A stretch of DNA of 64,000 bases, from the NCBI RefSeq assembly GCF_030028105.1, contig NC_092376.1, positions 186,364,438-186,428,437 of the forward strand, written 5' to 3'. This document shows, one piece after another, positions 1 through 64,000 of this stretch (positions within the stretch are counted from its first letter, which is position 1; each line of letters begins with the position of its first letter). The DNA is from Mobula birostris. Lineage: Eukaryota. The notes under the pieces were generated by a model, which did no database searches, had not been told where the DNA came from, and was given only the letters and a program-made list of their open reading frames with translations. A program made the translations under genes and the position numbers.

Positions 1-89
1 TCTTTGAGATGTTAACGACTTTTTTAACAAGAGGGTCAATTGTCTTCGGTAAGGATACAGCAAAAGACTGTAGCAAAATTCTGTGAAGT

Positions 90-453
90 GAGGATGCTTT
101 CAAAAATAATGAAATGAAAAGTTTCTAAATATCAAAAAAATCATATAAAGAGCAGTAAACAATTTTTAAAAAAAAGCAAATCAAGTTAATATTTGGTGTG
201 AACCCCCCCTCCTTTGTCTTTAAAACTGTATAAATTCCCTTAGGCATACTGCCATGCAGTTTTAAAAGAAAAACTGCTGGTAAATCATACCAAGCATTGT
301 GGAGAACTTGCCACAGTTCTGCAGACTTTGGCAGTCTCGCTAGCTTCTTTCTCTCCAGGTAATCCCAAACAGCCTCGGTGATGTTGAGATCAGGGCTCTG
401 TAGAGGCCGTACCATCTGAAACCATAGGTGCCTAAGACTTTTGCACACTACTG
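90..453 (-). mobile_element. Internally deleted Tc1/mariner transposon: TIR fused to the transposase C-terminus
   Basis: ORF 125..484 contains QSPDLNITEAVWDYL...KLHGSMPK...VLKTKEGG (Tc1 SPDLNPIE block). The TIR CAGTAGTGTGCAAAAGTCTTAGGCAC (428-453, minus) is next to TA at 454-455. Left boundary approximate. Confidence 0.85.
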
Positions 454-961
454 TATATTGGAAAAAGTTTAATTTAGTTCCCATATTCAGAATGGTTAAC
501 AGTTACAGACAACTAAGGCCTATTAGTCGAAGGAAAATTGAAGTCTTTGAGATTAGAAAGAAAATGTAGAACGGATATGAAATAGAACGAAGGTAAAAAG
601 GTGAGAATTGTGAATAATTTGTATTCATTATGTAAGAGGCAATTTAACACAGATAAATGTATAGAAAATAGAAACATTCATTTGCATACATTCCGCATAA
701 AATGTTGAAAATTTTAAATTGAAAATAATCTGTAGCAATTTTCCAAGAGTTTTCAAAAACGTACAAGGAGAACTAACAGAGAAAGTAAATCAATAAATGC
801 AATATAAGATTGCGTTGAAATCTATGCTCCATAAGTATAATTTTATAAAACCCTGCACTTCTGCATCATGGCTTTATGAAGTCAGGAAGGTGTCAATACT
901 TAAGGATCAGAATCAGAAGGAGGTTTATTATCACAGCGATATGTCATGAAATTTGTATATC

Positions 962-1290
962 TATAGAAGTCTTCAAGTGTTTTAGGTGACAAACCAAATC
1001 TCTTCTATCTCCTAATGAAATATAGTTGCTGTCTTGCCTTCTTTATAGCTGTGTTAATATGTTGAGACCAGGTTAGATCCTCAGAGGTCTTGACACCCAG
1101 GAACTTGAAATTGCTCACTCTCCACTTCTGATCCTTCTATGAGAATTGGTTGTGTTCCCTTGTTTTATCTTTCCTGAAGTCCACAATTAGCTCTTCCGTC
1201 TTACTGACATTGAGTGCAAGGTTGTTGTTGTGTCATCACTCAACTAGCTGGTATATTTAGCGTCAGTACACACCCCCATCTCCATCTGAG
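962..1290 (-). mobile_element. Rex1/Babar-type LINE RT fragment
   Basis: Minus strand reads approximately GSEVERVSNFKFLGVKTSEDLTWSQHINTAIKKARQQLYFIRR. Confidence 0.8.
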
Positions 1291-1329
1291 GATCAGAAAG
1301 TTTACCGGGATTTCATTGAAGATATCTGA

Positions 1330-1888
1330 AGTATTGCATATTGTTCTGGTTGTCCCATTATAGGAATAATGTCGTGGCTTTGGAGGAGGTACAAAAGGAA
1401 GTTTACCAGGATGCTGCCTGGATTAGCAGGCATGAGCTACAGTGAGAGGGTGGACAAACTGGGTTTTTTATCTGGAGTAGCAAAGGCCGAGAGTGGACCC
1501 GTTAGAGGTTTATGTGATTATGAGAGGCATAGATAGAGTAGACAGACAGTATCTTTTTCCCAGGGTTGAATTGTCTAACACCAGAAGGCATGCATTGAAG
1601 GTGAGAGGAGGTAATTTCAAAGAAAATATGAAGGGCGGGTTTTTTATTCAGAGAGTGATGGGTGCCTGGATTGTGCTGGCTCAGATTGTTGCAGACGCAG
1701 ATACATTTGAGACTTGAAAGAGATATTTAGATAGGCACAGGAGAGGAAAATGGAAAGATATGGACATTGTATAGGCAGAGGGGATTATTTTAGTTGGCCA
1801 TTTGATTACTAATTTAATTGGGCCGGCACATCATTGTGGGCCGAATGGCCTGTTCCTGTGCTGTACTGTTCTACATTCTATGTTCCAT
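1330..1888 (+). mobile_element. CR1 LINE 3' fragment
   Basis: FTRMLPGL...EVYVIMRGIDRVDRQYLFPRVELSNTRRH, followed by the GGCCTGTTCCTGTGCTGTA 3'UTR and a TTCTA(T/C) repeat tail. Confidence 0.9.
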
Positions 1889-3339
1889 ATTGCTGAAAGA
1901 CTGACTGAACTTCTAGGAAAAGGTTACTGAGAAGTAGCACTGTGCATTAAGTGATAGTTTAATGATCTGAATTATTTAACTAATCTTTGCTGAGTTACTA
2001 ATGTCCTTCCTTTTGAGGTAATCTGTCTTCAGCTTTTGGTTTCATAGGCCTCCAACCCTGCACAGCCATCTTCTACCTCCCTGCAAATATCTACAGACAG
2101 GACTACCTGGGTGGACAAACTTGGGATATTTTCTCTGCAGACAGACAGTATCAGAAAGGTTACAAGGCTTTCCTCTATTGAGTCACAGCTCTGATTCCAT
2201 TGTTTTATAATTGTTTAATTGTTTAAATTTAATTTTTTGTTGGTTCATAAGGATGACTTTGGGGACAGTGAGGGAAATTAGGTGTTAAGTTAGAGTTAGG
2301 GCCAGGGATGTGGGGAATTCATGGTAAAGTTGAAGTCTCCACTCAACGTTTGAATATGAGCTACGGAGACAAAGACACCTGCGGTCGGATATTGGATGTC
2401 CGAATGCCAGAGACTGGTTGAGGGCCCTTCCAGTCCGTGAGTTGTCGGCAAGTTCTATGTGGACAGAAGGATCACGTTCCGATGACCTCCTCGGTTCATG
2501 AATCAGTGAGACCAGAGTTCGAGGCCTAGTGTTTAGGGTGCTATCATTGGTGACTCTACAGTTTGAGGTTTTGTGTTTGGTGATTGTCATGTCTTAGATT
2601 CGATGCTGAGGATTGAGGCCCAATGGATAAATCAGAAAACTGGAAATCGTGGCCTGTTGGCTAGGTCCAAGTCTGTGAATCTGTGTGAGTCTGCAGCGGA
2701 GGTCAAAGCCCAATGTCTGCAGGCCTGAGTCTGCCGGAGGCTGGAGACTGTGTATGTGCATGGCTGGGAAGGAGGAATAGGGCTTGAATTTGCTGGTGTT
2801 GTTCTGTTGCTTGCTACGTTCCGTTATTCTACTGAGCATTGTGGGCATGCTGCTTTGGTGGCAGAATGTGTGATGACACTGCTGGTTGCTAGTACATCAC
2901 TGGGTTTGTACTTGTTAACACAAATGATGCATTTCACTGTATGGTTTGATGCACTCATGACAAATAAACTTAATTAGAGAAGTGAAATTCACTTCACCTT
3001 TGGTTAAGACAGTTAACTTTGATGTGTAGTGTTCAAGATTCTTCTTTACATAAGTTGCTTGGCATCTGCTCCCAACGTTAACAGTGTCTATGCCACCACC
3101 ACTAGGGTTGCCTTTTGCATGTCTGACAGCCCAGATCCCATGTTCCATGTTCCACGTTGAAGCATAGCCAGTCATCATCAGTCATGTCTGCCACCTCCAG
3201 CTCCAAAGCTCCCTTTGCTAAAGCTCCAGTACCTGTCACCTCTAACTTACAACCTCTCCCTCAATTCTCTGTTCCCTCCCTCATTCCATGTTACACTTGG
3301 CTGCTGTTGCAAGTGTAGATTGAGTAAAGGCTTCTGCAT

Positions 3340-3712
3340 TAGTCTCAGTAAAGCAGCTAACATAATCAAAGACCCTGCCCACATCCAACATTCTGTTTTC
3401 TCCCCTCTCCCATTGGGCAGAAGATACAGAAGTTTGATAGTACATACTACCGGCTCTCTCCCAGTGTTACCAGACTCTTGTTTAGACCTCTTGTACGATA
3501 AAATGGACTCCTGACCTCACAATGTACCTCCTTATGATCTTGCACTTTATTGTTTACCAGCATTTTCTCTGCAGCTGTTACACTTTATTCTGTATTATTA
3601 TTGCTTTACCTTGTTTTACCTCAGTGCACTGTGTAATGATTTTATGAACAGGATGCAAGACAAGTTCTCACTGTATATGGGTACATGTGGCAAAAATAAA
3701 TCAATACCAAAA
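3340..3712 (+). mobile_element. Rex1/Babar-type LINE 3' fragment
   Basis: KAANIIKDPAHIQHSVFSPLPLGRRYRSL in ORF 3215..3514, followed by 3'UTR and AATAAA. Confidence 0.8.
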
Positions 3713-4178
3713 TCAATGTAAATAGTAATATCTATTCTATGCAATAGCTTGCTCCAATAACAACTTTTCTATTACACCTTCCATTTCACTGTTGGGTGAT
3801 CTCCTTGCACCATGCCTTTCCCAGTGTGGAAAGATCTCTAGGCTGTCATTTCTTCACAGTAAGTGCCTTTTAAACTAGCATCTAAATTCCGAAATTCAAT
3901 AATTAATGCCCCACTGGCTTTAAATAAGTAATGATGTTGACACCTACCATCACATTAATAACAACATTTTAACAAATGTAAATATACTCTGGCTTAATGG
4001 ATCCACTAATCAGTTTATTGATGGATGCAAATTTATCGTGTAACACTTCATAATAATTGTATAAAACAAATTATTATAAGACAAAACAAATAAAACACTA
4101 ACACTGAGCAAGTAAATACACAGTAGATTTAGATTGATTCAATAATTTAATAAACATGACTATTTGCTGTTAGAATCC

Positions 4179-4579
4179 TTTTCTTTTTCAATCTTTTTAT
4201 TAATTTCAAAATATAGAAACAAAACATAGCAGTAATACAGATAATATGAGATGTATTGTTACATTTAAAAAAAGAGTAATTGCAAAACCAAATAGTGGAA
4301 ATTACCAAAACTCCCATACATGTAGAACTGATCACTGATAATATAAAGCAAAAAAAAAGGAAAAAGACAAAAAAAAGAAAAAAAAACCCATCCCAAAGAA
4401 AGAAAAACAACTAAACTAAACTAAAAGACTTGGGCAAAACTAACAACTTAAAAATGGAAAAGAAGAAAACCTCAGCGTCGACGCCTCCATTCCCCTCCAA
4501 CAACAGTACAGAGAAATAAAACCAGTTTGGAAATGATCAAATTACATCAAATGAAAATGCTGAATAAATGGCCTGTTAG
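4179..4579 (-). mobile_element. 5'-truncated L1/Tx1-like retroelement 3' end with 17-bp TSD
   Basis: Direct repeat ATTTGCTGTTAGAATCC at 4162-4178 and 4580-4596. Minus strand shows PFIQHFHLM* then a T-rich UTR, AATAAA and an A-rich tail. Confidence 0.75.
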
Positions 4580-5734
4580 ATTTGCTGTTAGAATCCAAAA
4601 GTTTAAAATAGTTTAAACTCTTGAACGGAAAGAAAATGATGAGTAAACTGGCATCTCTTCTTCTTTCCAAATGGTTTCTTCAAGCCACAGTAATTACTTC
4701 TTAATTAATATAATTTTGTATGTATAGGGGTTGATGTTAACTTGGACTGGGCTTTATAGAGGAAGGACAAAGAAGTTGGGTTGGTTCTGCTCGCTGCTGT
4801 ACAACATTTACTCAGCTCTGCAGTGACCTGAAGCTGTGGTCTGCACCAGCTGCAGTGATGCCTGACTTCCTGTATGTCAACTCTCTTTTGTTCTGAATGT
4901 TATTTGCCTACTGTTATTGCTTGTACGATTTGTTTCTTTTTCTCTCCCTGCACATTGGGTGTATGACGGTGTTCTTTTATTTTAATGATATCTTTTTGGT
5001 TTCTTTGTTTTATGGCTGCCTGCTGGGAGACAAAATCTCAAGGTTTATAATGTTTTTAATTCTTTGATGATAGATGTAATTTGGAATTTGAACTTTGATA
5101 AAATACTTCTTTGGGCTTAGGATTCCTTTAAGCATCAGCCTCCTGCACCAATGTGGATAACTTCACTCACCAGAACACTGAACTTATCACCAAACACAAC
5201 CTATGGGCTCACTTTCAAGGACGCTACAACTCATGTTCTCAGTGTTATTTGTTTACTTACTAAATATTATATTTTTTTTCTATTTGAACACTTTGTTTTC
5301 TTTTGCACATTTGTTGCTTGTTAGTCTTTGAATGCAGTTTTTCATTGATTCTATTGTATATCTTTACCCTACTGTAAATGTCTGCAAAAGAATGAATCTC
5401 ATTGTAGAACATAGGTATATACATACTTTGAAAATAAATTTACTTTGAACTTTGAAATTTGAACTTGGGATTCAGACGTTATTTGATAGATGCAACCTTG
5501 AATCCAATTGAGGTGCAAGGATGAAAGTATACAGTGGCTAAAAACAGAGCATAAGGTTGTTCTTCTCAAATTAGTGGCTTTCTGTGGAAGATGGAGACCT
5601 TCAGGGAAGTTTCAAGTGATGGAAATATCTTCTAGAATCCAGGACAGGGGAGGTGTTCTCTTCTTGCAAAGAAAGTCAGTGGTCACTGAGATAGATTCTT
5701 CATCCTTGTTGTTAACTTCCTGGAAATCCCAACT

Positions 5735-6270
5735 TCACTTGGAGTATTATGAGTAGTTTTGGGCTCCTCATCTAAGAAGCATATGTGTTGGCACTGGAAA
5801 GGATCCAGAGGAGGTTCAGAAGAATGATCCCAGGAATGAAAGGTTTAATCTATGAGAGGCATTTGATAGCTCCGGGCCTGCATTCACTGGAGTTCAGAAG
5901 AATGAGGGGGTTCTCATTTAAATCTATTGAATATTGAAAGAGTGGACATGCAGACAATGTTTCCTATAGTGAGGAGTCTAGAGCCAGAGGATACTGCCTC
6001 AGAACACAAGGGTGTGCCTTTAGAACAGAGATGAGCAGGAATTTCTTTAGCCTGAAGGAGGAGAATCTGTGAAGTTCATTGCATTGGACAGCTGTGGAGG
6101 TCAAATCATTGGGTGTACTTCAAGTGAAGTTTGATAGGTTCTTGATTAGTAACTGGATCAAAGATCATGAAGAGAATGTGGGGAATGGGGTTGAGAGGGA
6201 TAATAAATCAGCCATGATGAAATTGTGAAGAAGATTCAAAGGACCAATGGCCTAGTCCTGCTCCTGTGTC
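5735..6270 (+). mobile_element. Degenerate CR1 3' fragment
   Basis: LEY..FWAPHL..LERIQRRFRRMIPGMKGL..EFRRMRG motifs and the CR1 3'UTR ATGGCCTAGTCCTGCTCCT. Confidence 0.85.
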
Positions 6271-7339
6271 TAAAACTAAACTCACTCACTTTCTGAATTA
6301 GGACATCATCGATGATTTTAATGGCATTAATGGGCATCAACTTATATTTATGCCTGATAACAACAAGAGTATCGTTCATCATCAAACACTGGATATCAGA
6401 AGAAGTCCAATGGAAAACTGAGTTCACTATTCACTCAATGAAACTTAAAACGTCTCATGATAAAATATAAAATAAGGCACTTCCTAGTTAATTTTGATAG
6501 ATGGCAGCATAAAGAGTCTACCCTGCATTACTTCAAACAAAATTATATTTTGTCTCAACTCATTTCCTCTTTTGCAGCTACAACATCAGAAATTCACCCG
6601 AATTTCATTCAGCAAAGTGTCCATGTTAGACAATAGTAGCTGAACAATATACTCACACGAGATTCTGCAGATGCTGGAAATCCAGAGCAATGCATACAAA
6701 GTTCTGGAGGAACGCATCAGATCAGGCAGCATGGACAGAGAAGAATAAAGAGCTGATGTTTCGAGTTTAGACCCTTTAACTGAGTATTATACTTCAGTCT
6801 TGAAAACTGGCTATCATGTGTTTTTTTCACTAACCTCCTCAAAATGAGATTGAAGGTATTATGTCCATGGTACAGGCATGGATTTTATGATAATAATCTG
6901 TACTTTTGAAATGGCTTTATTAAAATAACTAGATGCAATTACCCATTGATAACATGTTCAATTAAATCCCATCAGGAAGATTCACATGACTGTAATAAGT
7001 ATAATTAAGATTTTAAAGCTGTATAAAACACAGTCAAGCATTGATTAAAATCGTATTAGTGTTCTAACGTGAATTTTCCATCTGCTCAATTTGAAGTTTA
7101 TCCCAAGATCTTGAGCCCACTGTTGGGAATGTGCACACCATACAGTGTGCTTGGCATTAGTGCAGGATAAGTATCGGCTGTTTCTACAATGAGCTTATTT
7201 TAATGGAGAGCCAAACTATTAAGTTGGCAATTCCTTAAATACAGCTTACATTTTTATGAATGAATACTCACAACCTGAACGCTCTTGTTCTGAGATTTAA
7301 TGTCAGGTGTGCATTGGTGGAAAATTATTTTTTGCCCTC

Positions 7340-8450
7340 TGTAGGACGATAAGAGCAATATTAGGCCATTTGGTCCATTGAGTCTGCTCTGCTATTTCAG
7401 CATGGCTGAAGCATTTTCCTCTCAGCCTCAATCACCTATGTTTTCTCCATGTCCTTCTGCTTTAAATATACCCACTGACTTGACCTCCACAGCGGCCTAT
7501 AGCAATGAATTGCATAGACTCACCACTATCTGGCTAAAGAAATTCCTCCACATCTCCATTTTAAAAGGGTATCCCTTTATTCTGAGGCTGTGTCCTCTGG
7601 TCTGAGATTCTGTCTTCCAAATCATTGACATATAATGTAAATGTGCCCCCAAGTACTTCAAAACCAGTAAACTCCAACATCTTCCCAACCACAGAGGTCA
7701 GACTGTCAGACTGACTGACCTATAATTTCCTTTCTGTCTCTGTCCCTTCTTGAAGAGTGGAGTAACATTTGCAAATTTCCATTCCTCCCAAACCATGCCA
7801 GAATCAATTGATTCTTGAAGGATCATTATTAATGTCTCCACAATCTCTTCTGCCACCTCTTTCAGAACCCTGGGGTGTACACCATCTGGTTCAGGTGACT
7901 TATCTACCTTCAAACCTTTCAGTTTCCCTACAACCTTTTCCCTTGTAATCGCAAATTCACACATTTCTGATCCTTGACCCTCTCAAACCTTCAACATACT
8001 GCTAGTGTCTTCTACAATGAAGAATGATGCAAAGTACTTATTCAGTTTTTCCTCCATTTCTTTGTCCCCTTTTACTACCTCTCCAGCATCAACTTTCAGT
8101 GATCTGATATTACTTTTGCCTCTGTTTTATACTTTATATATCAGAAGAAACGTTTGGTATCCTCTTTAACAATATTGGTCAGATTTTGTATTCCATCTTT
8201 TCCTTCTTTCTATGATTTTTTTTAGTTGTCTTCTGTTGATTTTTGAAAGCTTCCCAATCCTCTAACTTCTGACTAATTTTTGTTCGATTATATACCCCCT
8301 CTTTAGCTTTTATGTTGGCTTTGACTTCTCTTGTCAGTCACGATTGTGTCATCCTGCCTTAAGAATATCTCTGCCTCTTTGGAATGTATATATGCTGCAC
8401 TTTCTGAATTGATCCCAGAAATATCAGGCATTACTGCTCTGCTGGCATCT
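7340..8450 (-). mobile_element. CR1 LINE fragments (3' end plus pre-RT region, internally deleted)
   Basis: ORF 7698..7964 reads KSPEPDGVHPRVLKE...WKFANVTPLFKKG...NYRSVSLT. ORF 7497..7688 reads TRGHSLRIKGYPFKMEMWRNFFSQ. Confidence 0.9.
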
Positions 8451-8557
8451 GAAGCTTTGACACCCTTACTAATCAAGAGCACATCAACCTCTGCTTTAAA
8501 TAAACATGATGGCTTTACCTCCAACGCTGTCTGTTGCAATGAATTCCATTGTGTCAA

Positions 8558-9380
8558 AATGCAAGATTCAAGATGTTTTAATGTCATTTCCAGTTCACAA
8601 GTGTAAAGGAGAACAAAACAATTGTTACTCTGGATCTGATTGGGCACAGAGAAAAGAAAAACACAATAAGATAAAGAACTTAATAATAGAACACAATAAA
8701 TATAAACACAGAAGATAGCTTATATACATAGATTGAGTATATGTGATGCACAGGAATAGCTGTACATAGGTGATTGACAGGAAATGATAAAGTAGTGCTG
8801 GTCGGGGTGTGGAAGGGTGTGTTACCATGTTGAGGTATTGATCGCTCTTAATGATTGAAGAAAGTAACTGTTTTTGAGTTTGGAGGTCCTGGCTTGGATG
8901 CTACGTACCCTCCTCCCTGACAGAAGTGGGACAAACAGTCCACGAGCAGGCTGGGTGGGATCTTTGATGATGTTACTGTCCTTTTCTCTGACAGTTTTCT
9001 GTATATAGTGTATGTCCCTGATGGTGGGTCGGTTGGTACCAATGATGCACGAAGCAGTTTTGACTGCCCGTTGAAGAGCCTTGCTCTCTGCTGCACAACA
9101 GTTTCCATATCAAGCAGTGATGCAGCATGTTGGATGCTCCTTATTGTGCATCTGTAGAATGACATGATTATAGCTGTGCAGAGTCACGTGCTCTTCAGAC
9201 TCCTCAGAAAGCAGAGATGTTGGTGAGCTTTTCTGATTGTGCAGAGTATGTTCTGGGACCTTGAGAGGTTGAATGAAATGTGAATTCCCAGGAGTTTAAA
9301 ATGCTCTCAATTTCCACCGCTGAGCTGCTGGTGTAAAGAAAAGTGTGAGTTGTGTAAGCTCTCCTGATAGCCTTCTCCTT
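8558..9380 (-). mobile_element. Rex1/Babar-type LINE 3' part inserted into a CR1 fragment
   Basis: ORF 8848..9165 begins SFYRCTI, with frameshifted KDP.HP..GLF..LSGRR motifs. CAAGATT tail at about 8562. CR1 sequence lies at 8450-8550 and resumes at about 9395. Confidence 0.8.
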
Positions 9381-9539
9381 TGTATTGTTGACAAAGAACT
9401 TTAGCCTCTTACTAAATAAATTCCTCCTCATCTGTTCAAAAGGGATGTTCATTTATTCAGAAATTGTGTCCTCTGGCCCTAGACTCCCCAACTGTAGGAA
9501 ACATCCTCTCCACGCCCACTCTGAGGTATCGGATGAATG

Positions 9540-9875
9540 GCCGATCATGGTCTTTCCACGACTATGATTGTTCTTGACAAATTATTCTACAGAAGTGGTT
9601 TGCCATTACCTTCTTTGGGCCAGTGTATTTACAAGATGGGTGACCCCAGCCATTACCAATACTCTCCAGAGATTGTCTGCCTGGCGTCAGTGGTCGCATA
9701 ACCAAGACTTGTGATGTGAAACAGCTGCTCATATGATCATCCACAACCTGCTTTCATGGCTTTAAGCGACCCTGATCAGGGAGTTAAGAAGATGCTACAT
9801 CTTGCCCAAGCGTGACCTACAGGCTAGTGCAGGAAGGAGCTCATTACACTTCTTTTGGTAGAGAATTATCTCCAT
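9540..9875 (-). mobile_element. Short non-autonomous element with an RTE/BovB-like end (copy 1 of 4)
   Basis: AGAAGTGGTTTGCCATT(G/A)CCTTC motif and body shared with 14835-15175, 29130-29510 and 59700-60292. Confidence 0.7.
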
Positions 9876-10289
9876 ATTCAATAGGTTTCAATTCATCTAA
9901 ATTCCAATGAGTGCAGGCTCAGCCTTAACTTTACTGTAAATAACCAGAAGTACAAATGGATAAAACTTATAATCATCCTGTAAAAACAACACGAAGGAAA
10001 CCAGAAATAAAACCAGACTGTGTTGGACATCCCCAGAGCAAGTCAAGCAGCAATCTTATCTTTTATTCATGCATGCAAAGTGGCCATCATTGGCAAGGCT
10101 GGCAGTTCTTGTTCAACCATGATTGCATAGTTATGAGGTACCTTCTTGAAACCTACATCTGTCTCCCTCACTACTGCTGAGTTGGGAGCTCCATGGTTTA
10201 GACTATATTTGAACAACAAAAGAGACATCCAGCATCAAATACTGGAGATCAAACTCTTCTAGAAGTATTGATTGAAGTTAACAGCAACC

Positions 10290-11200
10290 TTTGATGATAC
10301 AAAGGTTGGGGCTGCTGTGGATAGTGTGGAGGGCTGTCAAAGGTTACAGCGGGACATTGATAGGATGCAAAACTGGGCTGAGAAGTGGCAGATGGAGCTC
10401 AACACGGATAAATGTGAGGTGGTTCATTTTGGTAGGTCAAATATGATGGCAGAGTATAGTATTAATGGTAAGCCTCTTGGCAGTGTGGAGGATTAGAGGG
10501 ATCTTGGGGTCTGAGTCCATAGAACACTCAAAGCTGCTGCGTAGGTTGACCCTGTGGTTAAGAAAGCATACTGTGCATTGGCTTTCATCAATTGTGGGAT
10601 TCAGTTTAGGAGCTGAGAAGTAATGTTGCAGCTATATCGAGCCCTGGTCAGACTTCTCTTGGAGTTCTGTGCTCAGTTCTGGTCGCCTCACTATAGGAAG
10701 GATGTGGAAACCATAGAAAAGGTGCAGAGGAGATTTACAAGGATGTTTCCTGGATTGGGGAGCATGCCTTATGAGAATAGGTTGAGTGAACTCAGCCTTT
10801 TTTCCTTGGAGCGATGGAGGATGAGATGTGACTTGATAGAAGTGTATAAAATGATGAGAGGCAATGATTGTGTGAATAGTCAGGGGCTTTTTCCCACGGC
10901 TGAAATGGCTAGCAAGAGAGGGCACAGTTCTAAGCTGCTTGGAAGTAGGTACAGAGGTGATGTCAGGGGTAAATGTTTTACGCAAAGAGTTGTGAGTGCG
11001 TGGAATGGGCTGCTGGTGACGGTGCTGGAGGCGGATACAATAGGGTCTTGTAAGAGACTCCTGGACAGGTACATGGAGCTCAGCAAAATAGAGTGATATG
11101 GGTAATCCTAGGTAATTTCTAAAGTAAGGATATGTTCGGTACAGCTTTGTGGGCTGAAGGGCCTGTTTTGTGCTGCAGATTTTCTATGCTTCTATGTTCT
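10290..11200 (+). mobile_element. CR1 LINE 3' ~0.9 kb
   Basis: ORF 10272..10496 reads DDTKVG...LQRDIDRMQNWAEKWQME; ORF 10623..11096 reads LEFCAQFWSPHYRKDVETIEKVQRRFTRM. TTCTATG tail. Confidence 0.95.
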
Positions 11201-11299
11201 AACTTGTAGTTAGGTAGCACCAATGATGAAATGTGTTGAGAGATCTTCCACGGTTACTTGCAATCAAATTGTGACTCTAAAACCATCTCAGAATTGGTT

Positions 11300-11645
11300 A
11301 AGATTAAGATTAAGGTCATCTGTATTTGTCACATGTACATCAAAATATCAAAACATACAGAGAAATTCATTGTTTCTATCAACAGCCAATACGTTCTGAG
11401 GATTTCTGGGGACAGTCTGCAAATGTTGCCATGCTTCCAGTGCCAACGCAACATGCGCATATTTTACTAATCCTAACTTGTATATTTTACATTTTTGGAC
11501 TGCTGAAGGATACTGGAGCACCCGGAGGAAATATACACAGTCACACACACATTCCTTACAGACAGCAGTGGGAATTGAACCTCGATTTTATGATCTTACC
11601 GCTAGCACTGTAAAGTGTTTTGTCAACTGCTATACTACTGTCCTG
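11300..11645 (-). mobile_element. tRNA-headed SINE (V-SINE/HE1-like) with a LINE-derived tail
   Basis: B-box GGTTCAATTCC on the minus strand near 11570-11582, then a CTCCGGGTGCTCCAGTATCC body. Relatives at about 2780-2975, 19258-19530, 34740-35030 and 58890-59468. Confidence 0.65.
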
Positions 11646-13854
11646 TCCCAATTACCACAAGTTCAGTTGAAAATATAGGAGAAATGGAATGGTTGGAAGG
11701 AAGGAATAGAGAAGTTTTAGGGAAGTGTTTTCATTATTCATGACGTGGATTGCTTCAGGCAAAGCTTGGCTGAGGGGAATCAAAGAGACCAGAAAAGCAG
11801 GAGGAATGGAATCCCAGAAAGTTGTAAAGCTGATGCAGACAAAATGAAGAAGGGAAGATTGAATCCTTGGGGGCTTTAAATAACTGCAATGAGGATAGAT
11901 GAACAGCAGATGCCATAAATTAATTCCCTTTAGAACGACAAACACAGCAAATGGGAAAATGCAAATCAGCATTGTTACCGGTCCCTTGAGCACATAATCG
12001 TAATGCACCAGACCTCTGGGAAATGCAAAGCTTTGGCTCTATTGTCTATTCCTGCACTATCTGTGACCTCTGCCACCATGAAGGATGCCAGCATATGGGG
12101 ACACCACCACCTGCAGATTTCCCTCCAATCATTCATCATCCAAAATTGGAAATAACTGCAAAGAAATAGTAATCAATGGACATCTGTGTAAAAAGAAGCA
12201 TTTTTTATTGAACGTAGAACAGTACAACACAGGAACAGGCTCTCAGCCTACAATATTGTGCTGAACTAATTAAATAATTAGTGCCTAACTACACTAATCC
12301 CCTTTACGCATGGCACGATCTGTCTCAATGGTGTACAGAGTTTTTCACTGCACTGCATGCAGTGAACTTGTCAATAATAAACCAAACCTGAATACAGGAC
12401 ATTCAGCAGATGCTGGAAATCCAGAGCAACACACACAAAATGCTGCAGGAACTCAGCAGGTCAGGCAGCACCCATGGAAATGAATAAAGAGTTGACACTT
12501 GAACCAAAAATAACCACTACCACTCAAGTTTAAGTTCAAGTTTATCGTCACCTGACTGTAGACATATACACCCAAACAAAATAATGTTCCTCCGGACCTC
12601 AGTGCACCTACAAAATATATATTGCACACAGTGCTTAAATCAGTTGCCACAAAAATGTAAGTTAATAAAATAACATTCAAAATGTATGTGCATCAGAAGT
12701 AAACGGTAAGCAGTTCACCGTCCTAGTGATGAGCCTTGGTGGTGGCAGGGAATCCATTGGACTCACAGTGTAGTCTGGCATTCCTCGTCCTACTGCTCCT
12801 GTGCCTCCTTCCTGACATTAGTGGAAGAGATTGTGGGATAGGTGGTAGGGATCCTCAGCAATGGTTTGAGCCCTTCGTATACAACGCTCCTGGTAAATAT
12901 CACAAATTTACATTAATTCTACAGTATTATATTGGGATTAAAGATTTAAGTGTACAATTCAGCTTCTCAAGGACATTTAAGAATTCGTAATAAATGCTGG
13001 ATTGGCCAGTTTTGTCCACCTGCTGAAACAAGGAATATTAAACAATCAAGTTGCATATAGCGGCACACCTTTAAATATTTGGTCTCAAAATTTACCTTCA
13101 ACCAGTTGTTTTCCCAAGCTTCCACTATGAACAGAAAATGTTTAATTCAGCATAATAGGGATAACTTATTTGCATTGCATCAGTCATGCATTTTTCTGAA
13201 TTGCTACTCAGGAAAATATTTTGCATTTGCAAAATTCTCTCGGAGATTAATGAGAGAAGCCAAGCCAATGGCACTTAGAGGATAAGAAAGGATGTGTCAG
13301 AAATGGTTTGTGCTACTGTTCGGAGCTCAGGCAGATACAACATGGAGGGTTTGCACTTGCTGATACAAATGGTTCAAAGGTTCAAAGTGCATTTATTATC
13401 AAGGCATGTATACGTTATACAACCTTGAGATTCGTCTCTTAACAGGCGGCCACGAAACAAAGAATCCCAAAAGAACCCATAAAAAAGGCTGTCAAACAGC
13501 ACAATGTGCAAAGAAAAGGAAAAAAAAATATGTGAGATGTTGCAAGATTTAAGTGAGAATGTCCAGTGTCCGGACAGGGTAAATGGATCTAGAATAATAA
13601 CTCTCTTTACCTTGGTTGTGTAGGAAGAGTGATATTATTACGGAACATTGTCACCTGAGTTATAAGGAAAATTTGAACAGGTCAGAAACAGATTAAATAT
13701 CACCGGCACTGTTGTGAAGTTTGTTAACTTTGTGGTAGCGGTATAATACAATACATAATAATTTTGAAAGTTAAATTCAGTTAGTAGCGTTTTTGGGTTT
13801 AATGTCCATTTAGAAATCAGATGGCAGAGGGGATGAATCTGTTCCTGAATCATT

Positions 13855-14205
13855 AGGACTTTATTCCTTGGAATGTTGAAGATTGAGAGGAGATTTGATA
13901 GAGGTATACAAATTATGAGGGGTACAGATAGGGTAAATGCAACCGAGTTTCTTCCTGTAGTGGAACTATAATTAGAGGTCATGGGTTAAGGGTGAAAGGT
14001 GAACATGAGGGGAAACTTCTTCACTCAAGGGGTCATGAGATTATGGAACAAGCTGCCAGCACAGGTGTTGCATGCGAGATTGATTTCAACATTGGATAGG
14101 TACATGATGATAGGGGTATGGAGGGCAGGTCAATGAGAATGGTGGATTAGGTGGACTGAAGAGTCTGTTTCTGTGTTGTACTTATCAATGACTCCATGAC
14201 TCTAT
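13855..14205 (+). mobile_element. CR1 3' fragment
   Basis: GLYSLEC..LRGDLIEVYKIMRG...RGHGLRVKG...NFFTQ and a (TGACTC(C/T)A)n tail. Confidence 0.9.
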
Positions 14206-14834
14206 GTGGGTAATCACAGGAATCAGAAAGTTGACCTCTATTTAATGTATCAAGTGCTATCTACTGGAGTCACAGAAAAATACAACATAAAAACAGGCCT
14301 TTTGTCCAATGCATTGATGCTGACCAAGATTCCCATCTAAGCTAGTTCCACTTGGCTATGTATGGTCCATATCCCTACACACCCGGATATGAGAGACAAC
14401 AGCACCAGTCACTGTAACACTATGATGCCACACACTCAGTGAAAGGTTTTCAATGAATAGTTCCTTCTCAAGATAGCCACAACAGTGGCTTAGGAACTTT
14501 GATCTCAATGTATAAATTTTCCCTCCACCATATACAAGAAGTAAAGGTAGTGTCTGCAACATGAATACTCCCCACTCCACCATACAATAGGCTTATTTTC
14601 TGCTCCTCCACACTCCTACAAAGCCATAGGTGCCTTGATATTTTTTTCCCATTCAAGGATTTAGGTTATTTTTCAGAGGTTAATGTATAGGGATTTCAAG
14701 TTCAAGGTTAATTGTCATTCAGCCAAAAATGAATACCCATGAATATGGCACAATGAAACAGTGTTCCTGCCAAACACAATCCCAACAGTTGTACACAGCA
14801 CAAGGCACATATTGCTTGTTCATTATGTGCTGTA

Positions 14835-15175
14835 TAATATGATGTGGGTGATCACAGTCTTTCCATGACCATGATTGTTCATGGGAAATTTTTCTACAGA
14901 AGTGGTTTATCATTGCCATCTTCTGAACAGTGTCTTTACAAAATGGGTGATCTCAGCCTTTATCGATAATCTTCAGAGATTTACTTCCAGGTGTCAGTGG
15001 TCACATAACCTAGACTTGTGATATGCACGAGCTGTTCATACGACCATGGCTTCACGTGATCCTGATTCTGGGAACGGGGGGATACTAAGCATGTACTACA
15101 CTTTGAACCAGGGTGATGTACAAGCTAGTGGAGGGAAGGAGTGCCTTATACCTTCTTTAGTACAGTCGTATTCAA
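14835..15175 (-). mobile_element. RTE-like non-autonomous element (copy 2)
   Basis: Homologous to 9540-9875 and 59700-60292. Confidence 0.7.
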
Positions 15176-16973
15176 CTCAAAGACACATATAGCACATATA
15201 ATTATGTTAGCAGTGAGCATAGAATCACACAAAAAGAAATAATCTAGCCCTAGTTCATGCGTGTCATGTCCTGTAGATCAATAGTGCATGGGATGTTGTC
15301 AGCAAGAGCAAGAGTGCAGCCACTGACAAATGCAATCCAGTTTGTCATCCACCAAGCAAACACTGGCAAGGAGCACCTGTGGAAGGGGCCACTACACCGT
15401 CTCCAGTGTTTCCTCTCCTGGGTGGCTGCAGCAGATCTCCCTTGACGTGAGGGCCTGGTCTGCACAACACAAGCGGCCATACAGCTCCCTCGTCTTCAGT
15501 CCACCAGTGAAACAGTGAACCAGATCCATAGTGTATCAATGTCAAACAGGGTCTTAAGATCACAGGAAAAACATATAAGACTATCACTCTCACCATTTGT
15601 TAGTCCTTGCACCAACTCTGACGCCTTCCTGTACCAGGTGGCAATGTGAGTATGTTTCTAATTTTCTCTATCAATATTTAGTGCATTTTATTGTTTTTCT
15701 GAGGGTTGTTAAGGGGCAAAAAAAAAACTGGGTACTATAAAAAATCCTTGAATTGTACAAACTCTAGTAGTTTTGTTTCCTAACTACTATAACATAAATA
15801 AGACATTACAGCAGGAGTAGACAAACCTCCCAACACAATTTTAGTTTTGCTTTTATCCTCGTATCTCTTGACTGAGCATTACTGTGCACGTGAATTCCAA
15901 AGATTCACAACCCTAAAAGTGAAAACATTTCTCTTGATTTCTAACTTGAAATGGCAGGCCTTTTATTTTGAGGCAATGGTCCTGATTTCTAGGATAGGCA
16001 ACTTTATCTGTTAAGTCCTAGCAATATTTTTTTTATAGTTTCAAATATGGTTGTCTCTCATTCAACCCTCTAATGTCTAGAGAATCTGGGCCATTCTGCT
16101 CAATACATAAAACAAAACATCATCTCACACCCGCATGTGCTGAGAGTTCTGATATAATACCAACCAAATAACTGAAACATTGACCATTCACTGCCCTCCA
16201 AAGGGACTTCTCTCCATACCTGACTGCTGAGTTCCTCCAGTACTCAGTATTTTCCTCTAAATTCAGTCTTTAATTGTACAAATATTTCAGTCTCCTTCCG
16301 GTGCTAAGGTTTTGGTATCTGCTTCTCAAACTCTCTTTCTCTTTTCCAGCTCTTTGAGCAAGATTTTGGTTACTGTTTCCTGTTGTACTCATTTGCCTGA
16401 AAATCAAGGTGGGTAGATGCCACTTGATAGCCCTGTGGGCCAGCCATAGTCTCCATTACTTTGCTGATGATTAAAAGGAGACAAACTTGACGGTAATCTG
16501 CTGGGTTGTATTTCCATTGCTCTTTATGAACAGGGCACATCTAGTAGATACCAGTACTGAAATGGTAATGAAACAGTTTGGCTAGATTAGTGCAGCTAGT
16601 TCAAGACTGCAGATCAGTTCAGGAACAATTAACATCTTCAACAATCAGCTTCCTGAACATCTGTGGATAATTTCTTTCACCTCAATACTGAAATGATCTC
16701 TAAATGCAGCCGATGGACTCACTTTCCAGGGCTCTATGATTCTGGTTCACAGTATTATTTATTACCTCTTTTTGTATTTTACAGTTTGTCTTCTTTTGTA
16801 CATTGGTTGTTTGTGCTTATTTGTAATTTTTTATGAATCTCATTGCATTTCTTTGTTCCACCAATTCAAGCAAGTTTCTACAGAAATACCACGGAGAGCA
16901 TATTAATTGGTTGCATCACCATCTGATATGGCCAGGACACCGCAGAGGAATGGAAAAGCTACTCAGTGTTGTA

Positions 16974-17103
16974 AACACGAGGAAATCTGCAGATGTTGGA
17001 ATCTCAAGCAATACACATAAAAGTTGCTGGTGAACGCAGCAGGCCAGGCAGCATCTCTAGGAAGAGGTACAGTCGACGTTTCGGGCCGAGAACCTTCGCC
17101 AGC
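16974..17103 (-). mobile_element. 130-bp Penelope-derived insertion with 13-bp TSD and hammerhead-like motif
   Basis: ACTCAGTGTTGTA at 16961-16973 and 17104-17116. Minus strand reads CTGGCGAAGGTTCTCGGCCCGAAACGTCGACTG. Confidence 0.85.
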
Positions 17104-17194
17104 ACTCAGTGTTGTAGACTATCATGGGCACTAGCCTTCCCAGCACTGAGGCCATATTCAAAAGGTGATGTCTCAAAATGGCGACATCCATAAT

Positions 17195-17825
17195 CTTCTC
17201 TGTCTCCATTTCTGGAGACAAACTGTCCACCAATATCTTTTATAAATCGACCAATTTCCATGGCTATCTTGACGATACCTCTTTTACCCTGTCTCCTATA
17301 AAAATGCTTTTCCCTTTTTCAGTTCCTTTATTTCGGCTGCATCTGTTCTCTGCATGAGGCTTTCTCTACCAGGACATCAGAGATATCCTCCATCTTCAAA
17401 GAACAGGATTTCCCTTCCTCCACCATAGATGCTGCCCTCACCTGCATCTCCTCAATTTCCTGTCCCTTTTTTTCTATTCCCCAATTTGACCTCTTACCTC
17501 CTCTCACCTGTCTATCAACTCCCCTTGGGTCTCCTTTTCCTTTCTTTTCTCCTATGGTCAATACTCCTTGCCTGTCAAATTCATTCCTCTACAGCCCTTT
17601 ACCTTTCCTACCCACCTGGTTTCAGCTATCAGCTTCCAGCTAGCCACCTTCCCCTCCCCCTGCCACCTTTTATTTTGTCATTTTCACGCTTCTTTTCTGG
17701 TCCTGGAGACGGGTCTCAGTCCAAAACATTGACTGATTATTAATTTCCATAGATGCTGCCTGACCTGCATTCCTCCAGTATTTTGCATATGTTGTGCTGG
17801 ATTTCCAGCATCTGTAGAATTTTTC
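17195..17825 (+). mobile_element. Penelope-like element fragment (RT thumb region plus 3' terminal repeat)
   Basis: Reads approximately SVSISGDKLSTNIFYKSTNFHGYLD...QFL..CICS, then a pyrimidine-rich UTR and the shared GATGCTGCCTGACCTGC terminus. Degenerate TSD ACATCCATAAT / ATGTCCATAAT. Confidence 0.8.
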
Positions 17826-19257
17826 ATGTCCATAATTAAGGACCCTATCATCCAGGACACGCGCTCTTCTCATTGTTACCATCGGGTAGGAGATACAGCA
17901 GCTTGAAGTCATAAAGTTAATGTTTTAGGAACAACTTCTTCCTCACCAACAAATTTTTGAATAGACAGTGAACTAACCCATGAACATTACTTCACTATTT
18001 TTCTTGCTCTCTTATTGGACTTATTTAGCTTTAATATATTTATACCTGCATATAGATGTTTCTCATTATAATTGATAGTATTTTTGTCTATTGACTGTAC
18101 AACAAACTTCACGACATATGCCAATAATATTAAACCTGATTGATTCTGAATCCCTGCAGGAAAATGCATCTAAGAGTAGTATATGATGACATATATGTAT
18201 TTTGATAATAAATGTACTTTGAACCTTTGAACTTTCAGACTTACCACTGAGTTGTAACCTGTTCCGGACGAGATATTAACTGTGAGCCCTCTTCTGGAGC
18301 AGGTAAAAGACCCAATGGCATGACATTGATGAAAGCTGGGAAGTTGTCTACGTATTCATGCTGGATATTTCAGTGTTTGACAGCTGAATCCTGATGAAAT
18401 ATCTTGGCCTGAAATGTCAACTGTTCATTCCTCTCCATGGACGCTGCCTGAACAGCTGAATTTTGTGTGTGTTTCTTTGGATTTCCATCATCAGCACATT
18501 GTCTCGTGTTCATTGCCTGAAAGTTGTTTCTTTTAGAGGTAGTTTGGTGAATCAAGTGTTCTGAAAGTCCTGCATTACATTTTTTTCTCATTTTGCTTTC
18601 CACATGTAGCTGGCAACCTCAGCTAGCATGCAGAATATTATTCATTTTAAAATATTCCCTTTTCTCCATTGACATTTTATGAGCTGCGTCTGATTCATTT
18701 GTATTTAAAATATAGCTCTGACCATGTTTTATTTAGTAGTCATGGTGTGAGAGTTGCAGAATGATAAAGAGTCTAATCAGCCTGAACAAACTGGTCAGGC
18801 ATCCTTCAATGTTGGCTACTCATCTACTCTGAATTCAACATAAAATATTAACAATACCCCGCTGAGTATTCAATAACAAATTAGGCCACTCTTAGCTGTG
18901 ACAAAACATACTAACAAACATGGGATTCCCAGAGATCCTAGATAATAACATCTTTTTCGTTGAGGAATTAGAGTTCACTGCGTGGAACTTGTGAACCCTG
19001 TAACCCCTGGATCTCAGACTCTGGAGCAAATCATCGCCTCATAGGCTCACCTCCAATGCATGGTTATTTGTGAAACAGAAGCTTGCAGCTTCTGCCATGT
19101 ATTTCTTGAATAACTTAATTGATATGCTGTCTTGTATTAAGGAAGATTTGATTGTGGAAATATTGAAGTCTAATATCTGGAAACACAAGAGGTTCTGCAG
19201 ATGCTGGAAATCCAGAATAACGCATACAAAATGCTGGGGAAATTCCAGCGCAGATGT

Positions 19258-19530
19258 CACGGTAGCATAATGGTTAGCGAGACAGCTCGGGGCTTCGGAG
19301 TTCAGAGTACAATTCCAGCATCATCTGCGGGTAGTTTGTACCTCCTCCTTGTGGAATCTGTGAGCTTTCCTCGGGTGCTCCAGCTTCCTCCCATGGCGTA
19401 GGATAATTGGTCATTGTAGATTGTACCATGATTAGGTTAGGGTTAAACGGGGTTGTCAGGGGTTGCTGGGGTGGGGTGGCTCAAAGGCCTGGAAGAACCT
19501 ACAGTGAGCTGTATCACTAAGTAAATAAAC
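19258..19530 (+). mobile_element. V-SINE/HE1-like SINE inserted into a Penelope-derived fragment
   Basis: A-box-like GGTAGCATAATGGTTAGC and a TTTCCTCGGGTGCTCCAGCTTCCTCCCA body. The host repeat resumes at about 19530. Confidence 0.65.
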
Positions 19531-20514
19531 TCAGCTGGTCAGGCAGCATCTATGGAAAGGAATAAACAGTCAACGTTTCAGACCGTTCATCAGGACTCCT
19601 TTCCTTTGATGCTTCCTGACCTATTGAGTTCCTCTAGCATTTAGTAGGTGCTAGTCTAATATTTGTGGCATTTCTTACTACATTCATAAGCCATACCCAT
19701 AACTAATTTCAGCAAAAATTGAGGACCAATTATAACAAAGTCAATTTGTTGCAGAAAAAACATCTGTTTCAATGTCTTTGTAAATGTCTTTGTGAAAAAA
19801 TCTACAGATGCTGGGAGTCTGAAATAAAAACTGATGATGCTGAAAATATTTAGCCGGTCAAGAAACATACATGGAGAAAGAAACCAAATTAATATTTCAG
19901 ATCAGTGACATTCCTTCAGATATAAGGTCACAAACTTGAAACATTAATTCTGTTTTCATCTCCATGATATTCTTGATTTTAAACACTGTCTATTTCTGTT
20001 TATAGATCATAATGTTAACAAAAGTATTTTTAATGCACACAAAACTACAGACATGATATTCTGAAGATGGTGGAAATCCACACACAAAATGCTGGAGGAA
20101 CATAGCAGATCAGGCAACATTTATGGAAATGAATAAATAGTCGTTGATTCGAGCCGACATTCTTCATCAGGACCAAGTACCACCAATCCTAATGAAGGGC
20201 CACCAGTAACTACACTTCCAGTCTCAAACAAAAATAGAAACTGTAGTTAAAACCCAGCAGGGCCTGCAGCACCTGAAGAAAGAAAGAGTCAATTTTTCTG
20301 GCAAGGCGTTGCAGGCCCAAAATGTAGACTATTTCTCCTTCCACACATGTTGGCTAACTGCAGATTTTTTCTCGGCACCTTCTATGTTTGTCTCAGATTT
20401 TTGACAGCTGCAGTTTCTTTTTTGATTTACACTTACAAAGAATAGTGGAATGTTCTGTGTGTGTGAAAAGTACTCCAGATATTTAGTTCTTTCCCACTAT
20501 CCTGAACTCAAAAT

Positions 20515-21090
20515 ATTGATGCAGCTACAAAGAAGACACAAAAGCAGATACGTTTCATTAGGAGTTAGAGGAGATTTTGTATGTTACCAAAGACACTCAC
20601 AGATTTCTACGGATATACCATGGAGAGCATTTAACTGGCTGAATCGCAGCTTGGATTACTGCACAGGATTGAAATAAGCTGCAGGGAATTGTAAACTTAG
20701 TCAGTTCCATCATGGGCACTAGCCTCCCCAGCATCTAAGATGTCTTCAAGGAACGATGCCTCAAAAAGATGGCATCCATCATTAAGGACACCCATACATT
20801 GGTCATACAAGTTCGTACCTTGTTTTCATTACTATCATCAGGAGGTGAAGAAGCCTAAAGACACACACTCAATGATTGAAGACCAGCTTCTTCCCCCTGC
20901 CATTTGGTTTCTGAATGAACATTGAACCCATGACATTACTTCACTACTTCTTAATTTTTATTTTTACAATACTTATTTAATTTAACAATTATATATATAG
21001 ACGTATCTGCATACATTTACAGTAATTTACATATTTTCTACTATTATAATTTCACTCGATATGCCGATGATATTAAACAACTCTGATTCT
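20515..21090 (+). mobile_element. Rex1/Babar-type 3' fragment
   Basis: DFYGYTMESILTG...ASIIKD...PAIWFLN motifs and a CTGATTCT tail. Confidence 0.8.
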
Positions 21091-21234
21091 ATTAATAAAA
21101 GTTTCATTTTATAATAAGACTAAGCACAATCATTGGTCAGTAATATACAAGTTTCTGTGTGTATCTTTCATCCAGCTGGACCATTGGCTCAGCTTGGTTA
21201 CTATCTTTATTTTCTTTCTTCCCTCTGGGATAGT

Positions 21235-21545
21235 CTAAGACAGTGGCCTTAGCCTCAGCATACAAGGACTTCCCCTTAGAACTGAAACGAAGAGTAATTT
21301 TTTTAGGTAGAAGGTCGTGAATCTGTGGAATTCATTACCACAGATGGGTGTAGAGGCCAAGTCATTGGATATATTTAAAGTGGAGATTGACAAGTTCTTG
21401 ATTAGTAAGGATGTCAAAGGTTATGGGGAGAAGGCAGGAGAATTTGGCTGAGAGAGAAAATAAAGCATCCGTGATCGAATGGCGGAGAAGATTCGATGGG
21501 TTGACTGGTCTAATTCGGCTCCTGTGCCTTGTGCTCTTAGAGTCT
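21235..21545 (+). mobile_element. CR1 3' fragment
   Basis: NFF..KVVNLWNSLPQ..VEAKSLDIFKVEIDKFL plus 3'UTR. Confidence 0.85.
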
Positions 21546-21604
21546 TTTAGGTGTAAAGGATATACCCAATCAAGCCTGCATTTCACAACTTCTAGGTTCT
21601 TTTT

Positions 21605-22720
21605 AAAGTTCAAAGTTCACAGTAAATTTATTATCAAAGTACATACTGTATATCTCACCATATACAACCCTGAGATTCATTTTCTTATCTGCATTCTGAG
21701 TAGAAAAAAATATTATAGAATCAGTGAAAAACTACACACAAGCACCAATGATGTGCAAGAAGCCAAAGTGCAAATATGTTTAAAAACAACAAAATAATAA
21801 TAATAAATAAGTAATAAATATTGAGAACATGAAAGGAAGAGTCCTTGAAAGTGAGTCCTTAGGTCATGGGAACAATTCAGTGTAAGTGAAGTTGAGTGAA
21901 GTTATCCCTCTGATTGAAGAGATTGATGTTTGAGAGATAATAACTGTTCTTGAATCTGGTGATATGGGTCCTGAGGATCATATATCTCCTCCTTGATGGC
22001 AGCAGTGAGAAGAGAGCATAGACAATATGAGGGGGATCCTTAATGATGGATAATGCTTTCCTGCAACAGCGCTCCATGGAGGTGTGCTGAATGGTGGGGT
22101 AGGGTGGGGAGTGGGTTAACTACGATGGATAGGACCTTATCCACCAATTCTCGTAGGATTTCTCATTCAAGGGCATTTCTGTTTCCATACCAAGCCACGA
22201 TGCAACCAATCAGTATACTCTCCACTGCATATCTCCAGAAGTTTGTCAAAGTTTCAGATGTCATGGTGAATCTTTGCAACTTCTTAAGGGAGTAGAGGCA
22301 CTGCCGTGCTTTCTGTGCAATTGCATTTACGTGCTGGGCCCAGGAGAGATCCTCTGAAATGATAACACTGAGGAATTAAAAGTTTCTGATCGCCCTCCAC
22401 CTCTGATCCCCCAATGAGGACTGGGTTATGGACCTTTGGTTTCCTGCTCCTGTAGTCCATAATTAACTCCTTGGTCTTGCTGACATTAAGTGAAATGATG
22501 CTGTGGCACTACTCAGCCAGAATTTCAATCACATGAATCACAATCACAAATGCTAATTTGTCACCACTTTTGATTCAGCCAATGATAGTGAAGCCATCAG
22601 CAAACTTAGATATTGGAGCTGTGCTTATCCCCACAGTCAGAAGTATAACGTGAGCAGATCAGGGGGCTAAGCACATAAACTTGTGCTGCACCTGCATTGA
22701 TGGAGATTGTGGAGGAAACA
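21605..22720 (-). mobile_element. Rex1/Babar-type LINE 3' ~1.1 kb
   Basis: ORF 21877..22077 reads RCCRKALSIIKDPPH...LFSLLPSRRRY...TRFKNSY. Upstream QGCVL.PL-like and KFAD motifs; AAGTTCA tail. Confidence 0.85.
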
Positions 22721-23231
22721 TTTGTTTATGTTCTTCTACTTTCCTGCTAATTGCTCCCATTCACTCATTAACTCATTGCTCAGACATCCTTGTTTATGCC
22801 TCATCACTAAATCATAGAAATGTACAGTATTAAAATTGACCCTTACAGCCCATCTTGTCTATGCCAACCATGATGCTAATCACCTTTGCCTGCATTAGTT
22901 CTACACCCTTCTTCTCCTTTCCTATACAAGTACCTGTTCAGTGCCTTTTAATTATTTTAATCATATAAACCTCCACTCACTGCCTCCTCTGGCAATTCAT
23001 TCCAAGCATTCCCCAACTCTGTGTGAAAAGCTTACCCCCGCTCCCCCCCCCCCCCCCGGTCTCCTTTAAATTTCTGTCTTCTCACCTTTCTTTCTAGACA
23101 CCTGAGCTCCAGAAATCTTTAAGCTTCTTTAATATCATTTCCACTACACAATTGTACAGTAGAATGAAATTATTGTTACTCCAGTTCCAATGTAGCACAA
23201 AATAAACATAATATGAAATGTTAAAAAAATT

Positions 23232-23511
23232 TAAAGTCTGTCCCAAGACTTATGGCCCATTAGGCTAGTGCTTATGCCATTTTCTGTGGCGTGAAGCAAC
23301 TGAGAGTATGAGACTCCCCCCCAGATAGGACGCCAGTCTATCGCGAGGTTAACCCCCAGCATTTGCTGGTACCCATTTTCAGCTGGGTGGACTGGAGCAG
23401 TGTGTGGTGAGGTGCCTTGCTCAAAATCACAACATGCTGCATTGGCCGAGACTCGAAACCATGACCTTCAGATCGTGAGCCCAATGCCCTAACCACTTGG
23501 CCATGTGCCAC
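23232..23511 (-). mobile_element. tRNA-derived SINE with a CORE-like body
   Basis: Minus strand: A box TGGCCAAGTGG, B box GTTTCGAGTC, then TTGAGCAAGGCACCTCACC and CCACCCAGCTGAAAATGGGTACC. Confidence 0.8.
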
Positions 23512-24039
23512 TAACAGCTTTTAAATGATGGGGAAAGTGAGTGTAGTTATCCTCTCTTGTTCAAGAGCCTGATGGTTGAGGGGTAGTAACTGTTCATTTG
23601 AGAAGGGCAAGCAGATACCTGGGACAAGAAGTTTTGGAGTTTACTTAGACACCAGAAGAGTAGTTCTTCATTGAAAACATATTTTTCAGTTACAGATGGA
23701 GTGGGAAGAAGATAAATTATTACTTGCCTTGATTTTAGAAACCATAACACTCAATAATTGAGTATATTTTCTGAAAGAAAATGAAGTAAATTTTGGAAAA
23801 AAAAACTTTCCATCCTGTCAATTCAAACACTAACACAAGTCTGAAATGAGATCGCATCTTGGGAATTAAATCTGTCATAATACAAACACCTTCATTTAAT
23901 TAAAACTGCAGCTGGCAGACAGATCTCGTTCATTATGATAGATTGCCATATGAAGTTCTGAATATTATTAACAAACACAAGGGGAGAAACAAGGTAATAA
24001 ATAATAAGATAGTAACAAGAAACTACGGATGCCCCAAAC

Positions 24040-24605
24040 TGTAAGACCCTAAGATACAGGAGCAGAATTAAGCCATTTGACCCATTGAGTCTCAAACACA
24101 AGAAAATCTGAAAATGCTGGAAGTCCAAAGCAATGCACAAAAAAGGCTGGAGGAACTTAGCAGGTCAGGCAGCATCTACGGAAAAGAGTCCTGAAGAAGT
24201 GTCTCACTTCAAAACATCGAAAGTTTACTCTTTTCTATAGATGCTCCTTGGTCTGCTGAGTTCCTCCAGTATTGTGTGTGTGTGGCCCATTGAGTCTGCT
24301 CTGTTATTCCATCATGACTGACTTATTATCCTTCTCAACCTCACTCTCCTGCCTTGTGTCCATAACCTTTGATGCCCTTACGATAGCCTGTCAACCTCCA
24401 CCTTAAATAAACCCAAAGATCGGACTTCCACAGCCATCTGTGACAACAAATTCCACAGATTCACCACCGTCTGGCTAAAGAAATTCCTTTTCATTTCTAT
24501 TTTAAAGGAAGTCTTTCTATTCTAAGGCAGTGCCCTCTAGTCCTAGATTCCCCTGCTACAGGAAACATCCTGTCCACATTCACATCCACTCTATCTGATC
24601 TTTCA
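24040..24605 (-). mobile_element. CR1 3' fragment containing a fold-back Penelope-derived insertion (24093-24285)
   Basis: CR1 tail and RNFFSQTVVNL motif. The insertion is flanked by CCCATTGAGTCT at 24081-24092 and 24286-24297. Confidence 0.85.
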
Positions 24606-25058
24606 AATAGTAGTATTATAACATGGTCACCACAGTGTTTTCAGCTACATGGTGTTATGTTTAGTTAAATTTTGATAATCTGGCATACTTCAGACTTTGG
24701 TAATACTGGACAGGTACATTTTTCTGGATTTTTAGATGTCATTCCTTAAATTCACAACAACTTTTAAATTGGTTTTTAAGCATATTACAGAATATTACAA
24801 TAAAATCTGTAGTAAATTTGGTAAGTTGCAACAGAGTGTTGGCACAGGGAACCCAGTGATTTTTGGACAAGCACAGGACCTGGAGAATCTCAAGTGCAAA
24901 TCCTGGTACGGCCAGGGGGGACCTGGTATTGATGAGGCTCAGGGGAGCCTGAGGCCCAGTGAATCTCAGAGAGGGAAAGAAATCACAAGGACTAGTGAGT
25001 CTTGAAAGAAATTGGTAAATATGACCTAGTATGTTGAACTAGCAAAATATATGACTGA

Positions 25059-25634
25059 CCATCGAGTACCTCTGCTCCATCCGCCACATCAGACAGGATC
25101 TCCCGGTTGCCACCCACTTCAATTCTGCTTTACATTCCCATTCGGGTACGTCCATACATGGCCTCCTCTACTGCCATGATGAGGCTAAACTCAAGTTGGA
25201 GGAGCAACACCTCATATACCGTCTGGGTAGTCTCCAGCCCCTTGGTACGAACATCGAATTCTCCAACTTCCGGTAATTCCCTCCCCCTCCCTTCCCCTAC
25301 CCCAGTTTCACTCTGTCCCCTCCCCCAGCTGCCTATCACCTCACTTATGGTTCCGCCTCCTTCTACTACCCATTGTGTTTTCCCCATTTCCTTCTTCACC
25401 TTTCCTGCCTATCCCCTCCCTGCTTCCCCTCCCCAACCACTTTATCTTTCCCCTTACTGGGTTTTCACCTTGAACCTTCCAGCCTTCTCCTTCCCACCCT
25501 CCCCCCACCTTCCTTATAGGGCCTCTGCCTCTTCCCTCTACAGTCCTGATGAAGGGTTCCAGCCGAAATGTTGACTGATCATTTCCACAGATGCTGCCCG
25601 ACCTGCTGAGTTCCTCCAGCGTGTTGTGAGTGTT
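25059..25634 (+). mobile_element. Penelope-like element 3' end (GIY-YIG endonuclease C-terminus plus terminal repeat), 11-bp TSD
   Basis: Reads QDLPVATHFNS..HSHS..SIHGLLYCHDEAKLKLEEQHLIYRLGSLQPLGTNIEFSNFR*. TATATGACTGA at 25048-25058 and 25635-25645. Confidence 0.9.
25541..25577 (+). ncRNA. Minimal hammerhead ribozyme motif (partly decayed)
   Basis: CAGTC-CTGATGA-AGGGTTCCAGCC-GAAA-TGTT-GACTG: stem I CAGTC/GACTG encloses the conserved core. Confidence 0.6.
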
Positions 25635-27070
25635 TATATGACTGAGTGACTGACTATCAGAGTTTTATTTTACTCCTGTGGACGCAACACAGGAATGTGT
25701 ACTATATAATGATATTCTGTGGTTAATTCATGAGGTTAAAATCTGGGAAATTACTCTCTGAATCATTATGATAAATTATAATAAATTTATGGTAAATAAT
25801 AAACTTCTCAAAACTTATTGCTGAGCTCCAACTTTTACACTAGCCTTGCACCATACCCTTAGAGAGAACATGCAGCTGGAACTTCTTACTACAGATGGTG
25901 CTGCACATTGGCAGGGCCATCCGTAGGTAGAAGGGCAGATAACACCCTAACCCTGCCACAAATTAATTACTTCATTTTTCACAATCTGTTAAGCCACACT
26001 CTTAGGCAGAACCGACTGCTCAAAAAATCAAAAATGTACAAGTATTTCTGAAAATACTTGGTAGTAATATTCAAAAACTTTCAACAATCTTAAAGCATTT
26101 AAACTGTAATTTCACAACAGAAGATTGACTATAGATCAATAAAAATTTAATAGCAACCAAATAATAAATAATCTGTAACAACAAATAATCCATACTGTAT
26201 GTTATAAATAATTTTTAATAATTGATTAATATGTAATATGTAATAGTGAATAACACTGCCTAATAAATAATATTACATTATTAATGAAAATTACATAATA
26301 TTTAACAACCTATAATTTTAAGAAAAGGAAACCTCTGAAAATATTTAAACATCCACAAGAAAGTAAATAAATCTAAATTGAAATTTATTCCTGACATGTC
26401 TTTATCTGCATTGAAATCAGTGGAGAATTGTCCTACAGTGGCTACGGCTCCGGCTCAGTATCAGAGGTCCTAGTTTCTATCTAAGGTTTTACACTGTCCC
26501 TTGGGTAGCTATTTCAATGTATTATCTCTGGAGTGCTGGTCTTGTTCAATCAACATTAAAAGCAGACAACGTGTTCATTAACACATTACTATTTGTGAAG
26601 CTATTCTGACAATGAGATAATTGTCAGCATTATCTAATTGTCTGTCCATAGATGTTGCCTGACCTACTGAGTTCCTCCAATATTTTGCATGTTACTCTAG
26701 CAATTTGGTTTTGTTTTTCTTACAGCAGGAGATATCCTGAAACGGATGTGAAAAACTACAAGGTTTTGTTTTCCTCTCTTTCACAATTACATCCAGAATT
26801 TTCTGTTTTTCACATCCCTTGAACAAAATTGAGTTTGGTGTTATTTATGTATAGGTACCATGGTTAACTTCACTCGTTGTAAGTGGGCTATTAAATATAC
26901 AAGCTATATTTTGAAATAAACCCATACTAACCATCAATGGACACCCAATGAGAGAACTGTCAAATCCAGACATCCCAACTCTCCCGGAAGTTCCGGGAGC
27001 CTCCCGCATATGAATAGTGGCTCCCTGATGCCCGCAAATTATATACAATATCACGGAAATCAATTTTTTT

Positions 27071-27182
27071 GCAAGCGAGAGAGCGAGAGAGAAAGCAAGC
27101 GACGGAACGAGAGAGCGCGCGAGTGAGAGAGAGAGCGCGAGAGCAAGCAAGCGAGAGAGCGAGAGAGAGGGAGAGAAAGCAA
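27071..27182. repeat. (GA)/(GAGC)-rich compound microsatellite
   Basis: Run of GAGAGAGCGAGAGAGAAAGCAAGC-type units. Confidence 0.9.
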
Positions 27183-27552
27183 GCTACCTGAACACAAGTC
27201 ATGGCTTGATCAACCATGGCTGGGTCATCTGGGTGAGAGTGCCTGATGCTGAAAGTGCTGAAGCACCCAATGACGCTAGGTTACATCACTGATGATGTGT
27301 TCAGAGTATTGTGAAATGTTTTCTTCAAATCAGGCCAGTTTGTCTGTAGTTAGCAAAATAAAGTGGTGCTGAGGTAAAAGTTGAAGTGGAAACAGTGCAA
27401 TTGATAAAAGTAGTGAATCATTTGGTCAAGCAGTGGATTTCCAACAGAATATTTATTCTGACTGCCACCATTTCTTTAATATTATGTTCACACCTCACAC
27501 AGCCTTACAAGGGATAAATCATATCTTTAACCACATTTACAAATCTTCGGCA

Positions 27553-28842
27553 TGAAACCCGTTTTTACAGGATGTTTCTGGAAATGAAGCTCGTTAGCCC
27601 CTCACTAACAGCCAGAGGACCCCGTGGCAAGGAGACCACCTTTCTCAGGCTTAATATGTCTAAAGCGTATACGACTTTGGTCCCACCAAATCCGTGAGGC
27701 TGGGATGTCTTGCCCACCCAAACCCCGGTTTCTGTGAATGCTGTGTGATTTACTCCCCTCCCCCCAGACAACCGCCCATCAGCATGAAATAACCGATCAT
27801 ACATTGTATGCAATTATAAAGAAAGTATAAAGAAAGACTAGGCTTATACTCGTTGGAATTTAGAAGATTGAGGGGGGATCTTATTAAAATGTCTAAAATC
27901 CTAAAGGGATTGGACAGGTTAGATGCAGGAAGATTGTTCCCAATGTTGGGGAAGTCCAGAACGAGGGATCACAGTTTGAGGATAAAAGAGAAGCCTTTTA
28001 GGACCGAGATTAGGAAAAACTTCTTCACACAGAGAGTGGTGAATCTGTGGAATTCTCTGCCACAGGAAACAGTTAAAGCCAGTTCATTGGCTATATTTAA
28101 GAAGGAGTTAGATATGGCCCTTGTGGCTAAAGGGATCACGGGGTATGGAGGGAAGGCTGGTACAGGGTTCTGAATTGGATGATCAGCCATGATCATACTG
28201 AATGGTGGGGAAGGCTCGAAGGGCTGAATGGCCTACTCCTGCACCTATTTTCTATGTTCCTATGTCTCTATACTTAACTTAATCAAAGAGTTAGTTAAGA
28301 AAAGAAAGAAAAAAGTAAAAAAAAAGGGCCCATCATAATTAAACAGTCAAATGAATGGGGTTGAGTGGGATCCAGGATCAGCCATGATGGAAGGGTGGAG
28401 CAGACTTGATGGGCTGAATCGCCTAATTCTGCTCCTATGTCTTATGGTCTTATGATCTAAATGTGCATACGTTGGAGCTCAAATCTTCCCAAAGCGATAT
28501 TCACAGGTCCTCTGTAGATTTCCACGCTTTGGACCCCATCGAATTGCGCATTCCCGTTGGAAAAAAATCCTACAGCTGGTTCTGTCCAGCGTCTTCTCTC
28601 CTCATCTCCCATTGAACAAAGCCCTCAACCTACACTGGTGTCAGTCACAAAACCTGCTCCCACAGCCTTCTCTAGAACCTTCTCCCAGTTCCACTCTCCT
28701 GATTGGATATTACATATTCCTAAGCATCTCTTATCTTTGATAATAACCCAGACACTCCCAGCAAACACATAGCTTCTACAGAAAGACCATTAGATGAAAT
28801 ACCCTGCAATATTAGCAGTAAAACCTTTACCAGGGCATTGCA
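27553..28842 (-). mobile_element. Solo LTR related to 48354-49150, interrupted by two CR1 insertions
   Basis: Reverse complement begins TGCAATGCCCTGGTAAAGGTTTTACTG (cf. TGTAATTCCCTGGTTAGGATTTTTACTG at 48354) and ends GGGTTTCA. TSD not convincingly preserved. Confidence 0.65.
27832..28270 (+). mobile_element. Young CR1 3' fragment
   Basis: Open ORF 27853..28173 reads EFRRLRGDLI...RTRDHSLRIK...KNFFTQRVVNLWNSLP; TTCTATG tail. Confidence 0.95.
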
Positions 28843-29129
28843 AGTATTTGATGAATTCTGTAGTCTATGTTTTTTTTTAAATTTCATACAGCATGCTCTT
28901 GTTTACAGGAGACCAACCTCTTTTCTCACAGCTGCCATCTGGAAGGAGGGACAGGAGCCTTAGACCCTACACCACTGCATTCAGGAGCAGTGATGACGCT
29001 ACAACCAGTAGACTCTAAACCAGCATGGATAACTTCAATCACCACAACACTGATTCCCACAATATATTGATGCACTTTCAAGGACTCTACAACTCATATT
29101 GTCAGCACTATTTATTTACTTATTTATCT

Positions 29130-29510
29130 ATGGTGGCAGGATGGTGATACGTCTGAACCAAAGGAGATGCAATGTGCTCCTTGCATCCGCTAGCCTGCCA
29201 GTCGCCCTTGAACAAGGAGTAGCAGTTGCTTAGCTCCCTGATCAAGGTCACGTGAAGCCATGAGAGCCAGTGATAGATTAATCATAAGAGCAGATGCTGC
29301 ATATCACAATTCCTGTTTTTGCGCTCACTGACAGCAGGCAGTTGATCTCTGAAGAGTATTGATAATGGCTGGGGTCACCCGTCTTGTAAAGCCACTGCCC
29401 AGAAAAAGGCAATGGCAAACCACTTCTGTAGAAAAATTTGTCAAGAACAATCATTGTCATAAGACAATAATCATCGATATCATATGGCACTGCGCATAAT
29501 GATGATGACT
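29130..29510 (+). mobile_element. RTE-like non-autonomous element (copy 3)
   Basis: GGCAATGGCAAACCACTTCTGTAGAAAAATTTG and an (ATG)n-like tail. Confidence 0.7.
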
Positions 29511-29929
29511 TATTTATTTACTATTATTATTTGAGTTTTTTATATTTGCAGTTTGTCTTCTTTTGCACATTGGTTGTTTGTCTTTGTGTGTAGTGTTTCA
29601 TTGATTCTATTGCGTTTCTTTGTTCTACTGTGAATAACTACAAGAAAATAAATCGCATGGTGGTGTATGGTGCCATATAAACCTTAAAGTTACTTTCAAA
29701 TTTGTGGAGAGCTACCTAGTAAGAGATGGGAGAAAAATTCCTGTCCACCTTCCCTAGAAGAAAATGACGGCTTTCAAACGGTGAGTAAAGTGGGCACATA
29801 ATATTTATACCAACATCTTTTCCTTAATGTTTTATAATGCTATATTCATGCATAATGTATTTAATGAAATAAGAGTGGACAAACCACTCTCTTTAAGTAT
29901 AACGTATGGTGTCCGTATGTGCCACAGAG

Positions 29930-30330
29930 ACACAAGAGATTCTGAAGAGACGCACACAATATATTGGAGGAATTCAGCAAGTGAGGCAGCATCTATCAGG
30001 GGAATAAACAGATGATGTTTCTGGCTGAGACTCTTCATTAGGACCGGAAAGGAAGGGAGGATAAGCCAGACTGGTCACCTCTCAGCTTCTTACATCATTC
30101 CTTTTCATCCCTCCTCCCATACCCGCTTAACTTTCCCCTATCAACTGGATTTACCAACCACCTGCCAATTATATAACCGCCCCCTCCACCCTTCACTTTC
30201 TTTTTCTGACTTCCACCCCCTTTCTTTCATGTCCTGATGAGGGTATTTGGCCTGGAATGTAAACTGTTTATTTCCGTGTACAGTTGCTGCCTGAATCGTT
30301 GAGTTCCTCCAGCATTTTGTGGGTGCTACT
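29930..30330. mobile_element. Two Penelope terminal-repeat fragments in inverted arrangement
   Basis: Minus copy at about 29930-30070 and plus copy at about 30075-30330, each with a decayed CTGATGA..GAAA motif. Confidence 0.7.
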
Positions 30331-30425
30331 TAAGTATGATCTTTGGCCCCTTTGACAGCACTTTTCTAAGACAAGACATCTGGAGTGACACGGGTTACTG
30401 GGTCAAAACATTGCCACCAGTTATA

Positions 30426-30984
30426 AACTCAGTGACCACTTTATTAGGTACACCTGTAAACCTGCTTATTAATGCAAATATCTAATCAGCCATTCATGTG
30501 GCAGCAACTCAATGTTTAAGAGCATGCAGACATGACCAAGAGGTTCAGCTGTTGTTCAGAACAAACATCAGGATGAGGAAGAAATGAGATTGAAGTGACT
30601 TTGACTGTGGAATGATTGTTGGTGCCAGATAGTGTGGTTTGATTATCTAAGAAACTGTTGGTCTCCTGGGATTTTCATGCATAACAGTCTCTAGAGTTTA
30701 CAGAGGATGGCGTGAAAAACATAAAACACCCAGTGAGCAGCCGCTGTGTGGGCAAAGATGCCTTGTTAATGAGAAAGGTCAGAGGAGAATAGCCAGACTG
30801 GTTCAAGCCTGACAGGAAGGTGAAAGTAACTCAAATAACCATATGTCACAATAGTGGTGTTCAGAAGACCATCTCTGAACACACAACATGTGGAACCTGG
30901 AAGTGGGTGGGCTACAGCAGCAGAAGACACAAACATACTTTCTCCGGCCACTTTACTTGTACCTAATAAAATGGCCACTAAAAG
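30426..30984 (+). mobile_element. Non-autonomous Tc1-derived element
   Basis: TIRs ACTCAGTGACCACTTTATTAGGTAC / GTACCTAATAAAATGGCCACT. Internal LSDFDCGMIVGAR...LLGFS..TVSRVYR helix-turn-helix remnant. Confidence 0.85.
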
Positions 30985-32129
30985 TAGTTCTCTTCATTTT
31001 ACTCAATAACCTGACCTGAAAACACTTTCACTGTCCTGGAAATTCCCGCATAATAATTCTGTCGGAATACTTACAGTATATTCACACAACCACATAAAGG
31101 CAGTTCAACACCATCTTCTGAAGGATGTTAAGGATTAGGCAATGAATGCTGGCCTTATCAGTGATGTCCACATACTGTACCTTTAGAAGCCTTTAAAAAA
31201 CAACTTCAGTGTGCCAGGCAAAGAAAGCAGGTCTAGGATTATGAATGAGTTACAGTTTGGCAGGCAGTAATTGCAGCTCTCTTTTTTCATGCCCTAGGTT
31301 CTGTATATTGCGCCATTGGAACACTTCAGTTTGGCAATCCCTAGAAAAAAAATTATCTTTGAGAGAGAAGATATGGGCGGCACATTGGACCTGGCTCCCA
31401 TCTCCTGCTGGGCATATGCAATACCATCCTTTGTAAAAAAGGGCACAAGACAGAACAATTCCCTTCCTATTGCAAAGCCTCTGCCTTACTAGATAACTCA
31501 GTAGCTTTGTCTGTCATCCTGCTTCCTCTTTTCGCAGATTTGTTTCCCATTTTAACATTTGACTGCCACCACTGCTATTGTGCCACAATTTTTAACACTT
31601 CAAACATTCTTGTAAAAGATCAAGTATATTCTTTCATGCATTGGCAATTGTTCAATATTTTATAACTTTTTTTTCTAGGGCCTGATCTTTTTTATTTAAT
31701 TTCACACAGTGAATTGTCCTCTGAAGTGAAATAACTGAAAAGACAGCGGAAACAGTTTCAATAAAAGTCTTCAATGGGGCTATGAATTCATACTTAGAAA
31801 GGAAAATATTGCAAAGATATGGGGGGCGTAGGGGGAAGAATCAAAGTACAGGATTGAGGACGGCTTATTTTTAAAGTGTTTCTTTAAAGAGTATGATGAG
31901 TTGAACCAAAGTAGCCAGTTTGACCCTAAACAAAAAATAAACTGCTTGAGGAGTTCAATGCTTCAAGCAACATCTGTGGAGACAAATGGTCGGTAACATT
32001 TTAGGTCATGACCTTGCATTTCTTGTGAAGCCATTTAACTCTGTGTGGCTTGAAGGTGTTAATTCTTACCATGTGACTTCAAAGAACTAATCTTAGCACA
32101 ACACCAAATATTCATTTTTTTATTTATTC

Positions 32130-32322
32130 ATTCCTTTATCTATTATTTCCTTTACTTTTCCTTCCTTCCTCCTTCCTTTCATTATTTCCTTCTTTCCTTC
32201 TTTCTTTCTTCCCTCCTTCCTTTCCTTCTTTTCTTCCATTCTTCCTTTCATCCTTTTTTCTTCTTTCTTTCCTCCTTTCTTCCTTGTTTCCTTCCTTTTT
32301 TTTTGCTTTCTTCATTCTTTCT
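32130..32322. repeat. Polypyrimidine (TTCC/TTTC) low-complexity tract
   Basis: About 190 bp almost entirely C/T. Confidence 0.9.
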
Positions 32323-33810
32323 AAGTCAGTAGTTAGTAGTTAGCAGTGTAACAGACCCATTTGGCCCAACAGGCCCACACCAGTCAGCTGCACCCATGTG
32401 ACAAACTTCTTCTGTTCTTTATTCTTCTCTATTAATCTTCTCTCCTTCTTTGTCTCTATTTTCCTCCTTCCATCTTCACTTCCTCCTGAGCAAGGTTTAA
32501 GAAAGAGATCAGGAGAAATCCATGGAAGTTCAGCTGCCACTGCCAGTATTATCAGTAATAACCTGAGTCAGCGTACAGATTTGAACTGTTTCCTCTGACT
32601 GCCCAGGAAAATGTAAACAGACCTGGTTTGTTGCAATAGTAAAGGGCATGGAATAAAATCATTTGCAATAATTACTACACTCGATGCATTGATGTGTATT
32701 TTTTTCTCACTAATTACTGCCTTTGTGAATAAAATATCCAATTTATGTTAAACCATTTCCTCTGGGAGGCATTGACCCGGATAAGGGTGAATCTTGTTAA
32801 TGCATCCTGGAGCATGGTGAGCAACTTCCTTTAATAAAGGAGGCAGAGAACACCATCATATATGGCCAATAGGGAAATATTATTAATGTATGCTCATATT
32901 CACAATGATATCCGAATATTTACCATGCAAGATACTTTGTAATGATGCCAGTCAGTGTGACTTTTGACATTTTCATCTGCCAACAGCCTCTTCACCGTAT
33001 GCTCTAATTACATACATTTTATCTTATGTCTTGCTTTCTTTCAGAAGCTCATATTAAGTTGATCATTCACACATCTCTGCTGTTTGATGTTCTGATTTTC
33101 TTTTTACCCCTTTTCTCTTCCATTCTTTTATATTTCACCCATTTCCTTCCCCAACACCAACATTTCTCTGCTTTCTATTCCTTTCTGTGGATCCTTTCAT
33201 TAGACTGAATAACAGAGAAGATACAAATTTAAAAAAGACAACAATGGGGCATGGAAATCAGAAATAAAATAAGAAAAAGCTGAAAAGTTAGCACTTATGG
33301 AAAGAAAACCCATATCAGAACCACAAGAGAAGTAAGTTCAAATTAATTCAATTCAAGATTAATTGTCATTTCACCATACACAAATACCCATGAATACAGG
33401 GAAATGAGACAGCACTGCTCTGGGGCCAAAGTGCAAAGCACAGTACTATCAGTTATACACATGTAAAATAGCAAGCACATAAAGATATCAGTAAGATACA
33501 GCCATACAAAAAAACTAGTCGAGATATGAACCATAAATACTGCAGAAATCTGCAGTCGACCACAATGCAGCTTGTTTTCTGCCGTGCTAACGCTGTTGGA
33601 GGGGAAGGGGGCAGGTAGCACCAACTCCAGCCTGAACACCACCCACACCATACCCAGAGGAGTGAATGTTATGTTGCAGAGAAGGTCAGTTAGAAATGGA
33701 TAAGTCAAAAATAGATGAGTCAAAGGGAATTGACTCTATAACTTATCCCAACCACAACCTTAACCTCACCCTATCAGAAATATTTGCTTCTTCAGAGTCT
33801 CCTTCCACAG

Positions 33811-34532
33811 ATATACTGCGTCCGGTGCTCCTGATGCGGCCTTCTATATATTGGCGAGACCCGATGCAGGCTGGGAGACCGTTTCACTGAATTCCTAGGC
33901 TCTGACTGCCAGAGAAAGCAGGATCTCCCAGTGGCCACACATTTTAATACCACGTCCCATTCCCATTCTGATATGTCTATCCATGGCCTCCTCTACTATA
34001 AAGATGAAGCCACACTCAGGTTGGAGGAACAACACCTTATATTCCGTCGGGGTTGCCTTCAACTGATGGCATGAACATTGGCTTCTCCAACTTCCGTTAA
34101 TGCCCCACCTCCCCTTCGTACCCCATCCATTATTTATTTATTATTATTATTAAGTTTTTTTCTCTCTCTCCTTTTTCTCCCTCTGTCCCTCTCACTATAC
34201 CCCTTGCCCATCCTCTGGGCTTCCCCCCTCCCCTTTTCTTTCTCCCTAGGCCTCCCATCCCATGATCCTCTCATATCCCTTTTGCCAACCAACTTTCCAG
34301 CTCTGAGATCCACCCCTCCCCCTCCTGTCTTCTCCTATTATTTCGGACTCCCCCTCCCCCTCCTACTTTCAAATCTCTTACTATCTCTTCTTTCAGTTAG
34401 TCCTGACGAACGGTCTCGGCCCAAAACGTCAACTGTATCTCTTCCTATAGATGCGGCCTGGCCTGCTGCATTCACCAGCAATTTTTATGTGTGTTGCTTG
34501 AAATTCCAGCATCTGCAGATTTCTTTGTGTTT
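33811..34532 (+). mobile_element. Penelope-like element 3' end with GIY-YIG domain
   Basis: Reads IYCVRCS*CGLLYIGETRCRLGDRFTE...DLPVATHFN...RLEEQHLIFR. Hammerhead-like AGTCCTGACGAACGGTCTCGGCCCAAAACGTC at 34399-34430. Confidence 0.9.
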
Positions 34533-35215
34533 GTGTTCAGGTAGCATGTGCTGCTGATCCCTATGAACTTGGTCTCCTCATCCAGAGCTGTCTTGAGGCT
34601 TTCTCTGCTGCCTCGGTGACGTTGCCGATGGCTCTCTGCCTCCTTGCACTAACGATGTCCAATGTGCAGAGGACTCTGTGAAGAGACTGTCCAGTAAATC
34701 AAAGCCCACCGTTGTCCTTGATCACCAATAATCTATTAGCATCATCATGATTAGCTTTATTTGTGGAATGTACATCAAAATATCGTAACGTTCAGTGAAA
34801 TATATCATTTGTGATTTGCTAGGGACTGCCCACGAGCCTCTCTAGGCTTCTGGTGCATTTGTAGCGTCCCCGCAACTCATGAACCTTAACCCATACATTG
34901 TTGGAATTTGGGAGGAAACTGGAGCACTCAAGGAAAACTAGTTATGAGCAGAATGTATAAATTTCATACAGTCAACGGCAGCAATCGAAACCCACTCAGT
35001 GGTCATTGGCAATGTGAAGCAGCTGCGATATAGTCATAGTCATGGTCATAGTAATACTTTACTGATCCCGGGGCAAATTGGTTAAACATATTCACTGTGT
35101 TCTGATTGCTATCTGTGATTTTTATATTAACCAATAAAAAGTGATAGCCTTCGTTGGTCATGGTTGACCATGGATGCTGTGTACTAGCTGTTGAAGTCAA
35201 TACACAAGTCAGTAT

Positions 35216-35356
35216 GCAAGCCAGGGCAGGACTATATGGATAGCAAGCCAGAGTAGTATAATATGGACAGCACACCAGGGCAGGACAATATAGATAGCAA
35301 GCCAGGCCAGTATAATATGGATAGCAAGCCAGGGCAGGACAATATGGATAGCAAGC
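35216..35356 (+). repeat. 27-bp minisatellite, 5 copies, alternating A/B units
   Basis: GCAAGCCAGGGCAGGACAATATGGATA-like units alternate GGAC and GTAT cores. Confidence 0.9.
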
Positions 35357-35796
35357 TGTTGCCTATATAGCAGGCTCCTCCTCTCCACACAGCTGATGAT
35401 TCCAAAGAAATGACAAAGCCCAACACAGTTTGGCACCAGCAGCTTCACAGCTAGTCAGTATTCACTCAAATTACAGCTGCCTTCCGGACTCCAGCTCCAG
35501 ACTTTTTCCTCTGGATTTACTCCCAAAGCCTTCCTCATGAATCGGTATGGCTACAAGGGAGCAAAAGTGTGAGATCAGTGTTTTTTTTTCTTCGAGATGA
35601 ACTGCCAAACATGGCTGACAAGCCTCATCTACTTGAAATGACTGGTTTTATGGCACCAGGACCCCAACTTTGCCCCCTCTGCAGTCAGTAGAAATGGTTC
35701 TGCTGGGCTTAGGAACTAAGCCACACATGAAGGTCGGGAGCTGGACTTGGTTGTCAGAGGCTAGCTGAGACATACACCATTGGGAACATTTAACAG

Positions 35797-36814
35797 TGTC
35801 ATGGTCTGGTCCGTGAAGTCCGCATTCCGGTTCACAGTCCGGTCCATTGTGCCTTATTCCAGGTTTTCCAGCTTTCCCTTGTCCTGTTGTGTGCCTTAAT
35901 TGAGGCACATGATTCTCATTTTGGGCTGGCTACATAAACAGCTCCTGGGTTCAGCTTCAGTTGCTGGACTGTTCCCTTCCCTTCCTTCTGAAGTCTCGCA
36001 TGCTACCTTCGCCTGAAGCCTCGCCTCCTACCTTCACCTGTGTCCTCGCCTGTAATGTCATCAGGTTCAACCGTCAGGGCAAGATCAGGGCCTTGCTGTG
36101 TTTGGAACTGTCTCTTTGTGTCCTCGCCTTCGCTAAGTAGGTCCAGCTGTGTACCGCTACCTTGGGTGGAGTTCTGTCTCTCAGTGTTCTGTGTATGAGT
36201 GCTGGCCCTACGTCCTACTCCCTAGGAGGGGTCCTGACTCTGTGTAGAGCCTCGGCCCCAAGTCCTGTTCCCAAGGAGGGGTCCTGGCTCTGTGTTCCTG
36301 TCCTCCCCCGACCAAGGCCCTGCGTCCCTGTCCTCCCCCGACCAAGGCCCTGCGTCCCTGTCCTCCCCCGACCAAGGCCCTGCGTTCCTGTTCTCCTCTG
36401 TCCAAGTCTAGGCTTTGTGTTCTTGTCCTGTCCATGTGCCTCGCCCAGCCCGGTGCTGGGGTTCTCTCATCCTGCCCAAGAGTCTCACATCCAGTCTTGT
36501 TGCCACGTCTTGTTCTGGCCTAGATCCGGAGTCCGAGCCCGAGCCAAGACCCAAGTTCCAGGTCCCTGTCCAGTCTCTGGCTCGGAGTCCTTGTCCAGGT
36601 TCCAAGTTCTTAGCTCCTCACCCAGGTCCCGTTTTCCTAGTCTAGTCCTGGCCCAGGCCTTGTATCCTAGCCTCGTTCAGGGCCTGTGTCTTGTCCAGCA
36701 TCGTTTCTTCCCCACTTACCTTGCTTGCTTGACATTCCTAGTCCTGTTCCTAGTGCTTCGTGTCTGTGTCTTGCATTTGGGTCCGCTCCCAGTGCACTCC
36801 CCCCTGTTATGACA
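35797..36814 (+). mobile_element. Solo LTR (Gypsy-like), 1018 bp
   Basis: Termini TGTCAT...ATGACA; 5-bp TSD AACAG/AATAG; the host repeat resumes after it. Confidence 0.85.
36291..36396 (+). repeat. 30-bp tandem repeat (~3.5 copies) within the LTR
   Basis: TGCGTCCCTGTCCTCCCCCGACCAAGGCCC units. Confidence 0.95.
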
Positions 36815-37384
36815 AATAGCTTATCCCCCCCCCCCCCGCCAGCTCTGACAACCTTAAGGAAACCCTACAAAGGAAACTGTAGCTAATACAGGTCAAAGGA
36901 CTAAGCCAGAAAAAAAACATGCAAAGGATGATATCAAATGATGAAATACCTGTTCTTAGATATCTACAATGATGTGGATGGCTCCCATAAGCGAGTTCCA
37001 TTTCTCCACCGGACTGGAAGGACGTCATGGACAACAGGAGATTGATTTTTTTCTTTTTGCTTTCCCACACTAGGACTGAAGTGATTTGGATCTTGGTCAT
37101 TTGGCTGCAAGAAAATGAATGCAGATTGGAGCTGGGTCACAGAACCTCTTTAGTGGTATTATTCATTGTAGTGGTTTCAGTGTTGGTGCCAATTTCTTCT
37201 AATGTGAACCTGGCAACAATTCTGATGTAAACTTGCCAGATCCGGTAATGCCAAATGCTGGGTAGAGCCAAATAGAATTAATTCCTTGCACAAACTGGAT
37301 TTAATGACAGGTGTACACTGGGATTCCTGCCTCCTGTGTGTAGCCAATAAATTGTAGTTGGACATCATTGCCATCAGCCCTCTT

Positions 37385-38030
37385 ACAGGTTGATAAGGTC
37401 TTAAAGAAAGCTTTTGGCACATTGGCCTTCATAAATCAAAGTACTGAGTGGAGGAAATGTGATGTTGTTCAAGACGTTTGTGAAGCCTAATTTAAAGTAT
37501 TCTGTGCAGCTTTGGTCACCTACCTGCAGGAAGGATGTAAACAAGGTTGAAAGAGTACGGATAAAGTTTACTAGATTGTTGCTGGAGCTGGAGGGTTGAG
37601 TTATAAGGAAAGACTGAATAGGATTAGGCTCTATTTGTTAGAATGTAGATGATTGAGGGGAGATTTCATAAAGGCATACAAAGTTATAAGCAGTATAATT
37701 AGGGCAAATGTGAGCAGGCTTTTCGCACTGAGGGGAGAGCTAACAAAAAGTCATGGGTTAAAGGTGAAAGTTGAAAAGTTTAAGGGGAGCCTGAGGGGAA
37801 ACTTCTTCACTCAGAGGGTTGTGAGAGTGTAAAATAAGCTGCCAGTGCAAGTGGTGCATGTGAGATCAATTTCAACATTTAAGAGAAGTTTGAATAGGAA
37901 CATGGATGCCAGGGGTATGGGGGGGCTATGGTCCCAGTACAGCTCGATGAGAGTAAGCAATTTAAATTGTTCAGCATGGACTAGATGGACCGGTTTCTGT
38001 GCTGTACTTTTCCATAACTCTATGACTCTA
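37385..38030 (+). mobile_element. CR1 3' fragment
   Basis: KKAFGTLAFINQS...LKYSVQLWSP..RKDVNKVERV...GNFFTQRVV; TGACTCTA tail. Confidence 0.9.
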
Positions 38031-38394
38031 ATTACAAAAACATTTGCTTATTATTCAGTTCTACACTGGCTCCTGATCTTCTCATCTCAACCTGTGGAAT
38101 CTGTGCTGATGTGCTTTGATGGCTCGGGGCAGCTTGGTAACAGAGCGGTTACCTCAATGCTTTACAGCACCAGTGACAGGGATTCAATTCTCCCTGCTGA
38201 CTGTAAGGAGTTCTCCGCATTACTCCCTTTTGGAGTTGTCTTTGTCTGGTACTTCTACAAGGCCTCATTAAAGTGAACAGCGTCTCTAGGTTTAATGAAT
38301 TTAAACACCGTCCGCATCTTTATTGAATCTGAAACTTCCCTACAATATTAGGAAACAAAGTTTTACTTGCTTTCACAATGGGATGCATAACTTA

Positions 38395-39060
38395 CACAAG
38401 AGATTCTGCAGATGCTGGCAATCCAGAGGAACACACACACAAATTGTTGGAGAAACTCAGCAGGTCTGGCAGCATCTATGGAACAGTATAAAGAGTCAAT
38501 ATTGCGGGCTGAGAGGTCTCATCAGAACTGGAAAGAAAAGGGGAAGAATCCAGAATAAGAAAGCGAGGGGAGGGGAAGTGTGTCAAGCTAGAATGTGGTA
38601 GTTAAAATCAGGTGAGGGGGAAGCTGGATGGGTGGGGGAAAGGGGAATGAACTGATGAGCTGGGAGGAGATAGGTGGAAAAAGTAAAGGGCTGAAAAGGG
38701 ATCTGAAAGGAGTGTGGAATGGACCATGAGGCAAAGGGAACAAGGAGGAGCATGAGTTGGAGGTGATACGCAGTTGAGGAGAAGAGAAAGGGTAAGAGAG
38801 GAGCCATAATGAGGAATGCAAAAAGAAAGAAGGGAGAAGGGGGTAGAAATTATTAGAAGTTTGGGAAATTGATGTTCAAGCTGTCAGGTTGGAGGCTGCC
38901 CATTCGGATATTGAGATGTTGCTCCTACAACCTGAGAATGACCACATCATGGTAATAGAGGACGGACACGTTGGACTGGGAATGGGCAGTGGAATTAAAA
39001 TGATTGCCACTGGGAAATACAGTTGGGTATAGAATAAAGGTGCTCGACAAAACTGTCCCC
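38395..39060 (-). mobile_element. Penelope-like element 3' fragment
   Basis: Reverse-complement homolog of 25059-25634, including the GAGCAACATCTCAATATCCG block, purine-rich UTR and terminal repeat. Confidence 0.8.
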
Positions 39061-39654
39061 AATCATTAATTTCTTTTTATGAATTTGAGGCTTTGCCCAC
39101 GCTGCACTTTGCAAATAAAACAGATGATGTAGTCATTTTTCCAACTGGATGTGATTAAGTCAGTACTTGTTTATTTAGAGCAACACCTAATGCTCACTGA
39201 TGGTAAATACATCAAAAATATTGAAGCAGAATGTGTTCTGCTGCATTCCATTCACAGCTGATCAATGCGTTTTTTACAGAGTTCCAGCTCACTCATTCTG
39301 TGCCTCCTTATCGGTAAAAGACAATATGTCAGGAGCTCTTAAAATTAATAATTAGCCTGTCTTGGAAACAAGAGACTTTTGGACATATATTGACTATTTT
39401 CCAGATTTCTGTATATTGAGGAAGAATTGTATTACATGAATCAGAATTTGAATGGTGCCATTTTAATACTTCTGTACAAGGAGGATAGAATGTGAGACAA
39501 AAACATACCATACAAAATGAAAAATGAAAATAAAAGAAATAATGGACAAGTGATACCACAAAAGATTCTGCAGATGTTGGTATTCCAGAGTGACAAACAC
39601 AAAATGCTGGAGGAACACAGCAGGTCAGGCAGCATCTACGGAGGCTATTTACAT

Positions 39655-40155
39655 GATATGCAAGCTAGGGCAGTATGAAATGGAGAGCAAGCTGTTGCCC
39701 ACGCAGCTGATGAATCTGAAGAGACGGCAGAGACTAGTACAGTTTGGCACCAGCCGCATCACAGGAATTGACAGTCAGTGTTGAATTCAATGAAGGACTG
39801 CCTTAAGGACTCCAGCTCTGGATTTTTCCTCGGGCTTTACTCCTGAAGCCTTCCCCGTGAGTGGGTACAGAGTTTTCTTTCTCTTAGATGAGCTGCCGAG
39901 TACAGCTCTTGAACCTCATTTGCCCGAAGCAACTGGTTTTAAGCCTCCAGTAACTAGCCTTTGCCCCTTCTCCTGTCAGTAGAAATGGTTCCACCAGCTT
40001 CGTAGCTAAGCCACATGTGAAGGCCTGGAGCTAGACATGGATGTCAGAGAGTGTGTGAGACTGAGGCTACTGGGGTTGGGGTGGCTTTAATAGGTAGTGT
40101 TAGCTTTTCTCCATGACCAACCCCACCCCCAGCTATGACATCCTTAAGGAACCAG
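39655..40155 (-). mobile_element. RTE-type 5'UTR-derived element
   Basis: Homologous to 35325-36865, and shares the CAG(T/C)TTGGCACCAG block with the SINE at 61612-61918. Confidence 0.6.
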
Positions 40156-40829
40156 CAACACCTATTGAGAGGAACAAACAGTCAATGTTTCAGGCCAAGA
40201 GCCTTCACCAGGACTGGAAAAGCAGGGAGCAGAAGCCAGACTAAGAAGGTGGATGAAGGGGAAGGAGTACAAGCTGACAGATGATAGTTGGAACCAGGTA
40301 GGGACCAAGTGAAAGACTGGGAGGTGATCGATGGAAGAGGTAATGGGTTGAAAAAAAAGGGAATCTGACAGGAGTGGAGGGAGAAAGGGAAGGAGAAGGT
40401 GCACCAGAGGCAGGTAAGGAGAAGAGATGGGGCTAAGAGAAAATATAGTAACTTAGCATGTCATTTATCATTTACAAACACAAAATAAGTATCAAGTCAC
40501 AATTAGCAGTGTGAAATGGGACCTTTGTGATTTAGAATAAGGGAAACATTGTCTGAAATGACTCATTAATATCCAATTGCCTTCAGAGTTTGAGCTGTGT
40601 TGGATGTTTGTGTGGGTGGGGCTGATTTATGCTGGATGAAAGGAAAGTTAGGTTGATCAGCACTGGGTATGTGGGCAGGTGAAGCTGTCCTGTTAGTCTT
40701 CACCAATCTCACAGAGAACTGTAGACACATTTTATCACTGATTGGAAACATTGCTCCACGTCCTGTTCACAAAAGCTAATTGCTACTGATTCATTTCAGA
40801 AGGCTATTTATTACGTGCAATTTATGGTA

Positions 40830-41390
40830 CACACTCAGTGGCCACTTTATTAGTTACACCTTGCATCTGCTTGTTTATGGTACACATTCAGTGGCCACTT
40901 TATTAGTTACACCTTGCATCTGCTTGTTAATGCAAATATCTCATTATCCAATCATGTATCAATGCATAACAGCATGCTGATATGGTCAAGAGGTTCATTT
41001 GTTGTTCAGAGCAAACATCAGCATGAGGAAAAAAAAGGACTTTCACTGTGGAATATTTGTTGGTGTCAGAGAGGGTAGTTTACTGCTGGATTTTCACATA
41101 CAACAGTTTCTGGAGTTTACAGAGAATGGTGCAGGAAACAAAAGCACCCAGTGAGCAGCATTTCCATGGGTGAAAATGCCTTGTTATTGAGAGAGGTCAG
41201 AGGGGAATGACCAGACTGGGTCAAGTTGGCAGGAAGATGACAATAACTAAAATTGTCATGTTGTAGAACAGTGATGTGCCGAAGAGTATCTCAGAATGCA
41301 GTGCACATTGAACCTTGAAATGGATTGGCTACGGCAGCAGGAGAACACACCATATACCACTCCTGTACCTAATAAAGTGGCCACTGAGTG
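40830..41390 (+). mobile_element. Non-autonomous Tc1-derived element (same family as 30426-30984) with a duplicated left end
   Basis: TIRs CACTCAGTGGCCACTTTATTAG / CTAATAAAGTGGCCACTGAGTG; 53-bp tandem duplication at 40821-40926. Confidence 0.9.
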
Positions 41391-41835
41391 GGTATTCCAG
41401 CAGTAGCATTGGGTAGAATGGAAAAAAAAGTCTTTTATTTCCAATTGGATAAAATGTACCCTTTTTTAAATTCTCTTGTGTTATGCAGACATTCAATTGA
41501 TCATAACTGCTTGATTGAATCACTACTGAGACCCTCGTCTCCCTTCCTGAAATGCTTGGAGAAGTACCCATGTCATCACTGGAGGAAGATTGCAAGAGTG
41601 TAGGTTGAAATTTTCCTGATATCTGGTCTGATAGACCAACATTACTGAAAAAGCTTTTCTATTCATTATTTCATTCCTATTTAGGGATCTTGTGTTTTTC
41701 AAATTGCCTCTTTCTTCATCAGAGCTAAGATGCCATTTCAGAAGTGTATCCTTAATCCTTACCCTCTGTGGGAAGTCTCAGTGTCACAAAATGCAACAAG
41801 GTGGGGAGGTTGGGAGGTTTCCTAACTAACCTCTG

Positions 41836-42982
41836 CATGGGAGGTTAGTTAGGAAAATTCAGTAGCTAGGTATACGTGGAGAGGTGGTAAATTGGATTAG
41901 ACATTGACTCGATGGAAAAAGCCAAAGAGTGGTAGTAGAGAATTGCTTCTCCGAGTGGAGGCCTGTGACTAGTGGTGTGCCACAGGGATCAGTGCTGGGT
42001 CCATTGTTATTTGTCATCTATATCAATGATCTGGATGATAATGTGGTAAATTGGATCAGCAAATTTGCTGATGATACAAAGATTGGAGGTGTAGTAGACA
42101 GTGAGGAAGGTTTTCAGAGCCTGCAGAGGGACTTGGACCAGCTGGAAAAATGGGCTGAAAAATGGCAGATGGAGTTTAATACAGACAAGTGTGAGGTATT
42201 GCACGTTGGAAGGACAAACCAAGGTAGAACATACAGAGTAAATGGTAAGGCACTGAGGAGTGCAGTGGAACAGAGGGATCTGGGAATACAGATACAAATT
42301 TCTCTAAAAGTAACATCACAGGTAGATAGGGTCGTAAAGAGAGCTTTTGGTACATTGGCCTTTATTAATCAAAGTATTGAGTATAAGAGCTGGAATGTTA
42401 TGATGAGGTTGTATAAGGCATTACTGAGTCCGAATCTGGAGTATTGTGTTCAGTTTTGGTCACCAAATTACAGGAAGGATATTAATAAGGTTGAAAGAGT
42501 GCAGAGAAGGTTTACAAGGATGTTGCCGGGACTTGAGAAACTCAGTTACAGAGAAAGGTTGAATAGGTTAGGACTTTATTCCCTGGAGCGTAGAAGAATG
42601 AGGGGAGATTTGATAGAGGTATATAAAATTATGATGGGTATAGATAGAGTGAATGCAAGCAGGCTTTTTCCACTGAGGCAAGGGGAGAAAAAGCCAGAGG
42701 AGATGGGTTAAGGGTGAGGGGGGAAAAGTTTAAAGGGAACATTAGGGGCGGCTTCTTCACACAGAGAGTGGTGGGAGTATGGAATGAGCTGCCAGACGAG
42801 GTGGTAAATGCGGGTTCTTTTTTAACATTTAAGAATAAATTGGACAGATACATGGATGGGAGGTGTATGGAGGGATATGGTCCGTGTGCAGGTCAGTGGG
42901 ACTAGGCAGAAAATGGTTCGGCACAGCCAAGAAGGGCCAAAGGGCCTGTTTCTGTGCTGTAGTTTCTATGGTTTCTATGGTT
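41836..42982 (+). mobile_element. Young 5'-truncated CR1 LINE, RT C-terminal half almost intact
   Basis: 260-aa ORF 41929..42711 with SGVPQGSVLGPLLFVIYINDLD and SKFADDTK; one frameshift near 42690; TTTCTATGG tail. Confidence 0.97.
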
Positions 42983-43059
42983 AATTTATTATAAAAGTAT
43001 ACAACTTGAAATTCTTCTTCTCCAGGTAGCCATGAAAACCAAGAAAGAAAAGAAAGGCA

Positions 43060-43390
43060 GCACAATCATCAACCCCCAAAAATATCCCGTCACTCAGCAC
43101 AAAAAAAGAACAAAAACAGAACGTGCATATCAACCCCCAAATCTGTCTTCCCACACAAAAAAAAATGAACAAAAACAGAACAGACACATCGACCACCAAA
43201 TCCCTCCTCCTGCACGAAACAAACAAAATGAAACTGATCCATCAACCTCCAAATCCCCTTCCACACACAAAAAAACCCAAAATGGAACAGGCACATTAAC
43301 CCCTAAATTGCACCTCCCGCAAAAAACAACGAACAAAATGGAAACCCAGTCCATCACCCCCAAATCCCTTTCCCACACAAAAAAGGCAAG
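43060..43390 (+). repeat. Degenerate ~55-bp minisatellite, about 6 copies
   Basis: Recurrent CATCAACCCCCAAATC...CACACAAAAAA...CAAAA(T/A) units. Confidence 0.8.
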
Positions 43391-44828
43391 AAAGATTGTA
43401 TGAGAAACATAGAATTTTAAAAACTATAAGACAGAAAAAAACTATGTAAATATGATTGTTTTCTACATTTCTCTCTTTATTCCTTTGATTCAGCTTTCTC
43501 CTCCTTTTTCCTCCTTTCATAATGCTTTTCTTGATTGCCCAGCAATGTCAGGAGAAATGTGAAAAGTCAGGGTCACTAAGGTGTGGCACAGAGAGCTGAC
43601 TTAAAACAGACTCTTCCTTTACTTCATTTTTAACAACTCCATCAGAAAGTCAATGGAGTAGAGTACCCTGATGTTTACCTAAATGACCGTCAGGACCAAG
43701 ATGCAGAGGTCTGATTGAAGAGAGTGGAGACCCATTGGGAAAGAGGATTTACTTCTTTCCCACCTTCACTGCTATCTTGGTAAGCAGCAGCAGATGACAT
43801 CATTTAATATTTAATAGCCATATTCAAAGTTCAAATTAAATTCATTATCAAAATACATATGTGTTACCATATATTATATTGAGATTCATGTTACTGCAGG
43901 AACTTACAGGAAAATAAAGAAATACAATAAAAGTTATGAAAAGCTCTTCATAACGGCCAACAAACAACCAATGTGCAAAAGAATATAAATCATCAAAATA
44001 ATAAAAACAATAAATAAATAATACTGAGAACTTGAGTTGTAGATTCTTTACAAATAAGAATATACTCTAGGTTGTCAAGTCAGTTCAGCATTGAGGTGAG
44101 AGAAGTTATACACACTGGTTTAGCCGCCTGATGATGGTTGGCGGGTAATAACTATTCGTGAATCTGCAGATCTGTCTCTTGTACTCCTGCCTGATGCTAG
44201 TAGCGAAAAGAGAACATGGGCTGGATAGTGGCGTGGTCCTTCATGATGGATGCTGCTTTCTTAAAGCAGATTTCCTTGCAGATGGGGGGAGGACTGGCCA
44301 ACAACATGACCTCACTTTCTTCAACTGCGAGCCCAATTCTAAAGAGGATTCTAGTTTCAAGGCAGAGCAGATTTAAAATGGGGAAGAGTTATGCCTCATT
44401 TTAGCTCCACAGCATGCACAGCACCATATTTGGCAATGTGGAGTAGAGAGCAAGTTTATAAATCTAGCGGGAGTAAAGGATGTTGGGAACGGTGAGGGTG
44501 GAGTGGTGTGGGATGGGTGTGGTACCGGTGGCAGAGAAGGAGTGCCATGGACAGGGTGTGGAGTGGGTACAGACACCCTCAAGTGTGAGACACAAGGCAA
44601 GGTCATTTGATCCCGAACAATTGGTTTACTGATCATTACAGAATGTTTCTGGTGCTTTCCACTCCCTCCCCTCTTCATTCTCCTTTTCCCAACCATGATA
44701 ACCTCTCCCTGTTCCCTTCCCACTCTCAGTCCACAATAGAGACCCATATGAGAATCAGGTTTATCATTGCTCATATGTCACAAATTATTTTTTGTGGCAG
44801 CAGTACAGTGCAATACATAAAATTACTA

Positions 44829-44904
44829 CAGTACTGTGCAAAAGCCTTCAGCATTTTAGCTACAGTATATATGTATGTGTGCCTAAGACTTTTGCACACT
44901 ACTG
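44829..44904. mobile_element. 76-bp Tc1 MITE
   Basis: TA-CAGTACTGTGCAAAAGCCTT...AAGACTTTTGCACACTACTG-TA. The right TIR is identical to 428-453. Confidence 0.85.
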
Positions 44905-45179
44905 TATTTTATATAAAATCAGCTCTGATATGTGTGCTAGGCAAAGGAAGAACAGTTAATAATTTCCTTTGTCTGTTGCAAAGCCAGGCACAGCTCAAAT
45001 GATAGCACTCTCACCCCTGTGCTTTACGAGGGAGTGTTCAATTCTCACTCCACAGCTTTGCATAAAAGACAGCCTAGCTGAGAATGCATTGCAGTTCTGA
45101 CCACATGTTCATGATTGGAGATGTTGACATTTTGATGCAAATTTATTTGGATGTAATAGATACTGACAAAACTGATTCA

Positions 45180-47040
45180 GAAGTACTGATTCCCTGAAAA
45201 TGGCACTGCAGGTAGTCAAGGTTTTCAGCACACTGAATTTTGTTATGCTGGACATTAAATATAAAAGCTGGTATGTAATTTTGCATTTGTGGAGGGCAGT
45301 AGTGAGGCCACATTTGGAATACAGTAACACAGGAGGTTCTGCTGACCCTGGAGATCCAGAGCAACACATCACATAGTTTGGCACAGACGAGATGGACTGG
45401 AGGGCCTGTTCCTGTGCTATCGTTTTCCATGACTCTAAAATTCTGGGGGAGCTCAGCGGGCAAGGCAGCATCAATGGAAAGGAATAAACAGTTGCCATTT
45501 CAGGTCGAGACCCTTCTTCAGAGTTGGAAAGGAAGGAGGAAGACATCAGAATAAAAATGTGGGACACGGGGAAGGAGGCTAGCTGGAAGATGATGGAAGG
45601 ACTGGAGAAGAAGTAACCTGATAGGAGAAAGTGAAGAAGGAGGAGCACATCGGCAGGCAACGAGAAGAGATAAGATACGTGGTTGTGATAGCAAATTCTG
45701 GTGAACAGTCTTGGTCCTAAACATCAGTATTTTATTCTGCTCTATAGATCAATAGTTCAATCATTCCATTTAATATCAAGAATATATACAATATAAAACC
45801 TGAAATTCTTGATTTTAGATGCTGCCTGACTTGCTGACTTCCTCCTGCATTCCATGTGTTCCATTTGGAATACTATGTTCAGTTTTAGTCACCCTGCTAT
45901 GGGAAAGGTGCCACTTAGCTGAGTGCATAAGAGTGCGGAAAAAATCCTGCAGAGAAGTGCAGAATAATATGTGTTGATGTTACCAGTACTTGAGGGATTG
46001 AGTTATAGGGAAGTTTTGGACAAGATAGTATATTATTCCTTGGAGCACAGGAGACTGAGGGGTGATCTTATAAACATGTATAAAATCACAAGGGACATAG
46101 ATAGGGTGATGCATACAGCCCTTTTGCCAGGGCTGAGGAATCAAGAACTAGAGGGCATAGATATAAGGTGAGAGGGAAACTTGAAGGGAAACTTTTTTCA
46201 CACAGAGGGTGATGTTTGAATGCAACAAACTGCCAGAGAAGTGGATGAGGCCAGTTGGGTAAGAATATTTAACAAGCATTTGGATAGGTAATTCAAAGTA
46301 AATTTATTATCAAGTTACATATATGTCACCATCTATAACCCTGAGATTAATTTTCTTGTGGGCATGATCAATAAACCTATAGAATAGTAACTATAGCAGG
46401 ATCAATGAAAGATCAACAAGAATGCAGAAGACAACAAACTGTGCAATTGCAACTGTAAATAAAAAGCTATAAATAACGAGATCTGGAGAAAGTGAGATAA
46501 AGAGTCTTTAATGATCATTGGTCGAGGGAACATTTCAATGATGGGGCAAGTGAGTGTACTTATCTCCTTTTATCCAAGAGCCTGATGGTTGAAAGGTAGA
46601 AACTGTTCTTGAACTTGGAGGTGTGAGTCCTGAGGCTCTTATATCTTGTACATAATGGCAGCAGTGAGGAGAGAGCATGGCCTGAATGTTGTGTCTCTAA
46701 CGATGGATGCTGCTTTCCTATGACAGCATTTCATGTAAATGTACTGAATGGTTGGGAGGGCTTTATCCATGATGGTCTGGCCCGAATCCATGACCATTGT
46801 TTGCATTTTCTTGTGGGCATGATCAATAAATGTTCAAAGGCATTGGTGTTTCCACACCAGGCCATGATGCAGCCAGTCAATATACTCTCCACTACACCTC
46901 TCGATACATGGAGAAGAAAAGTTTAGTGTCATATGGGACATATGTGGGCAACTAGAACTGGAGTAGATGGACAGCTTGATCAGTATGGATGATTTGAGCC
47001 AAATGACCTGTTTCCATGCTTCATGAATCTGTGACTCTGA
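45180..47040 (+). mobile_element. Fragmented CR1 pieces with nested Penelope and Rex1/Babar insertions
   Basis: ORF 45971..46171 reads LEGLSYREVLDK...LRGDLI. Penelope pieces at about 45335-45700; Rex1/Babar on the minus strand at about 46290-46900; CR1 tail at about 46930-47040. Confidence 0.7.
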
Positions 47041-48353
47041 AGCAAGGGAATTGTCCTAAGTGCTTTGGCCATTATTTATCTTACACACAACCTTGCATTG
47101 ACAGTAAGGGAGGAGAGCAGAAATCGCAGGAGAATAAATCAAAAAGGTACGTAACCTAAGGCTGCGATGTGCACAATAATGTTTATTCCATAATATTAAG
47201 AATGAAGCATTAAGTATGAGACAAACAAATATTCAGGTATTGCACATACCTCTGCTCAACAAGCCTCACTGTTGCAGGTCTGATTCAGAAATCAGATTGA
47301 TTATCACTGATCTCCATTGTGAAATGTTTGAAAGATGATGTAATCACTGCTCTTTGTGTGATCTTACTGTACACATGATGGCTGTTGTGTATATAAAAAA
47401 TATACAGTGCTAAGCTTCAGGAGCAATCAGAGGCTGTAAAAAAAAATGACAAACCATCGTTTGTTTCGGTCCAGAACCCATCCCTCTTCCTGCAGAAGTC
47501 GACTTGCCTCTTCTTGCTGCACAGAATGTATCTTCGAACCAGGATACAGTCTGCTTGTTTTCACAGCAGGGTTCAGGGAGCGTGCACCTCCGCTTGGGGT
47601 TCTGCCTATCGCAGATGGCAGCAGAGGCTGTGAAGTTGCACTTCATAACAGCAAAGGTCACAAATCGCACAGAGAATCCGTGGAGACTGGACTCCACAAC
47701 ACATGGTGAGGAACTGACATTTACCACTAATTCCAAAGCCTGCCAGCGTGATATTTGGGATGGAAATCGATTATCCTGACTCCATTGGCTTTGAAAGCCA
47801 CTATAGTTTCAAATCTGTCACCTCAGTAAATATAACAGTGTTTGAAATTAGCATTTTTAATAACACCCAGTGTTTCTAAGTCTACATTGATAATATCCAA
47901 AAGCATATCCGCTAATCATGTCAGTTTGTGAAAAGGAATTTAATTTATCTATTTTTAAAATGATAAATTTCAATCATTCAGTTATACTATGTCATTTAGA
48001 GCTATTTTGTTTTTTTTCTGGCTTTGTATTGTATTATTTCCCAGCGCTCTATAGTTTGCCCTTTCACCTGGATCCAGATGAGCTTTAGCCGTAGAAGCAG
48101 GCCATTTGGCCCAACTCATCCATACTGACCAGCGTGCCTCCTAAGCTCCTCCCACTCTCCCACATATCAAAATACAAAATTATTATAAAAGGATGTACAG
48201 TATACCATGTGCAATCTTAAAATACATTTTCTTGCAGACATCCACAAAACAAAGAGACTACAGAATCCCTGAAAGACCACAAACTACAAAGCCAGACAAA
48301 GATCCAAAGTGCAAAAGTGGACAATTTATAAAAAAATAAACACATAATACATA

Positions 48354-49150
48354 TGTAATTCCCTGGTTAGGATTTTTACTGTTATGCTGTAGGTATTTCA
48401 TTATAATCAGTTTATTTCTGTAAAAGCAGTGTTCCATATTGGAAGCATGTTTTGGCTTTGACTAAGATAAGGACACGTTATCCAACTCAGGAATGTGAGG
48501 CAGCCCATCAGGATTGTGAGGAAGAGTTCTCTGAAGGACAGTAGTCTGGTTCGGGGGTCTTTCCGGCCGGAGCTGCGAGAGAATAGGTGGGAAGGTGGCT
48601 GAGAATGCCATCCATGTTGCACAAGATGCTTTGTGCAGGTGAAAGGCTCCAAGGAGCAAGAGCCTGTACTCCCGTGGGAGAGCCCACTTGTTTCAGATGG
48701 ATTTCGAGTGACATTTGGAATATGGTGTGTGCTTTCATGTAGACTGTGGGTTCAGCATATGAGAGAAAAGAACAACTTCAAGCTGAGTACAACTGTATGT
48801 GCACATTTGGAATGGTCTAACTCTAATGGGCTTTATATATTTTTCTTTCCTTTTCTTTTTCCTACTAACTGTTCAACAGTGTTGAAAGTTGTAAACATAC
48901 TTAATTTATAATTTTATACAGTGTATGATCTGTAATTTCTTGCTGACTGTCAATTGCGTATGGGCAGTATTCATGCAGCATTCACTCAGATTGGAACATC
49001 ACAACATTCCTGTTTGGTTGAACCCCGAATCATACCGACCTAAGACGTATATCATTTATGAAAGGTGACCTTCTCATCACTGAGTCCCGTGGCTATCTGG
49101 GGGGCCTGCAATGAGCCAAGTTTCCATACGAGCACAGTGATGGGGTTGCA
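48354..49150 (+). mobile_element. Solo LTR, 797 bp, 4-bp TSD
   Basis: Termini TGTAA...TTGCA, with CATA at 48350-48353 and 49151-49154. Strand is relative only. Confidence 0.8.
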
Positions 49151-49649
49151 CATAGAACATTAAGCCCAAGTTCAAGTTCATCGTCATTTGACTGCACTTA
49201 TATACAACCAAACGAAATAATGTTCCTCTGGACATTCAAGCACCCACAATACATATATCACACATAGAACGTAAAACAGTACAGCTCAGGAACAGGCTCT
49301 CCTGATGAACCTGTTATAAAACATAGAAGACTTGACTCAAAATCAGAGCAGCAGAGATGTTTTGTAGTGAGCAATAATTTTAATAATAGACTGCAAGATG
49401 GCTAGTCATGAAGGGCCACAAAACAAGAGAGAACATAGACTGAACACAACAGGGAATGAGGTAACTGGCTGAGGCAGGGCTGGCTCGATGAATGATCGGA
49501 CTATGGATGAGAACTGGGGTTAAATAGGCTGCAGGTGATGAGGGAGAAACAGGTGGCAGGTGACTCCTAAAAGCTGGGTAGAGACTGGTAGGTGCTTACC
49601 TGTGCAGGCCTGACAGGACCCTCTCCCCTACGGCTGGCTTCCGACAGCC

Positions 49650-49815
49650 ATGATGACCCAGATGTGATTGGTAGAACTCCTCAAAGAGAGATAGATCCAA
49701 ACATGTAACTGAATGGCACTAAAGATCTCTCCTCTGGGCTGTACTCTTCACAGTTGATCAATTACTACACACACCATTCACAATGATGTGAATCTATCAC
49801 CTATATGAACTGAAC
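49650..49815 (-). pseudogene. Integrase-terminal chromodomain remnant
   Basis: Reads approximately LINCEEYSPEERSLVP (cf. YLVDWEGYGPEERSWVP), immediately before the polypurine tract. Confidence 0.65.
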
Positions 49816-49849
49816 CACCTTCCACTATCCTAAGTTGAGTTGAGTTGTC

Positions 49850-50420
49850 CACAGGCTTGAGGCACGACATATGGAAAGGTACTTGTGCTCTAAGCTGCTG
49901 TGATAGTAATGGACCAACAGCCCTTCTATACTCTGGCTACATTCTGCTGCAAGGGTCCGGAATTCCATGGCATAATCCAGCGCAAATGTTGAACCTTGAT
50001 GCAGGTGAACTTTCTGATCTGGCGCCTTACTGGATGGTAAAAGTAAACAGCACATCTCAGCAGCGAGATCTTCATTTGTTGCAAATGTTTTTTTTTATTT
50101 TCTCAGTTAGCAGCTATCCCACTCAAGAGAAAAGTGACAAAGGCAATTTTGGCTCGGTCTATAGCAACACGGACAGCTGAAGCTTGAAGCGCAAGATGCA
50201 CTGGGACAAGAAGTTGCGACACTGCGATTGGGATCCGTCAAAGCGTTCAGGCACGGGTATCTAGAGCTCAGAGGGAGGAGGCTGACCGGCGCAGGGTTGC
50301 TGTATTGTGGCAGTGTAGAAAGAGAATGACGAGCTGATGGTCAATGGTTTCCTGCTGCTTCTGGATCGTCAGCTCACATTGACGGAAAACTTTAGGTGAG
50401 CGTACTCTGCTGGGTCAATC
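49850..50420 (-). pseudogene. Gypsy gag remnant
   Basis: Reads PVPERFDGSQSQCRNFLSQCILRFKLQ...DRAKIAFV... and LHQGSTFALDYAMEFRTLAAE. Confidence 0.85.
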
Positions 50421-50707
50421 AATGGCTAACTCATCCTGTCAGGAAATGGAGAAGAGGCTTGAACCAAATGCAGAGCAGTGGAGGCGAACAAGCGGTGAGT
50501 GATAACTTTAATAATAGACTGCAAAATAACAAGCCACAAGAGGCCGTAGTACAAGAGAGAACAGATACTAAACACAACTGGCAACTAGCTCAGAGCAACT
50601 GGGTGAGACCGACTAGTTCAATGAGTGAACAAAGACTGTGGATGAGAACTGAGCTGAAGTAGGCTGCAGGTGATGAGTCTGGAATGAGTAGCAAGTGAAT
50701 CCTAATT

Positions 50708-51459
50708 CAGTGAAACCCCGTTATAACGCGATCGTTTGGGCCCATAAAATGTCATAGCAAAAAAAGCGGGGTCACGCTAAATCAGGGTTGTTGTTACTGT
50801 AGAAATTAAAACACAAATTAATTTTTAGTAAAGCTTTTTAATACACAAAACAACAAATAAAAACATACAAGAATATTAGCAATCATCATTTACAGTTTAT
50901 TTCTTAAAAAAATGATCGAGTGTTCCTTGCTTGAACGTAGCATGTCACTGGCTGCGAGCGAAATCTAGAATGCTTCTGAGTTGAAGGTTCCAGCCACGAA
51001 GTGTTGAATCTGGTATCCTGAGGTCTTGTGCAACTTGAGTCTGAATTTTAGTCCTGATCACGTCAAGTGCACGAAGCTTATCTTTCACAGAAAAAGATTT
51101 TCTTTTTCTAGCAGTTTGTTCCATTATGAGCAAAAAAAAGTCCAATGACTCACACAAAATGCTGGTGGAATGCAGCAGGCCAGGCAGCATCTGGTTGAGA
51201 CCCTTCGTCAGGACTAACAGTAAAAAAAGATCGTAAGAGATTTGAAAGTGGGAGGGGGAGGGAGAGACCCAAAGTGATAGAAGAGAGGAGGGGGAGGGAT
51301 GAAGCCAAGAGCTGGGAAGTTGATTGGCAAAAGGGATACAAGGCTGGAGAAGGGGGAGTATGGATTGACATGGACATGGATGGACATGGAGTTCAGTGAC
51401 TCATCGCATTATATTCGAATTTGTGTTAAATCGGGGCACGTAAAATCAGGGTTTCACTA
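50708..51459 (-). mobile_element. Tigger/pogo DNA transposon derivative inserted into the Gypsy LTR
   Basis: TIRs CAGTGAAACCCCGTTATAACG / CGTAAAATCAGGGTTTCACTA. CENP-B-type HTH MEQTARKRKSFSVKDKLRALDVIRTKIQTQVAQDLRIPDSTLRGW. Confidence 0.85.
51153..51389 (-). mobile_element. Penelope-derived fragment inside the Tigger element
   Basis: Terminal repeat with GACCCTTCGTCAGGACT; degenerate 14-bp TSD AGTCCAATGACTCA / AGTTCAGTGACTCA. Confidence 0.8.
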
Positions 51460-51504
51460 TAGTTGGGAGGAGACTAAAAAGTGTCTGCATGAGTAGTACT
51501 GACG

Positions 51505-52180
51505 GAACCAAATCAATTAATAATCAAATAGCCAATCGAAACTAATCGCTTATGCCTCTACCATCACCCCAGGCACTCACTTCGCTTCGTGCAAAAAAAC
51601 TTGCCCTTCACATCTCTTTTTAAATTATCCCCTTTCATGTTAAATACATGCCCTCTGATATTAGACATTTCAGCACTGGAAAAAAATACTGTCTATCTAC
51701 TCTATTTTTGTCTCTCATAATGTTATAATCATTTATTAGATCTCACCTCAGTCTCTGCCGTTGCAGAGAAAACAACCCATTTCTCCAACCTCTCATTATA
51801 ACATATGCCCTCTAATTCAGGAAGCATCCTGGTAAGCCTCTTCTACCCTCTCTCCAAAACATCGACATCCTTCATGTGATGTGGAGACCAGAACTGATGA
51901 GGCCAAACTAATATTTTATAAAGTTGAAACATAACTCCCAGATTTTTTAACTCAGTACCTCAACAAATAAAGGCAAGCATGCTATGTGCCTTCTTAACCA
52001 TCCTATTAACCTGCGTAGCCACTTTCAGGGAGTTATGAACTTTGACCTCAGATCCCTCTCCTCATCGACACAGCTACACTGGTAAAAGTCTTGCTCTTAT
52101 TGTCTCTTTACATTTGACCTACCAAAGTGCAACGCTTCACATTCGGCTGTGTTAAACTCCATCTGCCATTTCAGCTGTAA
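51505..52180 (-). mobile_element. CR1 3' fragment whose tail lies at about 49262-49311, beyond the Gypsy insertion
   Basis: Minus-strand KWQMEFN..ECEALHFGRSN and FTRMLP-like motifs. Confidence 0.85.
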
Positions 52181-52466
52181 GTGATCTACAGAGCTTAGAA
52201 AAGGTATTCAACACCTTTGGAAGTTTTCATCTTTTATTGTTTTATAACATTAAGTCGCAATGGATGTAACTTACCTTTTTTTTATATGATCAACAGTAAA
52301 AGACTGTTTTGTATCAAAGGGAAAACAGATGTCTACAAAGTGATCTAAATTAATTACAAATATAAAACACAAAATTGTTGTTTGCATGAGTTTTCATCCT
52401 CTTTAGGTCAGTATTTAGTAGATGCATCTTTGGCAGCAATTACAGCCTTGAGTCTATGTGGATAGG

Positions 52467-52850
52467 TGTGGGACCCATAGTGATGTGGAGCATATTAATG
52501 GACACTGGACACCCCCCTAATTTTCTTATATTATGTTCATATTATATTTATTGCTTTGGTTTGTTTTTTTGTTCATTCACAATTTGATTACTGTTCAGTT
52601 GCACTAGCAATGGTAATATTTTAGTGGGTTGGTTGATGGTTATAAGGGGCAAAGCTTGTACAGGGACTTGGGGCAGCTGAGGGGTCCTGGGGGCACGGGA
52701 GCGTGCACGTGATGGAGTAGACGGAGACACCCCCGCAGCATGCATGGTAAGCCGATGCGCTGTGTTCCTGTATTTCCAGAAAGGAAAATAAAGACGTTAT
52801 TTTAAACTTCTGCACACTTGGAAGTCCCTTTTGTGACCAAATGTGCAACA
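52467..52850 (+). mobile_element. 384-bp solo LTR inside the Tc1
   Basis: TGT...ACA termini; TAGG TSD at 52463-52466 and 52851-52854; TATAA at about 52641 and AATAAA at about 52787. Confidence 0.85.
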
Positions 52851-53591
52851 TAGGTCTCTATGAGCTTTGCACATCTGGACACTACAAATTATCCCCATTC
52901 TTCTTTACAAAACTGCTCGGTTTCTGTCAGATTGCATGGGGATCATGAGTGAAAAGCCCTTTTTAAGTCCAGCCACAATCTTTCAATTGGATTGAAGTCT
53001 GGACTCTGACGTGGCCACTCCAGGACATTAACTTTGTTGCTTTTAAGCCATTCCTGTCTAGCTTTGACTTTATGCTTGAGGTCATTGTCTTGTTGGAAAA
53101 CAAATCTTCTCCCAAATCACAGTCTGCATGAGGTTTTCTCCAGGATTTCCTTGTATTTTGCTGCATTCATTCTGCCCTCTATCTCCACTATCCTTCCAGG
53201 GTCTGCTGTAGTGAAGCATTACCACAGCATGATGCAGCCACTGCCATGCCTTATGGTGTGATTATGATGATATGCATATTTAGTCTGATGGCCAAAAAAC
53301 TCAATTTTGGTTTCATCAGACCATAGAACCTTCTTCCAGCTGACTTCTGAGCCTCCTGCATGCCTTCTGAGATTCTGAAACTCTAGCTGAGATTTCATGT
53401 GAGGTTTTTTCAACAGTGATTTACTCTTTGCTACTCGCCCATAAAGCTGCAACCGCTGAAGCACCTGGGCTACAGTTATATGCGCAGTCTCTCCCATCTC
53501 AACCACCAAAGCTTGTTACTCCTTCAAAATTATCATAGGTCTCTTGGTGGCTTCCCTTACTAGTCCCCTTCTTGCATAGTCGCACAGATTT

Positions 53592-54063
53592 GTGTGCTGG
53601 GGCAGCAGGCTGAGGGTAGCAGACACCAACAAAATCAACAAACTCATTCGGAAGGCCAGTGATGTTGTGGGGATGGAACTGGATTCTCTCACGGTGGTGT
53701 CTGAAGAGAGAATGCTGTCTAAGTTGCATGCCATCTTGGTCAATATCTCCCATCCACTACATAATGTACTGGGTGGGCACAGGAGTACATTCAGCCAGAG
53801 ACTCATTCCTCCGAGGTGCAGCACAGAGCGTCATAGGAAGTCATTCCTGCCTGTGGCCATCAAACTTTACAACTCCTCCCTTGGAGGGTCAGACACCCTG
53901 AGCCGATAGGCTGGTCCTGGACTTATTTCATAATTTACTGGCATAATTTACATATTACTATTTAACTGTTCATGGCTCTATTACTATTTATTATTTATGG
54001 TGCAACTGTAACGAAAACCAATTTCCCGTGGGATCAATAAAGTATGACTATGACTATGACTAT
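53592..54063 (+). mobile_element. Young Rex1/Babar-type 3' fragment inside the Tc1
   Basis: Open ORF 53592..53909 reads CWGSRL...NKLIRKASDVVG...ISHPLH...TERHRKSFLPVAIKLYN; AATAAA and (TATGAC)n tail. Confidence 0.9.
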
Positions 54064-54494
54064 TTTGAGGATGGCCTGCTCTGGACAGATTTACAGCAGT
54101 GCCATATTCTTTCCATTTCTTGATGATTGACATAACTACTCCAAGGGATATTCAGTGACTTGGAAATGTTCTTGTATCCATCTCCTGATTTGTGCTTTTC
54201 AATAACAGTTTTGCTGAGTTGCTTGAGTGTTCCTTTGCCTTCATGGTGTAGCTTTTGCCAGGATACTGACTCACCAGTAGTTGAACCTTTCAGATACAGG
54301 TGTATTTTTGCTACAGTCAATTGAAACACCTGATTAATTATGTGACTTCTAAAACCAATTGACCGCACCAGTGATGATTTGGTGTGTCATTTTAAAGGGT
54401 GGTGAATACTTATAAAATCAATTATTTTGTGTTTTATATTTGGAATTAATGTAGATCACTCTGTAGAAATCTGTTTTCACTTTGACACAAAATC

Positions 54495-54985
54495 CTACAC
54501 AAGGACTCCAAAGTCCCTTTGCACCTTAGTTTTTTTTATATATTTTTTCTCTATTTAGAAAATATTCAACCTTTTCTTTTCTTCTACCAAAGTGCATGTC
54601 CATATTTCTTTGTCCATTCTGCTAATCTGTCTACATCCTTCTGCAGCCTCTCTACTCCCTTAATACTCCTTGCACCCCCCAACTATCTTCATATCATCTG
54701 CAAACTTTGCAACAAAGCCATCAATTCTATCATCCAAATCAGAATTGATCCTGAAACAGACCACTGTGAAACACCACTAATCACTGGAAGCCAGCCAAAA
54801 AAGGCTCCTTTTCTTCCCACTCTTTTCCTCCTGCCAATCAGCCACTGATTTATCCTTGCTCGAGTCTTTCCTGTAATAGGCTCATAGCTTGTGAAGCAGC
54901 CTCCTGTTTGGAACCTTATCAAAGGCCTTCTGAAAATCCAAGTACACATCAACCAATTTTTCTTTGCCTATCCTGCTTGTTCTTT
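54495..54985 (-). mobile_element. Old CR1 RT fragment
   Basis: VYLDFQKAFDKV, GWLPVISGV.Q.SV and AKFADD motifs. Confidence 0.85.
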
Positions 54986-55509
54986 AGAAACATAGAAACA
55001 TAGAAAACCTACAGCACAATACAGGCCCTTTGGCCCACAAAGTTGTGCCGAACATATCCCTACCTTAGAAATTACTAGACTTATCCATAGCCCTCTATTT
55101 TTATAAGCTCCATGTACCTATCCAAAAGTCACTTAAAAGACCCTATCATATCTGCCTCCTCCACCGTTGCCAGCAGCCCATTCCATGCACTCACCACTCT
55201 CTGCGTAAAAAAACTTAACCCTGTCATCTCCTCTGCACCTACTCTGAAGCACCTTAAACCTGTGGCAACTATTTCAGCCCCGGGAAAAAGCCTCTGACTA
55301 TCCACACGACCAATGCCTCTCCTTATCTTGTACACCTCTATCAGGTCACCTCTCATCCTTCATCACTCCAAGGAGAAAAGGCCGAGTTCAGTTAACCTAT
55401 TCTCATAAGGCATGCTCCCCAATCCAGGCAACATCCTTGTAAATCTCCTCTGCACCCTTTCTATGGTTTCCACGTTCTTCCTATAGTGAGGCGATAGAAC
55501 TGAGCACCA
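54986..55509 (-). mobile_element. Younger CR1 3' fragment (same subfamily as 10290-11200)
   Basis: SPHYRKNVETIERVQRRFTRMLPGLGSMPYENRL; TAGAAACA repeat tail. Confidence 0.95.
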
Positions 55510-55850
55510 TGCAGCATTAACAATCCTTCCCGCTGGGATATTAGTCCTGCTCCAGGTCTGGTGCCAACTGTCCCTTTTGCACAGGACCCACATTCCCTAG
55601 AAGAGAGCCCAATGATCTAAAAATCTTATGCCCTCGTCCTTAAACCAATTCCTTAGATACATGTTAAACTGTATAATCTTTCTAGTTCCAGCTTCACTAG
55701 CACGTGGCACGGGAAGCAATCCTGAGATCACAACCCTGGAGGTCCTGCCTTTAACTGAGTCCCTAACTCCCTGAGCTCACTGTGCAAAATCTTGCCATTC
55801 ATCCTGTCCATGTCATTGGTACCTACATGGACCATGACTTCTGGCTGTAT
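55510..55850 (-). pseudogene. CR1 ORF1 SGNH-esterase-like remnant
   Basis: Reads approximately PEVMVHVGTNDM...SRVVISGLLPVPRAS...FLDHWALF. Confidence 0.8.
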
Positions 55851-56267
55851 GTCCTCATTCAACAGAGGTGTCACAGGTTGGATCATTTTGTGGGAACCCC
55901 ATCATGCAACAAATAATTCTGGGAATGCTCAGTGGGTCAAGACGTCTGTGAAAAGAGGAACGGGGTCAACAATCTTTGGCCTGTAACATTAAGCCATCGA
56001 CTGATTATAGTGACTCAGCAAAGGTATTTTAGTGGTAAAATTAAAGAGTAAGATCATCCCTTGAAATCATCAGACCTATGCCGTCTTACCCTACACTGTC
56101 CTAGGCATGGACTTCCACAGGAATTCATGATAAGAATACAGAAATGTGGTGCAGAGGAGAGTAGGACGCCATTCAGCATAAGTAGCCTGTTGTGTTCATA
56201 AAACCACTTTGACAACTGGCGGGGCCCTGCCTCTGCAAAGTTCACCAGCTGTCAAGGCTGTCAGCAA

Positions 56268-56413
56268 CACACATAAAAGTTGCTGGTGAATGCAGCAGGC
56301 CAGGCAGCATCTCTAGGAACAGGTGCAGTCGACGTTTCAGGCCGAGACCCTTCCTCAGGACTAACTGAAGGAAGAGTGAGTAAGGGATTTGAAAGTTGGA
56401 GGGGGAGAGGGGG
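56268..56413 (-). mobile_element. 146-bp Penelope-derived insertion with 13-bp TSD
   Basis: AGGCTGTCAGCAA at 56255-56267 and 56414-56426. Confidence 0.9.
56327..56362 (-). ncRNA. Minimal type-I hammerhead ribozyme motif with intact core
   Basis: Minus strand reads AGTC-CTGAGGA-AGGGTCTCGGCCT-GAAA-CGTC-GACT: stem I AGTC/GACT, CUGANGA, stem II, GAAA, palindromic ACGT and a GUC cleavage triplet. Confidence 0.75.
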
Positions 56414-56749
56414 AGGCTGTCAGCAATATTGTCCATGATATTCACAAAAAAAATCCAAGTCATTTGGGACCAGTTACAAATCTTAAATGGTTGATAAAAA
56501 AAAGTACAAAAATCTATTTTGAGTAGTTAATCCACTAGAACATACAAACACACAGATCACACACACACTCACGCACACACAAACGCGGGAAGATACATAG
56601 AGACATGTAAACACACACACAAACAGAAAAACACATGCACACACTCAAACAATTAAATCAAATTAAAACTGTACAGATGTATTTTTGAATGCTTATGCGT
56701 TTCAACTTTGTATTAGTCCTACATCCATTCTGGCTTTGATTCATACAAC

Positions 56750-57122
56750 CATAGGAACAAAAGACATTGGAGCAGAATTAGGCCATTCAGCCCATCAAGT
56801 ATGCTCTGGGATTCTATCATGGCTGATTTATTGTTCCCTGGGTATCATGGCAGAGAATTCCACAGAACCACCACTTCACTTGGCTATAGGGATTCATCTT
56901 CATCCTTAATCTATAGGGACATCCAAATCTCAGTCTGTGCCCTCTGGTCCTGAACTCCCTCACTACAGGAAATATCCTCCCCACGTCCACTCCATCTAGG
57001 CCTTTCAATATTTGAAAGGTTTCAATGAGATTCCACCCTCCCCCCACCATTTCTTCTAAGCTCCTGTAAATACAGGTCCAGAGCCATCAAATGCTCCTCA
57101 TACATTAACCCTTTCATTCCCA
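56750..57122 (-). mobile_element. CR1 3' fragment
   Basis: GMKGLMYEEHLMAL...LIETFQILKGLDGVDV...RTRGHRL. Confidence 0.85.
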
Positions 57123-59699
57123 GTACACCTTCACTGCCCACTCCCATGCTACCACATCTTCTGTAGGGAGTTTGTACACTCTCCCCATGAAACATGCACA
57201 TTTCCTCTGGATGCTCCTGTGTTCTCCAAAAGTCCAAAGATCTACCAATTAATAGGTTAATTAGTCAGCTTTGAAACAGTATGAATTGCTCATCTTCCTA
57301 AAACACTGTAGCTTGTAATATAACTGACACATTTTGGTGGCTTGCTCAACGGTTAGAAAAACGGTGATCAAACAGTGAAATTGCTGGACCAGTAAATCCA
57401 GAAGTCTGGGCTAGTAGTGCATACAACCAAGTCCAACTACTACCAGGGAAACCAAAGAATTTAAATTCAGCTTATAAATTCAAAGGCAAATCAAAGTAAA
57501 GTTACTATCAAAGTACATACATGTTACCAAGTATTACCTTGAGATTCATTTTCTTTCGAGCATTTACAGGAAAATACAATAGAATTTATTTTTGAAAATT
57601 ACATTTAAACAAAGACTCACAACCAACGTATAAAAGAAGGCAAATTGTGTAAATAAAAACAAAATATGACTGAGTTGTATAGTCCATGACAGTGAGTTTG
57701 CAGGTTGTGGAATCAGCTCAGTGTTATGATGAGGAAAGTTGTCTGTGCCATTTCAGAGGCCTGATGGCTGAAGGGTAATAACTGTTCCTCAACATGATGG
57801 TGTGAGAACTAAGACTCCTGTACATCCTGCCTGAAGGTAGTAGCAAGCTAATTTGAAACAATAGCTAGCTTTAATATGGTGATTTTTTTCCAAACTCATC
57901 TAGTTAATTAATGTGCTTCTTGGGAGGAATCTGCTGTCCTCGCCCAGACTTTGCTATGATGCAACTCAGGCCAATCTCATGTAAATACCTCCTGAAATGG
58001 GCAAGTAAGTCAGTCAGTTCTAGATGCCTCATGCTTACATTCTCGAGGATAATCAGAGGTGAGCTATCAACTCTGGTCAATCCAGTGACATCCAGATTCT
58101 GAAGAGCAAGCTGAAAGTAGAAAGTCAATTACATAGGGTTTACATAATGCTAAAATGAGAAAAGAAATTGTAACTTCTTACCTAAAGGCACCAACAAACC
58201 AAATAAATTATTATTGCAATAAGGTTGCTTCACAGACGATTCTACTAACAGTTGATTTTTATTGCAGATTTATTTAATTAACTAAATGTAATTCATAGTG
58301 TGTTTTGAACTCATGGTGTCTTCAGCTCATTAGTCCAAGCCCCTGTGTTATCAACTCATCAATTTAACCAGAATGTTATTGTTCCCATAGTTCTAAAGTG
58401 GAGAGAGAGCTGATGGGGATGGTGATAAAAGAGCAATTTTTTTTAAAATATAGCAACCTGAGCCAGAAATATGTTAAAATGCATATTGCTAAAAGCAAAT
58501 GACCACAAGCTAAATGCTAACGCTGGATTTGGAGAGATCAAGGAAAAAGGGCACTTTAAAAGTACATTCATATGTGCAATATGCAATAAAGTTGCCTGCT
58601 GTTCTTGTGGTGTTATTAAAATATGTATTAAAAAAGCTAGCATATATATAATGGTATCAAATTTTCAAAATGTCTCCAAGTCCTTCATACCTTAAATTAC
58701 TTTGCAAGTATAATAACCTCCTAAAGTTCTGAAAGGAATTTTTTTCACCTTCTTAATATGTAAGCTTAAATACTCAGATCTGAAATTGAGAGTCATAAAC
58801 TAGGCATTACATAGGAGGATTTAAATCTTCCCTTGGTCCCAGCCCCCATGACTCTGAAATCTTTATTCACCCTATAATTAAAGAAAAGATTAAGCATTAG
58901 CTTTATTTATCACATGTACATTGAAGCATCGAAGCATACAGTGTAATGTATCATTTGAGTCAAATCAATTCAATGAGGATTGTGTTGGTCAGCCAGCAAG
59001 ACACTCACTCAATGATTCAGAAATAGCTTTATCTCCTCTGCCATACAAATTGTGAATGAACGTTGAACCCATGAACACAATCTCATGACTTTTTTGTTTC
59101 TATTTTGCACTAATTATTTAACAATTTAATATAAATATATTCACTGTAATTCACATTTTTTCTGTTATTATGTATTACATTGCATTGTTGCAGCAAAGAC
59201 AACAAATTTCAGAGCATGTGCTGTTGATATTAAACCTGATTCTGAAGTGTCATCACACGTTCAGTGCTAACATTATCAAGCCCATAACTCATTAACCCTA
59301 ACTGTACACCTTAGGAATGTAGGATGAAACTGGAGGTCCTGGAAGAAACCTACGTGATTATGGGGAGAATGTACAAACTCCTCATAGGCCTCAGTGGGTA
59401 TTGAACCCTGATCAGTGATCCTGGCACCTTAAAGCATTGTGCTAACCACTATGCTACCGTGCCGCCACCTTAGCCTGGCCACTTTGACTCCCTACGAGGT
59501 AAGTCTTACACTCTAATTATGCCGCTATACCTCACTATTTATTTGTGTTTCCAATTTCCAGCATTGTCACACAGCATTGAAATGGGCATTTTGGCTTATC
59601 AAATCCATGGTGACCATCAAGCACACAGCTACATCTATATTATATTAACCCCACATTCTCATCAACCTGCCACTCACCGATACGTCACCGTATATGCCG

Positions 59700-60292
59700 T
59701 TTAATATGATGTGGGCTATCATGGTCTATCCATGACCATGATTGTTCTTGGCATATTTTTCTACAGAAGTGGTTTGCCAATGCCTTCTTCTGGGTAGCAT
59801 CTCTACAAACACAAAATAATCTGCAGATGCTGTGATCAAAGCAACACTTTCAGTACGCAGGATGAACTCAGCAGGTCGGGCACCGTCAGTTAGAAACGAT
59901 GAGTCGACGTTTCAGGCCGGAACCCGACGAAAGGTTCCGGCCTGAAACATCGACTCATCGTTTCTAACTGATGTTGCCCGACCTGCTGAGTTCATCCTGC
60001 GTACTGAAAGTGTTGCTAGCATCTCTACAAGACAAGTGATCCCCGCCATTATCAATACTCTTCAGAGACTGTCTGCCTGCTGCCATTGGTTGCATAGCCA
60101 GCACTTGGGATATGCACCATCTGCTCATATGGCCATCCACCACTTGCTCCCATGGCTTCATGTGACCCTGATTAGGGGTGGCGGAGGGAGCTAAGCAAGT
60201 CTACACCTGGCCCAAGGGTGACCTGCAGGCTAGCAGAGGGAAGGAGTGCCTTACACCTTCTTTGGTAGAGACGTATCTCCACCCCGCCATCC
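59700..60292 (-). mobile_element. RTE-like non-autonomous element (copy 4), host of the fold-back insertion
   Basis: Colinear with 9540-9875 once 59809-60030 is removed. Confidence 0.75.
59809..60016. mobile_element. Fold-back Penelope-derived insertion with 14-bp TSD
   Basis: Inverted arms 59840-59924 and 59933-60017 (3 mismatches in 85 bp). TAGCATCTCTACAA at 59795-59808 and 60017-60030. Confidence 0.92.
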
Positions 60293-60702
60293 AATTGACA
60301 GCATCCAGTTGACCTTCCCACCTGTATGTATTTGGGATGAAGGAGAAATCCAGAGTACAAGGAGGAAACAATATGTTTTATGGGAAGTTGTGCAAACTCC
60401 ACACAGACATCTCCTGAGATCAGGGCTGAACATGGGACTCTGGCATTAAGAGGCAGCAGCTTTAACTCTGCCATCCACTTCCCCGAAAAAAATTGTCATT
60501 CAGGAACAATTTGATTATATACAGATTCTGATCCGTTGCTTTATTGTTGATCCTTAGCTATATAATCAATTACCTGAACAAATTTAGCTGCCCCTAGTCC
60601 AATGGCAATAAATCTTGGCCTTTCTAGTTATGTACACAATAACGTAAAAAATCACCATGCCCCAAGTTATATTACTAGATGTTCTGTCCGATCTGATCCC
60701 AT

Positions 60703-62590
60703 ATAGAACATAGAACGTAGAACAGTACGGCACAGAAACAGTCCTTTCAGCTTAAAATGTTGTGTCGAATCAATTAAAATAGGAATCAAAAGCCCAAACA
60801 AACTAATCCCCTCTGCCTACACAATATCCATATCCATTCACATTCATGTGCCTATCTGAATGACTCTTAAATGTCCCAAATGTATCTGCCTCTACCACCA
60901 CCACAGGCAGCAAATTTCAGACACCCACCACTTTCTGTGTGAAAAACATACTCTTCACATCTCCTTTGAAATTATTCCCTCTCACTTTAAATGCATGCCC
61001 TCTGGTATTAAAACATTTCAACACTGAGAAAAAGATACTGTCTGTCTATTCTCTCTATGCCTCACATATTCCTATAAACCTCAAACAGATCTCTTTACAG
61101 CCTCCGCCACTCCAAAGAAAACAACCCAAGGTTGTCCAACCTCATTATAGCACATGCCCTCTAATCCTGGCAGCATCCCAGTAAACCTCTTCTGTACCCT
61201 CTCTAACATCTCAACATCCTTCCTATAGTGGGGCAACCAGAATTGTATGTAATCCCTCAGATGTGGCCTAACTAGAGTTTAATAACGCTGCATCATAATT
61301 CTCTGACAATTGAATTTAGTGCTTCAACTAATAAAGGCAAGTAAGCTATATTTCATGATTTCAAAATTTCAAGAGATTTCATGATTGCTTAATGTCAATT
61401 TTTGTACACAAATTTTAAAGAGAGCAAAATAATTGTTACTCTGGATCCGATGCACACAACAACAAACATAAAAGATCAAGAATACCATAATAATAAAAAA
61501 CACAATTAGTTGTACACCCATAAAGTGACGCTAAGCTGTATATAAGGTGACTAGCAGGAAATAATAAAGTAGTGGTGGAGTTAGTGAATGAAGAATTTGA
61601 TCAGCCTTATAAAGGCATCCGTTAGTCTTGCGAGACCATGGATCTGCGCCTGGAAAGTCTTCACTCTCCAGGCTGCAGGCCTGGGCAGGGTTGTATGGAA
61701 GACCAGCAGCTGCCCATGCTGCAAGTCCCCCCTCTCCACGACACCAATGTTGTCCAAGGGAAGGGCATTAGGACCCATACAGCTTGGCACCAGTGTCGTC
61801 GCAGAGCAATGTGTGATTACGTGCCTTGCTCAAGGACACAACACGTTCCCTCGGCTGGGGCTCGAACTCACGACCTTCAGGTAGCTAGTCCAATGCCTTA
61901 ACCACTTAGCCACATGCTCATACTGCTTAGGGAAAGTAAGTATTGTTGAGGCTGGTTATTCTGGTGTGGATGATTTGTGGCCTTTTCCCTGATGGGCATG
62001 GGACAAACAGTCATTGAGCAGGGTGGGTAGAATCATTCCTGATGTTACTGACCCCTTCTGTATGGTCGGTAGGCTGGTGCCAGTGGTGTGTTGGGTAGTC
62101 TTGACTACCTGTTCACCGCAAAGCCATTTCTGTACTAAGCAGTGACGCAGCTTATCATCCTACTCCCTACTGCACATCTGAAGATTGAAATGAATATGGA
62201 AACACACAGTCCAGCTCTCTTCAGCCCAATCAGAAAGTAGAGTCATTCTTAACCACTCTATCAACCTGTGTAGCTACCTTTGCAGACCTATGACCTTTGA
62301 CCCCCAAATCCCTGAGCTCATCAATACTGTTAAGGGTCTTGTCCTTAATAATATACTGACTCATAACATTTGACCTACCAAAGTTGAAAAACTTCACATT
62401 TGGCTAGGTTAAATTCCACCTGCCATTTCTCTGCCCATATCTATAACTATTCTATATCCAGCTGTATTCCTTGACAGTCTTCTGTGCTATCCACAACACC
62501 ACCAATCTTCGTATCATCTGCAAGTTTATTAATCCATCCATCTACATTTTCATCAAGGTCATTTATATACATCACAAACAGCTGGGGTCA
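60703..62590 (-). mobile_element. CR1 fragment split by a Rex1/Babar fragment (about 61360-62245)
   Basis: CR1 3' end at 60703-61345 and RT part at 62250-62590 (INKLADDTKIGGVVDS, KWQVEFN). Confidence 0.85.
61612..61918 (-). mobile_element. Young tRNA-CORE SINE with an RTE-like 3' body
   Basis: Minus strand: TGGCTAAGTGG A box, GTTCGAGCC B box, TGTGTCCTTGAGCAAGGCAC core. The remainder is shared with the 39655 family. Confidence 0.8.
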
Positions 62591-63104
62591 CACCACAGAT
62601 TGTGGTGGCATTGACTTTGCTGACCATAAAGTTCTGAACCAAGCTGAAAACCTTATGCCCTATCAGGTATAAATAACTATGACTACTCTCACTAAAGGGA
62701 GATTATACTGTAACTATTCAATCTTTTAAAATGAATTTACTTCCCTTTTTATTCTCCATGGTATTGTAAGTTCAACTACTAATACCCACTTTCAAGTGAT
62801 GGGATCCTCTCCCCACTGAGGAGAAGGTACTTCCAGCTAACAAAGCAGTCTAAAGCACAATTTTTTTTCAGTGATGTATGTTTAAATCCAACAGCACTCT
62901 TAAAACACATTTAAAACTCGCCAAGACTTTTGATCTTCAACATTTCCAATTTCTTATAGAGGATTCCTATCTTATGAAACACTTCTAAATTGTAAACTAT
63001 TTCATAAACATAAAGGATATGTCACCAAGCACAAAGCATTTCTAAAATGCTAAGTATTAAGGATTGCTTAAGCTCAAAGGATAAAGCATTAAGGATTTCC
63101 AAAG

Positions 63105-63946
63105 CACAGGCACCATCCCTATAGACAAAAATGACACATCAATTTCCAGTGGGATTGCTTCCTCCAAGATTCCCTTCTCCATTCGGTCTTCCCTACTAAT
63201 CTCCCTTCTGGCATATACTATTGCAAGTGACTGAAATGCTACACCTGTCTACGTACCTCCTCCCTGACTTCTATTCAGGTTCTCAAAGAGTCCTTCAGGT
63301 GACGCTACACTTCACCTGTTTGGGTCATCTACTGCTTCCCAGTGCTCCTGATGCAGTCTCATCGATACCAGTAAAATCCAATTTAAATTGGGAGACTCCT
63401 TTGTCGAACACCTCCACTCCATCTGCTAACAGCAGAATTCCCTGGTGGCTAACCATTATAATTCCGATCCACATCTCCATTCTGACATGTCGGTCCATGG
63501 CCTCCTCTTTTGCCAGAATGATGCCACTTTCAGGGTGGAAGAGCAACACTTTATATTCTGGGTAGCCTTCAAACTGATGGCATGAATATTGATTTCTCCT
63601 TCTGGTAAAATAATTTTTTCCTACCCCTTCCATCTTCATCCATTCCCCATTCTGGCTTCTTACCTCATCTGCCTTTCACTTTCCCTCTTCGTCCCTTTCT
63701 CCCATGGTCCATTTTTCTTTCGTATCAGTTTCTTTCTTCTTCAGTCCTTTATCTTTCCCACCCACTTAGCTTCACCTATCAGCTTTTCGCTAGTCCTCTT
63801 TCCCTCCTCCCACCTTTTTATTCTGGCATCTTCCCCCTTCCTTTCCATCCTGAAGAAGGGTCTTAGCCGGAAACATCAACTGTTTCTTAATTTCCATAGA
63901 TGCTGCCCAACCTGCTGAGTTCCTCCATCATATTGTGTATGTTGCT
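63105..63946 (+). mobile_element. Degenerate Penelope-like element 3' region
   Basis: VIYC...LGDSFVEHLHSIC...SVHGLLFCQNDATFRVEEQH motifs; terminal repeat with CTGAAGAAGGGTCTTAGCCGGAAAC. Confidence 0.85.
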
Positions 63947-64000
63947 CCTTTTAACACAGATGGATTAAAAGCTTTTAGCGGATAGCCTCAGTTTAATGTT

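Follow-up and report, generated by a model that had tools for sequence, protein, structure and literature searches.

Penelope-like elements (PLEs) are a known class of retroelement, and the copies analysed here resemble several described members. According to the excerpts of PMC8557442, endonuclease-bearing (EN+) PLEs of the Neptune clade combine a C-terminal GIY-YIG domain, containing two internal cysteines, with a CX2-5CxxC linker; their copies are 5'-truncated and show an adjacent inverted copy, a 30–40 bp tail at only one end and a hammerhead in the pLTR. All of these features recur here. The same excerpts describe target-site duplications (TSDs) of variable length and tie Neptune to microsatellites, whereas the TSDs reported below are mostly 11–14 bp and lie in ordinary DNA or old repeats; they make no mention of the 5'-end hot spot that we observe. 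In the portions of PMC11167929 on Poseidon_Ac of the green anole, the element protein nicks and extends both target strands and starts reverse transcription internally at two sites, which defines the tail. The template is uncleaved RNA, ribozyme cleavage being unnecessary, and 5'-shortened RNA yields shorter products. The two internal starts, the use of both strands and the uncleaved template match our reading of the present copies. Poseidon_Ac differs in belonging to the Poseidon clade, in having no linker zinc finger and in its ATT cleavage preference, compared with no clear target motif by eye in nine sites here; those portions give no TSD length. The sections of PMC3846280 on Penelope of the rotifer Adineta vaga report an inverted pLTR, an optional tail, microhomology junctions, solo pLTRs and some TSD-less copies, all as here, but TSDs of 8–10 bp rather than mostly 11–14 bp, and they attribute the inversions to self-priming. 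PMC9977147 puts the median size of new PLE insertions at 128 bp.

The minimal hammerheads of metazoan PLEs, in the excerpts of PMC4209133, share with ours the bulged base before helix II, the G10.1-C11.1 pair, a short helix I and a palindromic helix III. They are mostly single motifs from truncated PLEs, with some close opposite-strand pairs, again as here. An intron of the D. virilis element ends at the 5' end of helix I, matching our prediction below, and these excerpts contain no description of 5' ends clustering at that edge. Metazoan non-LTR retrozymes (PMC7229834; bioRxiv 10.64898/2026.07.22.740005; both in part) are alike in their type-I hammerhead, their TSDs longer than 4 bp and their short non-coding unit related to the PLE pLTR. 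In these sources retrozymes are head-to-tail repeats that give monomers and circles, whereas the stubs here are single or head-to-head and do not end at the cleavage site. Literature searches returned nothing on Penelope hammerhead ribozymes in cartilaginous fish, on Neptune TSDs in sharks or Penelope TSDs of 10–15 bp, or on twin priming of inverted GIY-YIG Penelope copies; PMC12602865 and PMC12910113 hold nothing on TSDs. Class, ribozyme, tail, inverted copies, short TSDs and pLTR hammerheads are published PLE features, and the locus represents no new system.

Our sample is one window, the whole 64-kb stretch of Mobula birostris DNA that was analysed, of which about 9.5% is covered by the element profile. 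It contains 21 insertions with 27 arms; three weak profile hits (16173-16243, 19796-19919 and 31938-32015) were excluded from all counts. The insertions, with the predicted intron and the intact hammerhead, are as follows.

6654..6785 (-): old tailed stub; a possible decayed 14-bp TSD (11/14 by eye) is left uncounted.
12392..12500 (-): old tailed stub; TSD not found.
16961..17116 (-): 130-nt stub of subfamily A (body 16974-17103) that begins at the helix I edge and has the long (tailed) 3' end; TSD of 13 bp at 16961 and 17104.
17184..17836 (+): internally deleted copy with RT-thumb remnant (17196-17463), pyrimidine tract, decayed hammerhead and long end.
18387..18510 (+): old tailed stub from the helix I edge; TSD not found.
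19167..19665: head-to-head pair, tailed arm 19182-19597 (-), interrupted by a later insertion (19246-19527), and untailed arm 19595-19652 (+); 13-bp TSD with one transition.
20049..20175 (-): old tailed stub from the helix I edge; TSD not found.
20250..20424: very old head-to-head pair (weak profile hits); TSD not found.
24081..24297: head-to-head pair made up of a tailed arm (-, 24095-24188) and an untailed arm (+, 24187-24285); the TSD is 12 bp, or 15 bp if one mismatch is allowed, and the host repeat around it has five empty paralogues.
25048..25645 (+): 576-nt 5'-truncated copy of subfamily C, with GIY-YIG C-terminal coding region (25061-25270), pyrimidine tract, hammerhead region and short end; 11-bp TSD.
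25273..25543 (+): predicted spliceosomal PLE intron of 271 nt, with GT donor at the ORF end, pyrimidine tract and AG acceptor in helix I.
26643..26695 (+): old untailed stub; TSD not found.
29928..30327: old head-to-head pair, tailed and untailed arms; a doubtful TSD candidate (29889/30326), ~25 nt off the edge, is left uncounted.
33790..34532 (+): long subfamily-A copy with GIY-YIG motif region (33811-34062) and tailed end; TSD not found.
38394..39087 (-): old long copy with EN remnant and tailed end; TSD not found.
39556..39643 (-): old tailed stub; TSD not found.
40155..40419 (-): old copy with pyrimidine tract; 3' end missing.
45311..45873: head-to-head pair, both arms interrupted by later insertions; exact 12-bp TSD; target a CR1-type RT remnant.
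51139..51403 (-): 237-nt stub with part of the pyrimidine tract and short end; 14-bp TSD with two transitions; a 29-nt deletion takes the GAAA half of the hammerhead.
56255..56426 (-): 146-nt stub starting ~52 nt upstream of the core, with short end; 13-bp TSD whose first five bases are the element's continuation.
56326..56363 (-): the only intact minimal type-I hammerhead in the window (strict descriptor).
59795..60030: head-to-head pair of a tailed arm (-, 59809-59925) and an untailed arm (+, 59923-60016) that share 95% identity over 85 nt; 14-bp TSD; three empty paralogues.
63144..63945 (+): old long copy with Cys-rich linker, EN remnant and short end; TSD not found.

Seven of these insertions (16961, 17184, 24081, 25048, 51139, 56255 and 59795; inserts of 130, 631, 193, 576, 237, 146 and 208 nt) had been listed in the original prediction. 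All seven of its direct-repeat pairs are present, with 0, 2, 0, 0, 2, 0 and 0 mismatches, and we found two more, a 13-bp pair with one transition at 19167/19653 and an exact 12-bp pair at 45311/45862. When homology was used to fix the element edges, the TSD score is at least 8 in 9 of the 21 insertions, compared with 12 of 400 (3%) in the null, and at least 10 in seven, compared with 0 of 400. The narrow spacing that had been proposed is supported among the detectable TSDs, eight of the nine being 11–14 bp. The copy at 17184 does have a repeat pair, but the CpG-decayed 11 bp claimed for it is less likely than 8 bp (17187/17829): where the CpG was supposed to lie, none of three paralogues of the target carries CG or TG, and the additional repeat bases match the element's own CpG-decayed end, so the TSD is probably the shorter one. 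When the insert and one repeat copy were removed, four of the nine sites aligned through to paralogous host repeats, with five empty paralogues for 24081, three for 59795 and one each for 45311 and 16961, the last with an 11-nt gap just past the insertion site. TSDs were not detected in 12 of the 21 insertions in the window, and old insertions have one at no more than one mismatch in 3 of 15 cases, against 1.9 expected. Decay accounts for most of the TSD-less insertions, but the young copy at 33790 also has none. The insertions lie in ordinary DNA and in old repeats; by eye a T loosely follows the nick, but this signal is biased by edge calling and was rejected as a target motif.

Judged by their sequence, the insertions are 3'-terminal stubs of Neptune-type PLEs. 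The PLE identity and GIY-YIG partner proposed originally are supported by copies that continue into coding sequence: 5 of the 27 arms extend into the RT or GIY-YIG (EN) region, and two of the seven listed insertions contain such sequence, the end of the GIY-YIG region in 25048 and the RT-thumb remnant in 17184. Named ray proteins in which RT, a C-x(3-4)-C-x2-C linker and GIY-YIG are combined share 71–93% identity with the frame at 25061-25270. Named ray and shark homologues hold RT motifs with GIY-YIG at the C-terminus in one ORF; in the window itself only fragments are present. On the Pfam GIY-YIG model the homologues score 18.8–20.9 bits, slightly short of the 22.6 cut-off. The CX2-5CxxC linker lies upstream of GIY-YIG in homologues P0002 and P0006 and, broken by a stop, at 63153-63335 in the window. 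Two cysteines between the GIY and YIG halves (the CCHH motif) are present at 33811-34062 and in the homologues. Since the linker also occurs in Nematis it is not exclusive to Neptune, and the clade assignment, based on the linker together with the vertebrate host, is likely. The window contains neither an intact RT and GIY-YIG partner element nor a full-length pLTR-ORF-pLTR copy, and a cartilaginous-fish name is attached to none of the 38 longer homologues (at least 801 aa). A tail at one end with an adjacent inverted 5'-truncated copy, as in described PLEs, is seen in the two 3' end classes and the six pairs described below. A tree with weakly supported deep nodes places short copies among long ones in at least three subfamilies: EN-bearing 34532 forms a group with 16974 and 56268 (UFBoot 99), and EN-bearing 25634 one with 59809/60016 (UFBoot 90). 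An ORF start inside the terminal repeat is not proposed, as by eye the subfamilies do not share the frame. Elsewhere, a motif scan of metagenome contigs gave no match, three motif matches in viral contigs with a profile extension of only 21–25 nt were treated as chance, and a protein-guided metagenome scan gave three weak loci, all without a terminal repeat. Among the sequencing runs listed, 20 of 24 contain part of the stretch, with no RNA run among them.

The family majority corresponds to a textbook minimal type-I hammerhead, with core boxes, bulged base, G10.1-C11.1, helix I and palindromic helix III; the motif is intact in only one of the seven listed insertions, 56255, and part of the core is lost in 51139. 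Helix positions are paired in 73.8% of cells, compared with 20–37% when slid, for a structure read from the majority itself, and covariation does not exceed that of shuffles (34/500). Rfam at its gathering threshold gives no hits in the window, which is expected because the hammerheads are minimal. Four short units show no folding advantage over their shuffles (z -0.49 to +1.43), weak evidence either way. The hammerhead is likely a passenger in these copies.

The best explanation, which we regard as probable, is that the RT/GIY-YIG protein of the element itself wrote the terminal stubs, using the element's uncleaved transcript as template. TSDs, two 3' classes, RT/EN continuity, nesting of short with long copies and a 5' cluster at the helix I edge support it at the sequence level; the in vitro support derives from Poseidon, not Neptune. 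The endonuclease would nick both target strands 11–14 nt apart, sometimes ~8, and RT would initiate internally on the RNA, either ~95 or ~130 nt beyond the hammerhead core. The 3' ends lie at about +95 (short, untailed) and +130 (long, tailed) relative to the core, and vary as originally noted, but bimodally, ~35 nt apart, rather than freely. The AGCAA overlap of target and element end at 56255 is real, and at 5 nt is the sole notable one. Microhomology priming as a rule is not borne out: 5 of 13 3' junctions overlap by at least 1 nt (p=0.35).

Six of the 21 insertions are head-to-head pairs, including 24081 and 59795, which are not single terminal repeats. All five readable pairs combine a tailed with an untailed arm (p about 0.02). 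Both nicks may prime, one per start site, and the cDNAs would then be joined through 1–3 nt of microhomology. For this pair-forming step only, fold-back self-priming of a single cDNA, or an antisense template, is an unlikely alternative to priming on both strands. Self-priming has been proposed for rotifer PLEs (PMC3846280, in the sections noted), the arms at 59795 share 95% identity and have an 8-nt loop, and two pairs share the same 3-nt overlap. At 24081 and 59795, however, the arm reaching the helix I edge is the untailed one, and copying it could not supply the 35-nt tail of the other arm; the consistent pairing of a tailed with an untailed arm also argues against fold-back. In four old pairs the arms differ by 24–40%, like unrelated copies (25.5 +/- 6%), and are therefore uninformative on whether one or two templates were used.

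At the other end, 8 of the 19 arms that reach the core stop at helix I's 5' edge, within 6 nt (-5..0). The binomial p is 1e-6 to 7e-4 under an assumed background of 0.8–2% per nt, and the start of the cluster is placeable only to -4 to -2. Under the preferred reading, cDNA would often end here, leaving stubs of 100–135 nt, and be joined to the other target end as a single stub. Plain random 5' truncation, with the cluster arising as a detection artefact (a conserved core beside low-complexity DNA) or by passive fall-off (an RNA:DNA hybrid weakening as it enters the pyrimidine tract), is in our view distinctly unlikely. It is usual for PLE insertions to be very short, the remaining 19 arms have their ends anywhere between +43 and far inside the ORF, and local alignments tend to end at the edges of conserved blocks; for old copies, alignment and visual inspection were used to place the 5' edge. 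Against this, five of the eight clustered arms directly abut a TSD or the opposite arm and a sixth comes within ~20 nt, while two have neither to fix the edge. Upstream pyrimidine content is bimodal, 0.77–0.90 in the 11 continuing arms versus 0.27–0.53 in those that stop, without intermediates. There is no gradual tail-off, the next 5' ends upstream being at -29 and -52, and 7 of 18 arms still cluster when the weak 20250 pair is removed (p 1e-5 to 3e-3). The claim that short copies are not simply random truncations is thus upheld in that 5' ends cluster and are not purely random.

The helix I 5' edge coincides with the predicted splice acceptor, and host isoform models exit the PLE frame at the predicted donor point. 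A spliced-RNA template was considered and rejected: the exon end lies upstream in none of the eight clustered arms (2–7 of 20 matches), and the pyrimidine tract is kept in all four long copies that are continuous through the region. The helix I edge likely marks where copying stops, either because the RNA starts there or because a factor bound at the predicted 3' splice site blocks RT.

That many copies start at this edge, and not at the predicted cut site, argues against a separate ribozyme-cut mobile RNA. The original prediction of a retrozyme-like short RNA, excised by the hammerhead, perhaps circular, and mobilised in trans with microhomology priming, is very improbable and, in this window, largely refuted. 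The minimal type-I hammerhead, the derivation of animal retrozymes from PLE pLTRs and their presence in one chondrichthyan, the common preferred 5' start of short copies, the overlap at 56255 and overlaps of at least 1 nt at 5 of 6 younger-subfamily junctions (by eye) are in its favour, but head-to-tail units are absent from the 64 kb (the closest cores on one strand are separated by 577 and 688 nt and lie in different insertions), 0–1 of the 27 5' ends lie near the cleavage site (+28), ~30 nt downstream of the cluster, a single stub with one ribozyme at its 5' end cannot excise a unit, units are not bounded by the cleavage site at their 3' ends either, short copies form no clade or non-autonomous family apart from coding ones and nest with EN-bearing copies, and overlap across all 13 junctions is at chance level.

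These observations bear on how PLEs integrate, on the role of PLE hammerheads and on the density of such copies in ray genomes, for which the window gives the figure of ~9.5% under the profile. They yield three countable rules: a stagger of 11–14 nt, inverted pairs of a tailed and an untailed arm, and a stop at the helix I/splice-acceptor edge. Tentatively, and at somewhat less than even probability, we suggest that shark and ray Neptune elements make a "strong-stop" product with a fixed stagger (a helical turn plus 2–3 nt), two start sites and a discrete stop at the hammerhead edge, a dimeric RT/GIY-YIG protein using for each strand a different one of two RNA priming sites spaced by 35 nt. 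If this is true, the dominant insertion would be a programmed unit of 100–135 nt and not a random truncation, and the ribozyme edge would be the RNA 5' end or a splicing-factor roadblock, which would help to explain pLTRs, tails and intron retention.

The seven short insertions of the original prediction, each bordered by a target-site duplication (TSD), are all in place, and TSD search added two more. Insertions are named by edge coordinate.

Penelope-like element (PLE) insertions with flanking repeats in the window
16961: insert 130 nt, 0 mismatches between repeats
17184: insert 631 nt, 2 mismatches
24081: insert 193 nt, 0 mismatches
25048: insert 576 nt, 0 mismatches
51139: insert 237 nt, 2 mismatches
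56255: insert 146 nt, 0 mismatches
59795: insert 208 nt, 0 mismatches
19167/19653: newly found TSD, 13 bp, one transition
45311/45862: newly found TSD, 12 bp

A profile made from the window's own copies gave 33 PLE terminal-repeat matches. Once fragments separated by later insertions were merged and weak matches at 16173, 19796 and 31938 excluded, 21 insertions with 27 arms remained; all PLE insertion counts refer to this one window. The three uncounted matches (16173-16243, 19796-19919 and 31938-32015) and a fourth at 20297-20424 resemble an older, more distant terminal-repeat subfamily. With element edges fixed from homology, a flanking repeat score of at least 8 was reached in 9 of the 21 insertions versus 12 of 400 in the null, and at least 10 in 7 versus 0 of 400. 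Searching up to 30 bp revealed no TSD above 15 bp among the 21; TSDs below about 8 bp are indistinguishable from chance. At 4/9 TSD-bearing sites the target is a host repeat that has relatives elsewhere in the window. Removing the insert and one repeat copy restored through-alignment with paralogues at 24081 (5), 59795 (3), 45311 (1) and 16961 (1, gapped immediately after the insertion site), and the repeats at these four sites are therefore true duplications. At 17184, predicted as an 11 bp CpG-decayed duplication, the location and two mismatches hold and 8 bp is the better reading: three paralogues of the target all lack CG and TG where the CpG was supposed, and the additional bases agree with the decayed terminus of the element itself. 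A length of 11-14 bp thus holds for 8/9 TSDs, and the initial observation is largely right. In the remaining 12 of 21 insertions no TSD was found with edges fixed from homology. Old PLE copies diverge by 25.5%, at which 1.9 of 15 13-mers would be retained with at most one mismatch; 3 of 15 were observed, so decay can account for most TSD-less insertions, but not for the young copy 33790.

Reviews put Penelope TSDs at about 10-15 bp, a figure for which no source was found in the literature searched. The available text of published work gives 8-10 bp for rotifer PLEs (PMC3846280), calls TSD length variable (PMC8557442), and describes very short insertions, median 128 bp (PMC9977147), as well as 5' truncation, inverted terminal repeats (pLTRs) and 3' extensions (PMC8969392). 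No paper on cartilaginous-fish PLE insertions of this type, or on twin priming in PLEs, was found in the literature searched, which covered few subscription papers.

The 16961 and 17184 elements inserted 68 nt apart in one old host repeat, with a paralogue at 20604-20860. The target of 59795 is an interspersed repeat (59691-60177) with relatives at 9517-9781, 14824-15088 and 29281-29460, about 80% identical over 160-200 nt. LINE reverse transcriptase (RT) remnants, presumably CR1-type, lie at 41908-42711 (Pfam RVT_1, E 5.7e-15) and 10617-11096.

Minisatellites in the window
35216-35356: period 27 nt
36188-36396: periods 50/30 nt
40821-40932: period 53 nt

The insertions belong to an already known kind of element. 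A frame at 25061-25270 is 71-93% identical to 10 matching proteins that bear names from Hypanus, Mobula and Hemitrygon, an indication of a stingray-like host. In these proteins, RT motifs occur together with a C-x(3-4)-C-x2-C linker and a GIY-YIG endonuclease with two internal cysteines, a combination that marks Neptune and is common also to Nematis (PMC8557442, in part). Five copies enter the coding region (17184, 25048, 33790, 38394 and 63144). Of 38 intact relatives of 800-1000 aa (27-52% identity), none bears a cartilaginous-fish name. In a tree built on 25 arms, all 27 but the weak 20250 pair, short copies are nested among long ones, with weak deep nodes: the 16961 and 56255 arms (16974 and 56268) cluster with 34532, the arm of long copy 33790 (UFBoot 99), and the 59795 pair (59809/60016) with 25634, the arm of long copy 25048 (UFBoot 90).

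With the CUGA box's C set as position 0, which puts predicted cleavage at +28, 3' ends fall into two classes, close to +95 (untailed) and +130 (tailed); the gap is the published 30-40 bp PLE tail. Single copies comprise nine tailed, five untailed and one with its end lost. Six of the 21 insertions are head-to-head pairs, and all five with readable outer ends join a tailed to an untailed arm (p about 0.02). Two independent pairs have an identical junction (19595-19597 and 24187-24189), helix I edge to about +35 with a 3-nt overlap. In the 19167 pair, 280 nt that we take to resemble a SINE (19246-19527) interrupt the tailed arm, and in the 45311 pair each arm is broken by an unrelated insert of about 65 nt (45370-45433 and 45750-45815). 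For the predicted microhomology priming, the notable case is one 5-nt overlap between TSD and element end, at 56255 (p about 0.03); overlaps of at least 1 nt occur at 5/13 junctions (p 0.35), so such priming is occasional at most.

At the 5' side, 8 of 27 arms end downstream of 0. Among the 19 that reach it, 8 end between -5 and 0 and 11 continue, the next ends lying at -29 and -52. Against an assumed background of 0.8-2% per nt (an estimate based on positions +45 to 0, plus an upper bound), this cluster has p 1e-6 to 7e-4 uncorrected for scanning, or 1e-5 to 3e-3 if the 20250 pair is omitted. Five clustered ends adjoin a TSD or opposite arm, one is about 20 nt away at most, and two lack a hard edge; the position is resolved no finer than -4 versus -2. 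Upstream pyrimidine content splits cleanly, 0.77-0.90 in continuing versus 0.27-0.53 in stopping arms.

What the window itself shows is the TSDs, the two classes of 3' end, the clustering of 5' ends and derivation from coding copies. For their origin we draw on Poseidon, whose protein, a predicted dimer, nicks and extends both strands, starting internally at two sites and proceeding to the template 5' end, with ribozyme cleavage not required (PMC11167929, in part; TSD terms are absent from its three supplementary text files). By this analogy, two target-strand nicks 11-14 nt apart would be made, copying would frequently halt at the helix I edge, where the RNA would begin or a block at the splice acceptor would act, and both nicks would prime, one per start site, yielding head-to-head pairs joined via 1-3 nt overlaps. 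We consider this scheme probable. Fold-back self-priming, proposed for rotifer PLEs (PMC3846280, in part), is an alternative for the head-to-head pairs alone and a rather unlikely one; at 24081 and 59795 it leaves the copied arm's tail unexplained. Plain random truncation is an unlikely alternative to the scheme. That the copies are retrozymes, the short mobile RNA originally proposed, is highly improbable: the available texts define retrozymes by head-to-tail repeats with at least two hammerheads (PMC7229834; bioRxiv 10.64898/2026.07.22.740005), whereas no such repeats were found in the window and only 0-1 of 27 5' ends lie near +28. In the preprint, retrozymes are recorded from one chondrichthyan, and its supplementary lists may include this family. 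A bolder version of the staggered-nick scheme, offered tentatively, is a strong-stop unit that is programmed and linked to the ribozyme and splice-site edge.

The hammerhead is genuine at the family level, with self-cleavage predicted. Across 14 copies, the majority sequence forms a minimal type-I motif; it has the bulged base, the G10.1-C11.1 pair and the palindromic helix III given for minimal hammerheads (PMC4209133, in part). A strict descriptor is passed by one copy only, inside 56255, and covariation was not above shuffles, as expected of neutrally decaying copies.

The 5' cluster falls on the 5' strand of helix I. The pyrimidine tract precedes this spot, whose last two bases are AG in 6/11 copies (one read after a 1-nt shift); the same bases presumably also fit an initiator consensus. 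A GT donor stands at the ORF end in 2/4 long copies, and in two named host isoform models, P0002 and P0008, the PLE frame is left at this very residue. Together these signals predict an intron of 243-271 nt, which would parallel D. virilis Penelope, with its described intron and promoter (PMC2377424) and an intron end at the 5' end of helix I (PMC4209133), both sources seen in part. Spliced RNA is ruled out as template, since an exon end lies upstream in none of the eight clustered arms. Five named ray isoform models (P0002, P0003, P0008, P0010 and P0011), from the genes VKORC1L1, ABHD14A, ATP synthase C3, LAMP3 and DIPK1C, start or end in the PLE GIY-YIG tail. These models could be annotation artefacts; read as transcripts, they suggest that the PLE often donates alternative exons via the donor at its ORF end.

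Follow-up and report, generated by a model that had tools for sequence, protein, structure and literature searches.

The 208-bp insert at positions 59809–60016 of the window (the whole 64,000-nt stretch of Mobula birostris contig NC_092376.1 analyzed here) probably derives from the end of an endonuclease-bearing Penelope-like element (PLE), copied twice in head-to-head orientation when both nicked target strands were primed and the resulting cDNAs were linked close to the 5′ edge of the element's hammerhead motif. The family identity, the target-site duplication, a one-sided tail, the position of the junction, the ownership of the loop, and the broken ribozyme are all established at the level of sequence. 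This layout is already known for PLEs; what is added here is a tendency of copies to end at the outer edge of the ribozyme.

Structure of the insert and its target site

The insert consists largely of two inverted arms of 85 nt each, at 59840–59924 and 59933–60017, which differ by three mismatches (59883/59974, 59885/59972, and 59908/59949) and enclose an 8-nt loop, CGACGAAA. These coordinates, the arm length and mismatch count, the loop, and the 208-bp length of the insert reproduce those of an initial annotation of this DNA. Counted by site, the arms differ at three to four positions, at least one of which is attributable to CpG decay. As RNA, the hairpin has a predicted folding energy of −175.8 kcal/mol (z −26.7), a stability reached by 0 of 200 shuffles, and the other six inverted pairs in the whole window (arms of at least 25 nt, at most 600 nt apart) are all shorter and less perfect. 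The arm mismatches carry no directional A>G excess as an imprint of A-to-I editing, in a set of just four differences that is too small for a test.

The inverted arm, a 5′-truncated pLTR on the minus strand (59840–59925), opens at +8 from C3, exactly where hammerhead helix II begins. It is followed by the hammerhead core from G5 to A9 plus two A (59926–59932), which is in sense on the plus strand and hence belongs to the right arm. The remainder of the right arm (59933–60016, plus strand) is direct and tail-less, and holds the rest of helix II, the GAAA, the cut-site position after 59951, the 3′ strand of helix I (59952–59956), and the end of the pLTR. Read literally, the right arm thus starts at G5 (+2) and the junction lies at 59925|59926; alternatively, the arms share a 3-nt CCT overlap. 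The left arm alone continues into a 31-nt Penelope tail (59809–59839, minus strand), a 3′ extension that was omitted from the initial annotation. This tail is unpaired, has no partner on the right arm, and aligns with the 3′ end of other copies in the window. The locus therefore has the features of an EN+ Penelope-like insertion, namely a head-to-head 5′-truncated pLTR, a 31-nt tail at one end, and a target-site duplication, and it is likely a severely truncated inverted insertion that is ordinary for its kind.

The direct repeats that had been noted on either side of the insert hold up as a 14-bp target-site duplication, with a left copy at 59795–59808 and a right copy at 60017–60030 (both plus strand, 14/14 identical); the first T of the right copy doubles as the next element base. 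A direct repeat of this length has a chance probability of ∼3e-5 in the searched end windows. The insert interrupts an older SINE-like host repeat (59690–60295, plus strand) of RTE-type appearance; it has three uninterrupted paralogues in the window at 74–78% identity, and very high summed depth in all four public sequencing runs. The target stretch is present once in each of these paralogues, and four locus-specific letters occur in both copies of the duplication. The duplication therefore dates from the insertion, by which time the host repeat was already old.

Among the joints listed for contigs of the four runs (622 further joints fell outside the list, and contigs break in repeats), no exact empty-site joint was found, and at least 15 listed contig skips come, by our reading, from paralogous host repeats. 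The insert flanks match organism B at ∼98%. In run X5, a contig of organism B on 59731–59831 passes from host repeat to tail without gaps, at single-copy depth and with 11 differences; its upstream letters do not fit this locus, and it is possibly an independent insertion at the same site in a paralogous host repeat.

A family of Penelope-like ends with a hammerhead consensus

The initial annotation pointed to a Penelope-like origin, and this is borne out by the repeat family to which the arms belong. A profile was built from 17 copies in the window, and an nhmmer search of the window with this profile returned 34 matches, 33 of them at an E-value of 0.01 or better. Long copies cross a pyrimidine-rich stretch on their upstream side and reach the end of a reading frame beyond it. 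This frame end matches GIY-YIG in Pfam at E 0.014, below the curated cut-off, and GIY-YIG occurs in 21–26% of the members of its top Atlas matches. Its best relatives are ray proteins (Mobula and Hypanus; top identity 86%, E 3.6e-31), with 10 of 14 candidates passing. Two of these relatives, P0001 and P0003, carry the end of a reverse transcriptase (RT) together with PF26215 in precomputed annotation; copies in the window extend no further than the region behind the RT core. The link to GIY-YIG is seen in older copies (33811–34062, 25064–25267, and 63340–63567), and the insert itself is without coding sequence. In the window, no RT gene of the insert's own young subfamily was seen. On this sequence evidence, the family is an endonuclease-bearing PLE. 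Additionally, one copy has a Cys-rich linker before the endonuclease (63144–63335), a feature described as characteristic of the Neptune and Nematis clades (PMC8557442), which suggests, by motif rather than by tree, that the family belongs to the Neptune clade.

The arms share ∼69–85% identity with the older window copies over the aligned parts, and so represent a distinct subfamily. Summed contig depth over 59881–59954, which is not a copy number, amounts to 38–40 thousand in organism A and 71–75 thousand in organism B, where single-copy depth is 7.4 and 13.6, respectively; the subfamily thus stands at ∼5,000 times single-copy depth in both. In organisms C and D, the summed depth is 0.2–1.1 thousand, a raw depth 40 to 360 times lower, and we read the subfamily as a lineage-restricted expansion in A and B.

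Pfam searches gave no match for three short fragments; across all 33 long frames in the window they gave only one RT, of another element, and identified no host gene. An open 267-aa frame at 41908–42711 matches RVT_1 at E 5.7e-15 and is presumably a CR1-type LINE. Pattern scans of viral contigs and metagenome contigs found nothing. A further family copy, at 17150–17829, has a large internal deletion that joins the region behind the RT to the pyrimidine-rich end.

The consensus of the window copies fits the published hammerhead descriptor, with a CUGANGA core, bulged A, helix II, GAAA, palindromic ACGU, and helix I, and it resembles the minimal hammerhead as defined in PMC4209133. Across family copies, 75% of helix cells are paired, vs. 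17–47% when the helices are slid; covariation among these decayed copies does not beat shuffles (201/500 and 83/500). Rfam returned no hammerhead match and nothing at gathering score for insert or family; its miRNA-like matches were weak, far below their cut-offs, and were set aside as generic hairpin matches.

At the insert the motif is broken and buried in the 85-bp stem. Position 4 is T (CTG) in all 13 other window copies that were aligned, and here the sequence reads CCGACGA, with position 4 at the junction. The 5′ strand of helix I is absent, with GGAAC where GAGTC is required, and the predicted pairing probability of helix II is 0.0 in both the full hairpin and the local fold. The CUGANGA core and helices I and II of a minimal type I hammerhead were thus not found at the locus, and a ribozyme cannot form here, U4 and helix I having been lost at the junction. 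The breakpoint had been placed in the hammerhead core; the junction does lie at the hammerhead, and the CCGACGA core on which that placement relied is read across the junction. This copy of the hairpin is most likely inert.

Around the junction the family reads CCT-GANGA-A(G/A)GG, in which CCT is common to sense and antisense. A join through the CCT overlap followed by one T>C change would give the observed letters and set the end of the right arm at −1; a blunt join followed by one G>A change would account for them just as economically.

Where truncated copies end

Among all 33 family matches, truncation is 4.9 times more frequent inside the hammerhead than elsewhere, and 4.4 times more frequent when the insert is left out (p 4e-4). 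For a stricter test of the ends, five weak matches and two pieces of one split copy were dropped, leaving 26 arms, and five ends were shifted 2–11 nt by eye; without the insert, 24 arms remain, comprising 18 ends and 6 censored arms. Eight of these 18 ends fall within the hammerhead (−5 to +32; rate ratio 3.3, p 0.014, insert excluded), and seven lie in its first 14 nt (−5 to +8), a window picked post hoc, with a scan-corrected p of 0.010. The core proper holds one end (1/18, p 0.56) and the cut site (+24 to +32) none (0/18). Keeping one end per insertion gives a median p of 0.023 and a worst value of 0.079. The consensus continues upstream with pyrimidine-rich sequence; the DNA 5′ of the clustered ends does not, and these ends are therefore real boundaries. 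The pile-up at −4 to −1, on the ribozyme's 5′ edge, is real and modest, in a small sample from one window. The suggestion of a mechanistic hotspot thus stands insofar as junctions are clustered but variable, and fails as to place, given that the ends gather at the 5′ edge and the core holds a single one. No report of PLE ends piling at the hammerhead edge was found in a literature search covering titles, the starts of abstracts, and few subscription papers.

Two causes of truncation were considered and rejected. Ribozyme cleavage is at odds with the empty cut site and with the course of both arms of the insert, which run past it. For spliced templates, no upstream exon common to the copies that start at −4 to −1 was seen by eye. 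A pyrimidine tract with YAG stands directly 5′ of hammerhead helix I at 25520–25552, 34385–34412, and 40205–40240, and a donor-like GTAA occurs at the end of the reading frame at 25270–25280 and 63602–63612. Together these signals possibly mark a retained intron, comparable to that of the Drosophila virilis Penelope (PMC4209133); no spliced copy of the family was seen in the window.

Tentatively, ray PLEs may have a preferred RNA 5′ end, or a hard stop for the RT, at the outer edge of helix I, a place that also resembles a 3′ splice site (pyrimidine tract plus YAG), with the self-complementary motifs of the ribozyme supplying the overlap that joins the arms. If true, the hammerhead would act as a structural maker of ends and not as a cutter, and the inversion step of PLEs could be mapped base by base from thousands of young stumps.

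Perfect duplications of 11–14 bp flank 6 of the 24 copies tested; two others have 8-nt matches, which were treated as chance, and 16 have none. Besides the insert, two of those six (24081–24297 and 45311–45873) are head-to-head with a tail on one arm; both are older and have other junctions. The pair at 45311–45873 has a 12-bp duplication and secondary insertions. The older pairs at 24081–24297 and 19520–19650 belong to different subfamilies; in both, the arms join at −4/+36 from C3 and the entire hammerhead forms the loop. More head-to-head pairs of the family, with other junctions, lie at 29930–30332, 20048–20200, and 20251–20357. Tail-bearing copies are mostly on the minus strand (12/16 vs. 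3/11; hand tally, post hoc, Fisher p 0.02).

Origin of the hairpin and relation to known elements

In the proposed route, the endonuclease would cut the two target strands 14 nt apart. One end would then prime at an inner start site, giving the tail-less arm; priming from the other end, at a site 31 nt further out, would give the tailed arm. Both arms reach 26 nt beyond the cut site, so the template RNA would have been uncut. The tail-less cDNA would stop at about −1 to +2, where other copies end too, and its 3′ end could then pair through CCT/AGG with the second cDNA or with itself; in the latter case it would copy itself back and then meet the tail-primed strand. A private letter shared by both arms (A at 59859, T at 59998) makes it likely that they come from one molecule, through an RNA used twice, copy-back of a cDNA, or later conversion, and it fits DNA copy-back and two cDNAs equally well.

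The initial annotation attributed the palindrome to a stall or template switch of reverse transcription at the ribozyme. In its pure form, one cDNA would stall there, snap back, and copy itself to give the whole insert, as in the self-priming proposed for PLEs by Arkhipova et al. (2013; PMC3846280). The CCT/AGG mini-hairpin of the family sits exactly at the junction, the private letter is common to both arms, and the pairs at 19597 and 24189 join at −4/+36 with the ribozyme as loop, all of which would suit such a fold-back. The arm that owns the loop would have to be the copied one, yet it lacks the 31-nt tail, and copies of this type already refute the single-primer form; furthermore, at 20048–20200 a 13-nt filler separates two arms that each begin at the hotspot. 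The loop reads in sense with the tail-less arm, so one fold-back cannot yield the tail; this points to a second priming from the other target end. Fold-back alone fails to explain the one-sided tail, and the layout is that of the published inverted pLTR plus tail; we consider it unlikely as the sole origin, and copy-back may be one step within the two-ended model.

It is also improbable that the insert descends from a non-autonomous hairpin master with a fixed junction, amplified as a unit by the PLE enzyme. The subfamily is abundant and lineage-restricted by summed contig depth, and two older pairs share one junction geometry, as a master would lead one to expect. The shared arm letter, however, is nearly absent from the runs: T is found at 59859 in 64373 of 64446 depth units in organism A and 63782 of 63912 in B, so that >99.7% are without the insert's letter and ∼10 single-copy units are left. 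The exact hairpin would then be limited to about ten arm copies, a figure drawn from depth, which is not copy number. Another copy without a tail, from A, aligns from 59926 onward, with the two preceding letters mismatching the junction, and the pairs in the window differ in junction, the two that share one carrying different subfamily letters. The window contains no twin of the exact hairpin, and an element amplifying in its own right, as had been suggested, is disfavored for this exact sequence.

A palindrome formed after insertion, by repair or recombination of neighboring copies, or as a fold-back artifact of assembly, is very improbable: no contig among the matches listed for the four public runs spans the insert or bridges its junction (contigs break in repeats, so this is not evidence of absence) and inverted PLE structures are known to trouble assemblers (PMC8557442), but both arms lie within a single target duplication and differ at several sites including the CpG decay, only one of them has a tail, the flanks are unmirrored and show 0 differences to organism A contigs over 306 and 236 nt, and sibling structures recur in the window.

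The preferred two-ended origin can be compared with published EN+ PLE insertions. Arkhipova et al. (2013) describe an inverted pLTR with a tail of 31 bp at one of its inverted ends, duplications of 8–10 bp, and palindromes at the inverted junction (PMC3846280), and Craig et al. (2021) a one-sided tail of 30–40 bp (PMC8557442), a layout with which PMC8969392 agrees. As far as these sources are available, the insert is like them in having arms placed head to head, one of which bears a 31-nt tail, a target duplication, and a junction at a short self-complementary stretch, and unlike them in being an almost pure hairpin without coding sequence and with arms of only 85–117 nt. The duplication is 14 bp here (11–14 bp in the family), vs. 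8–10 bp in the published cases.

In vitro, PAc, the lizard PLE protein (Poseidon of Anolis), nicks and extends both strands; two internal start sites bracket the tail, and uncut RNA is used, ribozyme cleavage not being needed (Frangieh et al., 2024; PMC11167929). Two starts a tail apart, extension of both strands, and uncut RNA are likewise deduced for the insert from its sequence. The distance from the start of helix II to the tail end is 117 nt at the insert, and PAc starts 111–118 nt from helix II. PAc is a Poseidon protein, whereas the family looks Neptune-like by the Cys motif of its linker, a motif-based and not tree-based assignment. The available portions of PMC11167929 do not treat 5′ junctions and inversions.

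Dual hammerhead motifs on opposite strands, 100–700 bp apart, have been described (PMC4209133). Non-LTR retrozymes, as far as described in the accessible text (bioRxiv 10.64898/2026.07.22.740005), share with the insert a short, non-coding, PLE-derived sequence and a type I hammerhead; they form head-to-tail tandem arrays with intact ribozymes, in contrast to the head-to-head insert, in which none is intact. With its single broken motif, we do not class the insert as a retrozyme.

The origin of the inverted structures of PLEs is described as still open (PMC8557442), as is the role of their hammerhead. The young ray subfamily described here, with its high copy number and clean stumps, is well suited to testing across the genome. 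Such hairpins, if transcribed, could feed dsRNA pathways. Elsewhere in the window, 31-nt inverted repeats ∼500 nt apart, with a duplicated left end, occur at 40828–41394 and are possibly a small DNA transposon.
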